The notes under the pieces were generated by a model. It did no database searches. It worked only from the letters and a program-made list of their open reading frames with translations, and had not been told where the DNA came from. A stretch of DNA of 64,000 nt from an uncultured Gammaproteobacteria bacterium (GTDB taxonomy: Bacteria; Patescibacteriota; Microgenomatia; UBA1406; HO2-37-13b): contig CAYPSA010000001.1 of assembly GCA_964413645.1 (NCBI GenBank), positions 72,389 through 136,388 of the forward strand, given 5' to 3'. Below are positions 1 through 64,000 of this stretch, piece after piece. Numbering within the stretch: the stretch's first letter is position 1; the number at the start of each line of letters is the position of its first letter. The position numbers and the translations under genes are program-made.

Positions 1-1
1 T

Positions 2-955
2 GGTAATTCTTTCAATATTCCTGCGGTTAAAATGCTTGGAATTAACGGAACCGATGAATTTATCGCCTCAGCATCAGCATTTACAATTTCTACATTCACC
101 GATCCGAGTCGGTATGGTTTGTCGCTCACGCTCGGGGGTGGGGAAGTGCGTATGACCGAAATGGCGAGTGCTTTTTCTGCATTTGCTAACGAAGGAATTC
201 CAAAAAAATTATCACCAATATTGAAGATTACCGATAAGAATAATAAAACCTTATATAAAAATGAAGATCCAAATATTGTGTCCGATGTTACTAAGCCATT
301 GCAATATCCTGACTTTTTATCAATAAACGGGAATAGGGCAATAAGTAAAGAAACGGCATTTTTAATTTCACATATTCTTGCCGACAATGGAGCGCGATCT
401 CAGTCGTTTGGCTCATCGAGCTTATTGGTAGTTCCAAAACATTCTGTATCAGTCAAAACTGGTACAACCAACGATATTCGCGATAACTGGACCATTGGAT
501 ATACACCTAATTTTTTAGTTGCTGTGTGGGTAGGGAATAATGATAATACTCCCCTGTCGCCAGGACTTACATCAGGAGTAACGGGTGCAGCGCCAATTTG
601 GAATCGAATAATGCGAAACATTTTAGCAAAGCAACCGAGTCTGCCTGCTCGAAAACCCGATGGCGTATATGGAAGGAATGTATGCTCTACGTATGTTGGT
701 TCTACCGATACTGCAAATCCGGAATGTCGACCGTACTTTGAGTATTTTATAAAAGGTACCGAGGCGCTAAAACCGCTTTTTACTATTGGAAAAGATCAAG
801 TACGCGTTTCTAAAGACACTGATATGGAAACAACGGAACAAGATCCTGCCGGAGAAATGCGTGAAAAAACGGTCATTAAAGACGCATTCTCTAAATATTG
901 TCTTGACTGTGCGCATCCGGAACTTGCTTCGCCTACACCGACACCGAATCCGTAG
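2..955 (+). CDS. Class A penicillin-binding protein, C-terminal transpeptidase part (5' end outside window)
   Basis: Frame open from window edge; SxN (NSFNIPAV) and KTGTTNDIRDNWTIGYTP motifs of PBP transpeptidase domain. Confidence 0.85.
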   Translation, partial: GNSFNIPAVKMLGINGTDEFIASASAFTISTFTDPSRYGLSLTLGGGEVRMTEMASAFSAFANEGIPKKLSPILKITDKNNKTLYKNEDPNIVSDVTKPLQYPDFLSINGNRAISKETAFLISHILADNGARSQSFGSSSLLVVPKHSVSVKTGTTNDIRDNWTIGYTPNFLVAVWVGNNDNTPLSPGLTSGVTGAAPIWNRIMRNILAKQPSLPARKPDGVYGRNVCSTYVGSTDTANPECRPYFEYFIKGTEALKPLFTIGKDQVRVSKDTDMETTEQDPAGEMREKTVIKDAFSKYCLDCAHPELASPTPTPNP

Positions 956-2144
956 GCTTGGAGTGAATTAAGGCTTCTATACCGGGTAATGTACCCTTTT
1001 CAATAAATTCCATCATAGCACCACCACCAGTTGATATATGAGTAATTTTGTCAGCATACTCTAATTTTGAAATAGCGGCAATGGTGTCACCCCCGCCGAC
1101 CAGTGAGATTACATCTTTATTTTGCGCAATTGCATAATATACATATTCTGTCCCGCGGGCAAATCGTGCATCTTCCACTTTTCCTACTGGTCCATTCCAG
1201 AGTATGGTTTTGGCTCCCATAAGATATTCTCCAAAAGCCGCTTCTGTTTGAGGGCCAATATCTACTATCGAATCATATTCACCAACCTCGGTAATTGAAA
1301 CCACTCTATCGACGCCATTTTCACCAATAACCACAGCATCGAGGGGAATTATGATTTTCTTGTTTTTTTCTTGGGCATAGGCAAGGATGCTCCGCACTTG
1401 ATCAGGTGCAGGCTCATATAAGCTCAAACCTACCTGATTCTCACTAGCAGCTAAAAATGTATTCGCCAGTCCCCCTCCAATAAGTAGCGTATCGACTTTA
1501 TCAAGCAAAGAGCGCAGGAATGCAATTTTCGTAGAAATTTTACTGCCGCCAACCAGCGCTACAAACGGAGATTTTGGATGATTTACTACATGATTAATAG
1601 TATTTATTTCATGAGCCATTAAAAGTCCTGCCAGCGAAGGAAGGAGCGTGGGAAGCTGCACAACAGAAGCATGTTCTCGGTGACTTACTCCAAACGCGTC
1701 ATTTACGAAATAGTCTGCGACTTGTGCAAGTGACTGTGCGAATTCTACATCATTCTCTTTTTCCCCGTTATTAAAGCGTAAATTTTCAAACATCACAATT
1801 TCTCCTGCTGCCTGTTGTTCCAAAAATATTTTGCTTTTTACACTCGTAAAATCTTCTAAAAGATTAATTATCACCCCGGGTAAGTGCGCGCGTAGGTTTG
1901 CAATAATGGGTACCAAAGAGAGCGTTTCGTCATGTCCTTTTGGATCGCCTAAATGCGTAATTAAAATGACTCGATTATTTTGCTTCAAAAGTTTTTTAAT
2001 TGTTGGAATGCTTTGTTTTATGCGCATGTCGTTGGCAATTTTGTGTTGCGCATTCATGGTTACGTTATAATCGACCCGTACCAAAACACGGCTATTTTCA
2101 ATTACAACATCCTCAAGTGTTTGAATATTAAATTTATCTATCAT
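933..2144 (-). CDS. pgk: Phosphoglycerate kinase
   Basis: 403 aa; VLVRVDYNV, FENLRFN, GGGLANTF, STGGGAMMEF signatures; 3' end overlaps the PBP gene 3' end by 23 nt (convergent). Confidence 0.95.
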   Translation of the reverse strand: MIDKFNIQTLEDVVIENSRVLVRVDYNVTMNAQHKIANDMRIKQSIPTIKKLLKQNNRVILITHLGDPKGHDETLSLVPIIANLRAHLPGVIINLLEDFTSVKSKIFLEQQAAGEIVMFENLRFNNGEKENDVEFAQSLAQVADYFVNDAFGVSHREHASVVQLPTLLPSLAGLLMAHEINTINHVVNHPKSPFVALVGGSKISTKIAFLRSLLDKVDTLLIGGGLANTFLAASENQVGLSLYEPAPDQVRSILAYAQEKNKKIIIPLDAVVIGENGVDRVVSITEVGEYDSIVDIGPQTEAAFGEYLMGAKTILWNGPVGKVEDARFARGTEYVYYAIAQNKDVISLVGGGDTIAAISKLEYADKITHISTGGGAMMEFIEKGTLPGIEALIHSKPTDSVSV

Positions 2145-2153
2145 ATTTTCTTT

Positions 2154-2200
2154 GTCAACCTCTTAGGTTGACAGTGCGGCGGCAACCTCTTAGGTTGACA
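2154..2200. repeat. Twin 15-nt palindrome repeat (family B), copy 1
   Basis: gtCAACCTCTTAGGTTGaCAGTGCggcggCAACCTCTTAGGTTGaca; palindromes at 2156-2170 and 2183-2197 (27-bp phasing). Confidence 0.9.
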
Positions 2201-3131
2201 TTTTTTTGGCAAATTCTAAAAACGCTCCTTGTCCAGTTTGTACATTCTCTTCTTTTCCTCTCCATGCTGCAAGCATTGGTTCTTCAAATACCCTTTCGAA
2301 TGAAAAGGTAACGGGGAATTCCAAACGTCCTGCTAAAGAGTGAATCGCAGCCAAATTTTCATTTGCCTGCTGCCCACTTTGCCCTCCCGATAAAAATACC
2401 ACACCTCCGATTGTTTTTGGAACTATTTCTTGTAATAAATCTACGGTAGCTCTCCCTATCTCTTCAGGAGAGCTGGAAGTGTGACTCGAGCCGGGCATAA
2501 TCATATTCGTTTTCAAAATAATTTTCCCTACATCAATCCCCTGTTCTTCCAACTTTTCAAATAGGGAAGTGAACACTTTTTTTGTTGCCTGTGCACAATC
2601 CTCCATCGAATGACTTCCTTCCATTAACACTTCCGGTTCAACAATAGGCACAATATCGTGGCTAAGAGAGATTCGAGCGTATTCTACTAATAATCGCACG
2701 TTTTCATCAATCGCCTCATCACTCGGGGTGTCCGCAGAGATAGGAAACGCTGCTCGCCATTTTACAAAACTCGTCCCCATGCTCTTATGTGCAGCTAATC
2801 GGGAATCCAACGTATCAATTCCCTTTGTTGTAAACTCGCCATTAGTTTCAAAAGGCAATAAGCCTTCATCAACTTTCACACCAATTTCTATACCGGCTGT
2901 AGAGAGTAGAGAAGCCAATGCAATTCCTTCTTCATTTAGAATAACACCGCTAATATATTCACGAGCCCCCGGAGCGCTGTAAAATATTCTCCTAAACTCG
3001 TTTCTATTCTCTTCACTAGCCTCAATTCCATACTTCTCAAATCGCTTTGTTAACGTTGCCACACTTGCATCATTAGCAAAAATGCCTTTCTTATGAGTAA
3101 AAAGTTTACGTAGTGTTTCCTTGCAATCCAT
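2190..3131 (-). CDS. fba: Fructose-bisphosphate aldolase, class I (Schiff-base type)
   Basis: 313 aa; KGIFANDAS..TLTKRF, ILKTNMIMPG, VFLSGGQS motifs; last codons and stop lie in the twin-palindrome repeat. Confidence 0.85.
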   Translation of the reverse strand: MDCKETLRKLFTHKKGIFANDASVATLTKRFEKYGIEASEENRNEFRRIFYSAPGAREYISGVILNEEGIALASLLSTAGIEIGVKVDEGLLPFETNGEFTTKGIDTLDSRLAAHKSMGTSFVKWRAAFPISADTPSDEAIDENVRLLVEYARISLSHDIVPIVEPEVLMEGSHSMEDCAQATKKVFTSLFEKLEEQGIDVGKIILKTNMIMPGSSHTSSSPEEIGRATVDLLQEIVPKTIGGVVFLSGGQSGQQANENLAAIHSLAGRLEFPVTFSFERVFEEPMLAAWRGKEENVQTGQGAFLEFAKKMST

Positions 3132-3137
3132 GGGCTC

Positions 3138-3166
3138 ATTATATAGATTCGAAAGAGATTTCTCAA
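3138..3166 (-). promoter_or_regulatory. fba promoter, leaderless geometry
   Basis: Minus strand TTGAGA-17 nt-TATAAT-6 nt-ATG(3131). Confidence 0.65.
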
Positions 3167-3208
3167 ATGCATGAAATAGTCACTTGGCTATCTATTATAG
3201 GCTACATA

Positions 3209-3217
3209 TGATATAAT
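3209..3217 (+). promoter_or_regulatory. Extended -10 box for the 635-aa orphan
   Basis: TGaTATAAT, 10 nt before ATG 3228. Confidence 0.6.
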
Positions 3218-3227
3218 TTAAACCCAT

Positions 3228-5135
3228 ATGCATGAAAATATGGGCTCTGTTTATGCTATTCCAACAGGTAAATCAGACCAAAATCCTACAATACGTGGTG
3301 ATTATGATGGCGCCTTAGTAATGACTACAGGTAGTTATATTGATGGTAGTGTGCATAGGTGTCATGATCCCCTCGACATCGCCTTAACAACTGCATTTAC
3401 TTCTTTGAGAGACTATCTCAATTTTCCAGTTCAACCAACCAAAGAGATTGCTGTGTTCGGAAAAGAAGTTAGAAATCGTCCAAGAAAACCAATAGCCATA
3501 CTTCGATCTTCGGGTGAAGCTACATTAAATTCTCGCAGCTTTTATAGAAATGCCGATCCAATTTCCTTCGCGCCAGAAAGTCCTATAAAATTTGGAAGTG
3601 GCATACGACTTGAAGCTATCGTTGATTCGTTGGCTCCACAAGTTGCGGCACTAGAAATGACAGATATGCAGCGAGAACTTCTTCCAGGACACGCAATTAT
3701 TTTTGCTGAACAGACTCGTTTAAGTCCAAGTTCTCATCAGATTAAACAAGTCCGTCGTGTAAGTGCTGATGGATTATCTGTTCGAACACAAAAATATATA
3801 GCAGAGCACGAAATAAGCGATGATGAACTTAACGGACTTGCAGCTAGCCTGCTTCATGACGGCGCGATTTCATTAATCATTAATGGATCAAGTCAAAGAT
3901 ATAATCTTGACAATGTGTATTCGCTCATTAAAGGAAGTTCGAAAAAGAAGCGAGACTCGTTCCCGCAGCTTCATTTCTTTCATGCTCTTTACACCAAGTT
4001 TCTTGATATTGTCGCGGCACGTGTTACGCAGGAACCCACATCAGCGCAAGACATTATTCTTCGTTTGCATGAACAACCTGAACTTGGAATAGAAATTCCG
4101 CGCGAACCATATGATGCGCTTGCTCAAGAAACGTTGGTGGATCATCTCGGGACAACCTTACCTATCGAGGTAATGGCTCGTAAGTTAAAGAATGTTCCGC
4201 CTGCTATTATCGCAATGTCACCCACACTTCAATTATATGAAGTCCTTGTTGCTTCAGCCGGATACACACTTTTTTCACATGAAGAATCTCCCATAGCTGT
4301 TCAGGGTCATGAAGGTGAATTGGCAGGGGATTATATCGCAACAGCTTCAGCTTGGCCTGATTTAGTTGTAGGAGCAGTTAATAAAAGTAGCGAAACGTGG
4401 AGCACGATGATGACATTGGAGCGCGAGTTTTTATTACGAAGAAATCCGCATGTTCAAGACTCACAGGTTGCCGATCATTTAGAGAAAAGGCTAAAAAAAC
4501 TTTTTAGTGGTCATTTGTTAAATTTCCGAGCGATGAAGAATATTGACGCGCACGTATTGCATGCGTTTTTGTCGGGCCTTGCTACTGAAACGCCTGAATC
4601 ACAATTAATTTTATATGAGCGAAAAGCAAAATTGATGGTCGATGAGCAGAATAGTGCTCTTGCTCCTTTTGAGCTTTTTGATGAAAAAACGTCTGGAATA
4701 ATTCCATCAGTAGAGAGAAAATTTAAAGATGGCGCTTCAATTGATATAAAAAATAATGTTCAGCCAGGTATCCGAGACAGTGTTTTTGCAGTAACTCAAA
4801 TTATTCAGCTTTATCATAATTTACGCCAACTTTCATCGTTGAGTACTCAACCGCATCCACGACTTAACTGGAGAAAAGCAATAGCATTGCGTGGTTCAAT
4901 TATTCATATTCCTCTTTTTGAGCAGGCGTCAAAAAATGCTTTTAGGTATGTCCCAGGGAATAAATACGGTATTGAAATGGTCGATTACGCTTCAGGTATT
5001 ACAGATCATGACTTAAGACATGTGAGAGCGCTAGTGGGACAGACAATTGCAGAAAGAACTCAAACACAAGTAAAAGCAATAAGAAAATCTGCTCGTGTGC
5101 GAAGAAATGCGACACCATTGCGAAAAGTAGCATAA
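3228..5135 (+). CDS. Hypothetical protein, 635 aa, no motif recognised, basic C-terminal tail
   Basis: Long uninterrupted ORF with its own extended -10 box (3209-3217); no TM or signal peptide, no P-loop or metal motifs seen. Confidence 0.6.
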   Translation: MHENMGSVYAIPTGKSDQNPTIRGDYDGALVMTTGSYIDGSVHRCHDPLDIALTTAFTSLRDYLNFPVQPTKEIAVFGKEVRNRPRKPIAILRSSGEATLNSRSFYRNADPISFAPESPIKFGSGIRLEAIVDSLAPQVAALEMTDMQRELLPGHAIIFAEQTRLSPSSHQIKQVRRVSADGLSVRTQKYIAEHEISDDELNGLAASLLHDGAISLIINGSSQRYNLDNVYSLIKGSSKKKRDSFPQLHFFHALYTKFLDIVAARVTQEPTSAQDIILRLHEQPELGIEIPREPYDALAQETLVDHLGTTLPIEVMARKLKNVPPAIIAMSPTLQLYEVLVASAGYTLFSHEESPIAVQGHEGELAGDYIATASAWPDLVVGAVNKSSETWSTMMTLEREFLLRRNPHVQDSQVADHLEKRLKKLFSGHLLNFRAMKNIDAHVLHAFLSGLATETPESQLILYERKAKLMVDEQNSALAPFELFDEKTSGIIPSVERKFKDGASIDIKNNVQPGIRDSVFAVTQIIQLYHNLRQLSSLSTQPHPRLNWRKAIALRGSIIHIPLFEQASKNAFRYVPGNKYGIEMVDYASGITDHDLRHVRALVGQTIAERTQTQVKAIRKSARVRRNATPLRKVA

Positions 5136-5152
5136 GGATCTTCGTGAGCTGG

Positions 5153-5158
5153 TATAAT
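5153..5158 (+). promoter_or_regulatory. -10 box for sufC
   Basis: TATAAT 9 nt before ATG 5168; lies in the 15-mer GGTATAATACTCCTA shared with the lysK promoter. Confidence 0.6.
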
Positions 5159-5167
5159 ACTCCTACC

Positions 5168-5881
5168 ATGCTCACACTCAAAAACCTGTCTGTTTCCATT
5201 GAATCAAAAAAGATTCTCAAAAACATAAACTACACGTTTGAACCGGGGAAAGTGTATGCAATTATGGGTCCTAATGGATCGGGGAAATCTACATTGGCTT
5301 CTTCGGTTATGGGGCATCCTATTTATTCTGTTGGCAAGAGCTCGAAAATAGTTTTTGAAGGAGAAAATATTACTGAAATGGAGCCGAATGATCGTTCAAA
5401 TAAGGGAATATTTCTCTCATTTCAAACGCCTATGGCTCTTACCGGGGTGACTATCTATCAATTTATGCGCTATGCGCTAACGGGTAAAATGGATGCGCTA
5501 AAAATTCGACAGGGTGTGCAAAAGTTTGCAAAAAAATTACATATTTCAGAAGACCTCTTATCGCGTTCCTTAAACGATGGCTTTTCAGGAGGAGAAAAGA
5601 AAAAAATGGAAGTTTTGCAAGCCGCTCTTTTGGATCCTAAATTAGCATTTTTTGATGAAATTGATACAGGAGTAGACGTAGACGCGTTGCGATCGATTGC
5701 GAAATTTATTCAAGCTATGCGCACCCCTCAAAAAACTTTTGTAATAATTACTCACTACAATAGAATTCTCAAATATTTAAAACCCGATAAAATTATTGTT
5801 CTCAAAAACGGACAAATTGTAAAAGAAGGCACGGCAAAACTTGCTCAAGAGATTGAAAAAAAAGGCTACGATGCTTTTTAA
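5168..5881 (+). CDS. sufC: Fe-S cluster assembly ATPase SufC
   Basis: GPNGSGKST Walker A, FSGGEKKK signature, FFDEIDTG Walker B; start moved from ORF-track 5144 to ATG 5168 because 5153-5158 is a TATAAT box. Confidence 0.95.
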   Translation: MLTLKNLSVSIESKKILKNINYTFEPGKVYAIMGPNGSGKSTLASSVMGHPIYSVGKSSKIVFEGENITEMEPNDRSNKGIFLSFQTPMALTGVTIYQFMRYALTGKMDALKIRQGVQKFAKKLHISEDLLSRSLNDGFSGGEKKKMEVLQAALLDPKLAFFDEIDTGVDVDALRSIAKFIQAMRTPQKTFVIITHYNRILKYLKPDKIIVLKNGQIVKEGTAKLAQEIEKKGYDAF

Positions 5882-5902
5882 TTGTCGCGCAGACTATACA
5901 CT

Positions 5903-6000
5903 GTCATCCTGAGAGAGCACTGTCATTCTGAGCGCAGCGAAGAATCTAGGTGTGAATAGATCGGAGATTCTTCATCCCACTTTGCGGGATTCAGAATGAC
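5903..6000. repeat. Family A hairpin repeats: truncated 5' arm, one plus-strand unit and one inverted unit
   Basis: gtcatcctgagagagca / gtcATTCTGAgcgcagcGAAGAATctaggtgtg / inverted agattcttcatcccactttgcgggattcagaatgac. Confidence 0.9.
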
Positions 6001-6027
6001 AAAAGACGATCAAAATGACATTCATAT

Positions 6028-7434
6028 ATGAAAAAAACCACCCAAAAAGACGACATCGATTTCGACTACAAATATGGCTTTTCAATGCCCGACACGTCTG
6101 TTTTTCAAACAAAACGAGGCATTTCCCCCGAGGTTGTTTTTCAAATTTCTAAAATAAAAAATGAACCTGATTGGATGGCAAAAAAACGCTTAAAAGCCTA
6201 CGAAATTTTTCTTGAAAAAAAAATGCCGCCGTGGGGTGCCGATCTTTCCAAAATAGATTTTGATGATATTGTCTATTTTATTCGAGCTACCGATAAACAA
6301 AAAACTTCATGGGAAGATCTGCCTGCCGAAATTAAAGACACCTATGATCGTATTGGAGTTCCTGAAGCGGAAAAAAAGTTTTTAGCTGGCGTTTCTGCGC
6401 AGTACGAGTCGGAGGTAGTATATGAGAGTGTTAATAAGGAGCTTACTAAACAAGGCGTACTTTTCTGCGACATGGATACTGCTGTTGTAAAGTATCCTGA
6501 AATTGTTAAAGAGTATTTTGGAACATTAATTCCTGCTCGTGATAATAAATTTTCCGCACTCAATACTGCCGTGTGGTCCGGAGGATCATTTGTATATGTT
6601 CCAAAAGGTGTTCATGTAAAATTACCACTTCAAGCTTATTTTCGAATTAATGCAGAACGTTTTGGTCAATTTGAACGAACGCTTATTATCGCGGATGAAG
6701 GTTCAAGCGTTCATTACATCGAAGGTTGTACTGCTCCTATTTACACAACCGACTCCCTTCATTCAGCGGTCGTAGAAATTTTCGTTAAAAAAAATGCACG
6801 AGTTCGCTACACTACCGTTCAAAATTGGAGCAACAATGTTTACAACTTGGTTACCAAACGAGCGTCGGCTGATGAAAATGCAATTATGGAATGGATTGAT
6901 TGTAATATTGGATCAAAAGTTACCATGAAATATCCGTCGGTGTATTTAAAAGGGGAAGGCGCGCGTGGAGAAGTTCTTTCAATTGCCTATGCAGGAGCCG
7001 GCCAACATCAAGATGCGGGGGCCAAAATGTTTCATTTTGCACCAAACACATCAAGTCGAATTGTTTCAAAATCAATTTCAAAAAATGGAGGACGAACTTC
7101 ATATCGAGGTTTAGTTCAAATACAACCAAATGCTACGAATTCATCAGTTTACGTTTCGTGTGATGCGTTACTGCTCGATGAAGATTCCCGTTCCGATACC
7201 TATCCTACGATGAGAATTATGGAAAATGATGTCCAAGTTCAACACGAAGCAACCGTTGAAAAATTAGGTGAAGAAAAATTATTTTACTTAACCAGTCGGG
7301 GTATTACTAAAAATGATGCAGAAGGAATTTTAGTTAATGGATTTATTGAACCCGTAACCCGCGAAATTCCATTGGAATATTCAATTGAATTAAATCGACT
7401 AATGCAGTTAGAAATGAGTGGAAGTGTAGGATAA
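6028..7434 (+). CDS. sufB: Fe-S cluster assembly protein SufB
   Basis: 468 aa; FVYVPKGVHV, ERTLIIADEGSSVHYIEGCTAP typical of SufB. Confidence 0.95.
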   Translation: MKKTTQKDDIDFDYKYGFSMPDTSVFQTKRGISPEVVFQISKIKNEPDWMAKKRLKAYEIFLEKKMPPWGADLSKIDFDDIVYFIRATDKQKTSWEDLPAEIKDTYDRIGVPEAEKKFLAGVSAQYESEVVYESVNKELTKQGVLFCDMDTAVVKYPEIVKEYFGTLIPARDNKFSALNTAVWSGGSFVYVPKGVHVKLPLQAYFRINAERFGQFERTLIIADEGSSVHYIEGCTAPIYTTDSLHSAVVEIFVKKNARVRYTTVQNWSNNVYNLVTKRASADENAIMEWIDCNIGSKVTMKYPSVYLKGEGARGEVLSIAYAGAGQHQDAGAKMFHFAPNTSSRIVSKSISKNGGRTSYRGLVQIQPNATNSSVYVSCDALLLDEDSRSDTYPTMRIMENDVQVQHEATVEKLGEEKLFYLTSRGITKNDAEGILVNGFIEPVTREIPLEYSIELNRLMQLEMSGSVG

Positions 7435-7436
7435 CT

Positions 7437-8033
7437 ATGAAATTCACATACATCACTGAAGGAGAAAAAGGCAAATACTCTGTTACCCAACCAGGGGAGT
7501 CGATTTTTTTTATTTATAATTATTCTGGAGCAGTTGAAATTTCTATTAAATCTCCGAATGCGAAAGTTTACATTTACGGCGTGTATATTGGTAAAAAGAA
7601 CGACAATTTTACCCTTAATACTATTCAACATCACAAAGTTGGCGAGAGTGTTTCGGATTTACTTATTAAGGGAATTTTTTTCGATGAATCTAAATTTCAT
7701 TATGAAGGGTTAATTCGAATCGACAAAAAAGCACAAAAGTCGAATGCGTATCAAAAAAATCAGAACTTAGTAATGTCGAAAGAAGTCTTTGTCGATTCTC
7801 GACCTTACTTGGAGATTTTGGCAAATGATGTTCGGTGCACTCACGGTTCCACAACAGGACAGTTGGACAAAGAGCAATTGTATTTTGCAAAAACTCGGGG
7901 ATTATCAGAAAAGGAGGCTCAAAAAATGCTTCTTGAAGGATTCATTGGCGACATATTCAATAAAATGGAAGAAGTAGGGTTAGAAAAGTCCGTCATCCTG
8001 AGCGTAGCGAAGGATCTAGGTGTGGAGAATTGA
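7437..8033 (+). CDS. sufD: SufD-like Fe-S assembly protein (short, 198 aa)
   Basis: SufB/SufD-family core (VRCTHGSTTGQLDKEQLYFAKTRG); follows sufB by 2 nt; last 13 codons (VILSVAKDLGVEN) are repeat-derived. Confidence 0.8.
   Translation: MKFTYITEGEKGKYSVTQPGESIFFIYNYSGAVEISIKSPNAKVYIYGVYIGKKNDNFTLNTIQHHKVGESVSDLLIKGIFFDESKFHYEGLIRIDKKAQKSNAYQKNQNLVMSKEVFVDSRPYLEILANDVRCTHGSTTGQLDKEQLYFAKTRGLSEKEAQKMLLEGFIGDIFNKMEEVGLEKSVILSVAKDLGVEN
7992..8025 (+). repeat. Family A unit inside the sufD 3' end
   Basis: gtcATCCTGAgcgtagcGAAGGATctaggtgtgg; translated VILSVAKDLGV. Confidence 0.9.
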
Positions 8034-8034
8034 T

Positions 8035-9243
8035 ATGTTCAATACACAACAAACAAAAAAGGATTTCCCAATTTTCACTAAAAACCCTGATCTGGTCTAT
8101 TTAGATTCTACTGCAACTTCACTTAAACCCCGAGTGGTTCTTGATAAACTGAATGAGTACTACACGCAATACTCTTCCAATATTCATCGTGGAATTTACG
8201 ACATTGCCGAAAAAGCCACGGCAGAATATGAATTGGCCCGGCAAAAAGTTGCAGGTTTTATTCACGCTTCACCAGAAGAAGTGATTTTTACATCCGGAAC
8301 TACTGATTCCATCAATCTTCTTGCGTCGAGTTTGGGAGAGGAAGTCGGGGCCGGTGATGAAATTTGTGTAACGATTGCTGATCATCATTCAAATTTTGTT
8401 CCGTGGCAACAACTGGCGCTTAAAAAAGGAGCAACGTTTAAAGCTCTGCCTGTCGAAGACGTCATTCTGAGCGTAGCGAAGAATCTAGGTGTTAGGACCA
8501 AAATTCTGGCCCTTCCCCTCATTTCCAACACCCTCGGTACCATTTTCCCAATTAAAGAAATTGCTCTTCAAGCTCGAAAAATAAATCCTGACATATGTGT
8601 AATTGTAGACGCTGCGCAAAGCGTTCCTCATAGAGCAATCAACGTTCAGAGTCTGGGAGCTGACTTTGTTGCTTTTTCAGGGCATAAAATGGTAGGTCCA
8701 ACAGGTATTGGAGTATTGTGGGGTCGACGGGATATTTTGGATCGTATGCCACCCTATAAATTCGGTGGGGAAATGATCGAATCTGTTTCGGTAGAAAAAA
8801 CAACTTTTAACTCGCTTCCTCATAAGTTTGAAGCAGGGACTCCACCGATAGCTCAGGCCATAGGACTCGGGGCAGCGGTCGACTATTTGCAGAGTGTAGG
8901 GATGGAGAAAATTGAGAAACATGAAAAAGCTCTCACTTCATTTGCTCGACAGGAGCTGGAGAGAGAGTTTGGCGAGAAAATTACCATCTACGGTCCAAGT
9001 GCAGGCGAAGACAGAGGGGGATTGCTTTCATTTACATTCGGAAATTATCATGCACATGATGTTGCTCAAATTCTTTCTGAGGATAATGTCGCTGTTCGAG
9101 CGGGTAACCATTGTACTATGCCATTACATACGGCTCTTGGTGTTGTAGCAACAGTCCGTGCAAGTTTTTATATGTATAATGACGAATCCGACGTTAAAAA
9201 ACTTGTTACCAGTTTACATAAAGTTACCAACCTCTTAGGTTGA
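8035..9243 (+). CDS. sufS: Cysteine desulfurase SufS (class V aminotransferase)
   Basis: FSGHKMVGPTGIG (PLP Lys), RAGNHCTMPLH (catalytic Cys); ATG 8035 preferred to GTG 8020 (after sufD stop, GGAG 7 nt upstream); repeat unit in frame at 8461-8493. Confidence 0.93.
   Translation: MFNTQQTKKDFPIFTKNPDLVYLDSTATSLKPRVVLDKLNEYYTQYSSNIHRGIYDIAEKATAEYELARQKVAGFIHASPEEVIFTSGTTDSINLLASSLGEEVGAGDEICVTIADHHSNFVPWQQLALKKGATFKALPVEDVILSVAKNLGVRTKILALPLISNTLGTIFPIKEIALQARKINPDICVIVDAAQSVPHRAINVQSLGADFVAFSGHKMVGPTGIGVLWGRRDILDRMPPYKFGGEMIESVSVEKTTFNSLPHKFEAGTPPIAQAIGLGAAVDYLQSVGMEKIEKHEKALTSFARQELEREFGEKITIYGPSAGEDRGGLLSFTFGNYHAHDVAQILSEDNVAVRAGNHCTMPLHTALGVVATVRASFYMYNDESDVKKLVTSLHKVTNLLG
8461..8493 (+). 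repeat. Family A unit in frame inside sufS
   Basis: gtcATTCTGAgcgtagcGAAGAATctaggtgtt; translated VILSVAKNLGV. Confidence 0.9.
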
Positions 9244-9271
9244 CAGTGCCTGTTCAACCTCTTAGGTTGCC
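9227..9271. repeat. Twin 15-nt palindrome repeat (family B), copy 2
   Basis: Palindromes CAACCTCTTAGGTTG at 9228-9242 and 9255-9269 with CAGTGC linker; the first supplies the sufS C-terminus NLLG and TGA. Confidence 0.9.
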
Positions 9272-9330
9272 ACCTTTGTCATTCTGAGCGGTACCTTTGT
9301 CATTCTGAGCGGAGCGAAGAATCTCCGTAT
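9272..9330 (+). repeat. Family A: 21-bp tandem duplication of the left end followed by a complete unit
   Basis: acctttgtcattctgagcggt / acctttgtcATTCTGAgcggagcGAAGAATctccgtat. Confidence 0.9.
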
Positions 9331-9340
9331 AACAAAAAAT

Positions 9341-9700
9341 ATGTCATCAATTTACCAAGAAATCATTCTCGATCACTACAAATCCCCGCATAATTACGGT
9401 GATCTTCCCGACGCTTCGTGTGCAATTCACATCGATAACCCTAGTTGTGGTGATAAAATTCACTTAAGCGGCACCATAAAAAACGGCACGCTTACCGATG
9501 TTGCATTTACTGGACAAGGCTGTGCAATTTCAATCGCCTCTTCATCTTTGCTCACCGATTACATAAAAGGTAAAAAAGTTTCCGATTTGAAAAAACTTGA
9601 TACATCAATTATCTTAGAGTTGTTGGGAATCGAACTTTCTCCAAATCGTCTTAAATGTGCGCTGCTTCCCCTTGAAGCACTCTCAAAATTGATCAAGTAG
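9341..9700 (+). CDS. sufU: SufU/IscU-type Fe-S scaffold or sulfur acceptor
   Basis: 119 aa; NPSCGD, GQGCAIS, LKCALLP conserved Cys ligands. Confidence 0.85.
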   Translation: MSSIYQEIILDHYKSPHNYGDLPDASCAIHIDNPSCGDKIHLSGTIKNGTLTDVAFTGQGCAISIASSSLLTDYIKGKKVSDLKKLDTSIILELLGIELSPNRLKCALLPLEALSKLIK

Positions 9701-9803
9701 ATTATTCACATCTTCTACGTAGCATATAATAATTGCCTCAGTTATAAGTAAGAACAATTTCCTCCTCCTTGATCTCACCTCTCAAAAACAGTACAAATAA
9801 TAC

Positions 9804-11570
9804 ATGTCTCATTTTCTGTGGAAAATTGGGGGTCAGGCAGGGTTTGGTGTCATGACGACTGGATTGTCATTTTCCAAAATTGCCACAAAAGTTGGCTACC
9901 ATATTTTCGATTGTTTTGAATATCCTTCGCTCATTCGAGGCGGGCATAATACGTATGATGTCATTCTCTCGCCGGAACCTGTGCACGCAATACAGCACGA
10001 CATTAATGTTCTTGTTTGTTTGAATAAAGAAACTTTTGAGCTCCACAAACACCGTCTCACTAAGGATTCAATTGTCATTTACGACGAGAATAGCTTCACG
10101 CCTTCCGAGAGTGGCTATAAGATAATTCATCTTCCTTTTAAAACAATGCTATTTGAAAATAAGGCATCTATGGTTATGGAAAATAATATTGCACTTGGAT
10201 GCTCTTTAGCAGTCCTAGACTGGCCGTATCAGATCCTCGATGATATGATCGAGCAAACATTCGCCGATAAAGGAGCTTCGGTTGTTTCTTTAAATAAAAA
10301 AATCTCTAAACTCGCATATGATTACGTCATAAAAAATCACGGCGATTTCATTATCCACGACTTTCCTGTTCTTAAAAAAACTGAACCAAAAATTGTCCTT
10401 ACTGGAAATGACGCATTTGCATATGGCGCTATTGCTGCCGATTGTCGACTATACGCTGCCTACCCCATGACTCCTTCCTCAACCGTTCTTACCACGCTTG
10501 CAGCGCATGCTCAAAAAACGGGCATGGTTGTGCGTCATGCTGAAGATGAAATATCAGTTATTAATACTGCGCTAGGAGCGAGTACTGCCGGTGTTCGCGC
10601 GGCTTGTGGAACATCGGGCGGAGGATTTGCGCTTATGGTTGAATCAATTTCATTTGCAGGAATTGCAGAAATCCCACTGGTTATTTTTATGAGTCAGCGT
10701 CCGGGACCAGCTACCGGACTGCCCAGTTGGACAGAACAAGGGGATTTGCTGTTTACCGTTCATGCAGGGCACGGGGAATTTCCAAAAATTGTACTAGCTC
10801 CCGGGGACCCATACGAAATGTACGCATTAACATTAAAAGCATTTGATTTAGCCGACTATTATCAAACGCCAGTTATTGTGCTGTCAGATAAACATCTTTC
10901 AGAAAGTAATATGAGTATTAATCACCTCGACCTTAAGCTCCTTAACAGAGCATATTCGCCTGATTCTGGAAAGCTCATTTGGAAAGCTAATCACTATCAA
11001 CGCTATGCCGATGTTCCCGATGGAATTTCCCCCCGCCTGGTTCCTGGATACCCCGGACAGTTTTATCAAGTGAATTCGTATGAGCATACAGCAGATAGCC
11101 ATACTACTGAAGATGCTCAAGAGAGAGTTATCCAAGTTAACAAGAGAAACAGAAAAACACAAACATATTTAGCAAAACATTTTGCTATGCCCGAAATTTT
11201 TGGTGATATAAATAAATCTGAAATTGTTTTTGTTTCATGGGGCAGTAATAAGGGGGCGATTTTGGAAGCACAGCGCATTTTAGCGGGCAAAGGAGAGAAA
11301 ACTGCGTTTATTCATTTCACCCACGTGTTTCCACTTGATGAGAGCAGGGTTGCCGCGCTCTTTATATTAAAGAAGAGATTCATTTTGATTGAAAATAATA
11401 GTCAGGGTCAGTTCGCCAAGCTCCTACGTGAGCAAACGGGTGTACATCTGAAAGAAAAAATTCTCAAGTACAACGGCCGCCAAATCCATGTTGAAGAAAT
11501 TGTTGATTACATTATTCCGGACTCCTCTGTCACTCTGAGCAGAGCGAAGAGTCTAGGTGTTAAACCATGA
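9804..11570 (+). CDS. 2-oxoacid:ferredoxin oxidoreductase, alpha (gamma-alpha fused) subunit
   Basis: 588 aa; GGQAGFGVMT N-terminus, YPMTPSS motif; 4-nt overlap with beta subunit gene; C-terminal 13 aa repeat-derived. Confidence 0.85.
   Translation: MSHFLWKIGGQAGFGVMTTGLSFSKIATKVGYHIFDCFEYPSLIRGGHNTYDVILSPEPVHAIQHDINVLVCLNKETFELHKHRLTKDSIVIYDENSFTPSESGYKIIHLPFKTMLFENKASMVMENNIALGCSLAVLDWPYQILDDMIEQTFADKGASVVSLNKKISKLAYDYVIKNHGDFIIHDFPVLKKTEPKIVLTGNDAFAYGAIAADCRLYAAYPMTPSSTVLTTLAAHAQKTGMVVRHAEDEISVINTALGASTAGVRAACGTSGGGFALMVESISFAGIAEIPLVIFMSQRPGPATGLPSWTEQGDLLFTVHAGHGEFPKIVLAPGDPYEMYALTLKAFDLADYYQTPVIVLSDKHLSESNMSINHLDLKLLNRAYSPDSGKLIWKANHYQRYADVPDGISPRLVPGYPGQFYQVNSYEHTADSHTTEDAQERVIQVNKRNRKTQTYLAKHFAMPEIFGDINKSEIVFVSWGSNKGAILEAQRILAGKGEKTAFIHFTHVFPLDESRVAALFILKKRFILIENNSQGQFAKLLREQTGVHLKEKILKYNGRQIHVEEIVDYIIPDSSVTLSRAKSLGVKP
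11529..11561 (+). repeat. Family A unit inside the 3' end of the oxidoreductase alpha gene
   Basis: gtcACTCTGAgcagagcGAAGAGTctaggtgtt; translated VTLSRAKSLGV. Confidence 0.9.
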
Positions 11571-12430
11571 AAACCATTCCATCAAAATACGAACAATTCA
11601 CGGGGTATTCACCCACCTGGTGCCCGGGGTGTGGAAACTGGGCCATTGGCGCCGTCATAAAGAGAGCATTGACTGATATTGGACTAAATCCTTCCAGTAT
11701 TTTCGTTTCATTCGGAATCGGTTGTTCAGGAAATATGAATGATTTTTTGAATGCCTATGCAATCCACGGACTTCATGGTCGCGCAATTCCTACGGCGATT
11801 GGTTTTAAACTTGCCAATCACAAAATGCCCGTTTTGGTAATTGCTGGGGACGGCGACTGTTTTGGTGAAGGAGGCAATCATTTTCTGCATGCAGCTCGGG
11901 GAAATCATGATATCACTATCATTACGCACGATAATAGTGTGTATGGGCTCACTACGGGCCAAGCTGCTCCAACTGCTAATAAAGGGTATGTTTCCAAGTC
12001 GACACCTTTTGGGCTTATTGAAACACCCTTAAATCCGCTTGCACTGGCAATTAGTCAGGGAGCTACATTTGCAGCACAGGGATACGCGTCAAAAGTTTCC
12101 GAGCTCCGGGGGCTCGTAAAGAAAGCCATGCAGCACAAAGGTTTTTCCATCGTCAATATTCTGCAACCGTGCGTTACTTTTAATCATTACAACACCTATG
12201 ATTATTACGATTCTAAAACGTACCTTTTAAGCAAAAAACACGATCCAAAAAACCAAACTTTGGCTCTCAAACGAGCAATGGAAGCCACTATGATTGAACG
12301 TTTTCCGTTGGGAATTTTGTACAACGTAAAACGCCCAGCATTTCATGAACAGCTTCCACAATTGGCTCAAGAAACGCTGTTGAAAAGGGAGAGATTTACT
12401 GGAATCGACGAAATACTCTTTTCCTCTTGA
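11567..12430 (+). CDS. 2-oxoacid:ferredoxin oxidoreductase, beta (TPP-binding) subunit
   Basis: TWCPGCGNW and GDGDCFGEGGNHF TPP/Fe-S motifs. Confidence 0.85.
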   Translation: MKTIPSKYEQFTGYSPTWCPGCGNWAIGAVIKRALTDIGLNPSSIFVSFGIGCSGNMNDFLNAYAIHGLHGRAIPTAIGFKLANHKMPVLVIAGDGDCFGEGGNHFLHAARGNHDITIITHDNSVYGLTTGQAAPTANKGYVSKSTPFGLIETPLNPLALAISQGATFAAQGYASKVSELRGLVKKAMQHKGFSIVNILQPCVTFNHYNTYDYYDSKTYLLSKKHDPKNQTLALKRAMEATMIERFPLGILYNVKRPAFHEQLPQLAQETLLKRERFTGIDEILFSS

Positions 12431-12455
12431 CTTTTAGCAAACCCATTGCTATACT
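12427..12455 (+). promoter_or_regulatory. lon promoter
   Basis: TTGACT-17 nt-TATACT, 11 nt before ATG 12467. Confidence 0.7.
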
Positions 12456-12466
12456 GCTAACTACCT

Positions 12467-14896
12467 ATGAAAATTCCTGGTATTTCTGGCGAAAAAATGT
12501 ACCCCATTGTGCCTGTTCGTGATGGAATTGTGTTTCCGGGTGCCGAACAAGTTCTCCTGTTTGGACGATCAAAAAGTATCCTTGCAATCGATGAAGCGTT
12601 AAAGCGTGATAAGAAAATTATCTTGTTAATGCAAAAGAACCCCGATGTTAACGATCCGAAACCAGAAGATCTGCATCAAATCGGTGTTTTGGCTACTATT
12701 GAAAAAATGCTCAAAGGCGAACGTGGTGAAGTCAGTGCATTGGTTCGTGGAGAAACGCGAATTAAAGTTGAAACGTTTCATGTACACGGCGACTTGTTCG
12801 AGGCTGAGCTCAAATACTTACCTGAAGCAATTCTTGAACCCGCAACGACCAGTCAAGTTGAGGCACTCGTTAAACACATTACCAGTGAACTTAAAAAAGC
12901 TGTTAATTTAGGAAAAGGTATTGAGTTCGTCTTCTTAATGAACATCATGAGTGGCGTATCGCCGCAAGAATTTTCAAATCATGTAGCGATGATTTTAGAT
13001 ATCAAGACTCCGGCTCGACAAAGACTCCTTGAAGAAGAAGACTTGTTAGTAAGACTTCAAAAAGAAGCAGAACTTATTACGAATGAAGTTAAAGTATTAG
13101 AAATTGAACATAGTATTTCCGTAAAAACCCAAAAGAAATTTGAAAAGGGAATGAAGGATGCAGTGCTTCGCGAGAAACTCAAGACAATCGAACAAGAACT
13201 TGGTGATGAAACTCCAGAAAACCGCGATATAAATGAGCTTCGAGCGAAACTCAAAAAAGCAAAAATGAACAAAGATGCCGAAGAAAAGGCATTCAAAGAG
13301 CTTGAACGACTTGCGCAAATGTCCCCATTTAACCCAGAGGCTTCATATATCCGTACCTATCTAGAGGTTATTGCCGATCTTCCATGGAGCGAAGCATCAA
13401 AAGGTGACGTTGATATTAAGAAAGCTGAAAAAGTACTTAATGCCGATCACTATGGTTTGAAAAAAGTAAAAGAACGTATCTTGGAATATCTCGCGGTCAT
13501 GAAGTTGAAAGAAATGTCTGAAAAATCCAAAGATTCAGCTGCAAAACAGCCTACGATTTTATGTTTTGTTGGACCTCCCGGCGTAGGTAAAACCTCTCTT
13601 GGACGTTCAATTGCCAAAGCGTTAGGTCGCAAATTTGTAAAAATGTCACTTGGAGGAATTCGTGATGAAGCAGAAATTCGTGGTCATCGCCGAACATATG
13701 TTGGTGCCATGCCCGGACGCATGATTCAGGGAATTCGACAAGCAAAAGTAAATAATCCAGTATTCATGCTCGATGAAATCGACAAAATCGGTGGTGATTA
13801 TCGTGGCGATCCATCTGCCGCTCTTTTAGAAGCACTTGATCCTGAACAAAATTTTGCATTTTCCGATCATTACCTAGAAGTTCCATTCGACCTTTCCGAT
13901 GTAATGTTTATTACTACTGCAAATATGCTTGATACCATTCCAGGACCGCTTCGCGATCGATTGGAAATCATTAATTTCTCAGGATATACTGCTGATGAAA
14001 AGTTCCATATTGCAAAAAATTACTTAACTAAAAAACAAACAGAAGCTCATGGACTTATCGATCATAAAGTTTCCATTGTTGATACCGCGCTTAAATCTAT
14101 TGCAAACGACTATACCCGCGAAGCCGGGGTTCGTGAACTTGAACGTCAAATTGCTACTATTATGCGAAAAGTAGCTCGCGACGTTCTTGAAAAAGGCAAA
14201 AAAACATATTCAATTAAACCCGCAGATCTTCATGGTTATTTGGGTCCTAAAAAATATTCTTCACAAGTTATTGAAGAAAAGGATGCGATTGGAATTGTTA
14301 ATGGTCTTGCGTGGACTCCCGTTGGGGGAGAGATCTTATTGATTGAAATCGCAATCATGCCAGGCAAAGGAAACTTGATTCTTACCGGTCACTTAGGTGA
14401 TGTTATGAAAGAATCTGCCCAAGCCGCATTAAGTTATATTCGTTCACGATTTGAAGTATTTGGTCTAAATGGTGATTTTTATAATTCTATCGATATTCAT
14501 ATTCACGTTCCCGAAGGAGCTGTTCCAAAAGATGGACCTTCGGCTGGTGTTGCAATTACAACCGCTATGATTTCAGCGCTTACAAAACTTCCGGTAAATC
14601 GTCAGGTTGCTATGACGGGCGAAATTACACTACGTGGACGAGTTCTGGAAATTGGAGGAGTAAAAGAGAAGGTTATTGCAGCTCATCGAGCGGGAATTAA
14701 AACGGTCTTGCTTCCTGCTGATAATAAAAAGGATCTTGAAGATTTACCAACGTTCGTAAAAGATGATGTAGCGTTTATATTTGTTTCTCATCTTGATGAT
14801 GCGCTTAAAAAAGCCCTCATTTTCCCCGGTGGTAAATTTAATTTTAGAAAACTTGAAAAAGTAGCAGTTTCAGCAGAAACTCCCGTTCTTAATTAA
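12467..14896 (+). CDS. lon: ATP-dependent Lon protease
   Basis: 809 aa; GPPGVGKTSLGRSIA Walker A, KDGPSAGVAITTAM catalytic Ser. Confidence 0.95.
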   Translation: MKIPGISGEKMYPIVPVRDGIVFPGAEQVLLFGRSKSILAIDEALKRDKKIILLMQKNPDVNDPKPEDLHQIGVLATIEKMLKGERGEVSALVRGETRIKVETFHVHGDLFEAELKYLPEAILEPATTSQVEALVKHITSELKKAVNLGKGIEFVFLMNIMSGVSPQEFSNHVAMILDIKTPARQRLLEEEDLLVRLQKEAELITNEVKVLEIEHSISVKTQKKFEKGMKDAVLREKLKTIEQELGDETPENRDINELRAKLKKAKMNKDAEEKAFKELERLAQMSPFNPEASYIRTYLEVIADLPWSEASKGDVDIKKAEKVLNADHYGLKKVKERILEYLAVMKLKEMSEKSKDSAAKQPTILCFVGPPGVGKTSLGRSIAKALGRKFVKMSLGGIRDEAEIRGHRRTYVGAMPGRMIQGIRQAKVNNPVFMLDEIDKIGGDYRGDPSAALLEALDPEQNFAFSDHYLEVPFDLSDVMFITTANMLDTIPGPLRDRLEIINFSGYTADEKFHIAKNYLTKKQTEAHGLIDHKVSIVDTALKSIANDYTREAGVRELERQIATIMRKVARDVLEKGKKTYSIKPADLHGYLGPKKYSSQVIEEKDAIGIVNGLAWTPVGGEILLIEIAIMPGKGNLILTGHLGDVMKESAQAALSYIRSRFEVFGLNGDFYNSIDIHIHVPEGAVPKDGPSAGVAITTAMISALTKLPVNRQVAMTGEITLRGRVLEIGGVKEKVIAAHRAGIKTVLLPADNKKDLEDLPTFVKDDVAFIFVSHLDDALKKALIFPGGKFNFRKLEKVAVSAETPVLN

Positions 14897-14899
14897 TTA

Positions 14900-14941
14900 G
14901 CCTAAGAGGTTGGATGTGCCTAGCCAAGCCCGCAGGTTGTC
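14900..14941 (+). repeat. Half family-B palindrome and 27-nt family-C motif
   Basis: gcctaagaggttgg and tgtgcctagccaagcccgcaggttgtc; the latter matches 48251-48277 at 23 of 27 positions. Confidence 0.7.
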
Positions 14942-14972
14942 AAAATAACTGGGTTTGATACCCTTTTTACCA

Positions 14973-15001
14973 TTGACTTCTTTATGCCTATTGTCTAAAA
15001 T
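14973..15001 (+). promoter_or_regulatory. Promoter of the DsbA-like gene
   Basis: TTGACT-17 nt-TAAAAT, 9 nt before ATG 15011. Confidence 0.7.
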
Positions 15002-15010
15002 GAACGTATT

Positions 15011-15805
15011 ATGGCACAAAAAAATGTAACGATTCCGCTTAACCAGAACACTATTCTCGTCGTCGCGTTAATCATTATGGCTTTCTTCGCAGGATACCTA
15101 TTCAATAAGAATAAGGCATTAGAAGAGAAAGCAAAAGTAGCAGTTGCTCCTGAAGCTCAAGAACAAAAGGCCGCTCCAATTTCAGCAGAAAAAGTAAATA
15201 AACTATTTGAAAAGGGATTTATTACTTTAGGAGATAAGAATGCAAAGATAAAATTTGTAGAAGTTTCTGATCCAAGCTGTCCTTACTGCCACGTAGCAGC
15301 TGGAAAAAATCCAGAACTTGCAGGTTCGGTTGGGCCACAATTTAAGTATGAATCTGAAGGTGGCACATACGTTCCTCCAGTTACCGAAATGCGAAAACTT
15401 GTAGAAGAAGGTAAAGCAGCATTTACCACCATTTATGCAAATGGACATGGAGCGGGAGAATTAGCAATGCAGGCGCTATATTGTGCTCATGATGATGGAA
15501 ATTTTTGGGAAGCACATGACATGCTTATGACAAACGCTGGTTACGAACTTATCAACAATGTCGTCAAAAACGATGTTGCAAATACAGGTAAGTTAGTCGA
15601 ATTCCTCGGTAACAAAATTAATGCTGCAAATGTAACCAAGTGTTTAACCGATAAAAAATATGTAGCACGTCTTACAACAGAACAACAACTTGCCATGGAC
15701 TTGGGTTTCCAAGGAACCCCATATTTCATCGTAAACACAACACCATTTGCGGGTGCATATAGCTACACCGACATCAAACCTACGGTTGATGGATTGTTGA
15801 AGTGA
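15011..15805 (+). CDS. Membrane-anchored DsbA-like thiol:disulfide oxidoreductase
   Basis: N-terminal TM helix and thioredoxin-fold CPYC motif; stop codon overlaps first unit of the repeat hotspot. Confidence 0.75.
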   Translation: MAQKNVTIPLNQNTILVVALIIMAFFAGYLFNKNKALEEKAKVAVAPEAQEQKAAPISAEKVNKLFEKGFITLGDKNAKIKFVEVSDPSCPYCHVAAGKNPELAGSVGPQFKYESEGGTYVPPVTEMRKLVEEGKAAFTTIYANGHGAGELAMQALYCAHDDGNFWEAHDMLMTNAGYELINNVVKNDVANTGKLVEFLGNKINAANVTKCLTDKKYVARLTTEQQLAMDLGFQGTPYFIVNTTPFAGAYSYTDIKPTVDGLLK

Positions 15806-16010
15806 CCCTGAGCTTGTCGAAGGGTCATCCTGAGCGACCCAGAGCATACGCGAGGGGAGTCGAAGGATCCCCGCTATCTGTCATTCTGAGCGCTTTGCCT
15901 GCCGCAGGTAGGTAGCGAAGAATCCCAATTGTGTCGTCGTACTTACGGCGCGAGATATCTGATCCGCCAGCTGGCGGAGAGACCATTTGACCTGCCTGCC
16001 GGCAGGCAGG
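15804..16010 (+). repeat. Repeat hotspot: three family A units with free-standing inner palindromes
   Basis: Units at 15804-15826, 15824-15870 and 15880-15925; hairpin gaTCCGCCagctGGCGGAgaga at 15961-15982; palindrome CCTGCCTGCCGGCAGGCAGG at 15991-16010. Confidence 0.9.
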
Positions 16011-16076
16011 GACTGCTACGCGGGCTCACTATGGTTGAGAATCACGATATCGAGCGGAGTATAAATCTTGAGGAGC

Positions 16077-17057
16077 TTATAATGACACTTTCTCAACCTT
16101 CATATCTACCATCGTTCTCTTCAATACATTTCCTTTTATTAGTGCCCAGAACAACCATACGGTAAACACCGATTCAACGAATCCAAAGAGAATAAATACT
16201 GGTTGAATAAATAGTACAACTAGGAACGCAACTAACACCGGCACGATATAACTATATTGCTCAAGAAGTATTAATAGTTGCGTTTGAATCTGCGGATGCA
16301 TTGCAGCAATAATGGGTTCAATATCTACATCGCCATTATCGTACACATACACATTTTCATACGGAATTGTGTTTGGATCGATTCCATACAGCTTTCCCGT
16401 TTGCTGATTTACCATATTTTTTCCAACTTCGCGTAATATACCACCAGCGGCTTCTTTTTTTTGCTGATATCCGAGTCCATCATATTGTGGGCCTAATTTT
16501 CGAATAACTTGGGAATTAATTTGTTTATTAATTATTGGAAGTAACGGCTTGCTTGCAAACATAATAAGTGTATCGTTTACCAGAGTATTTGAGGCGATTC
16601 GATCACGCGTTTGCACAAAACTAATAAGCGAGAAAAAAATCATCAAATATACAAACGATGTTCGCAATGCCGGCATAAAAATTTCTGACGGAATAAATTT
16701 TACAAATAGCGCAGCTCGTGAAGTACTTGAAGTATACATATACTGCTGCATCCACCAGAAAACGAGGGAGCTTAGCACCGATCCAACAATCGAATGACTA
16801 ACTGCAAAGAAAGTAAATCCAAATGTAAGCGTCGATACAAAATACAACTTGCCCATTCTATTATCATGAGCTAATCCGAACAAAAATAGACATAGGGAAT
16901 CTAAATAAACAAGAAATATTGAAACGAAGAATAGAATAATATTCACCCGCACCGCCCCACTGATTAATGCATACAAATTAATGCCACCTAAGGTAAATCC
17001 AAGAGCGATAGAAAGTAGTACAAGAAACCCAGCAAGAATGTTTTTAGTTGAAGGCAT
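16077..17057 (-). CDS. Hypothetical polytopic membrane protein
   Basis: 326 aa; multiple hydrophobic segments flanking a ~110-aa hydrophilic loop; TGcTATAAA box 6 nt upstream of ATG; no motif recognised. Confidence 0.55.
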   Translation of the reverse strand: MPSTKNILAGFLVLLSIALGFTLGGINLYALISGAVRVNIILFFVSIFLVYLDSLCLFLFGLAHDNRMGKLYFVSTLTFGFTFFAVSHSIVGSVLSSLVFWWMQQYMYTSSTSRAALFVKFIPSEIFMPALRTSFVYLMIFFSLISFVQTRDRIASNTLVNDTLIMFASKPLLPIINKQINSQVIRKLGPQYDGLGYQQKKEAAGGILREVGKNMVNQQTGKLYGIDPNTIPYENVYVYDNGDVDIEPIIAAMHPQIQTQLLILLEQYSYIVPVLVAFLVVLFIQPVFILFGFVESVFTVWLFWALIKGNVLKRTMVDMKVEKVSL

Positions 17058-17063
17058 ATGCTA

Positions 17064-17072
17064 TTTATAGCA
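17064..17072 (-). promoter_or_regulatory. Extended -10 box for the membrane protein gene
   Basis: Minus strand TGcTATAAA, 6 nt before ATG 17057. Confidence 0.55.
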
Positions 17073-17088
17073 TGCTTTGATTCCTTAA

Positions 17089-17736
17089 TCAATTGTGTAA
17101 GGGAGTTTTTTTGCTTATGCCAGAAGTATGTTTAACTTTCATCAAATCTCCATCAACTTCCAGTACAAAATACCCGGCATTCTCAACTGATCCATAGGGA
17201 AGTTCATTGTATTGACCCCACTCGATTAGAACAAGAAATTTTCTCATGATAGATGCATGTGCAACAATCACAACGGTTTGCCCTTGGTGTTTTTTTGCAA
17301 GTTCAAGGACAACGTTCTTTACTCGAGTTGCCGATTCCATTGCACTTTCACCATCATCTGAGAATCGATGATTCAATTTGCTCATGTCATCTTCGAATTC
17401 TCGTACAGCAGCGCGAAGTGCTTTTCTTTCAGCTTTCGGAAGTGAAAAATACGTTGTTCCATAGAAATGTTCGTGTAATTCTTTTCGTTCTGAAACAGGT
17501 AATGTGTGTTTTTTTGCAATAATCTTTGCTGTTTGTTTGGAGCGCGTTAATGCTGAAGAGTATATGGCGTCAAATGGCTTATCTTTAAGAAGTTCTGCGA
17601 TCTTTTGTGCTTGTTTTACTCCTTCAGTTGATAATCGACTACCCCATTTCATCAAATGTTTTTGAGGTTTGCTTTTACGTTTGCTAACATTCGCATGAGA
17701 CTGACCATGACGAATAATATAAAAAGTAGTTTTCAT
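17089..17736 (-). CDS. Histidine phosphatase family protein (PGAM-like)
   Basis: YIIRHGQSHAN (RHG motif) and VIVAHASIMR second catalytic His. Confidence 0.8.
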   Translation of the reverse strand: MKTTFYIIRHGQSHANVSKRKSKPQKHLMKWGSRLSTEGVKQAQKIAELLKDKPFDAIYSSALTRSKQTAKIIAKKHTLPVSERKELHEHFYGTTYFSLPKAERKALRAAVREFEDDMSKLNHRFSDDGESAMESATRVKNVVLELAKKHQGQTVVIVAHASIMRKFLVLIEWGQYNELPYGSVENAGYFVLEVDGDLMKVKHTSGISKKTPLHN

Positions 17737-17774
17737 AGTGGTAATTCATGAGAAAAGCTTAGTATGGTTTGTAT

Positions 17775-17780
17775 TATACT
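17775..17780 (+). promoter_or_regulatory. -10 box for the histidine phosphatase gene
   Basis: TATACT 6 nt before ATG 17787. Confidence 0.5.
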
Positions 17781-17786
17781 ACATAT

Positions 17787-18395
17787 ATGAAAATCTACTT
17801 TGTTCGCCATGGGGAATCACAGCAAACCGATCGTGTTTTTCAGTTGCCCAGTACTCCGCTTAGTGATAAAGGAGTTTTGCATTCGCAGGCGGTAGTTAAA
17901 TCGCTTTCTGCTACTTCATTTGATTTACTTGTTTCAAGCCCCTACGAAAGAGCGCTGCAAACAGCTCAAATTATCGAGAAATCTATTCACATTCCTGTCA
18001 TACAAAATCCTCTATTTACTGAACGCAAAATGCCCACTTCTTTTGAGGGAAAGCCCGTGAATCAGGAAGCTATTTCACTAACCCATCAGCAAATACGACA
18101 GAATTTTTTTAATAAAGACTGGCATCATGAAGATGAGGAAAATTTCTTTGATTTACAAACGCGGGTTCGAGCCGCTCGTGATTGGCTAATTTCGCAAAAT
18201 AAGCAAACTGTGCTAGTTACGACTCACGGATATTTTTTAACCATCATGGTCTTTGACATACTTTTTGGAAATACCGATAGTCACCATCTATTCAAATCAT
18301 TCAAAACGCATACAGAATTTTCAAATGGGGGAATAACTGCCATAGAGTTTCAAAGTGGTATGTGGAGAATAATCTCAATGAATATGATCCCGTAA
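17787..18395 (+). CDS. Histidine phosphatase family protein (PGAM-like)
   Basis: YFVRHGESQQ and VLVTTHGYFL; start moved from 17769 to ATG 17787 (TATACT box at 17775-17780). Confidence 0.8.
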   Translation: MKIYFVRHGESQQTDRVFQLPSTPLSDKGVLHSQAVVKSLSATSFDLLVSSPYERALQTAQIIEKSIHIPVIQNPLFTERKMPTSFEGKPVNQEAISLTHQQIRQNFFNKDWHHEDEENFFDLQTRVRAARDWLISQNKQTVLVTTHGYFLTIMVFDILFGNTDSHHLFKSFKTHTEFSNGGITAIEFQSGMWRIISMNMIP

Positions 18396-18403
18396 GGCTT
18401 AAG

Positions 18404-18475
18404 TGACGCTACGGGGAATCGAACCCCGATTATCAGGATGAGAACCTGACGTCCTAACCGTTAGACGATAGCGCC
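18404..18475 (-). tRNA. tRNA-Glu (anticodon CUC)
   Basis: Reverse complement GGCGCTA-TC-GTCT-AACGGTTA-GGAC-G-TCAGG-TTCTCAT-CCTGA-TAAT-CGGGG-TTCGATT-CCCCG-TAGCGTC-A folds as a cloverleaf by hand; CCA not encoded. Confidence 0.9.
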
Positions 18476-18483
18476 GTTAGTGA

Positions 18484-18512
18484 TTGACTTTTTACTTTTT
18501 GTGTAGTATATT
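18484..18512 (+). promoter_or_regulatory. greA promoter (leadered; the exception)
   Basis: TTGACT-17 nt-TATATT; about 47-nt leader with GGAGG at 18551-18555. Confidence 0.7.
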
Positions 18513-18565
18513 CTATCAAACCTGACCTCAAAATATATTAGAACTTGACGGGAGGGTGTTTTTTT

Positions 18566-19027
18566 ATGGCTGATTCAAATGTAATATCACAAAAAGGATA
18601 CAATAAAGTACTTGCGGAAATTGATGAGCTTAAGAAAAAGAAGCGTCCAATTGCTGTTGCACGGCTTAAAAAAGCACGTGAAATGGGTGACTTGTCGGAA
18701 AATAGCGAATATGTAGCTGCTAAAGAAGATTTATCATTCTTAGATGGCCGCGTTCAAGAATTGGAATATTTACTTCGACAAGCAAAAGTCATTCCCGATT
18801 CATCAGATAATTCTGTTGTTGAAGTAGGAAGCGTCATTGACGTTCTGGTAAATGGCAACAAAGATACAATCTCCATCGTCGGTGAGCTAGAAGCTAATAT
18901 TGCTGAAAAGAAATTATCTAACAATTCTCCAATTGGCAGCGCGCTGTTGGGGAAGAAAAAAGGCGATGTAGTTAGGGTAACTGTTCCTGCTGGTGAAATT
19001 GAGTATACGATCGTAGCCATCAAATAA
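18566..19027 (+). CDS. greA: Transcription elongation factor GreA
   Basis: GDLSENSEY signature; GGAGG at 18551-18555, 10 nt before ATG 18566 (ORF-track TTG 18545 rejected). Confidence 0.92.
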   Translation: MADSNVISQKGYNKVLAEIDELKKKKRPIAVARLKKAREMGDLSENSEYVAAKEDLSFLDGRVQELEYLLRQAKVIPDSSDNSVVEVGSVIDVLVNGNKDTISIVGELEANIAEKKLSNNSPIGSALLGKKKGDVVRVTVPAGEIEYTIVAIK

Positions 19028-19041
19028 CCTTTTTCTTGCGG

Positions 19042-19047
19042 TATAAT
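19042..19047 (+). promoter_or_regulatory. -10 box for lysK
   Basis: TATAAT 6 nt before ATG 19054; within the shared 15-mer GGTATAATACTCCTA. Confidence 0.6.
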
Positions 19048-19053
19048 ACTCCT

Positions 19054-20640
19054 ATGTTCTGGGCTGATCAATTAATACAAAACCTTGATAAAAAGTCTCA
19101 TCATCGTGTTGATGACATGAAAACTCCTTCAGGGCATGCTCATGCTGGGTCGTTACGCGCCATTGCAACACATGGCATTGTGTATGAAGCTATGAAAAAA
19201 GCAGGCTATGACGTTGATTTTACGTATGTAGTAAACGACATGGATCCAATGGATGGACTTCCCGTATATTTAGCTGAAGAAGAATACTCTCAACATATGG
19301 GAAAACCGCTTTTTACCATTCCTGCTCCCGATAAAAAATCTGAAAGTTTTGCTCATCAGTTTGCACACGAATATATAGGCGCATTTAATCACATTGGATT
19401 TACGCCAGAAATCTTGTGGTCTCACGAGTTGTATCAAAGTGGAGTCATGGATACGTATATTCGTCAGGCGCTTGATGGTGTTAAAAAAATCCGAGAAATT
19501 TATAAAAAAGTTGCTGATCAAAATAAACCAGAAGGTTGGTATCCGTTCCAGGTAATTTGTCCGCAATGCGGCAAAGTTGGGTCAAGTTTGGTAACTGATT
19601 GGGATGGAACCCTGGTAACATACGAGTGCAAACCTAATTTGGTAAAGTGGGCAATTGGTTGCGGTGCTGCTGGAACTATTTCTCCGTTTGGAGGAACCGG
19701 TAAACTCATGTGGAAAGTAGACTGGGCTGCGCATTGGGCTCACATTGGTGTAACTGTCGAAGGCGCAGGAAAAGATCATTTTAGCGCAGGAGGAAGTCGA
19801 TATGTTTCGGCTGCAGTGATGCAAGAGGTATTTGAAAAGGAACCTCCTTTTGGTTTTTTGCATGAATTTTTATTAATAGGCGGAGCTAAAATGTCATCTT
19901 CAAAAGGAAATGCAGTAACAGCTGCGGAATTGGTAACACTGCTCCCACCAGCCATCGGGAAATTCTTATTTGTTCGTACAGCGTATCAGCGGGCAATAAA
20001 TTTCGACCCAACGCTTTCCTCAACAATCCCTGATTTGTTCGATGAATATGATCGCTGTGCAAAAGCATTTTTTGAATCCGGAACAGAAACTGATATGGGA
20101 AGAATGTATGAAGCTGCTCAAATCGGGGAGCCCCCGTCCGCCAGCGGGCGGATCGGAAAAATGCACCTTCCTCGCTTCCGACAAATTGCCACGCTCATTC
20201 AAATGCCTTCGGTTGATGTAATTAAGTTCTTTGAAGCGGAAAAGGGGAGTGCACTTACTCAATCTGAACAGGATTTATTGCAAGAACGAACTCACTTTGC
20301 AAGAATTTGGTTGGAAAAGTATGCCGATGAAAAAGATACGTTTGCAATTTCTAAAACGCTTCCTTCGCGCGCGTCTGAATTAGACACCGATCAAAAGCAG
20401 TTCCTTAGCAGAGTGGCGACTGATCTGCTAAGCGAGCACTATTCCGACGGCGAAGCCTTGCAACAAGCAATATTTGAGCTTTCAAAGACTGTTGGACTGC
20501 CCCCAAAAAAGGCATTTCAGGCAATCTATTTGGTTCTCATAAACAAAGATCACGGACCAAAAGCTGGATGGCTATTATACGACGAAATGCAGAGCAATAA
20601 AGACTTCTTAATAGAACGATTTACGAGTGATATCGCCTAA
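19054..20640 (+). CDS. lysK: Lysyl-tRNA synthetase, class I
   Basis: FWADQL N-terminus, HIGH-like PSGHAHAGSLR, KMSSSKG (KMSKS); start moved from 19036 to ATG 19054 (TATAAT at 19042-19047). Confidence 0.88.
   Translation: MFWADQLIQNLDKKSHHRVDDMKTPSGHAHAGSLRAIATHGIVYEAMKKAGYDVDFTYVVNDMDPMDGLPVYLAEEEYSQHMGKPLFTIPAPDKKSESFAHQFAHEYIGAFNHIGFTPEILWSHELYQSGVMDTYIRQALDGVKKIREIYKKVADQNKPEGWYPFQVICPQCGKVGSSLVTDWDGTLVTYECKPNLVKWAIGCGAAGTISPFGGTGKLMWKVDWAAHWAHIGVTVEGAGKDHFSAGGSRYVSAAVMQEVFEKEPPFGFLHEFLLIGGAKMSSSKGNAVTAAELVTLLPPAIGKFLFVRTAYQRAINFDPTLSSTIPDLFDEYDRCAKAFFESGTETDMGRMYEAAQIGEPPSASGRIGKMHLPRFRQIATLIQMPSVDVIKFFEAEKGSALTQSEQDLLQERTHFARIWLEKYADEKDTFAISKTLPSRASELDTDQKQFLSRVATDLLSEHYSDGEALQQAIFELSKTVGLPPKKAFQAIYLVLINKDHGPKAGWLLYDEMQSNKDFLIERFTSDIA
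20123..20155 (+). repeat. GC-rich palindromic patch inside lysK (free-standing inner-hairpin type)
   Basis: cggggagcccccgTCCGCCagcgGGCGGAtcgg; same CCGCC/GGCGG hairpin as 15961, 48231 and 50344. Confidence 0.6.
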
Positions 20641-20649
20641 GAGGTGGTG

Positions 20650-20655
20650 TATAAT
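20650..20655 (+). promoter_or_regulatory. -10 box for serS
   Basis: GGTGTATAAT; 6 nt before ATG 20662. Confidence 0.6.
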
Positions 20656-20661
20656 TACCTC

Positions 20662-21939
20662 ATGCTTTCTATTGATTTTATCCGCGCCAACAAACAGAAA
20701 GTCGAACTTTGTTCGAAGAATAAAAACCGCCCGGTTGATGTAGATGCATTACTAGCTCTTGATGACACCCGCCGAGAACTTATTGGGAAAGTTCAAAAAC
20801 TCCGTGAAGAAAGAAATTCCCTTGCAAGTGCAGGGTCCGACGAGAGCGCACGGGAGCGCGGTCGAGTAATTAAGGATGAACTTAAGGTATTTGAAACAAA
20901 GCTTACCGATGTCGAAACAAAACTTAATGACCTCCTCTTAACCGTTCCAAATATATACCTTGATGAGGTTCCGGTAGGTACCGACGAATCGGGAAACCAA
21001 GAAATTTCAAAATGGGGAACTATTCCAGAATTTGACTTTACTCCCCTGTCGCATATTGAACTAGGAGAGAAGTTGGATCTAATTGATCTTAAACGAGGAA
21101 CGAAAGTATCGGGTTTTCGTGGCTATTTTCTAAAAAACCAAGCTGCTCAATTGCAAATGGCGCTCACGTTGTATGTTCTGAACAAACTCGTTAACAAAGG
21201 ATATACCCCGCTTCTTGCCCCCGCAGTTGTAAAAAGCTTTACAATGTTTGGAAATGGACAATTTCCGTGGGGAAAAGATGAAGTGTATGCGTTAAATGAT
21301 GACGATGCGTATTTGGCTGGTACTGCAGAAGTTCCAGTAACTGCGTATTTTGCTAATGAAACATTTTCGGAAAGTGACTTGCCCAAGAAGTTCGTCGCAT
21401 TTTCATCGTGCTTTCGCAGGGAAGCTGGCTCATATGGAAAAGATACAAAAGGCTTATACCGAGTTCATGAATTTTTCAAAATTGAACAGGTCATTATTGC
21501 AAAAGCGGATATAGAAGAAGCTAAAAAAATGCATGAAGAACTCCAACGAAATTGTGAAGAAATTCTACAAGAATTAAACCTCCCTTACCATATTTTACTT
21601 ATGTGCACCGGCGACATGGGAGAACCTCAAATGAAAAAGTATGATACTGAAGTCTGGATGCCATCTCGAAACGGGTACGGTGAAACAATGTCAAATTCCA
21701 TAATGGGCGATTTCCAAACACGACGTCTCAATATTAAATATAAAGATGCCCAAGGCAATATGCATTTCACCTATTCTCTAAACAATACTGCAATTGCATT
21801 TCCACGAATTCTGATTCCATTATTAGAAAATAACCAACAAAAAGACGGTTCAATTAAAGTTCCAGAAGTCCTTGTAAAATATACCGGCTTTGAAGTTATA
21901 TCTCCCCGTCATGCTGAGCGAAGCGAAGCATCTCAGTAA
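20662..21939 (+). CDS. serS: Seryl-tRNA synthetase
   Basis: Coiled-coil N-terminus, CFRREAGSYGKDTKGLYRVHEFFKIEQ motif 2; start moved from 20644 to ATG 20662; C-terminal RHAERSEASQ is repeat-derived. Confidence 0.93.
   Translation: MLSIDFIRANKQKVELCSKNKNRPVDVDALLALDDTRRELIGKVQKLREERNSLASAGSDESARERGRVIKDELKVFETKLTDVETKLNDLLLTVPNIYLDEVPVGTDESGNQEISKWGTIPEFDFTPLSHIELGEKLDLIDLKRGTKVSGFRGYFLKNQAAQLQMALTLYVLNKLVNKGYTPLLAPAVVKSFTMFGNGQFPWGKDEVYALNDDDAYLAGTAEVPVTAYFANETFSESDLPKKFVAFSSCFRREAGSYGKDTKGLYRVHEFFKIEQVIIAKADIEEAKKMHEELQRNCEEILQELNLPYHILLMCTGDMGEPQMKKYDTEVWMPSRNGYGETMSNSIMGDFQTRRLNIKYKDAQGNMHFTYSLNNTAIAFPRILIPLLENNQQKDGSIKVPEVLVKYTGFEVISPRHAERSEASQ
21908..21935 (+). repeat. Family A unit forming the serS 3' end
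   Basis: gtcATGCTGAgcgaagcGAAGCATctc; read in the alternative open frame as RHAERSEASQ-stop. Confidence 0.85.
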
Positions 21940-21943
21940 TATT

Positions 21944-24796
21944 ATGTTTAATCCATTCAAATCATTTTTCGACTTTAACAAAAAAGAAATTGATCGACTT
22001 GCAAAGCGAGTCGACGAGATTAATAAACTCGAAGATTCAGTGCGATCTTTAAAAGACGCTGATTTTGCAAAGGAAACAGTAAGGCTTCAAGAACAAATCA
22101 AATCAGGAACATCACTTGATGAGATTTTGCCATACTCTTTTGCACTCGTTCGCGAAGCCGCCAGAAGAGTGCTGGGAACACGCCACTATGATGTGCAACT
22201 TATGGCTGGAATTGCTCTTCATGAAGGTACCGTTGCCGAGCAAAAAACAGGAGAGGGAAAAACGTTATCTGCTACTTCGCCGCTCTATTTAAATGCTTTA
22301 ACTGGAAAAGGAGTTCATTTGGTTACTGTAAACGATTATTTGGCACGGCGTGATGCCGGATGGATGGGGCAGTTGTTTAGTTTCTTAGGTCTTTCTGTTT
22401 CTGCAATTATTTCTGAGCAGTCATTTTTATATGATTCTTCTTTTATCGATTCCCAAGCAACCGATCATCGACTAATTCATTTGCGACCCGTTTCGCGAAA
22501 AGAAGCATATGATGCTGACATAACCTACGGTATTAATTCAGAATTTGGATTCGACTATTTGCGCGACAACATGGCAAACGAAATGACAGGATTGGTACAA
22601 CGAGGATTTCATTACGCAATTATCGACGAGGTTGATTCTGTTTTAATTGACGAAGCTCGAACACCGCATATTATTTCCGCAGCGTATGATAAAGATGTTT
22701 CAAAGTATTATGATTACGCAACCATTGTTTCCAAATTAAAACCGAGCGATTTTACCATCGATGAAAAACAGCGAACCGCTCATTTAACAGAAGCAGGAAT
22801 TGCGACCATCGAAGGAATTTTGAAAGTCGAAAATGTGTACGAGAAAGATTTTGACACAGTATTTCATGTAGAAGCAGCACTTAAAGCCCGAACACTATTT
22901 ACGAAAGATAAAGATTACATCGTAAAAGATGGCGAAGTTATTATAGTCGATGAATTTACTGGTCGACTTTTGTATGGTCGCCGATTTTCTGAAGGATTAC
23001 ATCAGGCAATTGAAGCAAAGGAGCGGGTAGATATTAAACAAGAATCTCGAACGCTTGCCACCGTTTCATTACAAAACTATTTTAGAATGTATGAAAAACT
23101 CGGGGGCATGACTGGAACTGCAGCAACAGAAGCAGAAGAATTTTCAAAGATTTATAAACTTAATGTTATTATTTTCCCAACACATAATAAGGCGCAAAGA
23201 ATAGATCATGCAGATTTGATTTATAAAACCGAACTTGGAAAATTTAACGCAGTTGTTGCGGATGTTGCCGCGCAACACAAAACAGGTCGCCCAGTTTTAA
23301 TTGGAACCACTTCAATCCAAAAGAATGAGCTACTTTCTCAATTACTTAAAAAGAATGGTGTTCCACATACTCTATTGAATGCTAAAAACCATTTAAAAGA
23401 AGCGCAAATTATCTCATCCGCAGGTGAGCGAGGAGCAGTAACTGTTGCAACCAACATGGCTGGTCGAGGAGTCGATATTGTTCTGGGTGGAGAAGCTCCG
23501 AATAAGTATGAACGTCCAGTTGATAACGACGGTGTCATCCTGAGCTCCGCCGCGGGCGGAAGTGAGGGATCCTCGTCATCAAAAAAACAAGTTAAAGAAT
23601 CCGAAAAATACGAAAAGAAGATGAATGAATGGAGAAAGAAACATGATGAAGTTCTTGCACTTGGAGGTTTGTATGTTATCGGAACCGAACGACACGAATC
23701 TCGACGTATCGATAACCAGCTCCGAGGACGATCAGGTCGACAAGGTGACGCCGGAGAAACGCGTTTCTTTGTTTCACTCGAAGACGATTTGATGAGAATA
23801 TTTGGTGGTGAGCAAGTTGCAAAACTCATGAACTTTTTCAATATTCCTGAAGATCAACCATTAGAACATAAAATGGTATCACGAGCGCTCGAACAATCGC
23901 AGGTAAAAGTAGAAGGATTTAACTTTGACATGCGAAAACACTTGGTTGAATACGATGATGTCCTGAATAAACAACGAGAAGTTATTTATAGACTCCGTAA
24001 TCAAATCTTACGATCTGAAAATAAAGAAATTGACAATATCGCGACAAGTCTCTTTGAAGAAGAGATTCAAACGCTGACTAATATGTATGTCTTCCTCGAG
24101 GAAGATGTGATTGAATTTGAAAAACTAGCGCTTGAATTTTCACAAATAATTGGTGGCGATCCAAAGAAATTACAGAGCGAACTTGAGAAATTAGATAAAC
24201 CAGAAATTGCGCAGTTGCTTTCCAAGAAATTGCAAACAAGTTATAAAAAAAAGGAAAAAGACTTGGGAACCGACGTATGGAAGCAGGCAGTTCAAATTGT
24301 GTACCTGTCAACTATTGATAAATATTGGACTGAACATCTAACAGCAATCGACGACTTGCGCGATGGTATTCGTTTCCGCGGATACGCGCAACTTGATCCG
24401 TTAGTAGAGTATAAGAATGAAGCGTACACCATGTTTGAAAAATTACTTTCTGATATTAATTACGATGTATCTCGTCGATTACTTCATATTGAAGTAACGC
24501 AAAATATTCCACAGGTCCAAACACTTGATGAAAGCAAAATAAAATTGTCATCGGCTTCAGCAATCGATCCATTCGCAGCTCAAACCGATCCTCATGCCGG
24601 ACATAATCATGACGATCATGATCATGTCCACGATCATTCAGGTCATGATCATAGCCATGCAGGTCATACCCATACACATACCGTGAGTGCTTCTGCGCAA
24701 TCTACCAAAATCGGTCGTAATGATCCTTGCCCATGTGGAAGTGGATTGAAATACAAGAAGTGCGGCCTCATTAATGCTCCAGAACACAAGAACTAA
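21944..24796 (+). CDS. secA: Preprotein translocase ATPase SecA
   Basis: KTGEGKT, IIDEVDSVLIDEARTP, TNMAGRGVDI, GTERHESRRIDNQLRGRSGRQGD, C-terminal CPCGSGLKYKKC zinc motif; ATG 21944 (MFNPFKSF) preferred to ORF-track 21890, which overlaps serS. Confidence 0.95.
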   Translation: MFNPFKSFFDFNKKEIDRLAKRVDEINKLEDSVRSLKDADFAKETVRLQEQIKSGTSLDEILPYSFALVREAARRVLGTRHYDVQLMAGIALHEGTVAEQKTGEGKTLSATSPLYLNALTGKGVHLVTVNDYLARRDAGWMGQLFSFLGLSVSAIISEQSFLYDSSFIDSQATDHRLIHLRPVSRKEAYDADITYGINSEFGFDYLRDNMANEMTGLVQRGFHYAIIDEVDSVLIDEARTPHIISAAYDKDVSKYYDYATIVSKLKPSDFTIDEKQRTAHLTEAGIATIEGILKVENVYEKDFDTVFHVEAALKARTLFTKDKDYIVKDGEVIIVDEFTGRLLYGRRFSEGLHQAIEAKERVDIKQESRTLATVSLQNYFRMYEKLGGMTGTAATEAEEFSKIYKLNVIIFPTHNKAQRIDHADLIYKTELGKFNAVVADVAAQHKTGRPVLIGTTSIQKNELLSQLLKKNGVPHTLLNAKNHLKEAQIISSAGERGAVTVATNMAGRGVDIVLGGEAPNKYERPVDNDGVILSSAAGGSEGSSSSKKQVKESEKYEKKMNEWRKKHDEVLALGGLYVIGTERHESRRIDNQLRGRSGRQGDAGETRFFVSLEDDLMRIFGGEQVAKLMNFFNIPEDQPLEHKMVSRALEQSQVKVEGFNFDMRKHLVEYDDVLNKQREVIYRLRNQILRSENKEIDNIATSLFEEEIQTLTNMYVFLEEDVIEFEKLALEFSQIIGGDPKKLQSELEKLDKPEIAQLLSKKLQTSYKKKEKDLGTDVWKQAVQIVYLSTIDKYWTEHLTAIDDLRDGIRFRGYAQLDPLVEYKNEAYTMFEKLLSDINYDVSRRLLHIEVTQNIPQVQTLDESKIKLSSASAIDPFAAQTDPHAGHNHDDHDHVHDHSGHDHSHAGHTHTHTVSASAQSTKIGRNDPCPCGSGLKYKKCGLINAPEHKN
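23534..23572 (+). repeat. Family A unit with inner CCGCC/GGCGG hairpin, in frame inside secA
   Basis: gtcATCCTGAgcTCCGCCgcgGGCGGAagtGAGGGATcc; translated VILSSAAGGSEGS. Confidence 0.85.
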
Positions 24797-25581
24797 TTAT
24801 TCACACTCGAATACGATCGTAGCGCATATTGCCAAAACTTACGAGCGGCATAGTAAAGTACTATGGTAAATACAGTAAACCATGCTATTGCAGCAACGGA
24901 TGCTTTTCCAATAAATGCTTGAGTTGGTATAGCAATTGCAAATAGTAGCGGCGTAATTAAAAATACAAATGAGCTCCCGAATTGATTCATAATCTCAGGA
25001 GGATATCGCATTATTCCCGCTGTTGTATATAGGAGCCCTACTACATTATCCAATCGCGGTTGCCACATAACTATCGTTGAAACCATAAACCAAAATGAAT
25101 AAGATGAAATAATTGCGAGTATCATTAATGCGATATATAGCATTGTGCTCGTGATTGTGACAGAAATATTATAAGTAACTACAGTGTAGATAACAAATGC
25201 TATTCCCATAATAACTCTCGCAAGTTCATCATAAGAAACTTGCCAAATACTCATAAGAAATTGGGAATCAATTGGTTTAAGCAATAATGTATCTAAGCGG
25301 CCGCTTAGAATAGTACGAGAAAACTCATGAAAATTTTTTACAAATAAAAAGCGAAACATTCCCCACATTATTCCAAATGTTCCTGTAAGTAAAAATAAAT
25401 CTGGCTTTGACCACCCAAATACGGATTGAATTCTATATGTTAAGATAAAAATTGAAAAGTAATGAAAAATTCCCCAAACAAAGGAGCCGACTAAATGACT
25501 CAAAAAGCCAGCCCTATACGCCATAATATTTGAGAGACCAATTAAGGAAAATTGTCTATATATGTGTAAATAACGTTTCAT
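24793..25581 (-). CDS. ABC-2-type transporter permease (uncharacterised family)
   Basis: 262 aa polytopic membrane protein, third gene of an ATPase-permease-permease operon. Confidence 0.7.
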   Translation of the reverse strand: MKRYLHIYRQFSLIGLSNIMAYRAGFLSHLVGSFVWGIFHYFSIFILTYRIQSVFGWSKPDLFLLTGTFGIMWGMFRFLFVKNFHEFSRTILSGRLDTLLLKPIDSQFLMSIWQVSYDELARVIMGIAFVIYTVVTYNISVTITSTMLYIALMILAIISSYSFWFMVSTIVMWQPRLDNVVGLLYTTAGIMRYPPEIMNQFGSSFVFLITPLLFAIAIPTQAFIGKASVAAIAWFTVFTIVLYYAARKFWQYALRSYSSVNN

Positions 25582-25582
25582 A

Positions 25583-26362
25583 CTATTGTCCTACGCCGCT
25601 AAATTTTTTAATTCCAAAATGCCAAAAAATTTTATATATCAAACTAAAAATCACAATCCACATAATTTGCATTACAATTATCCATATTTGGGTATCAACG
25701 TTTGTGTTCCCAAGTATTGTAATAACAGGGAAATAAATATAATATGCAAAAGGCAAAACAAACGCTACCGAACTCAGCCAGTCAGGCAAAAAAGTAAGGG
25801 GTATTAACATGCCGGACAATATCATGCGCATTACTTCCCAAATATTCAATATACCATTTAAATCAATAATCCAGAAAGCAATGAGGGAAATTGCGGCCTG
25901 AATTATAAAACATAATACATATGCTAAAACTACAATGATTATTGAATTGAATGAAAGTGCAACCGGAGGAATGGAAATAAAATACGATAAAAATATATAT
26001 GCAATACCTCCATATATTCCTTGTATTATCCGATGGGGTAACTCTTCAAAGAAACTCATTAGTAAGTATGAAAATGGACGTGTTAGATATCGTACCAAGC
26101 CTCCTTCTCGGATATCATTTTTTGCAATTTTTTCTTCAATATGAGAAATAACAGTGGTATTAATAATTAAAAGTAACATGTAGTATAAATTCATCAGTGA
26201 ATGATTATATCCTGCAATATGTGTTTGTTTAGCAAATGCGCCTTGCCAAAACAAAATAAGCATTAATGGATTTATTATATTCAATATAAAATATATCAGG
26301 GCTCGAGATCGAACTTGTAACACGTCTTCAAAATGAAGTATAAGGATTCTAATAAATCTCAT
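25583..26362 (-). CDS. ABC-2-type transporter permease (uncharacterised family)
   Basis: 259 aa polytopic membrane protein directly after the ATPase gene. Confidence 0.7.
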   Translation of the reverse strand: MRFIRILILHFEDVLQVRSRALIYFILNIINPLMLILFWQGAFAKQTHIAGYNHSLMNLYYMLLLIINTTVISHIEEKIAKNDIREGGLVRYLTRPFSYLLMSFFEELPHRIIQGIYGGIAYIFLSYFISIPPVALSFNSIIIVVLAYVLCFIIQAAISLIAFWIIDLNGILNIWEVMRMILSGMLIPLTFLPDWLSSVAFVLPFAYYIYFPVITILGNTNVDTQIWIIVMQIMWIVIFSLIYKIFWHFGIKKFSGVGQ

Positions 26363-26364
26363 AA

Positions 26365-27342
26365 TTATGCAGAAGTAGTAAAGAATTCACGAACAACATC
26401 TTCAATGCTGGGTTCTTCAACAGTAAATTCATCCACATCAAATTTGTCAAGAATATGCGCGCTTACATGATTTGTTTTTTCACGAGCAACAGTTAATACA
26501 ATTTTTGAATTTCCAATTTTTTTTACATCGCCAAATTTTGTAAAGAGTTCTTCTTGTACGGGAGTATTAAACGTGAACGTTAGTATTTTATGTGGGGAAT
26601 ATTTTTGCACTAAGGTTGCAAGTTTTCCGTCGTACATTATTTTTCCTTGATCAATAAATATAATTCTTTTGCATAGTTTTTTTACATCTTCCATATAGTG
26701 GCTGGTGAGTAGAATGGTGGATTCGAATTTTGTATTATAATCTTTAATAAAGTCTCTTAAATTTTGTTGCATAACAACGTCAAGGCCAATTGTTGGTTCG
26801 TCTAAAAATAATATTTCTGGCGAGTGAATGAGCTGGTTAATTAACTCACATTTCATACGTTGTCCGAGTGATAATTTACGAACTTGCACATGTAAAATAT
26901 CTGACACATCTAAAAGTTCGGTGAGCTCTTTTATAATTACATCAAATTGCGGAGTTTCGACTTCGTATATTTCTTTATTGAGTAAAAAAGATTCGTATGC
27001 AGGTAAGTCCATCCATAGTTGATTTTTTTGACCCATCACCAGTGATATCTTCTTCAAGAATTCATTTTTTCTGTCAAATGGCTTGTAACCAGCAACCGAT
27101 ACTTTTCCAGAAGTTGGATATACAAGACCCGACAAGCATTTAAGCGTTGTTGTTTTTCCTGCTCCGTTTGGACCAATAAATCCAATTAATTCTCCCTTTT
27201 CTATTGAAAATGAAACATCGTTTACAGCGTATTTTGTTGTGTACTCCCGATTAAAAAGCGATTTAAAAGATCCGGCAATTCCTGGAGCTTTTTTATATGA
27301 AGAAAATGTTTTAGTTAAGTGTTCTACTGATATAAGTGACAT
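26365..27342 (-). CDS. ABC transporter ATP-binding protein
   Basis: GPNGAGKTT, LSLGQRMK, LFLDEPT motifs; extra C-terminal domain. Confidence 0.9.
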   Translation of the reverse strand: MSLISVEHLTKTFSSYKKAPGIAGSFKSLFNREYTTKYAVNDVSFSIEKGELIGFIGPNGAGKTTTLKCLSGLVYPTSGKVSVAGYKPFDRKNEFLKKISLVMGQKNQLWMDLPAYESFLLNKEIYEVETPQFDVIIKELTELLDVSDILHVQVRKLSLGQRMKCELINQLIHSPEILFLDEPTIGLDVVMQQNLRDFIKDYNTKFESTILLTSHYMEDVKKLCKRIIFIDQGKIMYDGKLATLVQKYSPHKILTFTFNTPVQEELFTKFGDVKKIGNSKIVLTVAREKTNHVSAHILDKFDVDEFTVEEPSIEDVVREFFTTSA

Positions 27343-27367
27343 GTTCTGATTGTATCACAAAACGCGG

Positions 27368-28606
27368 CTACTGCTCCATTTGCTCAATCTCAATCAGTCT
27401 ATTATATTTTGCAAGTCTCTCTGATCGACTCATACTTCCGGCTTTTAAATAGTCTGCATCACATGCGTAAGATAGATCCGCTATAAATGAGTCTTCGGTT
27501 TCGCCTGAACGATGAGAAATTACCACTTTCATATCCGCTCTTTTTGCAAGCATTATTGCATCAACGGTTTCTTTCAGCGTGCCGATTTGGTTAGGTTTTA
27601 TAAGAACGGCATTCGTTGCTTTCTGGGCGATTCCTTTTTGAATACGCTGCGGATCAGTAGTATATAAATCATCTCCCACAATAAGTCCAGTATCTCCGAA
27701 ATTTTTTGTAAACGTGGAAAAGTTACTCCAATCATCTTCTGCAAAAGGATCTTCAAATGAATAGATGCCATATTTGGTTTGAAGTGAGTGGTAGTAGGCA
27801 GAAAGTTCTGTGGCAGATAAACTTTTATTTTGCTTTTTGAAAAAATACGTTCCGTCTTTAAATAATTCAGAAGCAGCAACATCGACTGCATATTTTATTT
27901 CATGCTCGTGGTTAGAAAGTTTGACGGCTTTTTGAATAATTTCAAATACTTCTTCATTTGACGAAAGGTCGGGCGAGTAACCCCCCTCATCTCCTTTCAG
28001 CGTTGTAAAGTTTTCCTTTTTAAGCAGTTCTCCTAATGTCTGAAAAACTTCTTGTGCAATCTTTGTGGCTTTACTTGGTGAATCGGTCTGCGGGATAATC
28101 ATGAACTCTTGTATATCAAAATTCCAATTTGCATGAGCGCCGCCATTTACAATATTCACCATTAATTTCAAAAATTGAGGTTTTGTTTTTGGGAAGTAAT
28201 ACTCATTAAGTGTTTTCCAAAGAGGTTCTTTTTTGTAGTTTGCAAGAGCTCGGGCTGCGGCAAGTGAGACCGCTAATGTAGCATTGGCTCCTAATCGAGA
28301 TTTATTATCGGTCCCATCAAGGTGAATCATTTTCTCATCGATCTCTCGCAGGGAGTTGATGTCGTGTCCTTTTAAGAGAGTGTTAATTTCAGAATTTATA
28401 TTTTTATCTGCTTTCCGTACGCCTTTTCCTGCAAATGCATCTGTATCGCCGTCTCGGAGTTCTACTTTTTCATGAGAACCAGTGGATGCTCCACTGGGAA
28501 CTGATGCTTTTCCAACAATGCCATTGTGCAATTCTACGTAAGCTTCTACAGTCGGGTTACCTCGCGAGTCGAGAATTTGAATAGCGTGTATTGAGTGGAT
28601 TTTCAT
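27368..28606 (-). CDS. eno: Enolase
   Basis: ILDSRGNPTVE, LIKPNQIGT, SHRSGETED motifs. Confidence 0.95.
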   Translation of the reverse strand: MKIHSIHAIQILDSRGNPTVEAYVELHNGIVGKASVPSGASTGSHEKVELRDGDTDAFAGKGVRKADKNINSEINTLLKGHDINSLREIDEKMIHLDGTDNKSRLGANATLAVSLAAARALANYKKEPLWKTLNEYYFPKTKPQFLKLMVNIVNGGAHANWNFDIQEFMIIPQTDSPSKATKIAQEVFQTLGELLKKENFTTLKGDEGGYSPDLSSNEEVFEIIQKAVKLSNHEHEIKYAVDVAASELFKDGTYFFKKQNKSLSATELSAYYHSLQTKYGIYSFEDPFAEDDWSNFSTFTKNFGDTGLIVGDDLYTTDPQRIQKGIAQKATNAVLIKPNQIGTLKETVDAIMLAKRADMKVVISHRSGETEDSFIADLSYACDADYLKAGSMSRSERLAKYNRLIEIEQMEQ

Positions 28607-28612
28607 ATTATT

Positions 28613-28699
28613 GTCATTCTGAGAGAGCGTAGCGATCGAAGAATCTCGGTGTGGATAACACCTAGATCCTTCATCCCGCTTTGCGGGATTCAGGATGAC
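28613..28699. repeat. Family A full-size element (two inverted units) between eno and the exonuclease gene
   Basis: gtcATTCTGAgagagcgtagcgatcGAAGAATctcggtgtgg...gatccttcatcccgctttgcgggattcaggatgac. Confidence 0.9.
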
Positions 28700-28706
28700 T
28701 CTTGGT

Positions 28707-29645
28707 TTAAAACAAATCTAACTGATCAGTCTTCTCTTTCTCTTCTATTTTTTCAACTTTCTCAAGTCTTGCAGTTGGCTGCTTACTATCAAAGCATCTT
28801 CTTAACAAAGTATTAAATTCCAACTTCTCAAAAAATACTCTTAGACTTTGATTGTACGGTGTTCGTATGCACTTATCAATCGAAAAGTCCAATTCAAGAT
28901 CGCGCAAAATAGTAGCAAGTCGTTGTGACATAAGCGCACTTTCTTTTCCTTTTTCCAATAGCTCACGAGTCTTGGGCGAAACAACTTCACTTAAGTGATC
29001 ATATATTCTTTCGACTGTATTAAATTGAGTAATGAGCGTTGCGGCTGTTTTAGGTCCAATCCCAGCTACTCCTTTGTAATTGTCCGACGGATCTCCCATA
29101 AGTCCTTTTAGTTCCGGAATTAAGTGTGGAGGAATACCAAATTTTTCTAATGCACTTTCTTCGGTATACAGCATAATATCTGAAATTCCTTTTTTTGGGG
29201 CAATCACAAACGTAGTTTTATCAACCAGCTGAACAATGTCTTTGTCTCCCGTAAGAATATATGTCTTATATCCTTCTTCCCCTGCAATTCTTGAAATTGT
29301 TCCAATAACATCATCCGCTTCAAATCCCGCCTTTTCAATGTGAACAATACCAGCACTTTCTAAAAACTCTTTTACATATGGAAATTGAGCCGAAAGCTCA
29401 TTCTCCATTTCAGGGCGGTGACTCTGGTATTCTGCATATAATTCCTTACGAAAAGTCTTAACCGGAGTATCAAAACACACGCAAACATGGGTAGGAGCAA
29501 AATCATCAATTGTCTTAAGGAGCATTGAAGCAAAACCATATACCGCATTAGTAAGAACTCCATTGTGCGTTTTAAACCCGGGAAGTGCGTGGTACGCTCG
29601 GTGAATGAGCGCATTTCCATCAATTACTAGGAAGATTTTATTCAT
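28707..29645 (-). CDS. Stand-alone 5'-3' exonuclease (FEN/Pol I N-terminal-like)
   Basis: VIDGNALIHRAYHA, ILTGDKD, GVAGIGPKTA (H3TH); 312 aa, no polymerase domain. Confidence 0.88.
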   Translation of the reverse strand: MNKIFLVIDGNALIHRAYHALPGFKTHNGVLTNAVYGFASMLLKTIDDFAPTHVCVCFDTPVKTFRKELYAEYQSHRPEMENELSAQFPYVKEFLESAGIVHIEKAGFEADDVIGTISRIAGEEGYKTYILTGDKDIVQLVDKTTFVIAPKKGISDIMLYTEESALEKFGIPPHLIPELKGLMGDPSDNYKGVAGIGPKTAATLITQFNTVERIYDHLSEVVSPKTRELLEKGKESALMSQRLATILRDLELDFSIDKCIRTPYNQSLRVFFEKLEFNTLLRRCFDSKQPTARLEKVEKIEEKEKTDQLDLF

Positions 29646-31486
29646 TTTTTTCCTACCAAACGAAGGAACTCTTCATCATCGAGGCTCTCTTTTTTTACCA
29701 GTTCTTCTGCTACTTTGTCAAGTACCTTGCGATTTTTTTTCAATATATCACATGCTTTTTTGTAGCAATCTTCTAATATACTCTTTACTTCTGCGTCTAT
29801 TTGTCCCATCACATTTTCAGATATGCTATTTTGTTCCCATGATTGACGTCCCCATTGAGTAACATCAAAGCTTGGTCCATAATTTACTGGACCCAATTTG
29901 CTCATGCCGTATTCAATTACCATCGCTCGAGCAATCTTTGTTGCCTGGTCAAAATCATTTGAAGCTCCGGTGGTGATTTCGCCAAATACTGTCTCTTCTG
30001 CTGCCCGTCCACCCATCATAGAAACAATCATTTGAAGTAAATGGGTTTTGGTTTCATGTAATCGATCTGCTTTTGGTGGAATAAGGGTAAACCCAAGCGC
30101 CATTCCTCGGGAAACAATTGAAATTCGATGAATTGGATCGGTATTAGGTTGGAAATACGTAACAATCGCATGTCCGGCCTCATGGTAAGCGGTAATATTG
30201 CGATCTGCATCAGTTTGTAATCGTTTTTTTTCAGGGCCTAGTTTTACTTTTGTTGCTGCTTCTTCTAGGTCGGCCATGAAAATACTTGTATGATCTTGCC
30301 GTGCAGCAGCAATTGCGGCCTCATTCAACATGTTTTCAATATCTGCACCTGAAAATCCAACAGTTCGTTTTGCAATTTTGTCCCATGAAACTGCCTTGTC
30401 GAATGGCTTTCCTTTTGCGTGAATTTTCAAAATAGCTTCTCGTCCTTCAACGTCAGGATAGTCCAAGATAATACGTCGATCAAATCGACCCGGTCGAAGT
30501 AGGGCAGGGTCAAGTAAGTCTCCTCGGTTTGTAGCTGCAATAACAATCACCTTGTCATTTGGACTAAATCCATCCATTTCTACCAATATTTGGTTTAGTG
30601 TTTGTTCACGTTCATCGTGAGCTGGCATTGCGCCTTGGGACCGTGTTCGGCCAATAGCGTCAACCTCATCAATAAAAATAATTGCAGGTCCATCTTTTTT
30701 TGCCGTTGCAAACAAATCTCGTACACGAGCAGCGCCAATTCCAACAAGCATTTCCATAAATTCAGAGCCGGCAATTGAGAAGAATGGAACATTGCTTTCT
30801 CCGGCAACTGCTTTTGCTAAAAGCGTTTTACCCGTTCCTGCAGGACCGAAAAGTAATACTCCTTTTGGAGAACGAGCCCCGAGTTTTTGATATTTTTTTG
30901 GGTTTTTCAAAAAGTCGACAATTTCTTCAAGTTCTTTCTTTGCCTCATTGACCCCAGCAACGTCTGCAAAAGTTATTCGAGACATTTCTTTGGAGTATTT
31001 TTTGCTCTTTGCCTGACCGAATGAGAATACTGAATCTTGCGCTCCGCGGGCCTGGCGGAATATAAAAATAAAAAAGGCGATCATCAGTAAGGTAGGGAGT
31101 AGATTTGTAAGAAAGCCGGTCATTGCCGAATTGGATTCTGAGTCTTTTACTGAAATATTCACCGCCGAAGCATCAATATTTGCCTCTTGGAGGAGTGTTA
31201 GGAAACTGCTGTTTGTTTCTTTGTTTGACTGTACTGTAGAACCGTTTTTATATGTCGTCGTAATTTTATTGGAATCTATAACGATATCTTTAACTTTCTT
31301 TTCTTTAATATCCTGCATTATTTGAGTAACTGGTTTTTCTGGATATTTATTTCCCGATGACAAAAAAGACGAGAAAAGCGTTACCATGAAAAAAAAAGCT
31401 AGCAGCACTAAGAAGAGTGTTTTAATGTTCAATTTGAACTGGAATTGGGTTACTTTTTGTTTTGATTTTTTAGTAGTTTCGGGCAT
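29642..31486 (-). CDS. ftsH: ATP-dependent zinc metalloprotease FtsH
   Basis: TM segments, [34 protein letters not shown]. Confidence 0.95.
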
Positions 31487-31495
31487 TGTGTGGCT

Positions 31496-31504
31496 ATTTT
31501 AGCA
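31496..31504 (-). promoter_or_regulatory. Extended -10 box for ftsH
   Basis: Minus strand TGcTAAAAT, 9 nt before ATG 31486. Confidence 0.6.
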
Positions 31505-31544
31505 GGTTTTTGGTAAAATTGCTACCAGTATATTCCAAACTTTT

Positions 31545-31594
31545 GTCATTCTGAGTGAAGTCGAGGAGTCATTCTGAGCGGAGCGAAGAATCTC
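31545..31594 (+). repeat. Two tandem family A units upstream of tsaC-tsaE
   Basis: gtcattctgagtgaagtcgaggagtc (degenerate, G.T pairs) and gtcATTCTGAgcggagcGAAGAATctc. Confidence 0.85.
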
Positions 31595-31602
31595 AATTAC
31601 TT

Positions 31603-32667
31603 ATGAAAATAATTTCAAAAAAAGATGGATCGCAAAAGGAGTTGATCGAAGAAATAAAAGCGGTCATTCTGGCCGGTGGACTTGTCGTATTACCATCGGA
31701 TACCGTGTATGGTTTATGCGTTGATGCGCGATCAAAATCTGCGGTAGAAAAGCTAATCTCATTTAAACGACGACCTGCCGGAAAGCCGATTTCAGTATTT
31801 GTCGGGAGCGTAGATCGAGCTCATAAGTATATTGCTCTCAATAAGAGTCAAAACGCTCTCTTAGATCAACTGGCTCCCGGACCATATACATTCGTTTTAC
31901 CCTCAAAAGGAGCGTTGCGCCCGGAACTTGAATCTGAACAAGGAAACTTAGGTATTCGTATTCCTGATAATGCATTTATTAATGAGCTCATTGATTCTCT
32001 CGATTTTCCCATAACCGCAACATCTGCAAACCTTGCCGGTGCGCATCCTCATTACTCTGTCGAGTCACTTTTGCAGAGTCTTTCAGATAAAAAGAAGCAA
32101 GAAATTGACCTCATTGTCGATGCAGGTAAACTTCCATATAACAAGCCCTCTACTGTTCTTGACCTAAGTCAAGAAACCGTTGCGGTTTTACGTGCTGGTG
32201 ATGATCAAATAACAGAGACACACACCTCTACATCCGCTACACAGACTGCTGCAATTGGGAAAAATATTCTCACTCAATTAAAGGAAAAAGCTTTCGACAA
32301 GCCTGCCATTATTATTCTCCAAGGAGAGCTTGGGGCAGGTAAAACGACACTCATTAAGGCAATCGGAGAAGAACTCGGAATAACCAACATTGTCTCTCCT
32401 ACCTATGTCGTGTGTTACGAGTATCCTACGACTGATGAGCATTTCAAGCTCTTTCATCACTGTGATTTTTACAATATAAAAGAAGGCGATGAGCTTAATT
32501 TTCTAGGAATTGACCAAATGCTCAAACCCAACACGCTCGTTGCAATAGAATGGGGCGAAAAAAGCGGACCAATTTTTGACATGCTAACACAAAAAGCACA
32601 AGTCGTTGTTGTCTCGATGAGTTATGTAACGCAAGATTGCCGAAAAATCGACATTAATTACCTATAA
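31603..32667 (+). CDS. Fusion of TsaC/YrdC (threonylcarbamoyl-AMP synthase) and TsaE (t6A ATPase)
   Basis: N-terminal LPSDTVYGLCVDA, KRRPAGKPISVFV, TSANLAG; C-terminal LQGELGAGKTTLIK, SPTYVV, HCDFYNI; ATG 31603 preferred to 31555, which reads through repeat units. Confidence 0.8.
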   Translation: MKIISKKDGSQKELIEEIKAVILAGGLVVLPSDTVYGLCVDARSKSAVEKLISFKRRPAGKPISVFVGSVDRAHKYIALNKSQNALLDQLAPGPYTFVLPSKGALRPELESEQGNLGIRIPDNAFINELIDSLDFPITATSANLAGAHPHYSVESLLQSLSDKKKQEIDLIVDAGKLPYNKPSTVLDLSQETVAVLRAGDDQITETHTSTSATQTAAIGKNILTQLKEKAFDKPAIIILQGELGAGKTTLIKAIGEELGITNIVSPTYVVCYEYPTTDEHFKLFHHCDFYNIKEGDELNFLGIDQMLKPNTLVAIEWGEKSGPIFDMLTQKAQVVVVSMSYVTQDCRKIDINYL

Positions 32668-32668
32668 T

Positions 32669-32741
32669 GTCATTCTGAACGAAGTGAAGAATCTGGGTGC
32701 TAGGTTCTAGTATCGAGATCCTTCGTTTCACTCAGGATGAC
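32669..32741. repeat. Family A full-size element (two inverted units) between tsaC-tsaE and tsaD
   Basis: gtcATTCTGAacgaagtGAAGAATctgggtgc...gatccttcgtttcactcaggatgac. Confidence 0.9.
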
Positions 32742-32748
32742 CAAAAAT

Positions 32749-33771
32749 ATGAAAATCCTATCAATCGATACTTCCTGCGACGAAACTTCTGTAGCCGTAA
32801 CAGAAGGCCAGAAGATTCTCGCAAATAAGATTTATTCGCAAGTTTTAATACATAAGAAATGGGGAGGAGTGGTCCCAGATCTGGCCAAACGCGCACATGA
32901 GGAGCATATCGATATTGTCGTAAATGAAGTGTTCAAAAAAGTTGAACAATCCAAAATTGATGCATTTGCCGTCACATATGGACCGGGTCTTGCTATAGCG
33001 CTTGAGGTAGGAATTTTGAAAGCAAAAGAACTATCTACACTATATAAGAAGCCACTTATTGCAGTTAATCATATGGAGGGGCATATTTATTCATGTTTTG
33101 CTCAAAATAGTGCAGGCAATCCTAAAAGCGAGTTTAAATTCCCATATATTGCGTTACTTATCTCGGGCGGGCACACCGAACTTGTTTTGTTTAAAGATCA
33201 TGGTATCTATGAAATCCTTGGTCAAACGGTCGATGATGCTGCGGGGGAAGCATTAGATAAAGCCGCAAAGCTTATTGGCTTAGGATATCCTGGCGGTGCG
33301 GTAATTGAAACGCTTGCTTTAAAAGGTAATAAAACATTCTTAAAATTTCCACGTCCTATGAAAGGATCAAAAGATCTTAACTTTTCATTTTCAGGACTTA
33401 AGACATCGTTTTATTACTACTATCGAGAATTGTCTGATAAAGACAAAACCTCGCAGCTGTATGATTTAGCCGCATCATACCAAGAAGCAGTTTTCGACAG
33501 TATCCTTCATAAACTTCAAAAAGCAATTGTTCAAACAGGAGTATCATCACTTGTTGTCGGTGGGGGAGTTGGAGCTAATAAATATCTGCGTGATCGAATT
33601 CGGGAACTTGCTAAAAAACATTCAGGAAGTGTGCGGTTTCCTGCGTATAAATATCTGTATGGCGATAATGCGGCCATGATTGGTATAGCTGCTCACTTTA
33701 AAGCTCTAAAAGGAGATTATGTGAATGATTTGACGAGTCTTCATAGAGTGCCCCGACTATCGTTGTCTTAG
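32749..33771 (+). CDS. tsaD: tRNA N6-adenosine threonylcarbamoyltransferase TsaD
   Basis: ILSIDTSCDETS, AVNHMEGHI, LLISGGHTEL, GGGVGANKYLR; alternative start 32737 lies inside a repeat arm. Confidence 0.92.
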   Translation: MKILSIDTSCDETSVAVTEGQKILANKIYSQVLIHKKWGGVVPDLAKRAHEEHIDIVVNEVFKKVEQSKIDAFAVTYGPGLAIALEVGILKAKELSTLYKKPLIAVNHMEGHIYSCFAQNSAGNPKSEFKFPYIALLISGGHTELVLFKDHGIYEILGQTVDDAAGEALDKAAKLIGLGYPGGAVIETLALKGNKTFLKFPRPMKGSKDLNFSFSGLKTSFYYYYRELSDKDKTSQLYDLAASYQEAVFDSILHKLQKAIVQTGVSSLVVGGGVGANKYLRDRIRELAKKHSGSVRFPAYKYLYGDNAAMIGIAAHFKALKGDYVNDLTSLHRVPRLSLS

Positions 33772-33846
33772 ACCCTGAGCGCAGTCGAAGGGTCATCCTG
33801 AGGGAGAGATCCGCCCGCTGGTGGAGACCGAAGGATCTAGGTGTTA
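33771..33846 (+). repeat. Two tandem family A units downstream of tsaD
   Basis: gACCCTGAgcgcagtcGAAGGGTc and gtcATCCTGAgggagagatccgcccgctggtggagaccGAAGGATctaggtgtt; same pairing of unit types as at 15804-15870. Confidence 0.9.
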
Positions 33847-33854
33847 CGAATCAT

Positions 33855-34499
33855 TTACTTCGCTGCAAGTTCCGCATCAATCAATTTACTAAACGCGTCG
33901 AGCGAGCCTGGATTGCTTAATTTAACTCCATTCAAAAAGAAGGTTGGAGTTGAATTTACTCCTAAGGCGACACCACTCAGTCTATCTGCCTCAATTTTCT
34001 TATCATGCATATCGGTATTATCTTTTTTGAATTGCTCCATGTTCAATTTCAATTTTGAAGCATATGATTCAAACTTCTTTTGCGGATCCTTCTCTTTTTC
34101 CCATTCTTTTTGATTGGTAAAAAGCAAGTCTCCCATTTCAAAGAATTTTCCTTGTTTGCCAGCGGCTTCTGCTGCTCGAGCTGCTACGATTGCATTTTCA
34201 TGTTGCTGTAATGGAAAGTGACGCATAACAAGTCCAATTTGATCTTTGTATTTTTCAAGCACTTGTTTTATAAGTGGATGATATTGTCCGCAGGCGGGGC
34301 ATTGATAATCGCTGTATTCAACAAGCATGACTTTCGCCTTCTTATTTCCAGCGATATAGTCATTTTCACGAACTGGAATATCTTGCTTTACAACTGTCTG
34401 AGGTTTGGAGGTCATATACCAAGCTCCAAATAAAATTCCGAGTGTTAATAAGCTTCCCGCAACGACGAGAGCGATTTTTTTAGGGGTAATATCTTCCAT
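33855..34499 (-). CDS. Membrane-anchored DsbA-like thiol:disulfide oxidoreductase
   Basis: N-terminal TM helix and CPAC thioredoxin motif; TGaTATAAT box 8 nt upstream of ATG. Confidence 0.75.
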   Translation of the reverse strand: MEDITPKKIALVVAGSLLTLGILFGAWYMTSKPQTVVKQDIPVRENDYIAGNKKAKVMLVEYSDYQCPACGQYHPLIKQVLEKYKDQIGLVMRHFPLQQHENAIVAARAAEAAGKQGKFFEMGDLLFTNQKEWEKEKDPQKKFESYASKLKLNMEQFKKDNTDMHDKKIEADRLSGVALGVNSTPTFFLNGVKLSNPGSLDAFSKLIDAELAAK

Positions 34500-34507
34500 A
34501 GTTAGGT

Positions 34508-34516
34508 ATTATATCA
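34508..34516 (-). promoter_or_regulatory. Extended -10 box for the second DsbA-like gene
   Basis: Minus strand TGaTATAAT, 8 nt before ATG 34499. Confidence 0.6.
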
Positions 34517-34519
34517 CAC

Positions 34520-34594
34520 TGGTGGCTGAGGAGAGAATTGAACTCTCGACCTAACGCTTATGAAACGTGTGCTCTACCACTGAGCTACTCAGCC
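34520..34594 (-). tRNA. tRNA-Met (anticodon CAU; elongator-type, could be tRNA-Ile2 if lysidine-modified)
   Basis: Reverse complement GGCTGAG-TA-GCTC-AGTGGTA-GAGC-A-CACGT-TTCATAA-GCGTT-AGGTC-GAGAG-TTCAATT-CTCTC-CTCAGCC-A-CCA; G1-C72 pair and no GGG/CCC anticodon stem argue against an initiator; CCA encoded. Confidence 0.88.
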
Positions 34595-34641
34595 AAACGT
34601 GTATATATTATACAATAGAGCAGTCAAAAGCGTCATCTGAA

Positions 34642-35223
34642 CTAACGTTCAGGAATAACTCTTCTTCTTATTAGCAACAGCATTACAAATCCCCAGTTGG
34701 AAAATATAAGTGTTGCCGGATAAACGGTGGTTGTAATTGAGTATGTATTGAGGGCAAGGATTGCAAAAACAAATTTTAGACCACTAAGTGCATAGCTGAT
34801 AAGCGTTTCCTGATAGGGTTTGGAGTATGATTTTCGTATAGTTGGAATAAGAGCTAACACATCTGAAATACTAATTAAAATAGCTGACCAAACGGGAGTT
34901 TTTGTTAAATACCATAACAAAAGAGCCAGAAGTGCGCCAGTGAGTGCAATCCAATCTGCCAAAACGATTTCCCTCGTACCTTTTTTAATAGAAAGTAAAA
35001 AAATTCCCAAGCACGCAATCGAAGTAAATCCGGTAACCCATGCACCAGCTCCTGCGCCTCCTACTATTTGACCAAAGAAGCCAATCGCTGTCATTAAAAA
35101 CCATACAAACCATGAAAACATGTGGGGCTTTGTTTTTCCTGCGAAGATGTCTCTGTAATAGGGTACGTACCCAATGAAAGCAATAAGCGTTGCAATACTT
35201 CCGAGTATAATTTGGGAATTCAT
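34642..35223 (-). CDS. Hypothetical 7-TM membrane protein with internal 3-TM duplication (PQ-loop/SWEET-like topology, tentative)
   Basis: 193 aa; seven hydrophobic segments (3+1+3); repeated VPYYRDIFAGKTKP / IPTIRKSYSKP motif after TM1 and TM5. Confidence 0.55.
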   Translation of the reverse strand: MNSQIILGSIATLIAFIGYVPYYRDIFAGKTKPHMFSWFVWFLMTAIGFFGQIVGGAGAGAWVTGFTSIACLGIFLLSIKKGTREIVLADWIALTGALLALLLWYLTKTPVWSAILISISDVLALIPTIRKSYSKPYQETLISYALSGLKFVFAILALNTYSITTTVYPATLIFSNWGFVMLLLIRRRVIPER

Positions 35224-35231
35224 GTAGTTTG

Positions 35232-35240
35232 TCTATATCA
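35232..35240 (-). promoter_or_regulatory. Extended -10 box for the 7-TM protein gene
   Basis: Minus strand TGaTATAGA, 8 nt before ATG 35223. Confidence 0.5.
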
Positions 35241-35263
35241 AAAAGTCATAGCTTTTCCAAATG

Positions 35264-35334
35264 TCGGGGTGGGGAGAGTCGAACTCCCGCCTCACGGTCC
35301 CAAACCGCGAATTCTACCGCTATACTACACCCCG
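35264..35334 (-). tRNA. tRNA-Pro (anticodon UGG)
   Basis: Reverse complement CGGGGTG-TA-GTAT-AGCGGTA-GAAT-T-CGCGG-TTTGGGA-CCGTG-AGGC-GGGAG-TTCGACT-CTCCC-CACCCCG-A; good acceptor, anticodon and T arms, weak D stem; CCA not encoded. Confidence 0.8.
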
Positions 35335-35377
35335 TATGTTTCAATTATACTTGATCTTTTCCCATATTTCCTGGTAT

Positions 35378-35388
35378 TGTTATACAAT
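35378..35388 (+). promoter_or_regulatory. Extended -10 region for the sugar transferase operon
   Basis: TGtTATACAAT; 6-8 nt before ATG 35395. Confidence 0.55.
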
Positions 35389-35394
35389 AGGCAT

Positions 35395-36054
35395 ATGAAT
35401 ATATTCTCTGGGGAAACGTATAAGAACACGCTAAAGCGATTTGTTGACGTGATAGGAGCACTCGTGCTGATCGTATTTTTTTCCCCGGTATGCCTGCTAG
35501 CCGCAATTTTAATTAAATTAGGTTCAAAAGGACCTATTCTGGCTGATGTTCCACAACGAGTAGGGTTAAACGGGAAACTTTTCACCATGCATAAATTTCG
35601 TTCCATGATCCTTAATGCGCATAACATGTTGCGTAATGATGTAGAGTTCAAACAGCTGTATGAAGAATATAAGCAAAGTAGTTTTAAGCTAAAAAAAGAT
35701 CCGCGAATTACTACGGTAGGAAAATTTTTACGTAAACATTCGATTGATGAAATTCCACAATTTATAAATGTATTGTCGGGCGATATGAGTTTGGTCGGTC
35801 CCCGTGCATATTATCAAGATGAGCTTGAAGATCAACAAGCAAAGTACCCACACACGCGACCGCTCGTTGCTAAAGTGCTTTCAGTTCGGCCGGGAATTAC
35901 AGGGTTATGGCAAGTCTCTGGTCGCTCCGAAATTAATTTCGATAAACGCATCGCTATTGACGCAGACTATGTCGATAATGTATCATTAATGACAGATTTA
36001 AAGATTATGCTCAAAACCCCGCTTGAAATGATTCAGGGGAAAGGCGCCGTATGA
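35395..36054 (+). CDS. Priming phosphoglycosyl transferase (bacterial sugar transferase family)
   Basis: MHKFRSM, DEIPQFINVLSGDMSLVGPRA, RPGITGLWQVSGRS; ORF-track start 35122 runs through tRNA-Pro, so ATG 35395 used. Confidence 0.88.
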   Translation: MNIFSGETYKNTLKRFVDVIGALVLIVFFSPVCLLAAILIKLGSKGPILADVPQRVGLNGKLFTMHKFRSMILNAHNMLRNDVEFKQLYEEYKQSSFKLKKDPRITTVGKFLRKHSIDEIPQFINVLSGDMSLVGPRAYYQDELEDQQAKYPHTRPLVAKVLSVRPGITGLWQVSGRSEINFDKRIAIDADYVDNVSLMTDLKIMLKTPLEMIQGKGAV

Positions 36055-37919
36055 TTTTACGTAAAAAGAAATTTCATCATTCCGGAAAAAAACGCACACG
36101 TGCACGAATTTTTTGGTCATTGGTTCTTTTGGCTATCTTCCTAACGTTCTTTGCAGTACTACCACTAAAAAATATTAACACTAAAGGTCGAGCAGTTGTG
36201 GCAAGTGCTCGTGTTATGAAAGATTCACTAAAAGGCGATGACATGGCTAAAGTTCAGGCAGATATGAAAGATGTGCAAACAAAATTCGAATCATTCCAAA
36301 AAGACGCCCGAAAAATATATTGGATGCGATATATTCCCGTTGCCGGATGGTACGTTTCCGACTTTAAGCATGGCGTAGAAGCAGGCGAGAGTCTTATTAA
36401 CGCTGGTCAAAAGGGTATTACTGCCATAGCGCCGTATGCCGATTTAATTGGATTTAAAAAAGGAGGAGCAGGTTTTGCCGATCGATCAGCCGATGATCGT
36501 ATTCAAACAGCGGTATTGACACTCGATAAAATTGTTCCACAAGTCGATGCCATTGCGGTCGATATTGATGCTGCCCAAAAAGAAATAGATAAAATTGATC
36601 CTAGTAAATACCCTGGAAAATACTCAGGTAAAATAGCCAGCTATCAAGAACAATTTGATAGCGTCGCTTCTTTATTTGTTGATGCTAAGCCATTCATAAA
36701 GAAAGTTCCCAATCTTCTAGGTGCTCACGGCGAACGAACATATATTGTCGTTTTCCAAAATGATAAAGAGCTTCGACCAACCGGAGGATTTTTAACTGCA
36801 TATGCTATTTTCAAAATGAAGAATGGAAAAATGTCTGCACAACGTTCGGAAGACATTTATAATCTCGATGCTTCTATTTCAAGCCATCCAAAAGCACCCG
36901 CACCAATCTTGGCCTATCATAAAGGCGTGTTTCAATTAAACATTCGAGACAGTAATTTGAGTCCAGATTATTATGTATCTATGCAGGAATTTGAAAAACT
37001 GTACGCAAAGAGTAGTCAGAAAGTCGCATACGATGGAATCATTGCAGTCGACACAAAGGTGTTGGTCGACATGTTGCGGGTTTTGGGCGATACAGAAGCC
37101 GGGGGTCACACGTTCTCAGCTAAACAAGATGATCGATGTGATTGCCCACAAGTAATTTACGAATTATTGAATGACATTGATCGTCCGGTGAATTACATTA
37201 AAAACGATCGAAAAGGAATTCTTGGGCAACTACTCTATGCAATCATGCAAAAAGCACTCGGGTCATCGCCTTCACAGTACTGGGGTCAGCTTACTCAAGA
37301 TGGAATTGCGAATCTTGAAGAAAAACATATTCTTATGTATCTTAAAGATGAAGAAGAGCAAAAAGCCGTTGAAGCAATTAATTTTGCCGGTCGCATGCAA
37401 CAGGCAAAAGGAGACTTTTTACACATAAATGACACCAACTTTGCTGGTGCAAAATCTAATTTATTCGTAAAGCACAACGTTACCTCCGACACTACTATCG
37501 ATTCCAATGGAACCGTTACTCGAAAGCTTACAATACGTTATAAAAACCCACATCGTGCATCAGATTGTAATCTGGAACGTGGTGGACTCTGCTTGAACGC
37601 GCCGCTACGAAATTGGCTTCGTATTTACGTTCCACAGGGGAGTAAGTTGGTTAACTTTAAAGGATCTCAGACAAAAACACAGACATATGATGAGCTTGGA
37701 AAAACTGTTTTTGAAGGCTTTATGACAGTTAATCCAATGGGATCCGCTCTTGTAACACTTGAGTATGAGCTTCCCAATAAAGTGAAAAATCAAAAAGAAT
37801 ACACGCTATATATTCAAAAACAGCCCGGTACCGTTGGGCATGAATACACCGTTAATGTAAACAATAAACTGCGTTCTAACACTCCTCTTGTCAAAGACTT
37901 CGAACTTACGTTACAATAA
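36051..37919 (+). CDS. DUF4012-like membrane-anchored extracytoplasmic protein
   Basis: N-terminal TM helix; FQNDKELRPTGGFLTAYAIFKMKNGKM resembles the DUF4012 core as I recall it; 4-nt overlap with the sugar transferase gene. Confidence 0.7.
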   Translation: MILRKKKFHHSGKKRTRARIFWSLVLLAIFLTFFAVLPLKNINTKGRAVVASARVMKDSLKGDDMAKVQADMKDVQTKFESFQKDARKIYWMRYIPVAGWYVSDFKHGVEAGESLINAGQKGITAIAPYADLIGFKKGGAGFADRSADDRIQTAVLTLDKIVPQVDAIAVDIDAAQKEIDKIDPSKYPGKYSGKIASYQEQFDSVASLFVDAKPFIKKVPNLLGAHGERTYIVVFQNDKELRPTGGFLTAYAIFKMKNGKMSAQRSEDIYNLDASISSHPKAPAPILAYHKGVFQLNIRDSNLSPDYYVSMQEFEKLYAKSSQKVAYDGIIAVDTKVLVDMLRVLGDTEAGGHTFSAKQDDRCDCPQVIYELLNDIDRPVNYIKNDRKGILGQLLYAIMQKALGSSPSQYWGQLTQDGIANLEEKHILMYLKDEEEQKAVEAINFAGRMQQAKGDFLHINDTNFAGAKSNLFVKHNVTSDTTIDSNGTVTRKLTIRYKNPHRASDCNLERGGLCLNAPLRNWLRIYVPQGSKLVNFKGSQTKTQTYDELGKTVFEGFMTVNPMGSALVTLEYELPNKVKNQKEYTLYIQKQPGTVGHEYTVNVNNKLRSNTPLVKDFELTLQ

Positions 37920-37923
37920 TTGC

Positions 37924-38454
37924 ATGCGATATAGTAGTGACTTTGGAATTATTCTAAAAAAGAACCAATTGTTAGGTGACAATATCCTTGTTACTCTTTT
38001 TTCGTTAAGTAAGGGCAAAATTGTCCTAAAGGCTTACGGAGTCAAAAAGCTTAATAGTAAGCGTATGGCACATTTGGAAACAGGGAACTACATTTCGTTT
38101 TTAAGCTATCAAAAAGGAACTCATACGACTCTTACTGAAACGGAGCTGGTATATGGCTATTCTAAGATACGTAAATCCAGCGACAAGCTGGCGTATCTTT
38201 TTACCTACCTATTTGTGCTTAATAGAGTGTTGCCTGAAGAACAGCCCGATACAATATTATTTCAAAATGTAAAGAATTTCTTGAAGGAACTTAATAATAG
38301 CCCAGAATTTACCACCAAAGATCTTGCACGTCACTTTGATCAGCTTTTGCTTACTGCTGGATTTTTGTCGCCCGAAAAACAATCATCGCAAGGCTACGAT
38401 ACCATGCTTTTTATCGAAGAAGTAATCGGAAGAAAAGTGAACGTGATGTTTTAA
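37924..38454 (+). CDS. recO: RecO-like DNA repair protein (short)
   Basis: 176 aa; N-terminal OB-fold-like pattern GIILKKNQLLGDNILVTLFSLSKGKIVLKAYGVKK; weak, motif-level only. Confidence 0.6.
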   Translation: MRYSSDFGIILKKNQLLGDNILVTLFSLSKGKIVLKAYGVKKLNSKRMAHLETGNYISFLSYQKGTHTTLTETELVYGYSKIRKSSDKLAYLFTYLFVLNRVLPEEQPDTILFQNVKNFLKELNNSPEFTTKDLARHFDQLLLTAGFLSPEKQSSQGYDTMLFIEEVIGRKVNVMF

Positions 38455-39536
38455 GTGAGTTTTTCGTATTCGGTATCTTTGAGTGATTTTACGAGTGCAG
38501 AAAGCTTGGGTACCGATGATTTCTTGGTTACCAGAAGAACGTCCTCCGTGTTAACAATTACAAAGTCTTCCAAATCCATAGTAACAATAAGCTTATTCGC
38601 GTCATAATTATAGATTATTGAATTCACAGTATCTTTTGGAAGAACCTGACCATGTGTTACATTTGCTTCTGGAGACTCTTCTAGCGCCTCTTTAAGAGCT
38701 TCCCAAGCTCCAATATCGGACCATCCAACATCAAGAGTCAAAACGTACGATTCATTTCCATCGAGTTTTTCATAAATTGCATTATCTACATGCACGGTTG
38801 GAATTTGTGGATACTCAGTGTCAAGAACATCTTGGAACGATGGGGTGCCATACGCTTGGGCAATTGCATGAGTATGGACATATACGTCTGGTGCATGCAT
38901 TTGGAATAAATGATTCATAAATGCGGGGGTCGTCATAAAATATCCAAGATTCCATGCATGGTGGCCGCTTGCAAAGAATCGTGCAGCAGTTTCACTATCA
39001 GGCTTATACTTAAAGCTTTTAAAGCGATGAATACTCGCATTAACGCTAAGATCTATCTTATCGCCATATTCGATCCAGCCTAAATTTTCACTTGCGAATC
39101 GAGGCACATGGCCGATGAAGATAATTTTTTTTGGATCACGGGCAATAATTTCCTGACTCGACATAATTGCTTCCATGAACTCTACCGGTTTCTTAATGAA
39201 ATGATCACTCCACATAATTAACACGGGTTCATCGGGGAATTTTGTGGCCAGAATGCCGAATATAAAAGCAACTGCAGCACCCACATCGCGACGACATGGT
39301 TCGCCAATAATATTGTCAGCAGGAACTTGAGGAAGTTGTTTACGAATAATATTCACATATTCGGACCCAGTGGAAATGTAAATGTCTTCCGGAGCGTATT
39401 TTTGACTTATTACATCAACTTGAAGTTGTATAGTGGACTTTCCGTTTACTAATGGTTCAAACTGCTTTGGGCTGTTTTTGCGCGACAGAGGCCACATTCG
39501 TGTGCCAGCTCCTCCTGCAAAAATGACTGCTTTCAT
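38451..39536 (-). CDS. Mannose-1-phosphate guanylyltransferase-like nucleotidyltransferase
   Basis: AVIFAGGAGTRMWPLSR N-terminal NTP-transferase motif; 361 aa. Confidence 0.85.
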   Translation of the reverse strand: MKAVIFAGGAGTRMWPLSRKNSPKQFEPLVNGKSTIQLQVDVISQKYAPEDIYISTGSEYVNIIRKQLPQVPADNIIGEPCRRDVGAAVAFIFGILATKFPDEPVLIMWSDHFIKKPVEFMEAIMSSQEIIARDPKKIIFIGHVPRFASENLGWIEYGDKIDLSVNASIHRFKSFKYKPDSETAARFFASGHHAWNLGYFMTTPAFMNHLFQMHAPDVYVHTHAIAQAYGTPSFQDVLDTEYPQIPTVHVDNAIYEKLDGNESYVLTLDVGWSDIGAWEALKEALEESPEANVTHGQVLPKDTVNSIIYNYDANKLIVTMDLEDFVIVNTEDVLLVTKKSSVPKLSALVKSLKDTEYEKLT

Positions 39537-40654
39537 GATAAATTGCTTTCGATGTACTGTGTAAACTTTTTAATAAATTTGTCTTTACTAAACTTCATTG
39601 CCTGTTTTGAACCTTCCAATTTTGTTGAACTAGCTAGAGTGTAGTACATTGATTCAAACTTTTCAAGCGCTTCTGTAAGCGACGTTTCTGTTTGTTCAAG
39701 GAATAAAATACCCGTAATGTTGGGAATAATTGTCTCAACTACTCCGCTATTGCTATATGAAATTACAGGACAACCAAAAAACTGCGCTTCTATGGCTGTA
39801 TATCCAAATTCTTCTTTTTGAGGCATAATAAGCGCTTTTGCGTGGGTATAGTACTCTGCAAGTTCTTCGTCGGTAGCTTTTTGAACAAATGTTATATTTT
39901 TCCCAGCTAAAGACGTAAGTTTTTGCAGCTGTGTGCCCGAACCAATAACAATGAGGTTTTTTTTGAGCGTATTACATGTTTTTATAACCAGGTCGACTCT
40001 CTTGTATTGCTCTAATCGTGACACCACCAAGTAATACTCTCCACGCGATCTCAGGGTGCTTGGAGTAGAAGTTTTGAATTCTTTCCAGTAATTTACATCA
40101 AAAGGGGGGTATATAACCTTGTTGTCTCTTTGATAATACTTTTTAATATTTGCTGAAACTATATTGGAAATTCCAATAATCTTGTCTGGTCGTTGAGCAG
40201 CGATACGATCCCAGTATTTAAGATATTTAACGTAGAACGTAGGTCTTGTGAAGCGTTCCAATGACGTCCTATATGCTTCTGGCTGATCCCATAAAAATCG
40301 TGTAGGTGAGAGCATGTAGCTTACGTGTAGTGTATCTGGACGAGTTACAATGCTCTTGGCAAACGACGAAGTAACCGATATGACGATATCGTATGAAGAA
40401 AGGTTCAGGCTTTCAAATGCAAATGGGTATAAAGGAACACAAAACGTGCGGTTCGCTCTTACGAGCTCCGGGAGCTCGGAAATGAATGTTGTTCGAAAAT
40501 GCATGTCTTTTGCCCATGGAGCTTTTTGTGCATCATAATATGAAGTATAAAAGTCGGCTTTAGGATACATTTGTGCAAACGTTAAAAGTACTCGTTCAGC
40601 CCCTCCCCATTTGTCTACCCAATCGTATACAATCGCAATTTTTTGAGTTTTCAT
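39533..40654 (-). CDS. Glycosyltransferase family 4
   Basis: C-terminal EEFGYTAIEAQFFGCPVISYSNSGVVE (E-x7-E) motif. Confidence 0.8.
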   Translation of the reverse strand: MKTQKIAIVYDWVDKWGGAERVLLTFAQMYPKADFYTSYYDAQKAPWAKDMHFRTTFISELPELVRANRTFCVPLYPFAFESLNLSSYDIVISVTSSFAKSIVTRPDTLHVSYMLSPTRFLWDQPEAYRTSLERFTRPTFYVKYLKYWDRIAAQRPDKIIGISNIVSANIKKYYQRDNKVIYPPFDVNYWKEFKTSTPSTLRSRGEYYLVVSRLEQYKRVDLVIKTCNTLKKNLIVIGSGTQLQKLTSLAGKNITFVQKATDEELAEYYTHAKALIMPQKEEFGYTAIEAQFFGCPVISYSNSGVVETIIPNITGILFLEQTETSLTEALEKFESMYYTLASSTKLEGSKQAMKFSKDKFIKKFTQYIESNLS

Positions 40655-40660
40655 AGTATT

Positions 40661-40758
40661 GTCATTCTGAGCGCCCTGCCTGCCGGCAGGCAGGTAGCGA
40701 AGAATCTCGGTGTGATTAACACCCAGATTCTTCAGTCGCTTTGCTCCTTAAGAGTGAC
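40661..40758. repeat. Family A full-size element with a 20-nt palindrome plugged into the core
   Basis: gtcATTCTGAgcgcCCTGCCTGCCGGCAGGCAGGtagcGAAGAATctcggtgtg...agattcttcagtcgctttgctccttaagagtgac. Confidence 0.9.
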
Positions 40759-41853
40759 ATTATGTAAGTAAATCTGCTGTGTTTTTTTTGTCATATTTTC
40801 AAATGAAAATCTCTGGGTATCCAACTTAGGTCTGGTAAGTTTTTCACGAGCGGCTTGTGTAAGCGTTTTCTGAATAGATTCCTGACTGTATGGATCAAAT
40901 CGAAGAGTACGTTCATGTAAAATCTCATCGAACACAGAAATTTTTGAAGCAACTACCGGACATCCAAAATATTGTGATTCTACAATGGGTAAGCCAAAGC
41001 CTTCGGTAAGCGAAGGTTGCACTAATGCATGCGCATTTTTAAAGAGTGCAATTTTTTTCTGCTGAGAAATATTGAATAGTTGCAAAACCCTTTCAGTAAG
41101 ATTAAGTTGCTCTATAAGTTTGGTAATCGAATTCGAGAAAAAGTCTTTAGGACCGACTAAAATCAATTTCATAGAAATATCGGTCTTTGCAAAAGCTCGA
41201 AGTAGTTTTTCTACGTTTTTATGAGGGTATGAATTACCGATATATAAGAAATATGGAGATTTGTTCAAAAACTTATGTATCGTTGTCAGTATTGAGTCAT
41301 CGGACTTCATTTTTTGAAGTTCAAAGTCTATGCCTTCGTTAGTGACAATGACTTTATCTTTATATTGTTTCCCGAAATAGTGCAATATCGAACTCCGAAC
41401 TGCCTCAGATGGAACAATTACTTGTTTGCTTTTTTTTATACCTCGCTCTAAAACATGCTGATACACCGTGTGCTTTACATGAAATAATGGTGTTGGAAGT
41501 GTCGTTGCTTGACCTGTCTTGAAAAGTAATGGTGTAAGATCGTGAATGGTAATAACAAATGGTCTTAAATATAAGTAAGGAAAACTAAAATAGGTAAAAT
41601 GCATTAAGTCTAGTTTGTCGGCATATAGTACTCGTAAAAAATGGGTCTGTTCAGATGCTGAGTGCCATCTAAAAGGCGCAGGTCGTTTAACCAAATGAGC
41701 CTTGTTCGGGATTCTATCAAAATCTTGCGGATATGCATAAACAATATACTCAATATCATTCGATGCTGTATCCAAATAATGCAACAAGTTACGAATATAT
41801 ACTCCAACCCCTGTTTGATTAATAAGACGCGCATCTATTCCTATTCTTTTCAT
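40732..41853 (-). CDS. Glycosyltransferase family 4
   Basis: EGFGLPIVESQYFGCPVVAS motif; C-terminal VTLKEQSD and stop encoded by a repeat arm. Confidence 0.85.
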   Translation of the reverse strand: MKRIGIDARLINQTGVGVYIRNLLHYLDTASNDIEYIVYAYPQDFDRIPNKAHLVKRPAPFRWHSASEQTHFLRVLYADKLDLMHFTYFSFPYLYLRPFVITIHDLTPLLFKTGQATTLPTPLFHVKHTVYQHVLERGIKKSKQVIVPSEAVRSSILHYFGKQYKDKVIVTNEGIDFELQKMKSDDSILTTIHKFLNKSPYFLYIGNSYPHKNVEKLLRAFAKTDISMKLILVGPKDFFSNSITKLIEQLNLTERVLQLFNISQQKKIALFKNAHALVQPSLTEGFGLPIVESQYFGCPVVASKISVFDEILHERTLRFDPYSQESIQKTLTQAAREKLTRPKLDTQRFSFENMTKKTQQIYLHNVTLKEQSD

Positions 41854-42761
41854 CGTGGTAGTTTTGATTTTAAATTAATGAGCTTATGAACTATTTTGTT
41901 TTGGAGTGGAGAGTTTTTTTTGGCAAAGTGCTTGTTATAAAAAATTCCCATTGCTTCAAAAAAATGATTGCCAGTTTTCTTTTGAATGCGTATTTTGTCT
42001 GTCTGTAAACCACTGCGATGTTTTAAATGTATGACGGTAAATAACGGATAATAGACAATCGAATATCCCAATTCCTTAATGCGAAAAGATAGATCTATAT
42101 CCTCACCGTACATGAAATAATCTTCATCAAAACCGTGTATTTTTTTTAATATGTCTAACCGCGACAAATAAAAAGCACCAGTTGGGGAATCAATTTCATG
42201 AATGTTCTTAAGGTCTAAATGTGTTAAATGATAGCCTCCAAAAAATCTATTTAATATAGGAATAGGAGTAAAGAATTTTTCTAATTTTGAAAAATAAGTA
42301 AAGGCGTTCCATAAACTTGGAAAGCCTCGGTGGCTTGCAGGGTCAATATTTCCATCTGGAAGTTCAACACGCACGGTCAATACTCCAATCTTTTCGTGCT
42401 CATCCATGTAGTGAATAAGATCAGCAAAATTCACATCCTGTACGTACACATCGGAGTTTAAATAGAGCACATACTTTCCGGCGGCATGTTCAAGACCCCT
42501 GTTATTCCCTTTTGAAAATCCTACGTTTTCATGTAAAAATAGATACTTAACGTCGATGTTTTTATTTTCCGATCGACATTCTTTGATCATTTCTACAGAT
42601 CCATCAGTAGAGTTGTTATCGACCAAAATGATTTCTGTCGAAATCGATGGAGATTGTTGTAACGAATTTTCTAGATACACAAAACACTGGCGTGTTACAT
42701 CGAGGGTATTATACGAGACTATAATGATTGACAAATCTTTCATAACATTTATCGAAACCAC
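41850..42761 (-). CDS. Glycosyltransferase family 2
   Basis: IIIVSYNT, VDNNSTDGS, LYLNSD motifs. Confidence 0.85.
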   Translation of the reverse strand: MVSINVMKDLSIIIVSYNTLDVTRQCFVYLENSLQQSPSISTEIILVDNNSTDGSVEMIKECRSENKNIDVKYLFLHENVGFSKGNNRGLEHAAGKYVLYLNSDVYVQDVNFADLIHYMDEHEKIGVLTVRVELPDGNIDPASHRGFPSLWNAFTYFSKLEKFFTPIPILNRFFGGYHLTHLDLKNIHEIDSPTGAFYLSRLDILKKIHGFDEDYFMYGEDIDLSFRIKELGYSIVYYPLFTVIHLKHRSGLQTDKIRIQKKTGNHFFEAMGIFYNKHFAKKNSPLQNKIVHKLINLKSKLPR

Positions 42762-43354
42762 GCGGCACGGCCTAGTTTGTAGTGGAGATTTTTTTCTTCT
42801 CGTTGTCCAATTTCTTTTGCAGGAACTCCTCCAACAATTGCATATGGAGGCACATCTTTCGTAACTACAGCACCTGCTCCTACAATTGCTCCAGTTCCAA
42901 TGGTAACTCCAGGGAGGATAATTGCACGGGGCCCAATAAATACGTAGTCTTGGATTGTCACGGGTGCAAGCACTATTCCTTCAGCTGCAGCAAAATGCTC
43001 ACTATTAATATTATGTTCGCTGTTGTAAATCATTACTTCGGAAGCAATATCGACATGATCTCCAATGGTTAGTTTCGCTCGACCATCAAGAACTGCGCTT
43101 TCACCAATAATCGTATCTTTACCGATTTTGATTTGGGTTGGATCATAAAAGCGGGTATGCATATGAATGCTTGATCCTTTGCCAATTGACACGCCTAGAA
43201 AGCGATACACTAAGCGTCTGAAATGATGAAGGGGAACACATCCTGCCATATGTGCAAAAAAGACTATAATTTCCAGCAGAATTGTCCGAACGCGTAATAC
43301 AGCTTTCATAGCAATTTCATCTGCTGTTAATGTTCGACCTGTTTTATCTTTCAT
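42749..43354 (-). CDS. Hexapeptide-repeat O-acetyltransferase (WcaF/LacA-like)
   Basis: Left-handed beta-helix repeats IGKDTIIGESAVLDG, IGDHVDIAS, IGPRAIILPGVTIGTGAIVGAGAVV. Confidence 0.8.
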   Translation of the reverse strand: MKDKTGRTLTADEIAMKAVLRVRTILLEIIVFFAHMAGCVPLHHFRRLVYRFLGVSIGKGSSIHMHTRFYDPTQIKIGKDTIIGESAVLDGRAKLTIGDHVDIASEVMIYNSEHNINSEHFAAAEGIVLAPVTIQDYVFIGPRAIILPGVTIGTGAIVGAGAVVTKDVPPYAIVGGVPAKEIGQREEKNLHYKLGRAAWFR

Positions 43355-43360
43355 ATTTTT

Positions 43361-43406
43361 GTCAACCTCTTAGGTTGCCAGTGCGTAGTCAACCTCTTAG
43401 GTTGCC
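43361..43406. repeat. Twin 15-nt palindrome repeat (family B), copy 3
   Basis: Palindromes CAACCTCTTAGGTTG at 43363-43377 and 43390-43404, CAGTGC linker, 27-bp phasing. Confidence 0.9.
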
Positions 43407-44489
43407 CACTTCCTTTAAAACGTTCAAGGTCTCATCCGCACATTTTTTCCAGCTGAATTCCTTGACTCTCTGTAATCCTTTGGCCTTCAAGGAAGCACGT
43501 AACTCATTGTTTGAGAGTACTTCATCAATTTTCTTTGCCATATCAATTGTATCATTTGGATCAAAATATACACAAGCATCACCGCAAACTTCAGGCAGGC
43601 TTGAATTGTTAGAAACAATTGCGGGGCAACCCGCACTCATTGCTTCCAGAGGAGGATTACCGAAGCCTTCGTACAGCGAAGGGAGAACATATGCTTGGGC
43701 ATGCTTGTACAGCGCGTTTTTTTCACCGTCAGTAACATATCCAGTAAACACTACGTCATCTTGGAGATTTAACTGCGTAACTCGCACATAAATTTCATCA
43801 TACAACCAGCCTTTTTTCCCAACTAGATAAAGCTTTAGGTCCGCATGTTCCTTTTTAAGGCTACTAAAGGCTTCTATGAGTTTTACCACATTTTTTCGAG
43901 GTTGCAGAGTTCCTACGTATAACAGGTATGGAGAGGTTGGCAACTTAACCTCTTCAGGAGTTTCAACTGAGCTTGTTATGTTAAACCCATTATGAATAAC
44001 TTCAATTTTTTGCTCAGGAGTTTCATAGAATTTAATAATATCCTTTTTCGTGTTTTCAGATACCGCAATAACTTTTGAAGAGCGATTTAGAGCATAACTC
44101 GTCCAGTTTTTAAGCTTATACAAATCTTTTTTTAAAAACTCTTCGGGATAATAAAAATAAGCCACGTCATGGATAGTTACAACCGTCTTAACAGAGCTAA
44201 ATCGAGGTATATAATGCGCAGGGCAAAACAAAACATCGGGTTTTTTATGCGTTGCTAAATATGCCGGAAAAAACACCTGACTCCAGGCAACTGAACCGGG
44301 AATTACTATGTATTTAAAATATTCATTTTGACTAGGAAGGTCAGAAAGAGGGGATTTTCGTAGGTAAATTACAAATTGTATTTTCTCACCCGCGCTCTTA
44401 TAAAACTCTCTTAGCAAATTTAGAGTATACAACGATACTCCCACTCGCTCGTTTACATTTGCTTCATTTCCATCTATTCCAATAATCAT
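43389..44489 (-). CDS. Glycosyltransferase family 4
   Basis: EGFGNPPLEAMSAGCPAIVSN motif; C-terminal NLRG and stop encoded by the twin palindrome. Confidence 0.85.
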   Translation of the reverse strand: MIIGIDGNEANVNERVGVSLYTLNLLREFYKSAGEKIQFVIYLRKSPLSDLPSQNEYFKYIVIPGSVAWSQVFFPAYLATHKKPDVLFCPAHYIPRFSSVKTVVTIHDVAYFYYPEEFLKKDLYKLKNWTSYALNRSSKVIAVSENTKKDIIKFYETPEQKIEVIHNGFNITSSVETPEEVKLPTSPYLLYVGTLQPRKNVVKLIEAFSSLKKEHADLKLYLVGKKGWLYDEIYVRVTQLNLQDDVVFTGYVTDGEKNALYKHAQAYVLPSLYEGFGNPPLEAMSAGCPAIVSNNSSLPEVCGDACVYFDPNDTIDMAKKIDEVLSNNELRASLKAKGLQRVKEFSWKKCADETLNVLKEVGNLRG

Positions 44490-45556
44490 TTTGTTATTGA
44501 AGTTATAAAGTTTTTAAAATAATTTTGTCTGTTAAACTCTAAAGCTCGTTCTTTTCCAGCCTTGCTTAATTGCTTGCGAGTCGTTTCATCTCTCACGAGT
44601 TTGGAAAGCGCCTTTTGAATATCGTCTTCACTGGTAGGATCAAAATGTACCGCTGCATTTTGACTAATTTCATGTAGTGACGATGTATTGGACGTTGCTA
44701 CCGGGCACCCAAGTACCATAGCTTCAACAACCGGATATCCAAAACCTTCGTATAACGATGGATATACGAAACACAATGCATTCTTATACAGTTTATACAA
44801 ATCTGCATCTGGAACAAATCCCAAAAATTTTACTTTCTCTGAATGCTGTGCTTTCTGATCGCCCCAACCTGCCGCTCCTACAATAAGTAAATCAACATCT
44901 TTTAGATTAGCCTTCTCAAAAGCCTCAATAAGTCGCGGAATATTCTTACGAGGTTCCAACTTACCTACAGATAAAATATACTTTTTTGAAGGAATAACAA
45001 AGTCGGATTTAGGCAACGTGCTTGGAATAGTAACTGCCGGATAGAGCACCTCAATCTTACTCTCAGGTATGTGTAAGAGCTTTATAAGATCATCCTTTGT
45101 CGCCTGAGAATCGGCAAGAATCATATCTATTTCTTTTTTCACGTATGCAAGTCGTCTTTTTTGAACGGCAAGAATTTTTTTATGCACTGTTTCCGGATAT
45201 CTCATAAACACTAAATCATGAACCACTGTAACTTTTTTTGCAGCACTTGGGGCTTGAGTCCAATCGGACGAGATAAAGATGTCTTGTTTCCCAATAAATT
45301 TCTCAATCGGATACACGTGGGCTTGGTTCCAGAGTAAGTCAAGTGCAGTAGGAGGCAGCTTTGATGTAATAAGAGCGTGTTTTTCTTTTATCCTTGTTTC
45401 AAGATCTTTAGATAGAGACCTTCGCAACGACGAAAAGAAAATAGTGTATTCATTTTCCAAATCAAATTCAAGAATCGAATCAATCATGCTCCGCACGTAT
45501 CGAGCCACCCCTGTACCTTCGTATGCGATTTGTGAAATATCTATACCAATTTTCAT
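44486..45556 (-). CDS. Glycosyltransferase family 4
   Basis: EGFGYPVVEAMVLGCPVATSN motif. Confidence 0.85.
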   Translation of the reverse strand: MKIGIDISQIAYEGTGVARYVRSMIDSILEFDLENEYTIFFSSLRRSLSKDLETRIKEKHALITSKLPPTALDLLWNQAHVYPIEKFIGKQDIFISSDWTQAPSAAKKVTVVHDLVFMRYPETVHKKILAVQKRRLAYVKKEIDMILADSQATKDDLIKLLHIPESKIEVLYPAVTIPSTLPKSDFVIPSKKYILSVGKLEPRKNIPRLIEAFEKANLKDVDLLIVGAAGWGDQKAQHSEKVKFLGFVPDADLYKLYKNALCFVYPSLYEGFGYPVVEAMVLGCPVATSNTSSLHEISQNAAVHFDPTSEDDIQKALSKLVRDETTRKQLSKAGKERALEFNRQNYFKNFITSITK

Positions 45557-46755
45557 GTGTGTTTTATTTGCTGATACACGCGTTCCAGTTTAGCGGCAAT
45601 TTTTGGATAAGCATATTGTTCCTCAACAAGCTTGCGTGCTTTACTTCGTATCGAAGAAAATAATTCGGGATCTTTCAGTATTTGTTTTGACTTTTGTGCA
45701 AATTCAGTCGGGTTCTTGGCTATTAGTACATTCACACCATCTTCCACGTCAAGCCCAGCCACACCGGTCTTAGATGAAATGACTGGCAATCCCGAAGCCA
45801 TTGCTCCCAGAATTTTCAAACGCGTCCCTCCGGGTCCTTCCAAAGGAGCAATAAAAATAAGTCCTTTTCCGTACGCTTCTTTTACTGCGGCAATACTGGT
45901 TTTGGGTAAATCCAAGATCTCTATCCGCTCTCCTTCTAAATGTGAAATTTTTTCTTTAGCATATTGTCCGGCAATTAAGCATTTGGCTTCAGGAATTTCT
46001 TCAAGGATTTTTGGAAATACTTTTTTAGCCAAAATGTCGGCGCCTTCAACATTTTGCAACCATGAAAAATTCGCTACATACAAGAAAGTAATATCGGTTT
46101 TGTTTATTTTCTTTGAATACAATTCCATTAAATCTTCACCCGCAGCATTAGGAATGATTTCTACTGGAAGCGAGGGAATGAGTTTATGCATCTCGACCTT
46201 ATCTTCTGCAGAAACCGCACCTACAATTGAAGCTTTTTGCCAATATGTTTTTTCCCAATATTTAAGCTTCATAATATCTATTTTTAGAAGTGTAGGGAGT
46301 AACGGAATAGGTAGGTTATCAATATAGTGTTGATATACGCGATATTCAATTGTTTGCTCCACTAAAAGAATGGGAACTTTTGTTTTTGGAATATGGGGCA
46401 TTACATAAAATGTTTCTGCATGGATCAAATCAATCTGTTCTCTTTTAAGCAGTTTCTCAACAACTACCCGTGCCTCTTCTGAATAATTTCTTACGACCAC
46501 AAAGGGCAACAGTCCAAAAACGCTTTTGAATATGTTCTTAAAGGTCCAAGGGGTCTTTGAACGTGAACATGCATGTATTTCTTTGCAATATTTTTTTAAG
46601 TGAGCAATGTGCTCTTTTTCAGTATCTTGCTTAATGAGTCCAATGAGATATATGTCATGATGCTTGCTTAGTTCCTTAATCAAATTGTATGATCGAATCT
46701 GACCACCTGAAGAAGGAGGGTACGGCAAGTACGGTGTTAGCATCAATATTTTCAT
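45553..46755 (-). CDS. Glycosyltransferase family 4-like
   Basis: GT-B fold pattern, GGTRLKILGAMASGLPVISS C-terminal motif. Confidence 0.8.
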   Translation of the reverse strand: MKILMLTPYLPYPPSSGGQIRSYNLIKELSKHHDIYLIGLIKQDTEKEHIAHLKKYCKEIHACSRSKTPWTFKNIFKSVFGLLPFVVVRNYSEEARVVVEKLLKREQIDLIHAETFYVMPHIPKTKVPILLVEQTIEYRVYQHYIDNLPIPLLPTLLKIDIMKLKYWEKTYWQKASIVGAVSAEDKVEMHKLIPSLPVEIIPNAAGEDLMELYSKKINKTDITFLYVANFSWLQNVEGADILAKKVFPKILEEIPEAKCLIAGQYAKEKISHLEGERIEILDLPKTSIAAVKEAYGKGLIFIAPLEGPGGTRLKILGAMASGLPVISSKTGVAGLDVEDGVNVLIAKNPTEFAQKSKQILKDPELFSSIRSKARKLVEEQYAYPKIAAKLERVYQQIKHT

Positions 46756-48212
46756 AGCTTGAAGATCGTGGCTTTATTACTTTCAAACACAACCGAAAAA
46801 TCAGGTACTTTTTTGACTTCGACAATAACGTCGGGTTTATCGGTTACAAAATAATCAGCTCCTCGTTTGCGCAAGTCATGCAAATCTTCTGTGACTGCCG
46901 GATATCCTTTTCTATTTGAAACATATAGCAAAGTAGTGTCGCCTACAGTATCGGTTACAATAACCGCATCCTCTTCTGTTATTAAATTAATCGCCTGAGC
47001 GGTACTTACTAAACTATCCGAGATGTTGTAGTAATCTTTAACTCGTTCATATGAAAACATCCAGGATCCAGCAAAAATGATGATAATCGATGCCAGGAGC
47101 ATCGTTTGATTCGCTACTTTTTTACCCATTTGTACAAAAAGTGCAACTCCCAAGCCTACAAAAATCGCTACGGCCGGTAAAATTACGACTTGGTAATAAT
47201 CATGTTGCACATTTCCTCCTTGAAAAGTGAATAGATATAGCAGAGCACTTAATCCAATCGAGTAAAACAAAGCGCTTTTGAGTGGTTTCTTAATGATTCC
47301 CGCCATAAAGAACACAACGGTATATCCACCCAAGAGGAGTATTAAGATTCTTTCAAAGAAAATCCATCTGAAAAATGCCGGTCTAAAAAATACATTTTGC
47401 AATCCTCCTGCGGTGTTAACACCAAAAAATAGCCAATCACTTGCGGGAATTCCTTGTGGAAATTGGGTAATAAATAATCTCCACGCTATAAGTGGCGCAA
47501 CTGCTCCAAGAAAATATACATACATTGGAATATGTGAAACTACGCTATATCCATATCTCTTAAATAGTATAAACACGATTGGCAACAGGTAAAAAATAAC
47601 GGTAGGCTTTGTTAATAGTCCGCATATCACGAATAACATCGAGAGCGCAAGGAGGGCGCCTGCGTTTACTTTTGATTTTGTTGTGTGTTTTGCATATTGA
47701 TATGCAAAAAATATTCCCATGAACATAAATGAAACCGCTGCAGTATCGGGCAGCACAACTCGTGAGTAGTAAACGAAAAAGGGGAATACAGCAAATGTGA
47801 ATGCTGCAGCAATTGCTGCCACCTGACTTTCTTCGTAATACAGTAAGTAATATAGTATGCTTATGGTGATTAGTGAGAATAGAATTGTCACTAGACGACC
47901 ATATTGTTCTACGGGCATTATGGGAAGCACCGAGTGCAGAGTAGCAATAATACTCTGGTAAATTGGGAATTCAACATATCGTAACCCCTCTGGATTGTAT
48001 TGCCCCGTTTGTACATTTGATAAATCATCGTATCGGGGCTTAAGCAAGTCTATTCCATTTCTTGAGTAGTTACGGGCAACGGCAGCGGTGTCAGCTTGTC
48101 GCCATGAATGCCAGTCAGCCAAAGGAGATGTAAATTTATATAGTCGCAATACGAGTGCAAGCAGTAGTATCGCTCCTAATATAAGCGTATTTTTTTTTGA
48201 AAGAAAGTTCAT
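46752..48212 (-). CDS. GT-C fold membrane glycosyltransferase (PMT/ArnT-like, GT39/83-type)
   Basis: About 12 hydrophobic segments; first-loop motif WHSWRQADTAAVARNY; soluble C-terminal domain; ATG 48212 preferred to TTG 48239, which lies in a repeat. Confidence 0.7.
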   Translation of the reverse strand: MNFLSKKNTLILGAILLLALVLRLYKFTSPLADWHSWRQADTAAVARNYSRNGIDLLKPRYDDLSNVQTGQYNPEGLRYVEFPIYQSIIATLHSVLPIMPVEQYGRLVTILFSLITISILYYLLYYEESQVAAIAAAFTFAVFPFFVYYSRVVLPDTAAVSFMFMGIFFAYQYAKHTTKSKVNAGALLALSMLFVICGLLTKPTVIFYLLPIVFILFKRYGYSVVSHIPMYVYFLGAVAPLIAWRLFITQFPQGIPASDWLFFGVNTAGGLQNVFFRPAFFRWIFFERILILLLGGYTVVFFMAGIIKKPLKSALFYSIGLSALLYLFTFQGGNVQHDYYQVVILPAVAIFVGLGVALFVQMGKKVANQTMLLASIIIIFAGSWMFSYERVKDYYNISDSLVSTAQAINLITEEDAVIVTDTVGDTTLLYVSNRKGYPAVTEDLHDLRKRGADYFVTDKPDVIVEVKKVPDFSVVFESNKATIFKL

Positions 48213-48220
48213 AATAAATT

Positions 48221-48277
48221 CAACCTCTTTGTCCGCCAACTGGCGGAGACTGTGCCTACTTAAGCCCGCTGGTTGTC
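48221..48277 (+). repeat. Composite: half family-B palindrome, CCGCC/GGCGG hairpin and family-C motif
   Basis: caacctcttt-gTCCGCCaactGGCGGAgac-tgtgcctacttaagcccgctggttgtc. Confidence 0.75.
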
Positions 48278-49747
48278 CAGTCGGCCAATAAAGATCCCCA
48301 TGGTATACCAGAATATATACGCAACTTTGGAAGCTTCAAACACATCGATGTACCCCGCATTAATGAGCAAACCTCCTATCCCAAACAGGAGCGCTTTAAA
48401 TATATATTGTTCATTTTTTTCAAGTTTAGTAAGGCCAAGACGCACGTAATTTCCCATTGAATAAATAAGGTATAAGAATAATCCAAATCCAAGTAATCCA
48501 AATTCACCGAGCCATCGTAGGTAATCGTTATCGGTTGATTCTGTAATCGACGACGGTCCGGTGCCTAATAGTGGGTTTTTAAGTAACGCATTAATTGCTC
48601 GAGGCCATTCGACTTGTAGGCGAGTTGCAAAAGATATATCGGTCGCTACTGCAGACACTTCCTTGTAGTTGGCCGAATTAGTTGCACCAGGCACATTTCC
48701 AAGTCCACTTTTAGTCGCTTCTTTTATTGCTTCATTTATTGATTGAGCCTTAATCGCAGCAGCGTCAGCCGATTGCTTTGCTTGTGGTTTTATTTGGATA
48801 TATGATGTTCCAGCAGGTAATTCCTTACTACTAATTCGCTGCGATACAACGACTTGGCCTGTTTGTTCATTAACTAAAATTTGTTTAATCTGAAATGTTT
48901 TAAGTAGTCGTTGTGTTAAGTCTTTTTGCGAATATGCGAGTATTAATGAAAGAGTCAGTACAAAAGCAAAATGTCGATATCTTCTTACATACAACAAAAA
49001 TAATGGGGTTGTAAATAAATAGGCCAAAAAAGATGATCTTGAAGCTGTAAGCATTAAAATAAATACACCAAGCATAAATATGACATAGAGCGAAACGTGC
49101 AAATATTTTTTCCCTTTTGTTGCCAAAAAAGTACCAAATATAATTGGGAGCGTAAGGACTAAGTATGCAGCCAAGTCATAGTGTCCGCCGAATGTTGAAG
49201 AAATTCGAGCTTCAGGAGTAAGAAATAAAATATGCCCTTTTGCAAATTCAGGGTTCATAGTAGAGACAGCGGGTAAATTAAAAAACCGTTGTCCTATTCC
49301 GTAGAAACCAACTAACGCAAAAGAAACAATCAAGCTGCCCAGAAGCCAATTAAAATGCTTTCGTGATCGTATTGCATTTGCAGCAATAAAAAACACGATC
49401 ATATATTCTACACGTCGCGCAGCGTGTAGAAGGGCCAAATTATGATACGGCAGTGTTTTTGTAATAAAAATTCCACTCGCTACAGCTAAAAATACAGCTC
49501 CCCAGAATAATACAATTGGTTTTGTAAATACTGGGTGCAAGCTCGCCTTCTTTCGAAGTAATTGAATTACAAAGACCGCAGCGATAAATGCAACATAAAA
49601 ATCTTCTAAGCGAATAGCGATGTATGTATACGTTACGAAATGAAAGGGGATTTTTGGGTATAGAGGAATAATAAAGACAAACGCAGTTAAGAGAATCGTG
49701 AGAATATTGTCGTCAATTGTTTTTAGTAATGCCGTAAGCTTGCGCAT
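48260..49747 (-). CDS. O-antigen ligase/polymerase-like (Wzy_C domain) membrane protein
   Basis: Polytopic; large loop; DNDYLRWLGEFGLLGFGLFLYLIY resembles the Wzy_C family motif; C-terminal DNQRA and stop are repeat-derived. Confidence 0.65.
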   Translation of the reverse strand: MRKLTALLKTIDDNILTILLTAFVFIIPLYPKIPFHFVTYTYIAIRLEDFYVAFIAAVFVIQLLRKKASLHPVFTKPIVLFWGAVFLAVASGIFITKTLPYHNLALLHAARRVEYMIVFFIAANAIRSRKHFNWLLGSLIVSFALVGFYGIGQRFFNLPAVSTMNPEFAKGHILFLTPEARISSTFGGHYDLAAYLVLTLPIIFGTFLATKGKKYLHVSLYVIFMLGVFILMLTASRSSFLAYLFTTPLFLLYVRRYRHFAFVLTLSLILAYSQKDLTQRLLKTFQIKQILVNEQTGQVVVSQRISSKELPAGTSYIQIKPQAKQSADAAAIKAQSINEAIKEATKSGLGNVPGATNSANYKEVSAVATDISFATRLQVEWPRAINALLKNPLLGTGPSSITESTDNDYLRWLGEFGLLGFGLFLYLIYSMGNYVRLGLTKLEKNEQYIFKALLFGIGGLLINAGYIDVFEASKVAYIFWYTMGIFIGRLDNQRA

Positions 49748-50684
49748 AGGTTTTTGATAGATAGCTACTATTAATTATCTTTCCAATTGTAATACTAACA
49801 AGTGCCTTAAATTGTAGCATAATCCGTAACACATGTAATTGCAAGCGGCTATTATGTTTTTTGTAAAAATATAAAAAGCCTTTAAATACCTGAATTATCG
49901 GTTCACTGCGCCCATTGCTTGAAGCACTTCCCAAGTGAATTATACGTGAATTTGGATAAAATCCTGTCAGAAGATTATGTTTTTTTGCTCTGTATAGCAA
50001 GTCAATTTCTTCCATATACATAAATATGGCCTCATCAAATCCACCCAACATTTCAAAATCACTTTTTGCACACATAAAACAAGCTCCCGAAACCCAATCT
50101 ACTTGTTTGGTAAACCGTGGTGAAAAGCGGGTAAGACCATAATAATCACCTCGTAAAAATAGGGCAGCAAACACTACGGGTAGTGTATAAAAGTGTCCGG
50201 CCGAAGCTTGTGGCGTTTTCCCGTCTTTTTCTAAAAGCTTAGGACCGACGAAAGAGTATATATTTAAGTCGCTGGTAAAAAAGGAATACAAGGAGCTTAT
50301 ACTGTCAACCCCGTCAGTCTCAGCGATACCTTTGTCATTCCGATCCGCCATCTGGCGGAGAGGAATCTCAGCTCTGGCACCCAGGATCTCCGTATCCGAA
50401 TTCAAAAATAACAAATGTTTCCCCATTGCCTGTTTCACCGCCGCATTATTTCCCTTCCCAAATCCCAAGTTTTCTTTACTTTCTACTATCTTAATTGAGA
50501 GTGAAGAGTGCTGTTTTTTAAACTCGTGCAGCATAGCAATCGAATTATCAGTGGAGTCATTATCTAAGACAACAATTTCATATTTAAATGAAGCTTCCTC
50601 TAAGCCTAAAACAATCGTTTGCAGGCACTTTTTGGTGATTTGAGCAGTATTGTATGAAACTATGATGATCGATAGATCTACCAT
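49713..50684 (-). CDS. Glycosyltransferase family 2 (carries a 69-72 nt in-frame repeat insertion)
   Basis: MVDLSIIIVSYNT, VLDNDSTDNS, LFLNSD; ATG 50684 used (TGgTATACT box 6 nt upstream) instead of ORF-track 50885. Confidence 0.8.
   Translation of the reverse strand: MVDLSIIIVSYNTAQITKKCLQTIVLGLEEASFKYEIVVLDNDSTDNSIAMLHEFKKQHSSLSIKIVESKENLGFGKGNNAAVKQAMGKHLLFLNSDTEILGARAEIPLRQMADRNDKGIAETDGVDSISSLYSFFTSDLNIYSFVGPKLLEKDGKTPQASAGHFYTLPVVFAALFLRGDYYGLTRFSPRFTKQVDWVSGACFMCAKSDFEMLGGFDEAIFMYMEEIDLLYRAKKHNLLTGFYPNSRIIHLGSASSNGRSEPIIQVFKGFLYFYKKHNSRLQLHVLRIMLQFKALVSITIGKIINSSYLSKTYAQAYGITKNN
50326..50394 (+). repeat. Family A unit (antisense to the gene) inserted in frame in the GT2 gene
   Basis: acctttgtcATTCCGAtccgccatctggcggaGAGGAATctc...atctccgtat; same left and right ends as the intergenic copy at 9293-9330. 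Confidence 0.85.
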
Positions 50685-50690
50685 TACATT

Positions 50691-50699
50691 AGTATACCA
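50691..50699 (-). promoter_or_regulatory. Extended -10 box heading the 12-gene glycan operon
   Basis: Minus strand TGgTATACT, 6 nt before ATG 50684. Confidence 0.6.
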
Positions 50700-50715
50700 G
50701 GTGAAACATGCCAGT

Positions 50716-50745
50716 GTCATCTCGAGCGTGACGAAAGATCTCAGC
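50716..50745 (+). repeat. Degenerate family A unit
   Basis: gtcatctcgagcgtgacgaaagatctc. Confidence 0.6.
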
Positions 50746-50756
50746 CCCCAATCTCT

Positions 50757-50784
50757 TTGACAGCTCAAAAAAAAGGTGTATAAT
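50757..50784 (+). promoter_or_regulatory. Strong sigma70-type promoter for the small orphan gene
   Basis: TTGACA-16 nt-TATAAT (GGTGTATAAT as at serS). Confidence 0.7.
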
Positions 50785-50815
50785 CGTGCCATTACTTCGT
50801 TACAACAATACAAAT

Positions 50816-51232
50816 ATGACAAATAGATCTGAAGCATCACGTGCACATTCATGGGGAAGACATGTTCAAGCAATTCAAGCAACACGGGAGCGCTTGGATG
50901 AGCAATTAGCTAATGCAGATAACTTAGATCGGTATGAAGAATTGGCCGTAAGTCTTGATCCATTAGATGCCCGACGTAGAAATGTTGCGAAGCAATTATT
51001 TGATAGACTTGCAAGAAGATTTCCGGACAATGATATCGAGGTTTTCAGAAGTATATATGAGCAACCTACGGCTGGACAAAAAGACCAAGTATTTGAGAGT
51101 CCTTTTGATGCGTTGTGGAACGAATTTCACGCGCAGGATCCTCAAAAAGCGGCTGCTCTTATGGAGGAACGTATACTTCCATATTATTATGGAATATTAC
51201 AGCCTGATTCATCGTTTCCCGATAGGGAATAA
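50816..51232 (+). CDS. Hypothetical protein (139 aa from ATG 50816; GTG 50786 also possible)
   Basis: ORF downstream of a strong TTGACA-16-TATAAT promoter; soluble, charged, no motif recognised. Confidence 0.45.
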   Translation: MTNRSEASRAHSWGRHVQAIQATRERLDEQLANADNLDRYEELAVSLDPLDARRRNVAKQLFDRLARRFPDNDIEVFRSIYEQPTAGQKDQVFESPFDALWNEFHAQDPQKAAALMEERILPYYYGILQPDSSFPDRE

Positions 51233-51238
51233 TTTTCT

Positions 51239-51247
51239 GCTATAATT
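51239..51247 (+). promoter_or_regulatory. Extended -10 box for glyQS
   Basis: TGcTATAAT, 6 nt before ATG 51254. Confidence 0.65.
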
Positions 51248-51253
51248 TCCTCA

Positions 51254-52630
51254 ATGAACACGCAAGCTTCTTTGGACAAAGTTACTTCGCTCGCCAAGCG
51301 CCGGGGGTTTATTTATCCGTCTTCCGATATTTATGGTGGCATGGCCAATAGCTGGGATTTTGGCCACTACGGCACACTTCTAAAAAACAACATACGCGAC
51401 GCATGGTGGAAACACTACGTACTCGACAGATCTGATGTAAAAGGAATTGAAGCAAGTATTTTCTTGAATCCTGCAGTATGGCAAGCTTCCGGACATGTTT
51501 CAAACTTTACTGATGCCATGATAGATTGCAAAAATTGCAACAATCGAACTCGCGCAGATCACCTCATTGAAGGAGCACTCAAAGATACTAAGGTCGAAGG
51601 ACTTCCGGTACAAGAACTTACAGATCTTGTTAGGAAAAATGCTATAAAGTGTCCAAAGTGCGGTCTTTCTGATTGGACCGATGTTCGTCAGTTTAATTTG
51701 CTATTTGAAACAAAATTAGGCATTGTAGAAGATGCAAAGTCTCAAGTTTACCTGCGTGGTGAGCTTGCTCAGGGAATTTTTATTAACTTCAAAAACGTGC
51801 TCAATTCTATGCGGGTAAAACTTCCTTTTGGTATTGCGCAAGTTGGAAAAGCATTCCGTAATGAAATAACCATGGGTCAGTCAGTTCACCGAACTTTAGA
51901 GTTTGATTTAATGGAGTTTGAATATTTTGTAGATCCGAAAAATTGGGAAGACATATATAATATGTGGCACGATGATATGTGGCAGTTTGCACTCTCCTTG
52001 GGTTTAAAAGAGGAAAACCTGCGTTGGCGTGAACATGAAGAATTTGAGCGAGCGCATTATTCTAAAAAAACCGCTGATATTGAATACGAATATCCATTTG
52101 GATTCAAAGAAATGTTTGGCATTGCGTATCGCACCGATTTTGACTTAAAAAATCACATGGAGAAGTCGGGGGTAGATATGAATTACACCGATAAAGATGG
52201 AAATAAATTCGTTCCACATGTGGTTGAGCCTACATTCGGACTCTCTCGATTAGTGGGTATCGTATTAACCGATGCGTATTGTGAAGAAAGCGTGGGCGAG
52301 AATACTCGTACCGTACTCAAATTACATCCAACACTCGCTCCAATTAAAGCGGCAATATTTCCTCTTCAAAAAGATGAGAAATTGCAAACTCAAGCAAAGG
52401 AGATTTATGAAAAACTTAGTAAACAATTTGTGTGCGAATTTGACGATGCCGGAAATATTGGGAAAATGTACCGTCGTCAAGATGAAATCGGAACACCGCT
52501 CTGTATAACTATTGATTATGAAACTGAAGCTGATGGAAAAGTCACCGTGCGCGATCGTGACAGTATGCAGCAAGAAAGAGTTGAAATCGCAAATCTTTCT
52601 CAGTATATTGAAAAAAAGTTAACAAATTAA
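51254..52630 (+). CDS. glyQS: Glycyl-tRNA synthetase (alpha2 dimer type)
   Basis: RRGFIYPSSDIYGG N-terminus, GKAFRNE class II motif, C-terminal anticodon-binding domain. Confidence 0.93.
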   Translation: MNTQASLDKVTSLAKRRGFIYPSSDIYGGMANSWDFGHYGTLLKNNIRDAWWKHYVLDRSDVKGIEASIFLNPAVWQASGHVSNFTDAMIDCKNCNNRTRADHLIEGALKDTKVEGLPVQELTDLVRKNAIKCPKCGLSDWTDVRQFNLLFETKLGIVEDAKSQVYLRGELAQGIFINFKNVLNSMRVKLPFGIAQVGKAFRNEITMGQSVHRTLEFDLMEFEYFVDPKNWEDIYNMWHDDMWQFALSLGLKEENLRWREHEEFERAHYSKKTADIEYEYPFGFKEMFGIAYRTDFDLKNHMEKSGVDMNYTDKDGNKFVPHVVEPTFGLSRLVGIVLTDAYCEESVGENTRTVLKLHPTLAPIKAAIFPLQKDEKLQTQAKEIYEKLSKQFVCEFDDAGNIGKMYRRQDEIGTPLCITIDYETEADGKVTVRDRDSMQQERVEIANLSQYIEKKLTN

Positions 52631-52632
52631 CT

Positions 52633-53100
52633 ATGAAAAATAAAAACACTCAGGTTGCAGTTGGGATTTTGGTTGCGCTTTTAGTTATTGGTGGTTTGGT
52701 TATGTTTGGCATGAAAAAATCAGGTACTAAAGAGACGACCGACGATTCTAATTTACCCCAAGCTGAGGTTATTCCCATGGTTGACGCTTCTACAAAAGTA
52801 ATGCTTGAATCTGGAAAAGCCAAAGGGGAAGTTATGCTTTCTATTGAAGGTATGCCTACAGGTACAACCAGTTTTGAGTATGAATTAGCATATAACACCA
52901 AAGGCGATGTACAACAAGGAGCTATTGGAACAGTTATGGATGTAGATGGAGAATCTTCATACGAAAAAACAATTTGTTTATGTAGTGAATCTTCCGGCAC
53001 CCGACGATATCACGAACTAATTGATGACAAAATAACCGTGTCAATTAAATTCGACACTGCTTCTGGACCACGAAAATTCGAGAAAGAATTCGAACTCTAA
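52633..53100 (+). CDS. Hypothetical membrane-anchored/exported protein
   Basis: 155 aa; N-terminal TM (VAVGILVALLVIGGLVMFG) then a beta-rich-looking domain; no motif recognised. Confidence 0.5.
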   Translation: MKNKNTQVAVGILVALLVIGGLVMFGMKKSGTKETTDDSNLPQAEVIPMVDASTKVMLESGKAKGEVMLSIEGMPTGTTSFEYELAYNTKGDVQQGAIGTVMDVDGESSYEKTICLCSESSGTRRYHELIDDKITVSIKFDTASGPRKFEKEFEL

Positions 53101-53113
53101 GCGCTTTAGAATG

Positions 53114-53122
53114 TGCTATAAT
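53114..53122 (+). promoter_or_regulatory. Extended -10 box for the 93-aa ORF
   Basis: TGcTATAAT, 8 nt before ATG 53131. Confidence 0.55.
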
Positions 53123-53130
53123 GGCCGTCT

Positions 53131-53412
53131 ATGGCAGTTGAAATGAGCGTGTATAAAAAAGGGCGAATGCTTGGCTCGGCGGATATTGGGTCTACTGGCA
53201 GAGGGGAATTGTCACTCCCGAAAGGCGATATGACAGTTGGTGTACTGGTAACAAATGGAGATTCACAAGAAATATACGTTGGCTATTATGATCATAAACC
53301 TTTGGTGATGGAGCCCAAGGGAACTTATACGCACATTGCTATTCTAACCGGAACAGGTACGAACGTACTACCACTTCCAAAGAAACAATTCGTCGTTATT
53401 TCAAATTCATAA
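53131..53412 (+). CDS. Hypothetical small protein (93 aa)
   Basis: ORF with TGcTATAAT box 8 nt upstream; no motif recognised. Confidence 0.45.
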   Translation: MAVEMSVYKKGRMLGSADIGSTGRGELSLPKGDMTVGVLVTNGDSQEIYVGYYDHKPLVMEPKGTYTHIAILTGTGTNVLPLPKKQFVVISNS

Positions 53413-53507
53413 GATCAATCACTTCTCACTATCAATCCTTTAGTTTGAGTTATTTCAGAGTTTTTTTAGTTACTTCTTTTTAATTGTAAATTAGGGCTAT
53501 TTACCCC

Positions 53508-53536
53508 TTGACATCGCTCTAAATTGCGCCTAAAAT
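53508..53536 (+). promoter_or_regulatory. mraZ / dcw cluster promoter
   Basis: TTGACA-17 nt-TAAAAT, 8 nt before ATG 53545. Confidence 0.75.
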
Positions 53537-53544
53537 GGTTGTAA

Positions 53545-53943
53545 ATGGCATTTTTTGGTGAATATAAAGTATCAATTACGGCTGGGGGAAGAATAGTACT
53601 ACCGAAAAAGATACGAGAACAGGTAAAAGGAGAAGTTTTTATACTCACCAAGGGATTTGACGTTTGTTTAGGAGGCTACGATAAAGCCGATTGGGACAAG
53701 CGATCAGATGCACTTTTACAAGTCTCGCTACTTGACCGTGACGACATAGACCGTCGCCGATACATTTTTTCCGGTGCACAAGAAATTGGGCTTGATGAAC
53801 AAGGACGATTCGTAATTCCTAAAGCACTTGCCTCATTTGCAGGAGCGCAAGACGGAGAAGCAATTATTATTGGCGTTGGCGACCATTTTGAAATCTGGGA
53901 ACAAAAGCGATGGATTACTTATTCCAAAGCAACAAAACAATAA
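53545..53943 (+). CDS. mraZ: Transcriptional regulator MraZ
   Basis: Two SpoVT/AbrB-like halves (GRIVLPKKIRE, GRFVIPKALAS); first gene of the dcw cluster. Confidence 0.9.
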   Translation: MAFFGEYKVSITAGGRIVLPKKIREQVKGEVFILTKGFDVCLGGYDKADWDKRSDALLQVSLLDRDDIDRRRYIFSGAQEIGLDEQGRFVIPKALASFAGAQDGEAIIIGVGDHFEIWEQKRWITYSKATKQ

Positions 53944-53945
53944 AT

Positions 53946-54737
53946 ATGCATACACCAGTCTTATTAAACGAAGTTCTTGTAGGATTACGAGTACATCCAG
54001 CAGGTCGTTATGTCGATGGCACGTACGGCGAAGGAGGACACGCACAAACAATTGCCGCACAAGGTGGAAATGTTCTAGGGATCGATCTTGATGAGGGCCA
54101 AGTTACAAAGAGTAAAAGTGGATCAATCAAGGTTGTTCAAGGAAATTATGCCGATATTGCAACTATTGCACAAAAAGAAGGGTTTTCAGAAGTAGACGGC
54201 GTGCTTCTCGACTTTGGGTTGTCAATGGAACAGCTCAGTCACAGTAAGCGAGGATTTAGCTATAAACATGGCGAGGAGCCGTTGGACATGAGAATCGACG
54301 GTGTATCTGCTGACGTAAGCGCCGCAGATATCGTTAATAGCTATTCGCGACAAGAATTGACCGAAATGTTTAGTAGAAATGCTGAGCAATTAGGCGGCAA
54401 CACAATTGCAAATGCTTTAAAAAGTGGCGGAAAGGTAAAAACAGTCGCCGATGTTGTTGATCGGCTCGGATCAGAAAACGAAAGCACATTAAAACGAATA
54501 TTCCAAGCGTTACGAATAGAAGTAAATCATGAATTCGAGAATATTAAGGCAGGAATAGAAGGAGCGTACGAAATAACAAAAATCGGAGGAAGAATCGCAA
54601 TCATAAGTTTCCATTCAGTAGAAGATCGAATTGTAAAACAGTGGGCAAGGTCGAAAGGTTTGAAAGAAATTATGAAGCAAAAAGGTGGCGCACATGCTTT
54701 TGAACGAAGCGCCGTGTTAAGAATTTATCAAAAATAA
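53946..54737 (+). CDS. rsmH: 16S rRNA m4C1402 methyltransferase RsmH
   Basis: HTPVLLNEV, DGTYGEGGH motifs; ATG 53946 preferred to ORF-track 53910, which overlaps mraZ. Confidence 0.92.
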   Translation: MHTPVLLNEVLVGLRVHPAGRYVDGTYGEGGHAQTIAAQGGNVLGIDLDEGQVTKSKSGSIKVVQGNYADIATIAQKEGFSEVDGVLLDFGLSMEQLSHSKRGFSYKHGEEPLDMRIDGVSADVSAADIVNSYSRQELTEMFSRNAEQLGGNTIANALKSGGKVKTVADVVDRLGSENESTLKRIFQALRIEVNHEFENIKAGIEGAYEITKIGGRIAIISFHSVEDRIVKQWARSKGLKEIMKQKGGAHAFERSAVLRIYQK

Positions 54738-54738
54738 T

Positions 54739-54999
54739 ATGAAAATACTTTATGGACTATTGCTAACAGCTATGATCACGGCCAACATTTACTTATTTGC
54801 ACAAGGAATTGTTGTTTCAGACAATGTGCAAAAACTAGAACTTTCAACTCAAAAACTAAAAATAGAGAATAGTGAATTACAAGCAAAATTATATAAGGTA
54901 AATTCTTTGAGCAATTTAGAGCTCATTGCCCAGGATTTGGGATTCACTCAAAAATCACAACCACTCTTTCTTGATACACCCGCTTACGCATCGCGATAA
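54739..54999 (+). CDS. FtsL/DivIC-like cell division protein
   Basis: 86 aa; single N-terminal TM then coiled-coil; positioned between rsmH and ftsI. Confidence 0.55.
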   Translation: MKILYGLLLTAMITANIYLFAQGIVVSDNVQKLELSTQKLKIENSELQAKLYKVNSLSNLELIAQDLGFTQKSQPLFLDTPAYASR

Positions 55000-55014
55000 G
55001 GTATCATTACAAGT

Positions 55015-56679
55015 ATGAATAGATTGTTCAGTTTAGCTATTGTTTTCTCAGTATTTACATTGGCCATTATTATTCGTCTTTTTTATATCCAAATTCTTCG
55101 TCCCGATTCTTATTACTCTAATAATTACTTACATACCGATACCATTTCAGCAGATCGTGGTGAGATATTTGATCGCAATGGCGAAGCACTGGTTTTAAAT
55201 AGAACAACATATCAAGCCTTTGCTCTTCCAAAGAAGATTAAAGATAAACAGGAATTCATAAAGAAGATCGATGGAGTTCTAAAAATCGGAGAAGCTACTA
55301 TCGACGCAAAGCTCGACATGTCAAAGGAGTGGATTCCAATAAAATCGAAAGTGAGTCAAGATGATCGCAAAAAACTTACTGCTATGCAGCTTGAAGCCTT
55401 GGGTTTTGATGAACAATCTTCACGATTTTATCCTGAATCATCTTTAGCGGCTCAGCTTTTGGGCTTTGTCGGTAAAGACAATGAAGGCGATAATACTGGG
55501 TATTTTGGTATAGAAGGCTTTTATTCTCGAGATTTATCTGGTTTACCCGGCCTTTTTTTAACAGAACGCGACATGTTGGGAAAACCTATTTTTGTTGGAA
55601 CACAAGATATGGTAACCGGTGAAGATGGCAGAGATTTGTATCTAACTATCGATAAAGTAGTGCAGCATATTGCAAAATCCAAACTAAAATCAGGAATTGA
55701 GCGATTTGGTGCCAAGGAAGGGTGCGTTATTATTGCCGATCCTAAGACTATGGAAATACTGGCATTAAGCTGTCTTCCTGATTATGATCCTGATGAGTAT
55801 TTCAAATTTTCAGAGAGCTATTTTACGAATCCTACTATTACCAACCTGTTTGAGCCAGGATCCATTTTTAAGCCACTTATTATGGCTGCGGCACTTAATG
55901 AAAATGTCCTAAAACCCGATGATACGTTTAACGAAGACGGTCCAGCAGTGGTTTCAGGGTATCAAATTAAAACATGGGATGAAAAATATGCAGGAAACAT
56001 CACATTTACCCGTGCACTTGAAAAATCTTCAAATGTTGGCATGGTTCGCACCGGCGAGCGTTTAGGTGAAAAAAAACTGTATTCATACTTACAAAAGTTT
56101 GGAATTGGGGAGAGTACAAATATTGATTTGCAGGGGGAGGTTTCAGGATATTTTAAGCCACAAAAGGACTTTTACAAAATTGATTTTGCAACGGCCACAT
56201 TTGGTCAGGGTTTAGTTGTTACGCCAATGCAAATGATTCGCGCATTTGCAGCGCTACTGAATGGCGGCTATATTATGGAGCCTCATGTAGTTAAATCGCT
56301 TAAAACCGGAGAAGGACAAGTGAAAGATATTAATCCAAAAACCCTTCGAAGAATTTTTTCTGATAAAACATCTCTTCAAATCCGAAGCATGCTCCAACAA
56401 ACCGTCGAACACGCAGAAGCGAAATGGGATCGACCAGTAGGTTACAAAATTGGAGGAAAAACAGGTACGGCGCAAGTTGCTGTTGAAGGTAAGTATGATG
56501 CGTCCAAAACAGTCGCTTCTTTTATAGGATTTGCACCTGTCGATGATCCAAAATTTGTTGCACTCGTAATCTATAAAGAACCTAAAAGTTCACCTTGGGG
56601 AAGTGAAACGGCAGCACCTACCTTCTTTGAAATCGCAAAAGAATTGTTAGTTTATTATAATATAGCTCCAGATAAGTAA
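55015..56679 (+). CDS. ftsI: Class B penicillin-binding protein (FtsI/PBP2-type transpeptidase)
   Basis: N-terminal TM; GSIFKP (SxxK), KSSN, GGKTGTA motifs. Confidence 0.9.
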   Translation: MNRLFSLAIVFSVFTLAIIIRLFYIQILRPDSYYSNNYLHTDTISADRGEIFDRNGEALVLNRTTYQAFALPKKIKDKQEFIKKIDGVLKIGEATIDAKLDMSKEWIPIKSKVSQDDRKKLTAMQLEALGFDEQSSRFYPESSLAAQLLGFVGKDNEGDNTGYFGIEGFYSRDLSGLPGLFLTERDMLGKPIFVGTQDMVTGEDGRDLYLTIDKVVQHIAKSKLKSGIERFGAKEGCVIIADPKTMEILALSCLPDYDPDEYFKFSESYFTNPTITNLFEPGSIFKPLIMAAALNENVLKPDDTFNEDGPAVVSGYQIKTWDEKYAGNITFTRALEKSSNVGMVRTGERLGEKKLYSYLQKFGIGESTNIDLQGEVSGYFKPQKDFYKIDFATATFGQGLVVTPMQMIRAFAALLNGGYIMEPHVVKSLKTGEGQVKDINPKTLRRIFSDKTSLQIRSMLQQTVEHAEAKWDRPVGYKIGGKTGTAQVAVEGKYDASKTVASFIGFAPVDDPKFVALVIYKEPKSSPWGSETAAPTFFEIAKELLVYYNIAPDK

Positions 56680-56683
56680 TTTT

Positions 56684-57886
56684 ATGTTTAAAAAAATAGA
56701 TGATTTTGTAAGTAATCGAATATCTCATGTGCTAGAAGCCATTGTTGCTCGAGCTTTTTTTGGATCTCCCCAGAAAACAATTAAAGTTATTGGTATAACT
56801 GGCACCGATGGAAAAACAACTACCACGCATGCAATTTATCACATCTTAACAACATGCGGTAAAAAGGCTTCTATGATTTCCTCGGTTTACGCCAGTATTG
56901 CAGGTAAAACAACAGATACGGGTTTTCATGTTACTACGCCGCGAGGTTGGGCATTGTATAAATATTTAAGACAAGCAGTGAATGCGAAAAGTGAATTTTT
57001 TGTGCTCGAAACAACTTCGCATGCGCTTGCTCAAAATCGTGCATGGGGAATTCAATTTGCTGTCGGGGTATTAACTAATATTACTCAAGAACATAGTAAG
57101 GAGCATGCTAAATTTGAAGATTACGTTGCTGCAAAAGCGCGATTACTATTATCTGCAAAGAAAAGTATTGTAAATAAAGACGCCGAAATTTTTCCAACAA
57201 TAAGAGAAATACTTGAGAGTAATAATAAATCATTTAGTACGTATTCGATATTCGATAAGACTGCAGATACTGTATGGACTGATTCAATCAAAACGTCTCT
57301 GGTGGAAGATTTTAACAAGCAAAATATGCTTGCTGCAATTGCTGCTTGCATAAGTTTAGGTCTAAATGAGAAAGAGGTTTTGTCTGCCGTCTCGTCTTTT
57401 GTTCTTCCAAAAGGGCGTATGGATATTGTACACGAAGGAGATTTTACGGTAGTTATTGATTTTGCCCATACTCCAAATTCAATTTATAAAGTACTTGAAC
57501 AAATAAAGAAAAACTATTTGAAAAATTCCGGAAAAATTATTCATGTATTTGGATCGGCAAGTGAACGTGACGATGTAAAACGTCCACTAATGGGGCAGGC
57601 AAGTTCTCAGTTTTCCGATCATATTATTCTCACCGAAGAAGATTATCGGCATGAAGATGTTAACAAAATTTGCACAGAAATTGCTTCAGGATTTAGCACT
57701 CAAACACAATATGAAATCGAACCCGATCGTTCTAAGGCAATTCAAATAGCAATTTCTATGGCGAAAAAGAATGATATAGTTGTGTTAACGGGTAAAAGCC
57801 ATGAAAAGAGCTTGGCTCGAAATGGAAAAGAATACCCGTGGGACGAATACCAAACCGTTAAAGACGCTCTTAAAGCACGAGAATAA
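56684..57886 (+). CDS. murE: MurE-like Mur ligase lacking the usual N-terminal domain
   Basis: GITGTDGKTTTT, ETTSHAL, DFAHTPNS, FGSASERDDVKRPLMG; only 400 aa, with the P-loop at about residue 40. Confidence 0.75.
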   Translation: MFKKIDDFVSNRISHVLEAIVARAFFGSPQKTIKVIGITGTDGKTTTTHAIYHILTTCGKKASMISSVYASIAGKTTDTGFHVTTPRGWALYKYLRQAVNAKSEFFVLETTSHALAQNRAWGIQFAVGVLTNITQEHSKEHAKFEDYVAAKARLLLSAKKSIVNKDAEIFPTIREILESNNKSFSTYSIFDKTADTVWTDSIKTSLVEDFNKQNMLAAIAACISLGLNEKEVLSAVSSFVLPKGRMDIVHEGDFTVVIDFAHTPNSIYKVLEQIKKNYLKNSGKIIHVFGSASERDDVKRPLMGQASSQFSDHIILTEEDYRHEDVNKICTEIASGFSTQTQYEIEPDRSKAIQIAISMAKKNDIVVLTGKSHEKSLARNGKEYPWDEYQTVKDALKARE

Positions 57887-57887
57887 T

Positions 57888-59213
57888 ATGAACAATATTT
57901 ACATGGTTGGAATTAAAGGAGTTGGTATGACTGCATTGGCGGTATATTTAAAGGAGCGAGGTATGAACGTGTGGGGAAGCGATGTTGATGAAACGTTTCC
58001 AACAGATTCGGTATTGCGGGAACATGACATTGATGTTGCAAGTGGTTTTGATGTAGCTCATATCAACGAGACTATTGACATGGTAATCACCACCGGAGCG
58101 CATGGAGGACTCACAAATATTGAGGTCGGGGAAGCACAGAGAAAGAAAATACCAGTTTATACTCAGGCGTTTGAACTTGGGCACATAATGGAGTCTTACA
58201 AATACAAAATTGCGATCTGCGGAGCGCATGGAAAATCGACAACAAGTGCTATGGCTGCGTTCGTACTTCACGAGCTTGGTTACAAGAGTTCGCATTTGGT
58301 AGGAGCTTCACGATTTTCAGGATTGTATGGCGGACATTACGGAGGAGACGATTATTTAGTTGTTGAAGCGGATGAGTATGCCACATCACCGGGAGTGGAT
58401 AATACAGCGCGGTTCCTGTCTTTAGAACCAAATATCATTATTTGCACGAACATCGATTTTGATCACCCCGACGTATATGCGTCAATCGATGAGGTTAAAG
58501 CTGCTTATTTGAAACTTTTTCAGAAACTTGACCCGCAAACCGGAACGCTTATTTACAATGGGCACGATGAACACTGTAAGGAGCTCGTAGCGCAACTTTC
58601 TATTAAGAATCTGATTCCCTATTACGAAACTGACGTAGAGATCACTCTCTCAATTCCTGGTAGACATAATAAGCTAAATGCACAAGGAATAGTAAAATTG
58701 GCTGGTGTGCTCGGTATTGAGCAGGCGCTATGTTTGGGAGCGTTGCAAAAGTTTAAGGGGGTTAATCGACGTTTTGAAAAAGTTGCAGAAGGTCTTTATG
58801 ATGACTATGCTCATCACCCAGCAGAACTCTTAACAACTGTAGAATCCGCACGACAGCTTTTAAAGCAACAAAATAGTGGAAAGGTGATACTCATTTTTCA
58901 ACCGCATACTTTTTCTCGAACAAACGCATTGCTCTCAGAGTTTGCTCAGGCGCTTTCGGGAGCGGATACTGCAATAGTTCTCGATGTATTCGCCTCAGCT
59001 CGTGAGGGAGCTTCTGAAAACGGTACTTCGCAGCAAGTAGTGCAAGAAGCAACTCGTTTGGGGCATCAGAATGTTACGCATTCAAAACGAGAAGATTTAG
59101 TCGAAAATTTGAAGAAAATCTATCAAAAAGGCGATATTATCGTCACCGCAGGTGCTGGTAGCATTTATGAGGCCCATAGTGATATAATAAGGGGCTTACA
59201 ACTGATATCCTAA
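57888..59213 (+). CDS. murC: UDP-N-acetylmuramate--L-alanine ligase
   Basis: GIKGVGMTALA, GAHGKSTTSAM, DDYAHHPAEL; ATG 57888 preferred to ORF-track 57801, which overlaps murE. Confidence 0.88.
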   Translation: MNNIYMVGIKGVGMTALAVYLKERGMNVWGSDVDETFPTDSVLREHDIDVASGFDVAHINETIDMVITTGAHGGLTNIEVGEAQRKKIPVYTQAFELGHIMESYKYKIAICGAHGKSTTSAMAAFVLHELGYKSSHLVGASRFSGLYGGHYGGDDYLVVEADEYATSPGVDNTARFLSLEPNIIICTNIDFDHPDVYASIDEVKAAYLKLFQKLDPQTGTLIYNGHDEHCKELVAQLSIKNLIPYYETDVEITLSIPGRHNKLNAQGIVKLAGVLGIEQALCLGALQKFKGVNRRFEKVAEGLYDDYAHHPAELLTTVESARQLLKQQNSGKVILIFQPHTFSRTNALLSEFAQALSGADTAIVLDVFASAREGASENGTSQQVVQEATRLGHQNVTHSKREDLVENLKKIYQKGDIIVTAGAGSIYEAHSDIIRGLQLIS

Positions 59214-59250
59214 ACCAGCAGCAACTGGTGAAGGACTTGGGTGTTACCAT

Positions 59251-60165
59251 ATGAACACATTACAACAACTAGAAGAAAAACTCGGAAAAGATCGCGTACA
59301 AGAAAACTTTGTACTTGCTCCATTTACCACCTTTAAAATGGGTGGTCCTGCCCAATATTATTTTGAAGCAAAATCATTAGAAGATCTTATTAATGCGGTT
59401 AAGGCTTCAAAAGAGTTAGGGATTAGATTAACCATATTGGGTGGAGTATCGAATGTAGTTATTTCAGATGCGGGAATTACTGGACTCGTTGTTCGAAATA
59501 GATATTCACACCAGGAAGTTGTTTTTGAAGATGATTTTTCAATTTTACTTAAAGTCAGCTCGGGATATTCAATTAGCCTACTTGCTTCACAAACTGCAGC
59601 TCTTGGGTATGGAGGGCTTGAGCACCATGTGGGTCTTCCAGGATCAGTAGGAGGCGCAATTTACATGAATTCTAAATGGACTAATCCTCTGTCGTATGTG
59701 GGCGACGTGGTTGATTCAGTTTTACTTATCGACAATGATGGAAATACTCGCATAGAAAAGAAAGACTATTTTCAATTCAAATATGATTACAGTATTTTGC
59801 ACGAAACACATGAACTTGTGGGGTATGTAATTTTTAAGCTCATCAAGGCTGATCCGCAAGAACTTACACAGCACGGACTAAATGCTATGGAGTATCGAAA
59901 GAAAACTCAGCCGTACGGCGTTGCAAGCTCGGGTTGTTTCTTTCAAAATGTCGATGGTGAATCGGCGGGAAAGCTTATTGATGAACTTGGCTTTAAAGGG
60001 TTTAGGGTAGGAGATCTTGAAGTTTCAACAGTGCATGCAAATTTTATTATTAATCACGGAAGCGGAACTGTTGCAGACTTTAAAAAAATAGTAGAATCAA
60101 TTAAACAAAAAGCATTAGAAGAAAAAGGATTGACGTTACATGAAGAAATTAAATTTATTCAATAA
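59251..60165 (+). CDS. murB: UDP-N-acetylenolpyruvoylglucosamine reductase
   Basis: FTTFKMGGPA FAD-binding N-terminus; 304 aa. Confidence 0.9.
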   Translation: MNTLQQLEEKLGKDRVQENFVLAPFTTFKMGGPAQYYFEAKSLEDLINAVKASKELGIRLTILGGVSNVVISDAGITGLVVRNRYSHQEVVFEDDFSILLKVSSGYSISLLASQTAALGYGGLEHHVGLPGSVGGAIYMNSKWTNPLSYVGDVVDSVLLIDNDGNTRIEKKDYFQFKYDYSILHETHELVGYVIFKLIKADPQELTQHGLNAMEYRKKTQPYGVASSGCFFQNVDGESAGKLIDELGFKGFRVGDLEVSTVHANFIINHGSGTVADFKKIVESIKQKALEEKGLTLHEEIKFIQ

Positions 60166-60169
60166 ACAT

Positions 60170-61516
60170 ATGTCACCAGAAGATGCATTTATCGTAACCG
60201 GAGGGAAACCAATTAGTGGATCTATTACGGTGTCAGGTGCTAAAAATGTAGCTTTAAAAGTGGTCATTGCGGCACTCATGCTCCAAAAGCCCGTAACACT
60301 TAAAAATATTCCAAATATTAAAGATATTGAAGAGTTACTAACTCTCATTAGCGACCTTGGAGGAAAATGGGAATTTGTCTCAAAAAATACTCTTCAGGTA
60401 GACGGAACATCACTTGAAAAGAATAAAGTGGATTTATTGTACGGATCAAAAATTCGCGTTTCATTCATGATGTTTGCACCTCTTTTGTATCGTCTTGGCA
60501 CAGCATTAATTCCTAATCCCGGAGGATGTCGAATTGGCGCTCGTTCTATCGATCGAACAATTGACATGATGCAGCAATTTGGCGTGGAAGTTCAATATAA
60601 TTCAAAAAATGGGTATTATACAGCTACCCGATCAAGCGACACATTCACCGCGATTCATTATCGTTTTGACAAAAAAACACATACAGGTACTGAGCTTGCA
60701 CTTCTTTTTGCCGCAACGGCACATGGAACCACAATTCTAGACAACTGTGCACTTGAACCTGAGATTGACGATTTGATTGAATTCTTAAACATGAACGGTG
60801 CAAAAATTAAGCGGGCGCAAGATTCCATTGTTATTACTGGTGTAAAAGAGCTAAGCAATCGTAGTAGTAAAGGCGAATTCACGATTATGGGCGATCGAAA
60901 TGAAGCTGTTACGTATGCAGTTTTAGCGATGGCTACAAAAGGTGATATTACTGTTCATGGCGCAGATGCACGACATTTAGGACCATTTGTTGAAAAGGTT
61001 CGTGAAGCCGGAGGAGGAATCGAAGAAAATGAAGATTCAATCAGATTTTATTATAAAAAAGAGCTTCTACATACGTATGTAGTTACATTGCCCCATCCTG
61101 GATTCATGACCGATTGGCAAGCTCCATGGGCTGTTCTTATGACCCAAGCAGTGGGAAAGTCAATACTTCATGAAACCGTTTTTGAAAATCGTTTTGGCTA
61201 CGTAAAAGAACTTAAGAAAATGGGTGCTCATATTTCGTTCTTTCAACCGGAATTGGAAGATCCTCATCATACATACCAATTTAATGGAAGCAAGAATAAG
61301 GCGTTTAAGAATCAAGCGATTGAAATCGTCGGAAACACACCCCTTCATAATGCTGTACTTAAAGTAACCGACATGCGAGCTGGTGCAAGTTTGATTATTG
61401 CAGCTCTTATAGCTTCCGGAGAATCAGTTGTCGATGGAGCCACGATTATAGATCGTGGATATGAAGATATCGTAGAAAAATTATCAGGTCTTGGAGCTTC
61501 TATTAGACGGGTATAA
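60170..61516 (+). CDS. murA: UDP-N-acetylglucosamine 1-carboxyvinyltransferase
   Basis: GGKPISGSITVSGAKN, PGGCRIGARSID catalytic loop; alternative start 60140 overlaps murB. Confidence 0.92.
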   Translation: MSPEDAFIVTGGKPISGSITVSGAKNVALKVVIAALMLQKPVTLKNIPNIKDIEELLTLISDLGGKWEFVSKNTLQVDGTSLEKNKVDLLYGSKIRVSFMMFAPLLYRLGTALIPNPGGCRIGARSIDRTIDMMQQFGVEVQYNSKNGYYTATRSSDTFTAIHYRFDKKTHTGTELALLFAATAHGTTILDNCALEPEIDDLIEFLNMNGAKIKRAQDSIVITGVKELSNRSSKGEFTIMGDRNEAVTYAVLAMATKGDITVHGADARHLGPFVEKVREAGGGIEENEDSIRFYYKKELLHTYVVTLPHPGFMTDWQAPWAVLMTQAVGKSILHETVFENRFGYVKELKKMGAHISFFQPELEDPHHTYQFNGSKNKAFKNQAIEIVGNTPLHNAVLKVTDMRAGASLIIAALIASGESVVDGATIIDRGYEDIVEKLSGLGASIRRV

Positions 61517-61521
61517 CTACT

Positions 61522-62088
61522 ATGAAACTACTACTCATGGATTTAGATGACACGCTCATTGATACGGCCACTTTTAAGCAGGCCCTTTTCCAAAAACTTG
61601 CGAGTGTGTATGAACTTGATATTGAACAAGTTTTGCAAGTATACGCAGATTATCGCACGAAACTTGATATGGATGATTGGGTCTATGATTTCACCATGGC
61701 TTTTGATCAGGAAGTTTGGTTTTCAAGTAAGGATTTAGGACGCATGGGCCTTCCCATTGAATTAAATAAAGAAATGGTTGAATTTGTAAAGAAATTCAAT
61801 GGAACAAAAATCATTTTTTCGCTTGGTAACATCAAACTTCAAAAACAAAAAATAGAGCTTGCACAATTGAAGAATTTATTTAATAGTATAATGATCACCA
61901 ATAAATCTAAACTTGATGTACTAACAGCATGGGTGAAGGACGAAACACTTGAGATCGATGGGGTAGCGTACGATGAAGTTGTGTTAGTTGATGATAAGGA
62001 ATCTTTTCTACAGAATGTGCGTAAATTATTTCCTTGGATTATTACCCTTAATCCAAAACAGATGATTACTAAACCAATACAAAACTAA
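61522..62088 (+). CDS. HAD-superfamily hydrolase
   Basis: LMDLDDTLIDT (DxDxT) N-terminal motif. Confidence 0.6.
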   Translation: MKLLLMDLDDTLIDTATFKQALFQKLASVYELDIEQVLQVYADYRTKLDMDDWVYDFTMAFDQEVWFSSKDLGRMGLPIELNKEMVEFVKKFNGTKIIFSLGNIKLQKQKIELAQLKNLFNSIMITNKSKLDVLTAWVKDETLEIDGVAYDEVVLVDDKESFLQNVRKLFPWIITLNPKQMITKPIQN

Positions 62089-62089
62089 T

Positions 62090-63295
62090 ATGCAAAAAAT
62101 ACCATTAGTTATTCTTGCTGCAGGAAGTGGCACGCGTTTACGCCCGCTCACAACACATATTCCTAAGCCGCTTATTCAATTTTTGGGAAAGCCAGTTATG
62201 CAACATAGTATGGAAGCCGCACTTCCATACGTAAGTGAATTTATTTGTATTGTTGGCGTACATGAAGAAAAAATTCGAGCATACTTTGGAGATGCTTTCA
62301 GGGGTGTTCCAATAACATATATTGTACAAGATCAACAGTCTGGAACAGGACACGCTTTGCAATTAGCTGCAAATTCGATTACGAGTGATACATTTATGTC
62401 AATGTACGGGGACGATGTGTACCCAGATCATTTTTTCGAAAAATTTTCCCAGTATGAGGGCTATGCTATCGCGGGCCAGAAAAAAGAAAACTGGAAAAGT
62501 TTTGGAGTTTTACAAGCTGATGCACATGGGAATCTTATCAAGATAGTCGAAAAGCCTTCAACATTTGTCAGTGATCTCGTCAACCCTGGTCTTTATAAGC
62601 TTGGTAGTGACATTTTTTCTTTATACGATAAAATTTCACTTTCTAAACGAGGAGAGTATGAACTTACCGACGTTATCGCCCTGTTTATAAAAAATCACGC
62701 AGTAAAAGTTTTAGAATTTGAAAAAGGATGGTATCCGCTATCTTATCCATGGAGTTTGCTTGATGTAGTAGAACAGATGTCCCGCGAGATGACTGCAAAA
62801 AATAACGGAACGATTGAAGAAGGAGCAATTATTCGAGGGAATGTTTATATTGGCGAAGGAACAGTTATTAAATCAGGGGCCTATTTAGAGGGAAATTTTT
62901 ATATTGGAAAAAATTGCGTGATCGGACCGAATTGCTATTTAAAGGGTTTTGGCTCAATTGGTGATTCTTGTGTAATTGGAAATGCTGTAGAAATTTGCCG
63001 ATCTGTTATTGGAAATAATGTAAATGTTCGACATTTATCATATGTTGGCGATAGTGTAATAGGAAATTCAGTGAACTTAGCAGCAGGAACCATTCTTGCA
63101 AGTCTGCGACACGATGGAAAGACCGTTCGTGTTACAGTAAATGGAATTCGCGTAGATAGTGGACGTGCAAAATTGGGTGCAATCGTAGGTGACAATGTAA
63201 AAACTGGAATTCACACGAGTATTATGCCTGGTTGTAAGCTCGAAGCTGGTAGAGTTACATTACCCGCTGAAGTTGTTCGAGAAGACAAACCATGA
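62090..63295 (+). CDS. Bifunctional-type sugar-phosphate nucleotidyltransferase with C-terminal hexapeptide (acetyltransferase-like) domain, GlmU-like
   Basis: ILAAGSGTRLRPLT NTP-transferase motif and C-terminal left-handed beta-helix repeats. Confidence 0.8.
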   Translation: MQKIPLVILAAGSGTRLRPLTTHIPKPLIQFLGKPVMQHSMEAALPYVSEFICIVGVHEEKIRAYFGDAFRGVPITYIVQDQQSGTGHALQLAANSITSDTFMSMYGDDVYPDHFFEKFSQYEGYAIAGQKKENWKSFGVLQADAHGNLIKIVEKPSTFVSDLVNPGLYKLGSDIFSLYDKISLSKRGEYELTDVIALFIKNHAVKVLEFEKGWYPLSYPWSLLDVVEQMSREMTAKNNGTIEEGAIIRGNVYIGEGTVIKSGAYLEGNFYIGKNCVIGPNCYLKGFGSIGDSCVIGNAVEICRSVIGNNVNVRHLSYVGDSVIGNSVNLAAGTILASLRHDGKTVRVTVNGIRVDSGRAKLGAIVGDNVKTGIHTSIMPGCKLEAGRVTLPAEVVREDKP

Positions 63296-64000
63296 AAAAA
63301 ATTGTCGTTATCGGCGGCGGGGCGGGCACTTCTGTTGTATTACGCGGCTTACGTGATTATCCAGTTTCGCTTTCTGCAATTGTTAGTATGATGGATAGTG
63401 GAGGTAGTACGGGTCGTCTTCGTAAACAATATAGCGTTTTACCCCCTGGCGATATTCGTCAAAGTTTGGTCGCATTGTCAAATGCCCCTGCAGATATCCA
63501 AAGACTTTTTTTGTATCGATATTCTTCTGGCGATTTGAAAGGGCATAATGTTGGAAATATTATTCTTTCTACACTTGAACAAATAGCTCCTGACTATATG
63601 TCATCGATCAAGCTTGCTTCGACACTTTTACAGGTAGATGGAAACGTTGTTCCCGTTACGACAGACAAAGTACAATTATGTGCAGAATATGAAGATGGAG
63701 AAGTGATTTTAGATGAACACCTGATAGATAGCGCTAAGCACAAATCTTCACGAATCAAGAAGGCATATCTTGCTCCTGCTGCCCTTGCAGCACCTGAAGC
63801 GATGGCTGCAATTAATAATGCTGACTACATTATTGTAGGTCCAGGAGATTTATATACCAGCCTAATCCCAAATTTTTTGGTAAAGAATATTGCTTCAGAA
63901 ATAAAAAAGTCCAAAGCAAAATTAATTCTCGTAAGTAATCTTATGACAAAGCGAGGACAATCTACTCGATATACAGTTTCAGATCATATCGCCGATCTCG
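63292..64000 (+). CDS. YvcK/CofD-family protein (gluconeogenesis factor-like), 3' end outside window
   Basis: Not in the ORF track (runs off the edge); ATG overlaps the previous stop (ATGA); VVIGGGAGTSVVLRGL, DSGGSTGRLR, PPGDIRQSLVAL. Confidence 0.8.
   Translation, partial: MKKIVVIGGGAGTSVVLRGLRDYPVSLSAIVSMMDSGGSTGRLRKQYSVLPPGDIRQSLVALSNAPADIQRLFLYRYSSGDLKGHNVGNIILSTLEQIAPDYMSSIKLASTLLQVDGNVVPVTTDKVQLCAEYEDGEVILDEHLIDSAKHKSSRIKKAYLAPAALAAPEAMAAINNADYIIVGPGDLYTSLIPNFLVKNIASEIKKSKAKLILVSNLMTKRGQSTRYTVSDHIADL

Follow-up and report, generated by a model that had tools for sequence, protein, structure and literature searches.

Palindromic repeat units inside working genes of a Patescibacteria genome

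How can one short palindromic repeat come to lie inside several protein-coding genes of a compact genome and leave those genes working? This question is raised by a 64-kb stretch of Patescibacteria DNA (the window), in which an earlier note had described a repeat, "Family A", that overlaps coding sequence only in stop-free frames, as expected of a mobile palindrome that inserts at random and survives in permissive loops or termini. Tiny palindromes inside working genes are already known, and the present case is a further member, in Patescibacteria. It represents a third setting, after Rickettsia and the bacteria of a 2013 survey, in which palindromic repeats occur inside essential genes without destroying them. 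The genome is streamlined and so gene-dense that nearly any landing strikes coding sequence, and empty, filled and re-filled sites in close relatives are unusually clear here.

The repeat unit in the window is 25-32 nt long and reads [T/C]GTC-AT-NNN-GAGCG-N-AGCGA-N'N'N'-AT-C. Exact matches to its core motif, GTCAYYCTGAGC, number 11 in the window and lie without exception on the + strand; 100 shuffles gave none, and a profile search together with a structure-aware pattern gave approximately 15 element sites. Structure-aware patterns were used because a narrow profile was too specific for stem variants; an nhmmer profile built from eight window copies found one match in 852 kb of related loci. 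In each unit the [T/C]GTC tag is unpaired, and GTC is preceded by T or C in 15 of the 18 window units (12 and 3, respectively). The stem has 5 bp, of which the first two are A-T and T-A while the others vary, the exception being the unit at 11529 with a compensated AC...GT. Within the stem, the predicted fold has a GA/AG tandem, a clamp of two GC pairs (GC/GC) and a GNA triloop, and a short C-T-N tail ends each unit. Full palindromes of 73-98 nt comprise two inverted units with their tags outward, as in all four full elements of the window. The secA and GT2 copies are composites, with a second palindrome (TCCGCC..GGCGGA) nested in the unit loop. Partial units also occur, measuring 18 or 21 nt within genes and 19, 21 and 23 nt in spacers, lengths that may reflect a filter on reading frame. 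Judged by its sequence features, Family A fits a REP-type hairpin repeat of the CGTC/TGTC-tagged superfamily. Rfam at gathering thresholds returned only three tRNAs and no described RNA family matching the units, and a literature text search for the DNA core and the encoded peptides gave chance primer matches or nothing.

Single units fold no better than shuffled sequences by nearest-neighbour energies (z -0.8 to +0.1), so these energies are uninformative and support for the hairpin rests on covariation. Compensated stems among the window copies include ATTCT/AGAAT, ATCCT/AGGAT, ACTCT/AGAGT and ATGCT/AGCAT. Metagenome and viral contigs were scanned with six stem positions left free (GTCATNNNGAGCGNAGCGANNNATC), and stems were fully complementary in 141 of 148 metagenome units and 142 of 151 viral units, where chance would give 1 in 64. 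The base preceding GTC in these units is again T or C (T 129 and C 15, or 144 of 148, in the metagenome set; T 129 and C 18 of 151 in the viral set). Tails of the metagenome units are CTC, CTG, CTT or CTA in 111 of 148 and CCA in 10 of 148. Head-to-head dimers outnumber tail-to-tail dimers by 12:1 in metagenome and 5:1 in viral contigs, and distant unit pairs that share a contig are co-oriented by 8:1 and 17:6, respectively.

Seven genes of the window, with identities confirmed by Pfam, translate a unit: sufD, sufS, pyruvate oxidoreductase (POR) alpha, serS, secA and the GT4 and GT2 glycosyltransferases. The "at least nine CDS" of the earlier note is reached only with mechanical ORF extensions, although every peptide that it quoted was verified. 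All features are listed here on the + strand. Single units supply the last 13 codons and stop of sufD (7992-8033, VILSVAKDLGVEN), the last 13 codons of POR-alpha (11529-11570, stem ACTCT/AGAGT, VTLSRAKSLGVKP and stop, the stop overlapping the POR-beta start as ATGA) and the last 10 codons and stop of serS (21908-21939, RHAERSEASQ). The single unit within sufS (8461-8492) equals the family profile consensus and encodes VILSVAKNLGV, SufS residues 143-153. Within secA, the composite unit at 23534-23572 consists of GTCATCCTGAGC, a nested TCCGCCGCGGGCGGA and AGTGAGGGATCC, and encodes VILSSAAGGSEGS. A 98-nt head-to-head dimer with a nested CCTGCC..GGCAGG palindrome lies at the GT4 end (40661-40758, fold z = -6.6), where its right arm (40732-40758, minus strand) gives the last 8 codons and stop, VTLKEQSD. 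The GT2 element (50313-50384) comprises a partial unit (50313-50333), a composite (50334-50367, nested TCCGCCATCTGGCGGA) and a tail; the copy is antisense to the gene and, as the earlier note had it, is translated, within a stretch that includes EIPLRQMADRND.

The remaining elements lie in spacers or at gene ends, and only 3 of the approximately 15 sites are internal to genes in a window that is 94.6% coding, the units clustering at gene 3' ends. Between sufC and sufB, a partial 5' half unit (5903-5921) precedes a full head-to-head dimer (5922-6000) that folds as a three-way junction (z = -4.6), and the sufS/nifU spacer holds a 21-nt partial unit and a full unit (9278-9330). The convergent spacer 3' of a DsbA-like gene contains a cluster (15802-16011) with long-loop units at 15824 and 15880 and nested palindromes TCCGCCAGCTGGCGGA and CCTGCCTGCCGGCAGGCAGG. 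The variant GTGACCCTGAGCTTGTCGAAGGGTC in this cluster contains the TGA stop of the gene, and stop codons overlap a variant unit (beginning GACCCTGAGC) in both this gene (ending at 15805) and tsaD (ending at 33771). At tsaD the variant unit abuts the stop and is followed by a unit with a nested TCCGCC..GGTGGA palindrome (33771-33851). Further head-to-head dimers occupy the space between the minus-strand enolase and 5'-3' exonuclease genes (28613-28699, fold z = -5.6) and, non-coding, that between tsaC-tsaE and tsaD (32669-32741). A partial and a full unit, also non-coding, lie 5' of the tsaC-tsaE start (31545-31597), and a decayed unit with a weak profile match lies 5' of the GT2 start (50716-50743; ATG 50684, minus strand). 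Of 12 strictly defined units, 11 lie on the + strand, stated relative to the window and not to replication direction, and the other is a dimer's right arm; single units point the same way along the DNA.

By its SufS and SecA relatives the organism is Microgenomates/Roizmanbacteria-like. Comparison with relatives of 79-94% protein identity to the window found secA, GT2, the serS end, the GT4 end and three spacers free of the unit, and the units are thus true insertions into intact, conserved genes. The serS end is empty in L088, where SerS has 417 aa and ends in VISPLQ, and carries one or two extra 18-nt partial units with the frame kept in L087, L086 and L085. At the secA site, L088 has a plain unit (VILSESEGS), L086 and L087 have none, and L085 has an extra, newer unit. 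In L210, GT4 is 366 aa long and shares an ATGA overlap with the following gene, a cleanly empty counterpart to the whole 98-nt dimer of the window. The GT2 insert of 24 residues directly follows the NSDTEI strand and is absent from L210, P0245-P0248 and all more distant homologues, with a 7-residue remnant in L209; the decayed unit 5' of GT2 is also absent from L210. The sufC/sufB site is empty in L082 and L084, where the two genes overlap by ATGA, and the sufS/nifU units are missing in L081, where only the adjacent CAACCTCTTAGGTTG repeats are retained. No consistent target-site duplication was found at five pairs of empty and filled sites, a possible AAT at GT4 being the only candidate, and no empty site occurs at the POR-alpha or sufD ends among close relatives. 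Pseudogenes or assembly artefacts were considered as a source of these differences and rejected, as each gene is intact and present once, and independent assemblies show the same inserts.

The core of the earlier interpretation, that a mobile palindrome inserted into functional genes and survived in tolerant places, is upheld by these unit-free sites. Orthologue alignment bears out insertion at secA, GT2, serS and GT4. The expectation of surface loops likewise agrees with secA, where the unit sits in a 53-residue segment without counterpart in Thermotoga maritima SecA (3DIN), a variable SecA loop, and with GT2, where the insert is modelled as disordered coil (pLDDT <50). In SufS the unit takes the place of native residues, a surface helix, and leaves the protein no longer than before (a Pfam match of 370 residues against 371 profile positions); the segment is modelled as a helix (residues 140-150, pLDDT ~72). 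The peptide is kept as VILSVAKNLGV, VILSATKDLGV or VILSVTKDLGV in independent assemblies of relatives at 90-82% identity, and the predicted unit-junction peptide is ALPVEDVILSVAK. The SufS loop also gathers unrelated low-complexity or palindromic inserts in other lineages.

The frames in which units are read carry less information than had been supposed. Sense-oriented copies were said to share one frame except in serS, which reads the other open frame; this is accurate, including RHAERSEASQ at 21908, but the bias, 5:1 over two open frames, is not significant (two-sided binomial p ~0.22), and an independent insertion in the SufS loop of L016 and L024 (HPEQSEGS) uses the other open frame. That the TGA-containing frame is never used internally is true by definition, since an intact ORF can hold a copy only in an open frame, and use of stop-free frames is therefore true of any intact gene. 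At gene ends in other genomes this frame is used, the unit's own TGA closing the reading frame in 7 cases from an ORF-context census of the metagenome matches. Long chance ORFs blur the classes in G+C-rich contigs, and only clear cases were kept, those of a long frame closed by the TGA of the unit.

Randomness of insertion, the other part of that claim, does not hold. Old units have new ones nested in them or stacked alongside, orientation is strand-biased, and the SufS loop and the sufD, POR-alpha and serS ends carry a different variant in each close relative. At the sufD end, L081 and L083 have another variant (VIPNEVRNLSLLN and stop) with compensatory stem changes, and SufD tails of more distant proteins are unrelated and of differing length. 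The POR-alpha end of L081 holds a full dimer (stem ATTCC/GGAAT), and that of L083 a unit whose stem is ATTTC/GAAAT. Five different variants occupy the SufS unit site among the relatives. Gene conversion, re-insertion or fast compensatory change could each produce such site variants.

We consider it highly probable that REP-type units are spread and replaced at the DNA level and that selection leaves those in spacers, in C-terminal codons and in tolerant surface segments. The units would be non-autonomous, and they would spread or be replaced most likely as single-stranded hairpins during replication or repair. Because the window is 94.6% coding and gene overlaps are frequent, many landings strike gene ends or interiors; selection would then spare copies in spacers, C-terminal rewrites of a few codons and, rarely, in-frame copies in tolerant surface segments, the encoded peptides being presumably neutral. 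Further units may be drawn to an established one, settling in its loop or stacking as 5' half units, or it may instead be overwritten by another family member, and either event would leave different variants at one site in close relatives. In a stronger version, which is speculative and in our judgement unlikely, a process guided by structure would act on the loop or 5' side of a hairpin already in place, and tagged hairpins would be actively swapped at fixed landing sites. Such exchange might be carried out by a single-strand nuclease or recombinase, perhaps phage-borne, or by replication template switching. If it were true, essential proteins of very small genomes would carry short peptide cassettes rewritten between close relatives, and a conserved machinery would explain the recurrence of one 25-nt design with compensated stems in viral contigs and in contigs of 31-70% G+C.

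The genic units might instead be retained for a role, either as a structured RNA or DNA signal (pausing, processing or control of the gene that follows) or through a useful peptide, a reading that we regard as improbable. Units do persist at the same sites in relatives of 82-94% identity, orthologous stems at sufD and POR-alpha differ yet stay perfectly paired, and the clustering at 3' ends resembles that of REPs with proposed mRNA roles (passages of PMC3733652). Furthermore, the SufS unit of L083 has lost its pairing through three synonymous changes and retains its peptide, which suggests a constraint on the peptide. Against such a role, close relatives do without the secA, GT2, serS and GT4 units, and the GT2 insert is modelled as disordered. 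At one and the same site the peptides of relatives are wholly different, and orientation goes with the strand of the DNA rather than that of the gene, the GT2 copy being antisense.

It is very improbable that the hairpins arose locally by slippage or template switching, with their shared sequence the result of convergence and no mobile element involved. Tandem 5' half units ahead of full units do resemble stuttering, the SufS loop is a hot spot for unrelated inserts, and neither a target-site duplication (five site pairs) nor a transposase (window and syntenic loci) was found; however, the 25-nt consensus, with its fixed tag, GAGCG-N-AGCGA core and AT/AT stem base, is found again in viral contigs and in contigs with 31-70% G+C, which local convergence cannot explain, and a whole 98-nt dimer stands at the GT4 site, which is cleanly empty in a relative. 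Equally far-fetched is the view that the coding overlaps are annotation artefacts, mechanical ORFs running into spacer repeats: this is so for three N-terminal overlaps, in secA (longest ORF from TTG 21890, real start ATG 21947), tsaC-tsaE (GTG 31555, ATG 31604; Pfam match beginning 37 residues into the extended ORF) and tsaD (ATG 32737, ATG 32750; true N-terminus MKILSIDTSCD), where homology and canonical N-termini begin 3' of the units, but conserved protein continues in frame on both sides of the unit in sufS, secA and GT2, the absence of a stop before the unit in sufD, POR-alpha, serS and GT4 means that it must be read, and independent gene calls in public assemblies agree (P0241 matches the window GT2 at 100% identity, and the window's SufS peptide recurs in P0001 and P0002).

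Spread and replacement of REP-type units at the DNA level is thus the reading with which we proceed. Relatives with empty, singly filled, nested and stacked sites offer material to infer the insertion chemistry and to seek the enzyme. For annotation the units are a warning, as they make false N-terminal extensions, changed C-termini and spurious "hypothetical proteins" in metagenomes.

Among known systems, MITEs combine IS-derived terminal inverted repeats with target-site duplications, a combination that the window units do not present. IS200/IS605 elements are comparable by analogy only, in a hairpin with a short unpaired motif, lack of target duplication and insertions co-oriented on one strand; a TnpA gene, defined left and right ends and a conserved target motif were not identified here. 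REPIN/RAYT systems resemble the window units in being short hairpins that probably move as inverted doublets and leave no target-site duplication, and in having single units that could pass for doublet remnants. They carry a GTAG tag, depend on a tyrosine HUH transposase and are essentially extragenic, whereas the tag here is [T/C]GTC and the window has no RAYT-like gene.

The closest match is the CGTC/TGTC-tagged REP superfamily of Di Nocera, De Gregorio and Rocco (2013; PMC3733652), which includes Neisseria dRS3 and whose CGTC tag allows TGTC or CCTC variants. As described in passages of that survey, CGTC REPs resemble the window units in the unpaired [C/T]GTC tag, the A-T and T-A first pairs, the short unpaired tail, the predominance of head-to-head dimers that fold into larger structures, and a distribution mainly at the 3' ends of genes, some units lying inside ORFs. 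The peptides from in-ORF units also begin alike (VIPAKAGI there, VILSVAKNL here). The same passages report intragenic units and no dedicated transposase for mobilisation of these REPs and no transposase gene adjoining them. Within about 64 kb, Pfam found no transposase-like domain among genes of the window or of the syntenic loci covering it. In the published families, stems are 8-9 bp and loops 4-5 nt, whereas the window unit has 5 Watson-Crick pairs plus GA/AG and the GC clamp, with a 3-nt GNA loop, and reaches nine stacked positions only with GA pairs counted; the tail consensus is CCA there and CTN here. Because stem and loop lengths differ, we treat the window unit as a further family of the superfamily, separate from the four CGTC families already published. 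Patescibacteria are not named among the hosts in the survey's passages and strain-list extracts, and its passages do not describe nesting, half-unit stacking or turnover of variants at orthologous sites.

The comparison with Rickettsia palindromic elements (RPE) made in the earlier note proves better than an analogy, as the unit fits the superfamily that contains RPE-4 and RPE-6 (the CGTC-4 and CGTC-1 units), a link given by a statement in the passages of PMC3733652 and not by sequence comparison. Classical RPE-1 is about 100-150 bp long and forms a module of 30-50 residues, whereas a single unit here gives 8-13 residues and most genic copies rewrite the C-terminus only. The host phylum also differs, and the SufS insertion replaces native residues. 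In RPEs (Ogata et al. 2000, cited in PMC10969869) and in the window alike, palindromes lie in frame in unrelated housekeeping genes that are still functional, at positions compatible with the protein fold. As in RPE hosts, secA, GT2 and sufS are interrupted in frame with conserved sequence on both flanks.

The family A units of the window are tagged hairpin repeats of 25-32 nt with the consensus [T/C]GTC-AT-NNN-GA-GC-GNA-GC-GA-N'N'N'-AT-C followed by CTN. Their core, GTCAYYCTGAGC, has 11 matches in the window, on the + strand in every case, and none in 100 dinucleotide-preserving shuffles. A profile of 8 window copies and a structure-aware pattern located approximately 15 element sites spread over 5.9-50.8 kb, and found no family A unit from 51000 to 64000. 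This last region is a cell-division and cell-wall block (mraZ, mraW, PBP, mur ligases) with its genes on the + strand, as in the unit-rich first 24 kb.

In the predicted fold, 5 bp of stem lead through an internal GA/AG to a GC/GC clamp, which closes a 3-nt loop with a free middle base; GCGNAGC is a classic and very stable DNA mini-hairpin motif. As single units have folding energies no better than shuffles, under an energy model that gives no credit for the stability of this mini-hairpin, the evidence for the hairpin is covariation. The four window stems ATTCT/AGAAT, ATCCT/AGGAT, ACTCT/AGAGT and ATGCT/AGCAT are all compensated. In public contigs scanned with six stem positions free (full complementarity by chance, 1 in 64), fully complementary stems were found in 141 of 148 units from metagenome contigs and, among the matches listed, in 142 of 151 viral-contig units; the unit-bearing contigs range from 31 to 70% G+C. 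Four full palindromes (5922-6000, 28613-28699, 32669-32741 and 40661-40758), each comprising two inverted units with tags outward, fold far better than shuffles (z -3.5 to -6.6). The hairpin of the units is maintained.

The presence of units within coding sequence, reported in the earlier note, is confirmed: Pfam agrees with its host genes (SufD, SufS, the pyruvate oxidoreductase alpha subunit POR-alpha, SerS, SecA and the glycosyltransferases GT4 and GT2), and every peptide it quoted is found as written in the window translations. Its count of at least nine overlapped genes is reduced to seven that translate a unit, internally in sufS, secA and GT2 and C-terminally in sufD, POR-alpha, serS and GT4. 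Three overlaps are longest-ORF artefacts, with true starts downstream of the units: ATG 21947 of secA for the unit at 21908, ATG 31604 of tsaC-tsaE for 31545-31597 and ATG 32750 of tsaD for 32669-32741. The stop codons of a DsbA-like gene and of tsaD each overlap a variant unit. The TsaC (Sua5/YrdC)-TsaE fusion, a single protein encoded at 31604-32667, adjoins tsaD on its upstream side and is common to the relatives L085 and L086. SufD (7437-8033) has 198 residues and matches the SUFBD core profile only at its C-terminal part (positions 96-232 of 232), a short form common to close relatives.

The source of the window is a Patescibacteria of Microgenomates/Roizmanbacteria type. Relatives of its SufS in species-representative genomes reach at most 57% identity, and metagenome proteins are graded from 94% downwards. 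SufS loci in many public records titled 'uncultured Gammaproteobacteria bacterium' (L001, L002, L005-L008 and others) are grouped by similarity with Roizmanbacteria and Microgenomates genomes, and that label looks wrong.

Comparison with orthologues, a check proposed in the earlier note, revealed unit-free sites in secA, GT2, serS, GT4 and spacers. The secA site is unit-free in the relatives L086 and L087 (88-90% identity), holds a plain unit encoding VILSESEGS in L088 (91%), has in the window the same plain unit, its loop now occupied by a nested palindrome of 15 nt (peptide including DNDGVILSSAAGGSEGSSSSK), and in L085 (94%) shows a 3' remnant of the old unit beside a newer one and a partial one. 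The SecA unit lies within a 53-residue stretch, from ...DIVLGG to the next motif (23 residues), that T. maritima SecA (3DIN) lacks and that varies by up to 50 residues among more distant Roizmanbacteria. At the secA C-terminus (24590-24700), a histidine-rich tract, HAGHNHDDHDHVHDHSGHDHSHAGHTHTH, immediately precedes the zinc-binding SEC-C motif. GT2 of the window carries 24 extra residues immediately behind the NSDTEI strand. This insert, modeled as coil with pLDDT <50, is missing from relatives at 79-83% identity and from all more distant homologues, and persists as a 7-residue remnant in L209. SerS of L088 ends without a unit (...VISPLQ*), its window counterpart has one, and L087, L086 and L085 have an extra one or two 18-nt half units. 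GT4 of the relative L210 has 366 residues and an ATGA overlap with the next gene; in the window and L209 a 98-nt dimer keeps these genes apart, and GT4 takes its final 8 codons from it. Spacer units are likewise missing between sufC and sufB in L082 and L084, between sufS and nifU in L081, and upstream of GT2 in L210. These comparisons, with those for SufS, exclude assembly artefacts, pseudogenes and the absence of any insertion.

In the Pfam match, 370 SufS residues align with 371 positions of the profile, and the unit therefore replaces approximately 14 native residues. The structure model places it as a helix (residues 140-150, pLDDT ~72) where the native connecting segment would lie, and ALPVEDVILSVAK is an example of a peptide across the junction. 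The variants VILSVAKNLGV, VILSATKDLGV and VILSVTKDLGV in relatives at 90-82% identity, from independent assemblies, show that the peptide is inherited with drift. L016 and L024 have an independent insertion in this loop read in the other open frame (HPEQSEGS), and distant Microgenomates carry unrelated inserts there too.

The earlier note relied on a shared reading frame, and that pattern is not significant: a 5 to 1 split over two open frames (of three sense frames) gives a two-sided binomial p of ~0.22, and the independent SufS insertion brings the tally to 5:2. Its statement that TGA closes the third frame holds for these stems (TCA-TNC-TGA), where closure comes only from the stem-final T; the frame is open where the stem ends in C, published Rickettsia examples use it (SFPRKRES; PMC3733652), and in other genomes seven long frames stop at the TGA of the unit. 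The real mark of a frame filter is the length of half units, which is 18 or 21 nt within genes and 19, 21 or 23 nt in spacers.

Taken together, the filled and empty sites show that the units are inserted DNA, and they persist only in spacers, C-terminal tails and tolerant surface segments. Insertion and tolerance, as proposed in the earlier note, were largely right; random insertion was not. Only 3 of approximately 15 sites are gene-internal although the window is 94.6% coding, sites are re-used, palindromes (TCCGCC..GGCGGA, CCTGCC..GGCAGG) are nested within unit loops, and 5' half units are stacked ahead of full units. Orientation tracks the DNA strand, not the gene: of the 12 units that satisfy a strict definition, 11 lie on the + strand, minus-strand gene blocks included, and where one contig carries distant units, the pairs share their orientation at a ratio of 8:1 in metagenomes and, among the matches listed, 17:6 in viral contigs.

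Where sites are re-used (the SufS loop and the sufD, POR-alpha and serS ends), the variant in a given position differs from one close relative to the next, with perfect pairing kept in most; gene conversion between copies, repeated insertion or rapid compensatory change could each account for this. Units at gene ends could have a function, for example in stabilising or terminating transcripts, but the data are explained without it, and both the antisense GT2 copy and the unit-free alleles of close relatives agree poorly with this idea. The units probably move, or are replaced, as single-stranded hairpins while DNA is replicated or repaired; the strand polarity, the lack of consistent target-site duplications at filled versus empty sites and the targeting of existing hairpins all favour this route, with IS200/IS605 and REP/RAYT systems as the analogy. 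No mobilising enzyme was found within the 64-kb window. IMG/VR contigs classed as viral (L211-L330) hold at least 151 tagged-hairpin units in 120 stretches; phages could carry the unit from host to host, or these contigs could be prophage or host regions.

Other repeats occur nearby. A second family, CAACCTCTTAGGTTG, lies at gene boundaries (2143-2204, 9215-9276, 43350-43411 and 48208-48238), usually as two copies 27 nt apart; its copy at 9215-9245 forms the last codons and stop of SufS (...KVTNLLG*), which ends in ...RVETIL* in relatives without the repeat. Within lysS (19036-20640, class I lysyl-tRNA synthetase), a TCCGCC-AGCG-GGCGGA palindrome at 20135-20155 encodes PSASGRI, and a second palindrome family therefore also lies within coding sequence; this site has a decayed copy in L085 and an unrelated shorter sequence in L086 and L087. 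The loops of family A units contain the nested palindrome CCTGCCTGCCGGCAGGCAGG at 15990-16011 and 40674-40695, and a related version, GCCTGCCTCGCCGGCAGGCAGG, stands alone in a distant Roizmanbacteria genome (L019, ~6469-6500), where it lies within the SufS loop and encodes PASPAGR.

Classical RPE-1, GTAG REPIN and MITE identities were each rejected, and Rfam holds no family matching the unit. Literal literature searches with the core and its peptides returned nothing relevant, which does not imply that the unit is undescribed. The system is valuable because close relatives display empty, filled, nested and replaced sites as an unusually clear series, and because the unit is broadly distributed, viral contigs included. 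In the sections of the published account drawn on here (PMC3733652), Di Nocera and colleagues define a CGTC-tagged REP superfamily, including Rickettsia RPE-4 and RPE-6 and Neisseria dRS3, in which TGTC is a frequent form of the tag, the stem opens with an A-T and then a T-A pair, and a short tail comes after it. Its units mostly form head-to-head dimers, lie near gene 3' ends and also within genes (peptides including VIPAKAGI and SFPRKRES), and have no dedicated transposase known; these sections do not name Patescibacteria among the hosts. The window unit agrees with these in its tag, the base of its stem, its type of dimer and its presence inside genes; the geometry of its stem and loop and the sequence of its tail set it apart. 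The phenomenon is already known, and by these sequence features the window unit is best placed as an additional member, a further family of the CGTC/TGTC-tagged superfamily as there described.

Follow-up and report, generated by a model that had tools for sequence, protein, structure and literature searches.

The 64 kb window, by which we mean the whole stretch of DNA that was analysed, contains sufS with sufC, sufB, a short sufBD-core gene and a NifU_N (sufU) gene as its neighbours, and copies of a short palindromic repeat lie in spacers, at gene ends and in places inside reading frames. The sufS gene and the repeat copies are located as follows:

5903..6019, unstranded: sufC-sufB spacer array, partial heads 5903-5915 and 6007-6019 (-), dimer 5922-6000
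7992..8024, + strand: single unit that supplies the final 14 codons of 'sufD', the short SufBD-core gene, read as SVILSVAKDLGVEN and stop
8035..9243, + strand: sufS, type II cysteine desulfurase, 402 aa, likely start ATG 8035, as in orthologues
8461..8493, + strand: sufS repeat unit, 33-mer GTCATTCTGAGCGTAGCGAAGAATCTAGGTGTT, encoding V143-V153
9278..9324, + strand: sufS-sufU spacer, a 'head stutter' of 13-nt partial head, 8 nt filler and full unit
11529..11561, + strand: single unit forming a C-terminal extension of the 2-oxoacid:ferredoxin oxidoreductase alpha subunit, SVTLSRAKSLGVKP and stop
15824..15923, + strand: two units with long internal hairpins, 3' of a DsbA-like gene
21908..21933, + strand: single unit forming the seryl-tRNA synthetase tail, frame +3, SPRHAERSEASQ and stop
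23534..23572, + strand: single unit with internal hairpin, in frame within secA, VILSSAAGGSEGSS
28613..28699, unstranded: head-to-head dimer in the spacer between the enolase and 5'-3' exonuclease genes
31545..31593, + strand: partial head and full unit, 5' of a Sua5/TsaE fusion gene
32669..32741, unstranded: head-to-head dimer occupying an entire spacer
33792..33836, + strand: single unit with long internal hairpin, 3' of tsaD
40661..40735, unstranded: dimer between two glycosyltransferase genes, second arm degenerate
50313..50366, + strand: partial head and unit (with TCCGCCATCTGGCGGA hairpin) in a minus-strand GT2 glycosyltransferase gene

A curated census puts the window at about 18 units and five partial heads, the latter stopping at the boundary GAGCG of the 13-nt head, and the intragenic copies comprise three internal units (in SufS, SecA and GT2) and three C-terminal tails. 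The secA unit sits in a 53-residue stretch that is missing from T. maritima SecA, and the GT2 unit is read antisense as EIPLRQMADRND, directly past the LNSDTE motif. The sufD-tail unit has orthologous copies in the related loci L001, L003, L005, L006, L007 and L009, where two compensated alleles occur; a decayed remnant at this place in L008 was considered and dropped (alignment score about 1). The oxidoreductase tail unit is missing in L008, where the protein stops after NYVK. In the head-to-head dimer at 5922-6000 the + arm is simple and the - arm carries the ATCCCGCAAAGTGGGAT hairpin, the dimer as a whole folding at -18 kcal/mol (z -4.8), and the start ATG of tsaD (32737) falls within the inverted tag ATGAC of the dimer at 32669..32741.

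The unit inside sufS begins with the tag C8460-GTC, continues with a hairpin core at 8464-8484 and closes with the tail CTAGGTGTT. When the window was searched for the 33-mer with up to three mismatches, only the copies at 5922-5954 (two mismatches) and 7992-8024 (three mismatches) were recovered, the number of matches expected by chance being 0 in 100 dinucleotide-preserving shuffles. The original prediction had described an exact repeat, nearly identical to an intergenic and a sufD-tail copy; the near-identity is borne out (31/33 and 30/33 positions identical, 0 by chance), but the window holds no second identical 33-mer, and the sufD-tail copy, correctly placed at its start (7992), ends at 8024 and not at 8025. 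The reading itself was as described, with VILSVAKNLGV forming residues 143-153 in frame in ORF 8035-9243, flanked by FKALPVED and RTKILALPLISNTLG. This segment of SufS is derived from the repeat and read in frame, and the unit occupies the identical sufS site in independent assemblies (ENA, NCBI and Logan).

The unit is a monomer (the 'solo' arm including the first spacer bases) of a dispersed palindromic repeat family, whose members occur singly or as inverted pairs with the tags outside. The layout consists of an unpaired (T/C)GTC tag, a hairpin in which ATTCY-GA and GA-RGAAT enclose GCGNAGC or a longer hairpin, and a C(T)N tail. The 13-nt head GTCATTCTGAGCG was matched 21 times in the window at ≤2 mismatches, against 1.13 expected, and no shuffle reached 21. 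Among the 18 window units the tag was TGTC in nine, CGTC in three (the sufS copy included), GGTC in four and AGTC in two, whilst in 151 pan-bacterial copies the base 5' of GTC was T in 124 and C in 17. The stem has nine positions, two of which are G.A/A.G in the main type, and the ATCCCGAA/TTCGGGAT variant (L003) is fully paired. The main-type loop is a 3-nt GNA, with N being C in 61, A in 52, T in 25 and G in 13 of the 151 copies; some unit variants have 4-5-nt loops or a second hairpin. The tail is C-T-N, the commonest triplets after ATC being TCA (26), TCT (20) and TCG (14) in the pan-bacterial copies. Tags lie outside in all of the four or five window dimers, and an inverted head is found within 160 nt of 78/145 pan-bacterial units.

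The hairpin is supported by covariation. In 20 distinct units from the clade, 97.1% of cells pair and both-side changes occur at 6/7 pairs, the covariation score was reached by none of 500 shuffles, and in slid controls 17-54% of cells pair. A4-T24 is paired in 20/20 of the clade units and T5-A23 in 19/20, and positions 6/22 are Watson-Crick in 146/151 copies from many phyla (per-locus Fisher p = 2e-30). The dimer at 5920-6003 folds as one long hairpin (-18 kcal/mol, z -4.79, 0/200 shuffles as good). The monomer, under the nearest-neighbour model, folds no better than shuffles (-1.9 kcal/mol, z = +0.3), so that the case for a monomer hairpin rests on covariation and on the stability that PMC13037366 reports for GCGNAGC mini-hairpins, which the nearest-neighbour model might miss. 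Rfam returned no family over the units, either across the whole window at gathering thresholds or at E ≤ 10 in 5850-9400, and literature searches with the literal strings GTCATTCTGAGCG, VILSEAKDL and HSERSEES gave irrelevant primer matches only. With regard to strand bias relative to replication, GC skew follows gene orientation.

The protein that carries the repeat has the PLP lysine, cysteine loop, class V aminotransferase fold and suf context of a type II cysteine desulfurase. Among PDB sequences, B. subtilis SufS matches it best (E 6.5e-115), and the AlphaFold2 model of the window protein (pLDDT 93.5) has a TM-score of 0.95 to that enzyme at 1.7 Å rmsd. The catalytic motifs had been described as intact, and in a multiple alignment with homologues the PLP lysine (H217-K218), the catalytic C360 and H117/H118 all fall in invariant columns. 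The model places a helix at 140-150 plus a turn (pLDDT about 85 for residues 141-150, moderate to high confidence) ahead of strand 155-161, and the repeat-encoded helix lies where B. subtilis SufS has its native helix 'sledvretv'. Of the proposal that the segment replaces or extends a variable loop, replacement and variability are upheld; extension is not, the protein being four residues shorter than B. subtilis SufS at the unit region, nor is the loop, which the model shows as helix and turn. The unit replaces a native helix and does not lengthen the protein.

The site is a permissive region of variable length, presumably at the surface. It spans 20 residues in the window SufS, whereas 106 further SufS proteins from Patescibacteria have a median of 27.5 (range 17-63). 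No homologue beyond the close clade has the VILSxxKxL motif among these 106 sequences, and L008, in whose 15-kb locus there are no units, has the unrelated VLSTPLIQSVTEH, so the segment is not conserved protein sequence in a relative that lacks the repeat here. In the orthologue P0005, with an insert 14 residues longer, the model still has a pLDDT of 90.4, and only residues 145-157 are below 50. As far as alignment and model can indicate, the enzyme is not visibly damaged by the unit and SufS is otherwise intact.

Comparison of relatives for the presence or absence of the unit found it present, of another type, or absent. The basic unit occupies the SufS site in the window, L009 and L005, another type is found in each of L001, L003 and L006, and L007 and L008 are without a unit, their segment also differing from that of deeper outgroups. 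The same codon site thus holds four unit types in six close orthologues. The non-basic types recur in their own locus (L001 at 7968(-); L003 at 8596 and 8651(-); L006 at 16628), and the basic type is present in both subclades of a SufS neighbour-joining tree, which carries no support values. Because the non-basic types match own-genome copies, and given their tree placement, the sequences indicate that the resident SufS unit was overwritten at least three times, always in frame. No empty/filled allele pair with identical flanks was found among the SufS orthologues; the primary event may have been insertion and later deletion, or conversion of a similar native sequence.

Beyond this clade, the exact 25-mer core is found in at least 120 genomes, whose record titles name about 20 phylum-level groups. 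Candidate internal in-frame units in 120 pan-bacterial loci were rejected, as the 10 spanning frames look like spurious high-GC ORFs, and the intragenic claim is confined to the close clade of the window genome. In the pan-bacterial loci, 3/3 GIY-YIG genes are bracketed by units. Among 80 metagenomic GIY-YIG loci picked on protein similarity alone, a head facing the gene was present no more than 250 nt away in 55/73 on the upstream side, in 54/71 on the downstream side and in 41/64 on both, against an expectation of about 4.5% per side. The left and right ends of one cassette are also more alike than ends taken from different cassettes (p = 1e-6). The encoded proteins are about 95 aa long and consist of the catalytic domain only, without a recognisable DNA-binding domain. 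A custom GIY-YIG HMM found no such gene in the window or in L001-L009, the 48 window ORFs gave no Pfam match to transposase, RAYT, GIY-YIG or Y1_Tnp, the eight orthologous loci likewise have no transposase, and a search for literature linking GIY-YIG to REP, RAYT or MITE found nothing relevant. For a repeat class reported to have no mobilising enzyme, the small GIY-YIG nuclease is thus put forward as a candidate, and the units of the window genome would be linked to this nuclease by family resemblance only. More tentatively, and at somewhat less than an even chance, the GAGCGNAGCGAAG hairpin family could be the non-autonomous partner or homing target of the GIY-YIG cassette in many phyla, with break repair continually overwriting units.

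By architecture, the units belong to the CGTC/TGTC-tagged REP superfamily or form a sister type to it; Neisseria dRS3 and Rickettsia RPE-4/-6 are among its members (Di Nocera, De Gregorio and Rocco 2013, BMC Genomics 14:522, PMC3733652). Those elements have a stem of 8-9 bp with A-T at the first and second positions, a loop of 4-5 nt and the tail CCA, they form mostly head-to-head dimers with tags outside and 20-100-nt spacers, no transposase gene is associated with them, and they are known in five phyla and inside ORFs, where they code for 8-9 residues such as VIPAKAGI (PMC3733652). Our units share the unpaired (C/T)GTC tag, the A-T/T-A stem start, a stem of about nine positions, a short unpaired tail, the predominance of tag-outside dimers, placement near or overlapping gene ends, and in-ORF units read in the same frames (V-I-P/L..., S-F-..., C-H-S-...). 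They differ, however, in that the stem of the main type is interrupted by tandem G.A mismatches, where CGTC REPs have a fully paired 8-9-bp stem, and its loop is a 3-nt GNA within a GCGNAGC mini-hairpin in place of 4-5 nt, many copies have an extra internal hairpin, the tail is CTN and not CCA, and the VILSxAKxL peptide type is missing from the supplement of PMC3733652. Their record titles name about 20 phylum-level groups against five phyla. In other genomes units also flank GIY-YIG genes on both sides, whereas the 2013 study found no enzyme associated with CGTC REPs.

The Rickettsia palindromic elements (RPEs) are likewise inserted into coding genes with the reading frame kept (Ogata et al. 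2000/2002, summarised in PMC10969869), and RPE-1, by the same account, is about 100-150 bp and Rickettsia-specific. As in the RPEs so described, palindromic repeats lie in frame in unrelated housekeeping genes of a small compact genome, intragenic copies are frequent and the products are predicted to be compatible with fold and function; SufS, SecA and GT2 all show in-frame insertion in conserved genes with the fold retained. In contrast to RPE-1 in that account, the monomer in SufS measures 33 nt and its family is found in many phyla, and unlike the RPEs as described there, one codon site has been repeatedly overwritten by different family variants. The host, a Microgenomates-group bacterium, further separates the units from RPE-1 to RPE-10, and peptide types set them apart from RPE-4/-6 (VIPWLDHGI, VIPAKAGI; PMC3733652). 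REPIN/RAYT systems (PMC3116915, PMC2817692) resemble our family in their short hairpin repeats with an unpaired tetranucleotide tag, in repeats that flank an enzyme gene, and in inverted doublets that form a long hairpin with singlets resembling doublet remnants (Bertels and Rainey 2011; Nunvar et al. 2010), yet the tag here is (T/C)GTC and not GTAG, and a GIY-YIG nuclease of about 95 aa, not an HUH tyrosine transposase, lies between units elsewhere. Free-standing GIY-YIG homing endonuclease genes share the small GIY-YIG (PF01541) ORF as a compact selfish cassette, and break-and-repair copying of their kind would explain ectopic overwriting and cross-phylum spread. Unlike those genes, the putative nuclease is a catalytic domain only and has matched inverted repeats at its ends, as in a transposon.

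We consider it likely that the sufS unit is a solo REP-like monomer, tolerated in a permissive region of SufS and repeatedly overwritten there. Units fill the intergenic spacers of this compact Microgenomates genome and have also got into gene regions that tolerate them. The sufS copy is read in one of its stop-free frames, giving a helix-compatible peptide in place of the native helix, and by this substitution the enzyme would stay functional. The unit would then be a tolerated passenger, presumably neutral, and not a selected protein module. Since the ancestor of the close clade it has been overwritten several times by other family variants of the same genome, probably through gene conversion over short tracts or a fresh insertion into the resident unit, with only in-frame, stop-free replacements persisting; GIY-YIG genes may be what spreads or targets the family.

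An unlikely alternative is that selection maintains the units as cis-acting elements of the suf operon, at the RNA or DNA level, serving for example in mRNA processing, stability or translational coupling, and that the copy within sufS persists because of this regulatory role. Their placement would suit such a role, as units occur at every suf junction (sufC-sufB, the sufD tail, within sufS, and sufS-sufU), all in sense orientation, and the AGGTG of the tail precedes the start codons of sufS and oxidoreductase-beta by 9-18 nt; compensatory changes, moreover, keep the hairpin even within coding DNA. However, the same units lie near or in unrelated genes across the window and in at least 120 genomes, the copy in sufS is swapped for quite different variants or absent in close relatives, and no Rfam family matches. 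Constraint at the RNA level is also not favoured, because G-U wobble is no commoner than A-C mismatch (1 vs 4 at positions 6/22), with 1 UG in 140 cells.

Selection for VILSVAKNLGV as a protein module, for example one tuning the SufS-SufU interaction, appears very improbable. The peptide is predicted to be helical (pLDDT about 85, residues 141-150) and VILS(V/A)(A/T)K(N/D)L(G/S)V is kept in six sequences of 82-90% identity, but orthologues of 87% identity have the unrelated VIANAHVISSVSE and VILIRQLAEKDLSP and a 25-residue insert predicted to be disordered, SufD and the oxidoreductase both end in the same peptide as a C-terminal tail without meaning, and the length of the region is hypervariable across the phylum. 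That the segment is native SufS sequence (a chance likeness, or the source of the repeat) or an assembly artefact can be practically dismissed, as a loosely similar hydrophobic pattern in other SufS (e.g. GYLLKNINRVVT) is set against the 31/33 and 30/33 identity to copies in non-coding DNA that chance does not produce, outgroups without the unit, spread of the family far outside any SufS context, and the same site being occupied in the independent assemblies. An intron or intein is ruled out by the 33 nt size and by the model, which fits the segment as a helix.

The tolerated and repeatedly overwritten repeat monomer extends in-frame palindromic repeats in essential genes, classically known from Rickettsia, to a CPR/Patescibacteria genome, and bears on the tolerance of selfish DNA by reduced genomes. 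It also affects annotation, as the repeats supply spurious tails, start codons and ribosome-binding sites. The four repeat variants and the unit-free state at one codon position of one enzyme amount to a natural experiment in how far a surface helix of a PLP enzyme can vary. What mobilises the CGTC-type REPs is a question posed in the literature, and the near-identical core across many phyla, together with the bracketed GIY-YIG genes, offers a testable candidate. Should the hairpin family indeed be the partner or homing target of the GIY-YIG cassette, CGTC-type REPs would for the first time have a candidate for their mobilising enzyme, and units in essential genes such as sufS and secA would be self-renewing hypervariable surface segments.

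Allowing up to 3 mismatches, the 33-mer at 8461-8493 (+) matches only 5922-5954 (2 mismatches) and 7992-8024 (3 mismatches) elsewhere in the window, and dinucleotide-preserving shuffles gave 0 matches; for its 13-nt head, 1.13 matches are expected at up to 2 mismatches and 21 were observed. As the original prediction had proposed, the near-identical copy is read in frame within SufS: the ORF 8035-9243 carries it as VILSVAKNLGV, residues 143-153 of the product. Three frames of the copy are stop-free (+1, +3 and -2).

The product is a SufS-type cysteine desulfurase, its gene adjoined by sufC, sufB, a short SufBD-core gene and sufU. Among proteins of solved structure its best match is B. subtilis SufS (E 6.5e-115), and a close homologue, P0002, is labelled Microgenomates group. 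The AlphaFold2 model (pLDDT 93.5) superposes on the B. subtilis structure with a TM-score of 0.95 and an rmsd of 1.7 Å. The 118 homologues compared all share H117/H118, H217-K218 (the PLP lysine) and C360, and the catalytic motifs, earlier read as intact, are indeed so. The proposal that the segment replaces or extends a variable loop was supported, with refinements. The region does vary in length, spanning 17-63 residues (median 27.5) in 106 other Patescibacteria SufS and 20 in the window SufS, and in the orthologue P0005 the insert is 14 residues longer, only residues 145-157 of that model (pLDDT 90.4) falling below 50; the site is permissive. Rather than a loop, however, the peptide aligns to 'tisledvretvtsn' of B. 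subtilis SufS, where the window protein is 4 residues shorter, and the model predicts a helix at 140-150 and a strand at 155-161. The unit thus takes the place of the native helix that lies between two large-domain strands.

Seven syntenic loci were recovered (L001, L003, L005, L006, L007, L008 and L009), and the SufS site differs between them as follows:
Window, L009 and L005: basic unit, the main type, GTCATYCTGAGYGNRRCGAAGRATCTAGGTGTT
L001: degenerate head followed by GTCATTTCGAGCGTTAGCGAGAAATCTCGG
L003: two heads with a 21-nt period, followed by GTCATCCCGAACTTGTTTCGGGATCTC
L006: GTCATTCTGATCCGCCAGCTGGCGGAGAAGGATCTC
L007 and L008: recognisable unit absent

The L001 type is found again at L001 7968(-), with an identical CTCGGATA tail, the L003 type at L003 8596 and 8651(-), and the L006 type at L006 16628. 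With the segment left out, sufS gave a neighbour-joining tree, its branches carrying no support values, of the topology (L008,(L007,((L009,L005),((L006,L003),(window,L001))))), on which the basic type is ancestral to the six unit-bearing sufS and was replaced three times or more, in frame on each occasion; at least three changes are required under any topology, because four unit types occur in six genomes. The differences between types, inserted hairpins and new tails, are out of reach of point mutation. Other junctions show similar behaviour: the SufD tail exists as two fully compensated alleles, ...ATCCTGAGCGTAGCGAAGGAT... and ...ATTCCGAACGAAGTGAGGAAT..., and across loci the oxidoreductase alpha subunit bears three different unit-made C-terminal extensions and none in L008, where this end is shorter and the 15-kb locus holds 0 units. 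A 635-aa ORF without a Pfam match (3228-5135) is conserved in place in L001 and L006 but missing from L003, between its aldolase and sufC genes.

Reading all copies together gave a common plan, 5' to 3': an unpaired tag (T/C)GTC, the arm ATTCY, GA, a centre, GA, the arm RGAAT and a tail C(T)N, often CTAGGTGT. The centre is GCGNAGC, in many copies a longer hairpin, e.g. TCCGCCAGCTGGCGGA. The window holds ~18 units and 5 truncated heads, the units being single or forming a tag-outside inverted pair (HH dimer) that occupies a spacer, and the genic copies use frame +1 four times, +3 once and antisense once. The dimers and the other copies in or at the ends of genes are:
5922-6000, HH dimer, spacer
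7992-8024, unit forming the C-terminal residues and stop-codon context of SufD
11529-11561, the same in the 2-oxoacid:ferredoxin oxidoreductase alpha subunit
21908-21933, the same in SerRS, in a different frame (HAERSEAS)
23534-23572, unit with an internal hairpin inside secA, in frame, peptide VILSSAAGGSEGSS
28613-28699, HH dimer, spacer
32669-32741, HH dimer, the entire 69-nt spacer between a Sua5/TsaE fusion gene and tsaD
40661-40735, HH dimer, spacer
50313-50366, partial head and unit inside a minus-strand GT2 glycosyltransferase gene, antisense, in frame, EIPLRQMADRND

The secA unit falls in a 53-residue stretch missing from T. maritima SecA, and the GT2 unit at 50334 directly follows the LNSDTE motif, where the Pfam Glycos_transf_2 match ends. 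The start codons of sufS and oxidoreductase-beta are preceded, at 9-18 nt, by the unit tail AGGTG(TGGAG) (8017-8034 and 11553-11569), which may therefore be their ribosome-binding site. The ATG start codon of tsaD, at 32737, is inside the inverted repeat tag ATGAC; the adjoining single ORF, 31600-32667, has a Sua5/YciO/YrdC (TsaC-like) and a TsaE domain and apparently fuses two components of the t6A pathway. At 19036-20640 lies a class I lysyl-tRNA synthetase (tRNA-synt_1f, E 3e-83); the usual bacterial enzyme is class II. All single units in the window (11/11) are on the + strand, including one within a minus-strand gene (two-sided binomial p about 0.001), and GC skew was too noisy to link this bias with replication direction. 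At window 5903, 9278, 31545 and 50313, at L003 7759-7800, and in the repeat loci L055, L091, L097 and L109, from several phyla, at least one truncated 13-nt head (GTCATYCYGARCG) with 6-10 nt of filler directly precedes a full unit, with a period of 19-23 nt (in L003 SufS in frame at 21 nt). Such heads may reflect a cut site in the unit loop.

The dimer at 5920-6003 folds at -18 kcal/mol (z -4.8). Monomers folded no better than shuffles under nearest-neighbour rules, so folding energy is no evidence for a monomer hairpin, which is indicated instead by covariation: across 20 distinct units of this clade, pairing holds in 97.1% of cells, both sides vary in 6 of 7 pairs, and the covariation score is reached by 0 of 500 shuffles, with partner-slid controls pairing in only 17-54% of cells. 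Exact matches to GTCATYCTGAGCGNAGCGAAGRATC are present in at least 120 loci, and the groups named in the record titles of the matches listed, from which we take group names, include Nitrospirota, Chloroflexota, Acidobacteriota, Bacteroidota, Bacillota, Planctomycetota, Verrucomicrobiota, Omnitrophota, Gemmatimonadota, Alphaproteobacteria, Desulfovibrio, Fibrobacter, Saccharibacteria and Gracilibacteria. Among these listed matches, free positions 6 and 22 form Watson-Crick pairs in 146 of 151 copies (Fisher p = 2e-30 per locus), a T lies 5' of the unit in 124 of 151, and about half of copies have an inverted partner within 160 nt. G-U pairs are no commoner than A-C mismatches, and a hairpin constraint at the DNA level would thus fit better than one at the RNA level.

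No Rfam family matched the units. The CGTC-tagged REPs of Di Nocera et al. 2013 have the tag CGTC, often TGTC, 8-9 bp stems starting with A-T pairs, 4-5-nt loops and a 3-nt tail, form mostly HH dimers, lie in some cases within ORFs and lack a dedicated transposase; the superfamily includes Neisseria dRS3 and Rickettsia RPE-4/-6 (PMC3733652). The window units share the tag, the A-T stem start and the HH dimers, and the intragenic peptides in that supplement, VIPAKAGI, SFPRKRES and CHSRRSGNP, correspond in their three reading frames to VILSxAKxL, SF*A.. and HSERSEES of the present units. The VILS/GAGCGNAGCGAAG type, however, is missing from the supplement, and the 3-nt GNA loop, tandem G.A mismatches and CTN tail depart from the definition; we therefore file the unit as a putative variant or sister type of the superfamily, outside its four described families. 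Rickettsia palindromic elements behave in the same way inside genes (review PMC10969869).

The SufS segment is most likely a solo copy of a selfish hairpin repeat that is tolerated by its host gene, kept via its open frame and periodically overwritten. The unit would persist because, in one open frame, it codes for a helix-compatible peptide at a place where SufS is permissive, and would be overwritten from time to time by other copies. That the units regulate the suf operon in particular is unlikely, given the ubiquity of the units and the turnover at the SufS site. That the peptide is a selected protein module is more doubtful still, as 87%-identical orthologues carry unrelated peptides, and chance resemblance or an assembly artefact is hardly credible against the match statistics and independent assemblies.

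Among the pan-bacterial loci listed, GIY-YIG ORFs number only three (PF01541 only, about 93-109 aa), and all three lie between inverted units:
L030 (Gracilibacteria), 6147-6660
L086 (Hymenobacter), 4083-4533
L123 (Chloroflexota), 3313-3710

In L123 AAGGTGG, the equivalent of the unit tail AGGTG(TGGAG), lies 5' of the GIY-YIG start codon. The gene is absent from the window and from the loci of its eight relatives, and a link between GIY-YIG genes and REP-type repeats was not found in the open-access literature. A metagenome scan with the three proteins gave 80 loci (L130-L209), selected by protein similarity alone, in which the gene has a unit head facing inward at no more than 250 nt on its upstream side in 55/73, on its downstream side in 54/71 and on both in 41/64, with ~4.5% expected per side from a background of 0.36 heads per kb (both strands, >400 nt from the gene). 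Head-to-head spans are 362-650 nt, and a cassette's own ends are more alike than ends taken from different cassettes, inside the unit (p = 1e-6) as well as beyond it (p = 2e-4). Cassette and units look like an autonomous element and its non-autonomous derivatives, yet the GIY-YIG could equally be a homing gene targeting dimer spacers. For a class of repeats reported without a transposase, the unit-bracketed GIY-YIG gene is a candidate autonomous element or homing gene.

Follow-up and report, generated by a model that had tools for sequence, protein, structure and literature searches.

The closest described relatives of the repeats considered here are the CGTC- or TGTC-tagged REPs, short (20-40 bp) palindromes present as many dispersed copies, one end of each carrying an unpaired CGTC or, often, TGTC (Di Nocera, De Gregorio & Rocco 2013, PMC3733652). 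Their stem of 8-9 bp opens with an A-T and a T-A pair, the loop measures 4-5 nt and the 3' tail is mostly CCA, and they are mostly intergenic near ORF ends, often as inverted dimers, being occasionally located wholly inside ORFs, to which they add 20-30 aa (PMC3733652). These elements have no known dedicated transposase, and RPE-4 and RPE-6 of Rickettsia are counted among them (PMC3733652). Rickettsia palindromic elements (RPEs) occur in frame in unrelated, often essential, genes and are translated at fold-compatible positions (Ogata et al. 2000, 2002, summarised in PMC10969869), RPE-1 measuring ~100-150 bp (PMC10969869). REPINs are hairpin repeats with a GTAG tag, often arranged as inverted doublets with a short spacer, that are mobilised by RAYT transposases (Bertels & Rainey 2011, PMC3116915). 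In-gene repeat insertion is already known, as in Rickettsia genes; in the present case several of its stages are visible in related strains.

The case lies within a 64-kb stretch of DNA (64,000 nucleotides in total, referred to as the window) from an uncultured Microgenomates-group bacterium of the Candidate Phyla Radiation (CPR), a lineage that is unnamed as a host of CGTC REPs in the part of PMC3733652 used here. The gene concerned encodes a family 2 glycosyltransferase (GT2) and is, on comparison of syntenic loci, the first of a glycan-synthesis cluster that also includes Wzy_C, PMT_2, several GT4 genes, a hexapeptide transferase and a second GT2.

49713..50684, minus strand: GT2 (GT-A fold) glycosyltransferase gene, an ORF of 323 aa, 100% identical to database protein P0001.
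50394..50402, minus strand: codons N95-S96-D97, the DxD-equivalent (NSD) motif, all three invariant in 120 homologues.
50385..50396, minus strand: native codons D97-T98-E99-I100, reading GATCTCCGTATC on the plus strand; DTEI(L) in insert-free orthologues, and outside the insertion.
50313..50384, minus strand: the entire 72-nt insertion as judged against insert-free orthologues, encoding residues 101-124 (LGARAEIPLRQMADRNDKGIAETD), with a placement ambiguous by a few nt.
41850..42761, minus strand: paralogous GT2 of the same cluster, 303 aa, 31% identical, without an insert at the site.

The protein belongs to GT-A fold family 2 by its Pfam domain (PF00535 at 65.5 bits against a cut-off of 23.3, PF13641 also being matched), by its DxD-type motif and by its fold, the AF2 model matching RmlT (E-value 5e-13), GalNAc-T and other GT-A enzymes in Foldseek. 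The consensus at the motif in a wider homologue set is LNSDIxVL, with DTEI kept in close orthologues, and the insert-free DNA of L006 reads GACACAGAGATT at the D-T-E-I codons.

While P0001 reads LNSDTEIL-GARAEIPLRQMADRNDKGIAETDG-VDSISSLY, the reading in proteins P0005-P0008, and in every orthologue more distant than these, is LNSDTEILD-DAISSLY, at a length of ~299 aa, and the excess of the GT2 over its orthologues amounts to exactly 24 aa or 72 nt. These 24 extra residues (101-124) start four residues past the NSD motif, and in alignments of 22 and 120 homologues residues occur at the site only in P0001-P0004, with site lengths graded across homologues as 0, 7, 14 and 24 aa. A sequence-only reading of this DNA had proposed that repeat-derived DNA, read antisense and in frame just past NSD, adds 24 aa, and the orthologues and the repeat matches given below support it; the possibility that orthologues possess a homologous segment is countered by about 116 of the 120 closest homologues, which lack residues there. 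The interval it had assigned, 50313-50394, holds for its start and for the 24-aa bracket (50313-50384), but its right end extends 10 nt into native codons. Of the two termini proposed, the right one, ATCTCCGTAT, is indeed identical to the flank of the 9299-9330 copy, yet it represents native D-T-E-I coding sequence and no element end, while the left one, ACCTTTGTCATTC, is internal to the insert, whose left extent reaches GTCAGTCTCAGCG at 50313-50325. Delimitation by the paralogue at 41850-42761 had to be abandoned: BLASTP (31% identity) placed no gap at the insert, which it aligned to native residues with gaps elsewhere, and the orthologues therefore replace the paralogue as the basis. Likewise, the distance of 'exactly 25' aa once 24 residues are removed is not robust, MAFFT putting the paralogue one residue off.

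The GC content of the insert is 56.9%, against 36.6% for the rest of the gene, and two of its parts have counterparts elsewhere in the window, within the following intergenic features.

9278..9330, plus strand: intergenic relative of the insert, composed of a 5' arm, GTACCTTT, a complete canonical unit and CCGTAT.
15960..15981, plus strand: intergenic CCGCC/GGCGG hairpin module, TGATCCGCCAGCTGGCGGAGAG, 20/22 identical to 50341-50362 and located within a module cluster at 15816-16011.

Positions 50313-50340 differ from 9278-9305 at 3 of 28 positions and 50341-50362 differ from 15960-15981 at 2 of 22, with 0 matches in 100 shuffles in either case. The architecture of 9278..9330 is that of the left part of the GT2 insert, and its final 32 nt are identical to the unit at the GT2 site of L004. 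Judging from these two matches, for which the chance expectation is none, the insert DNA is repeat-derived. Misassembly at 50313-50394, the other doubt that had been raised, is contradicted by the Logan assembly of SRR8893623, which agrees 100% with the window over 1972 nt, and the flanks of the insertion are collinear with orthologue DNA; the 51-nt step described below is known from a single sample, in two assemblies probably made from the same reads. By these comparisons, the GT2 gene truly contains 72 bases of stacked small hairpin repeats, inserted in frame. Peptides encoded by the insertion include AEIPLR and NDKGIAETDGVDSISSLYSFFTSDLNIYSFVGPK.

The claim that the segment is a single 'family A unit' is refuted by alignments with L004 and L006, in which gains of 21 nt and 51 nt separate at least two steps. 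The parts of the insertion are listed below.

50313..50325, plus strand: 5' arm of the older outer unit, GTCAGTCTCAGCG, a decayed form of canonical GTCATTCTGAGCG; C at 50312 precedes it and completes a CGTC tag.
50326..50376, plus strand: window-specific nested insertion of 51 nt within the outer-unit loop, ATACCTTTGTCATTCCGATCCGCCATCTGGCGGAGAGGAATCTCAGCTCTG, present in the window only in a three-way alignment with L004 and L006.
50326..50333, plus strand: linker, ATACCTTT, with a counterpart in the intergenic double copy (GTACCTTT at 9291-9298).
50334..50368, plus strand: intact inner 35-nt hairpin unit, GTCATTCCGATCCGCCATCTGGCGGAGAGGAATCT.
50369..50384, plus strand: 8 nt of the window-specific block followed by the remnant of the outer-unit 3' arm, CAGCTCTGGCACCCAG; the remnant is strongly diverged, L004 having GAGCGAAG.

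Within the 51-nt block, a full 35-nt unit belonging to a second class is thus preceded by the 8-nt linker and followed by another 8 nt. The inner unit is laid out as a GTC tag, an ATTCC/GGAAT stem, a tandem G.A/A.G mismatch, a TCCGCC/GGCGGA stem and an ATCT loop; its DNA fold of -9.5 kcal/mol (z = -3.4) is equalled in stability by 0 of 200 shuffles, and the identical 35-mer occurs at an unrelated metagenomic locus, L236. At the same GT2 site L004 and L005 carry an intact canonical unit, CGTCATTCTGAGCGGAGCGAAGAATCTCCGTATC, the 5' arm of which reads A-Q-N-D in antisense in L004 where the window reads A-E-T-D. Divergence of the outer-unit 3' arm is far above that of the 84% background identity, and the window allele contains GAGATCCTG, in common with L002 and not with L004. 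A 7-nt direct repeat, TCTCAGC, is found in the sequence at 50318-50324 and 50366-50372. As reconstructed from these alignments, the insert arose in two steps or more, with one unit nested inside another.

The related strains display the intermediate states of this process. The empty site of L006 reads GAGATTTTAGATGAC, and the insert-free orthologue protein runs ...DTEIL-DDAISS. Compared to L006, L004 has gained 21 nt, as have L005 and L001, and the result is an exact canonical unit: together with flanking native bases, the gain forms one canonical 27-nt hairpin unit with the antisense reading EILRSAQND. The gain in L002 is 42 nt (two units), and in the window it is 72 nt, 51 of them window-specific. 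Across the gene L002 is 95-100% identical to L006, whereas the ~150 nt around its insert are only 76-82% identical to L006, 90-93% to L004 and 83-91% to the window; this pattern of identities has shown, as far as such alignments go, that homologous recombination brought a tract with the insert into an L002 gene that is otherwise of the insert-free type. Orthologous intergenic sites near 40.65, 48.24 and 59.2 kb also differ in whether they hold a repeat cluster.

The hairpin nature of the canonical unit is indicated by covariation, with 100% of cells paired, compensatory changes at 4/7 pairs and 0/500 shuffles as good. The 9-position stem ATTCTGAGC/GCGAAGAAT comprises 7 Watson-Crick pairs plus a tandem G.A, in which the A5-T25 pair is invariant and T6-A24 is present in 10/11 units, with one compensated change; both first pairs occur in 48/48 of the 35-mers. 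In the 35-nt class (48 distinct sequences) C-G/T-A covariation is seen at two pairs, and the tandem G.A is kept in 43-46/48. With respect to the tag, GTC is invariant in 11/11 aligned units and is preceded by C or T in 8/11, T being found in 114/134 copies across phyla and, for the 35-nt class, in 98/126 of the matches listed; in the GT2 the tag is CGTC for the outer unit and TGTC for the inner one. The canonical loop is a 3-nt GNA and that of the 35-nt class has 4 nt, while some copies hold whole extra palindromes in the loop. The tail of the units is CT, usually then C, followed by variable sequence, which in the window is often AGGTGT or CCGTAT. Folding of the 101-nt insert region is unremarkable (z of -1.4 as RNA and -1.2 as DNA), and nearest-neighbour stability is no better than that of shuffles for the canonical 26-nt unit (z = 0.03) and for the 47-nt composite at 33792; z stands out, at about -3, only for the inner 35-nt unit and for a 47-nt unit at 40661. 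Support for the canonical hairpin is consequently provided by covariation and not by energy, because the 26-nt unit is no stabler than shuffles.

At least 15 units or modules occur within the 64-kb window. Some lie within the SufS, SecA and LysRS genes and are open in frame, others form the C-termini of four ORFs, and inverted doublets with a short spacer are found at 28613-28699, 40661-40736 and many other loci; intergenic doublets such as that at 40661-40736 have GTCA...TGAC ends, and the flanks of the corresponding empty sites are strongly diverged. Beyond the window, among the matches listed, >120 genome stretches contain the canonical 26-mer, which in identical form spans more than 15 phyla and is also carried by cultivable hosts (Pedobacter, Mucilaginibacter, Calothrix); the 35-nt class is represented in >120 metagenome stretches. 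An Rfam scan of the whole window at the gathering threshold returned three tRNAs only and no family covering the repeats. Full-text literature searches with the unit sequence, its reverse complement and variants gave unrelated primer matches only, and those linking CPR or Patescibacteria with REP, palindromic or in-frame repeats found nothing relevant.

Set against the known systems, the window units resemble CGTC REPs in being short, dispersed and tagged, in the A-T/T-A start of the stem, in their ORF-end positions, in their inverted dimers and in their intragenic copies. They differ from CGTC REPs, as these are known by description, in the internal tandem G.A and a tail of CT(C) instead of CCA, and perhaps in the canonical 3-nt GNA loop. 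Overall, the features of the window repeats match those of the (C/T)GTC-tagged REP superfamily, to which RPE-4 and RPE-6 of Rickettsia belong. The likeness to RPEs is one of behaviour only, namely in-frame units in the GT2 (72 nt, no stop, low-confidence loop), SufS, SecA and LysRS; host and sequences are different, the window units measure 27-35 nt and stack or nest, and intermediate states exist at one site among strains. Inverted doublets, together with presence or absence that varies between relatives, recall REPINs, although unlike in GTAG REPs and REPINs the tag is YGTC in every copy examined and the GT2 insert is not an inverted doublet. A further lead, drawn from description and not from sequence, comes from other very small nesting hairpin repeats: the SDRs (21-27 nt) of heterocystous cyanobacteria, on which Elhai et al. 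wrote in 2008, reportedly form hairpins and apparently insert into each other, rarely into genes. We know of no transposase for these cyanobacterial SDRs.

The explanation that we favour, with a probability of roughly 0.8, is that small GC-rich REP-like palindromic units, all bearing an unpaired (C/T)GTC tag, have built up as an in-frame stack within the GT2 gene, as passenger DNA in a tolerated loop. The starting point would be an insert-free GT2 in which the loop between the Asp97-bearing strand and the next helix offered the place of insertion. An ancestor common to the window, L004 and L001 lineages would have gained 21 nt and with them one canonical unit, and the window lineage would then have gained 51 nt inside the loop of the outer unit, including the complete second-class 35-nt unit. 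Transcription and translation of the insert would give a polar surface loop of 24 residues, probably disordered, which the enzyme probably tolerates because the frame is kept, no stop codon interrupts it and the site is a loop; the insert may represent selfish or neutral passenger DNA and not an adaptation. In this regard, the GT2 gene with its insert looks functional, given the preserved frame, the invariant catalytic columns, a dN/dS of 0.07-0.11 that includes insert-bearing lineage pairs (0.07 against L004) and the position of the insert in a low-confidence loop of the model. The AF2 model has a pLDDT of 88.8 and falls below 50 only at residues 104-125 (the insert) and 254-258, a low value for the insert being expected anyway because only 4 alignment rows cover it.

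The units may spread as copies of other genomic units through a mechanism that recognises the tagged hairpin, candidates being a trans-acting single-stranded DNA (HUH/Y1-type) enzyme or templated repair at short homologies, and once within a gene they would pass between strains by ordinary recombination. Comparison of the empty site (L006) with the filled ones (L004, window) revealed no element bounded by terminal inverted repeats and no clean target-site duplication, only the ambiguous 7-nt TCTCAGC, and the mode of insertion is therefore unproven. A template-switch (fold-back) origin of the first 21-nt gain was considered and rejected, because the new arm and the native sequence next to it are not exact reverse complements; since, moreover, the resulting unit matches the family consensus exactly, it is likelier to have been copied from another one than to have formed as a de novo palindrome. 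A broader and rather doubtful proposal is that YGTC units constitute a single near-universal bacterial repeat system, copied in CPR without a dedicated transposase via hairpin or microhomology templating that prefers existing units or 'proto-sites'. With its CGTCAT..AATCTCnGTnTC, the insert-free GT2 site already looks like both unit ends, and if the proto-site reading were true, coding insertions such as that of the GT2 would be snapshots of an active, so far undescribed insertion mechanism.

It could be argued that the insert is instead a selected loop by the donor-binding DxD site which alters substrate or acceptor specificity or acts as a lid, under diversifying, e.g. phage-driven, selection on a surface-glycan enzyme. 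Such a view would be in line with four length states at one site among close strains, a hypervariability that could reflect selection in a surface-glycan gene, with a locus pieced together from recombined tracts, as surface-polysaccharide loci typically are, with the position 4 residues beyond Asp97 and with purifying selection that persists in insert-bearing lineages. We nevertheless consider it unlikely: the insert is made up of generic dispersed units, which also occur between genes and within unrelated ones, the 7-, 14- and 24-aa versions share no conservation beyond the repeat-dictated sequence, the segment is modelled as coil with low confidence, and insert-free alleles persist in close relatives. 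The opposite view, that the GT2 is a recent pseudogene inactivated by repeat insertion near the active site and looks intact because the insert happened to be in frame, appears quite improbable. A length that is a multiple of 3, the lack of a stop codon, the retention of all invariant residues and a dN/dS of 0.07 against L004 speak against it, as do the intact genes with a shorter insert maintained at the site in at least three lineages and the comparable units carried by the essential genes SecA, SufS and LysRS of the window; it draws on the closeness of the insertion to the catalytic Asp, on Pfam matches that end at residue 106 in this GT2, whereas the best match of the paralogue (PF13641) extends to 251, and on the placement of the 51-nt step on a terminal branch, where selection is not measurable.

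Short GC-rich repeats are a classic cause of misassembly and the 72-nt form stems from one sample only, so a chimeric join via a repeat, in assembly or binning, might have produced the 51-nt block. This seems very remote in view of the identical 1972 nt in the independent Logan assembly, the collinear flanks and a block that is in frame and nested exactly in a unit present at the site in assemblies of other samples. Genes of AT-rich genomes are known in which GC-rich hairpin inserts are bypassed, as in Magnusiomyces mitochondria, a phenomenon for which T4 gene 60 is also an example. Here, two 7-nt direct repeats (GCUGAGA), spaced in frame at 48 nt, flank a stable hairpin, and if this hairpin promoted translational bypass from one repeat to the other, the mature protein would lack most of the insert. 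Skipping of this kind is nonetheless extremely improbable: neither a stop codon nor any other known take-off signal is present, other intragenic units of the window are likewise open in frame, and bypass is unnecessary because the insert is a clean open frame.

Units of this type break Pfam matches, add spurious C- or N-terminal ORF extensions and can mislead the annotation of CPR genomes. The GT2 site is unusually informative, with empty, one-unit, two-unit and nested 72-nt states as well as transfer by recombination in related strains, and the series is suited to asking how tagged hairpin repeats enter and grow in coding sequence and how much loop insertion the active-site region of a GT-A enzyme tolerates. 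The finding adds the Candidate Phyla Radiation to the known range of "selfish DNA in genes" of the REP/RPE type; insertions in essential genes (SecA, SufS, LysRS, cell-envelope glycosyltransferases) are conspicuous there because the genomes of these bacteria are very small.

The gene at 49713-50684 (minus strand) encodes a 323-aa family-2 glycosyltransferase (GT2) identical to the database protein P0001, in which Pfam recognizes an N-terminal GT2 domain with a match ending at residue 106; in the paralogue at 41850-42761 the best Pfam match, PF13641, extends to residue 251. At the site of interest the protein reads LNSDTEIL-GARAEIPLRQMADRNDKGIAETDG-VDSISSLY, just as the sequence-only reading had it, and the extra segment noted there is real and well anatomised. 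A database search with P0001 returned 2880 homologues, nearly all of about 296-305 aa and originating from Microgenomates/Roizmanbacteria (CPR) genomes, and in alignments that took in 22 and 120 of these, residues at the insertion site were found only in P0001-P0004. The remaining aligned homologues, including P0005-P0008 (73-77% identical), read LNSDTEILD-DAISSLY and are free of the 24-aa segment. Relative to the orthologues the protein has exactly 24 extra aa (72 nt), equivalent to residues 101-124 and to 50313-50384 when bracketed as in the sequence-only reading. In its closest relatives shorter inserts occupy the same point, namely in P0002 and P0004 (7 aa, SSAQNDG or RSAQNDG) and in P0003 (14 aa, KQVQDDGQLPQNDG). 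Judging from these alignments, the insertion is delimited by its orthologues and not by the window paralogue first used for this purpose, which is 31% identical and whose BLASTP alignment opened no gap at the insert.

Syntenic loci for P0002-P0005 were retrieved, their genes aligned and the sense-strand states of the site compared, revealing a stepwise gain at a single site.

Sense-strand states of the insertion site in related genomes and in the window
L006 (P0005): +0 nt, GAG ATT TTA GAT GAC GCA
L004/L005 (P0004): +21 nt, GAG ATT CTT CGC TCC GCT CAG AAT GAC GGG GTT GAC
L001 (P0002): +21 nt, the L004 unit in a slightly diverged copy
L002/L003 (P0003): +42 nt, two units
Window (P0001): +72 nt, nested composite

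In reverse complement the L004 site reads CGTCATTCTGAGCGGAGCGAAGAATCTCCGTATC, which is the canonical repeat unit and agrees at all 32 nt with the intergenic window copy at 9299-9330. Compared with L004, to which it is 84% identical across 20 kb, the window possesses one extra 51-nt block (50326-50376) inside the loop of the L004-type unit, made up of ATACCTTT as linker, the 35-nt unit GTCATTCCGATCCGCCATCTGGCGGAGAGGAATCT in complete form (50334-50368) and then CAGCTCTG. Rather than the single repeat unit originally proposed, the insert is hence a composite with nested parts, made in at least two events, and GATCTCCGTATC (50385-50396), taken for a repeat terminus, is in fact native D-T-E-I coding sequence; the substance of the earlier interpretation thus stands, but its unit count, its termini and the role given to the paralogue do not. 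The sequence in which these steps occurred is uncertain: the 3' arm of the outer unit is unusually diverged in the window, and GAGATCCTG is shared with L002 rather than with L004. On the repeat strand the insert-free site reads GCGTCATCTAAAATCTCTGTGTC and resembles both unit ends (CGTCAT...AATCTCnGTnTC), a likeness at one site (n = 1) which hints that YGTC, i.e. (C/T)GTC, or unit-like microhomology may be targeted.

The insert has also moved between genomes. Over most of the gene L002 matches the insert-free L006 at 95-100% identity, but in a stretch of roughly 150 nt that surrounds the insert its identity is 76-82% to L006, 90-93% to L004 and 83-91% to the window, and this switch shows that the insert-bearing tract was imported by homologous recombination. 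The window gene is itself a mosaic, being 95-98% identical to L001 in its 3' half and 61-78% in its 5' half. Repeat clusters near 40.65, 48.24 and 59.2 kb vary in presence at the orthologous intergenic sites of L004 and L006. L004 additionally carries (1892-2665) an Exo_endo_phos-family gene of about 750 nt between two Mur ligase genes, missing from that position (window ~57880) in the window and L006.

Short hairpin modules rich in GC form a repeat family in the window, the canonical unit being laid out as (C/T)GTC-ATTCTGAGC-GNA-GCGAAGAAT-CT, with an extra palindrome within the loop of some copies (CCTGCCTGCCGGCAGGCAGG or GATCCGCC-NNNN-GGCGGAG). The repeat origin suggested for the GT2 segment is borne out, as its left 28 nt (50313-50340) match 9278-9305 with 3 mismatches and its central 22 nt (50341-50362) match 15960-15981 with 2, matches of a kind that shuffled sequence did not yield; its GC content is 56.9% versus 36.6% in the remainder of the gene. 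These units are real structured repeats with conserved hairpins: across 11 canonical units 100% of cells are paired, with compensatory double changes in 4 of 7 pairs, a score equalled in none of 500 shuffles and a signal lost once partners were slid. Scanning metagenomes for the 35-nt class yielded at least 120 stretches, and among the matches listed the identical 35-mer occurs at one unrelated locus (L236), while 48 distinct 35-mers display C-G/T-A covariation at two stem positions and retain a tandem G.A/A.G mismatch in 43-46 cases. The 35-mer folds as DNA at -9.5 kcal/mol (z = -3.4); folding energy sets apart neither the canonical 26-mer (z = 0.03) nor the 101-nt region.

The exact 26-mer GTCATTCTGAGCGNAGCGAAGAATCT lies in the window at 5922-5947, 8461-8486, 9299-9324 and 31568-31593, and in at least 120 genome stretches (L007-L126) from very many phyla, including Nitrospirota, Chloroflexota, Acidobacteriota, Planctomycetota, Verrucomicrobiota, Firmicutes, Saccharimonadales, Proteobacteria, Bacteroidota (with cultured Pedobacter and Mucilaginibacter), Cyanobacteria (with Calothrix PCC 7716) and others. 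Among the matches listed, 114 of 134 copies have a T directly before GTC and the flanks are otherwise without conservation, often with an inverted second unit at a distance of 20-45 nt. REPIN-like inverted doublets occur in the window at 28613-28699, 40661-40736 and 5922-6000; in them two units of opposite orientation flank a small spacer hairpin (GGTGTG..CACC), so that their ends read GTCA...TGAC. L004 shares the 40.7-kb doublet, which is absent from L006. A second, unrelated family, the hairpin CAACCTCTTAGGTTG(A/C)CA, which includes a TTGACA hexamer, is found at 2143-2204, 9215-9276, 43350-43411 and 48208-48238, usually as tandem pairs with a 27-nt spacing beside gene ends; at 48.24 kb, comparison with L006 places a CCGCC/GGCGG hairpin in lieu of one of its arms. 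At 15816-16011, between convergent genes 15011-15805 (+) and 16077-17057 (-), at least five different hairpin modules are piled up in about 200 nt of intergenic DNA.

Di Nocera and colleagues (2013, PMC3733652) describe a CGTC-tagged REP superfamily, to which Rickettsia RPE-4 and RPE-6 belong. Its members have a CGTC or TGTC tag that is left unpaired and a stem that opens with A-T and T-A, and their copies are dispersed, mostly between genes, close to ORF ends or in inverted dimers; occasional intragenic copies add tens of residues, and no transposase is known according to that paper. The window units share this architecture, by description rather than by consensus sequence, but end in CT(C) instead of the CCA described there and differ in the GNA triloop of the canonical unit and in the conserved tandem G.A. 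The type of event, in-frame insertion of a palindromic repeat, is already known, RPE insertion into many genes being the classic precedent (PMC10969869); a literature search found no paper naming or describing the 26-mer, nor one describing such insertions in CPR.

The GT2 gene is intact and under constraint: the insert length is divisible by three, the frame used is open, all family-invariant residues are kept in the homologue alignment, and dN/dS is 0.07-0.11 in every pair, pairs of insert-bearing genes included. The Logan assembly of run SRR8893623 matches 1972 nt of the region with 0 mismatches. An AlphaFold2 model of P0001 (pLDDT 88.8, pTM 0.87) has a GT-A fold with Foldseek matches to RmlT and GalNAc-transferases, and pLDDT falls below 50 only at residues 254-258 and 104-125, the latter being the insert between strand 98-100 and helix 128-136, where the low value is partly automatic since only four alignment rows cover it. 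Even with that caveat, its polar composition and loop position are compatible with a tolerated surface excursion.

Other genes of the window also contain units.

Units within or overlapping coding sequences
8461-8492, in SufS (8020-9243, +): canonical unit, peptide EDVILSVAKNLGVRTK / EDVILSVAKNLGV
23534-23570, in SecA (~21944-24796, +): GTCATCCTGAGCTCCGCCGCGGGCGGAAGTGAGGGAT, encoding (D)GVILSSAAGGSEG(S) in the NBD2 linker
20132-20157, in class-I LysRS (19036-20640, +): CCGCC/GGCGG hairpin module encoding GEPPSASGRIGK
7992-8033, 11529-11570, 21908-21939 and 40732-40760: ORF 3'-end overlaps, last 9-15 residues and stop

In B. subtilis SufS the loop filled by the SufS unit consists of native sequence and is slightly longer; among the orthologues P0121-P0128 the unit is kept with variants or expansions (kept in P0121, P0122 and P0126-P0128, expanded in P0124 and P0125), VILSATKDL-type variants would preserve stem pairing, and it looks like an old resident rather than a fresh insertion. 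The SecA peptide DGVILSSAAGGSEGS lies within a linker without counterpart in T. maritima SecA, the HMMER alignment to which is interrupted there over 53 residues, and LysRS has about 6 extra residues at GEPPSASGRIGK relative to P. horikoshii LysRS (1IRX). Four ORFs, 7437-8033, 9804-11570, 20644-21939 and 40732-41853, take their final residues and their stop codon from units (e.g. ...EKSVILSVAKDLGVEN and ...NVTLKEQSD); at 40.7 kb the insert-free L006 lacks any repeat, which identifies the C-terminal extension as repeat-derived. ORF 31555-32667 has a spurious N-terminal extension, which comes from the unit at 31568-31593. Further GT2 orthologues bear different tagged-hairpin inserts in other loops, as in P0010, whose DNA (L128) contains two TGTC-tagged palindromes, ...TGTCATGCGAAGCGTGATCTCGCTTTGCGAGA... 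and TTGTCCTCCGATTCGGAGG. P0025, P0027 and P0107 (CPR GT2 orthologues, alignment A2) have short inserts in other loops with peptides that look hairpin-derived.

In P0001, the units of the insert would have been copied from other units in the genome, and the insert is probably translated as a loop and probably neutral. The presence of units inside genes is a general phenomenon in this genome and its clade.
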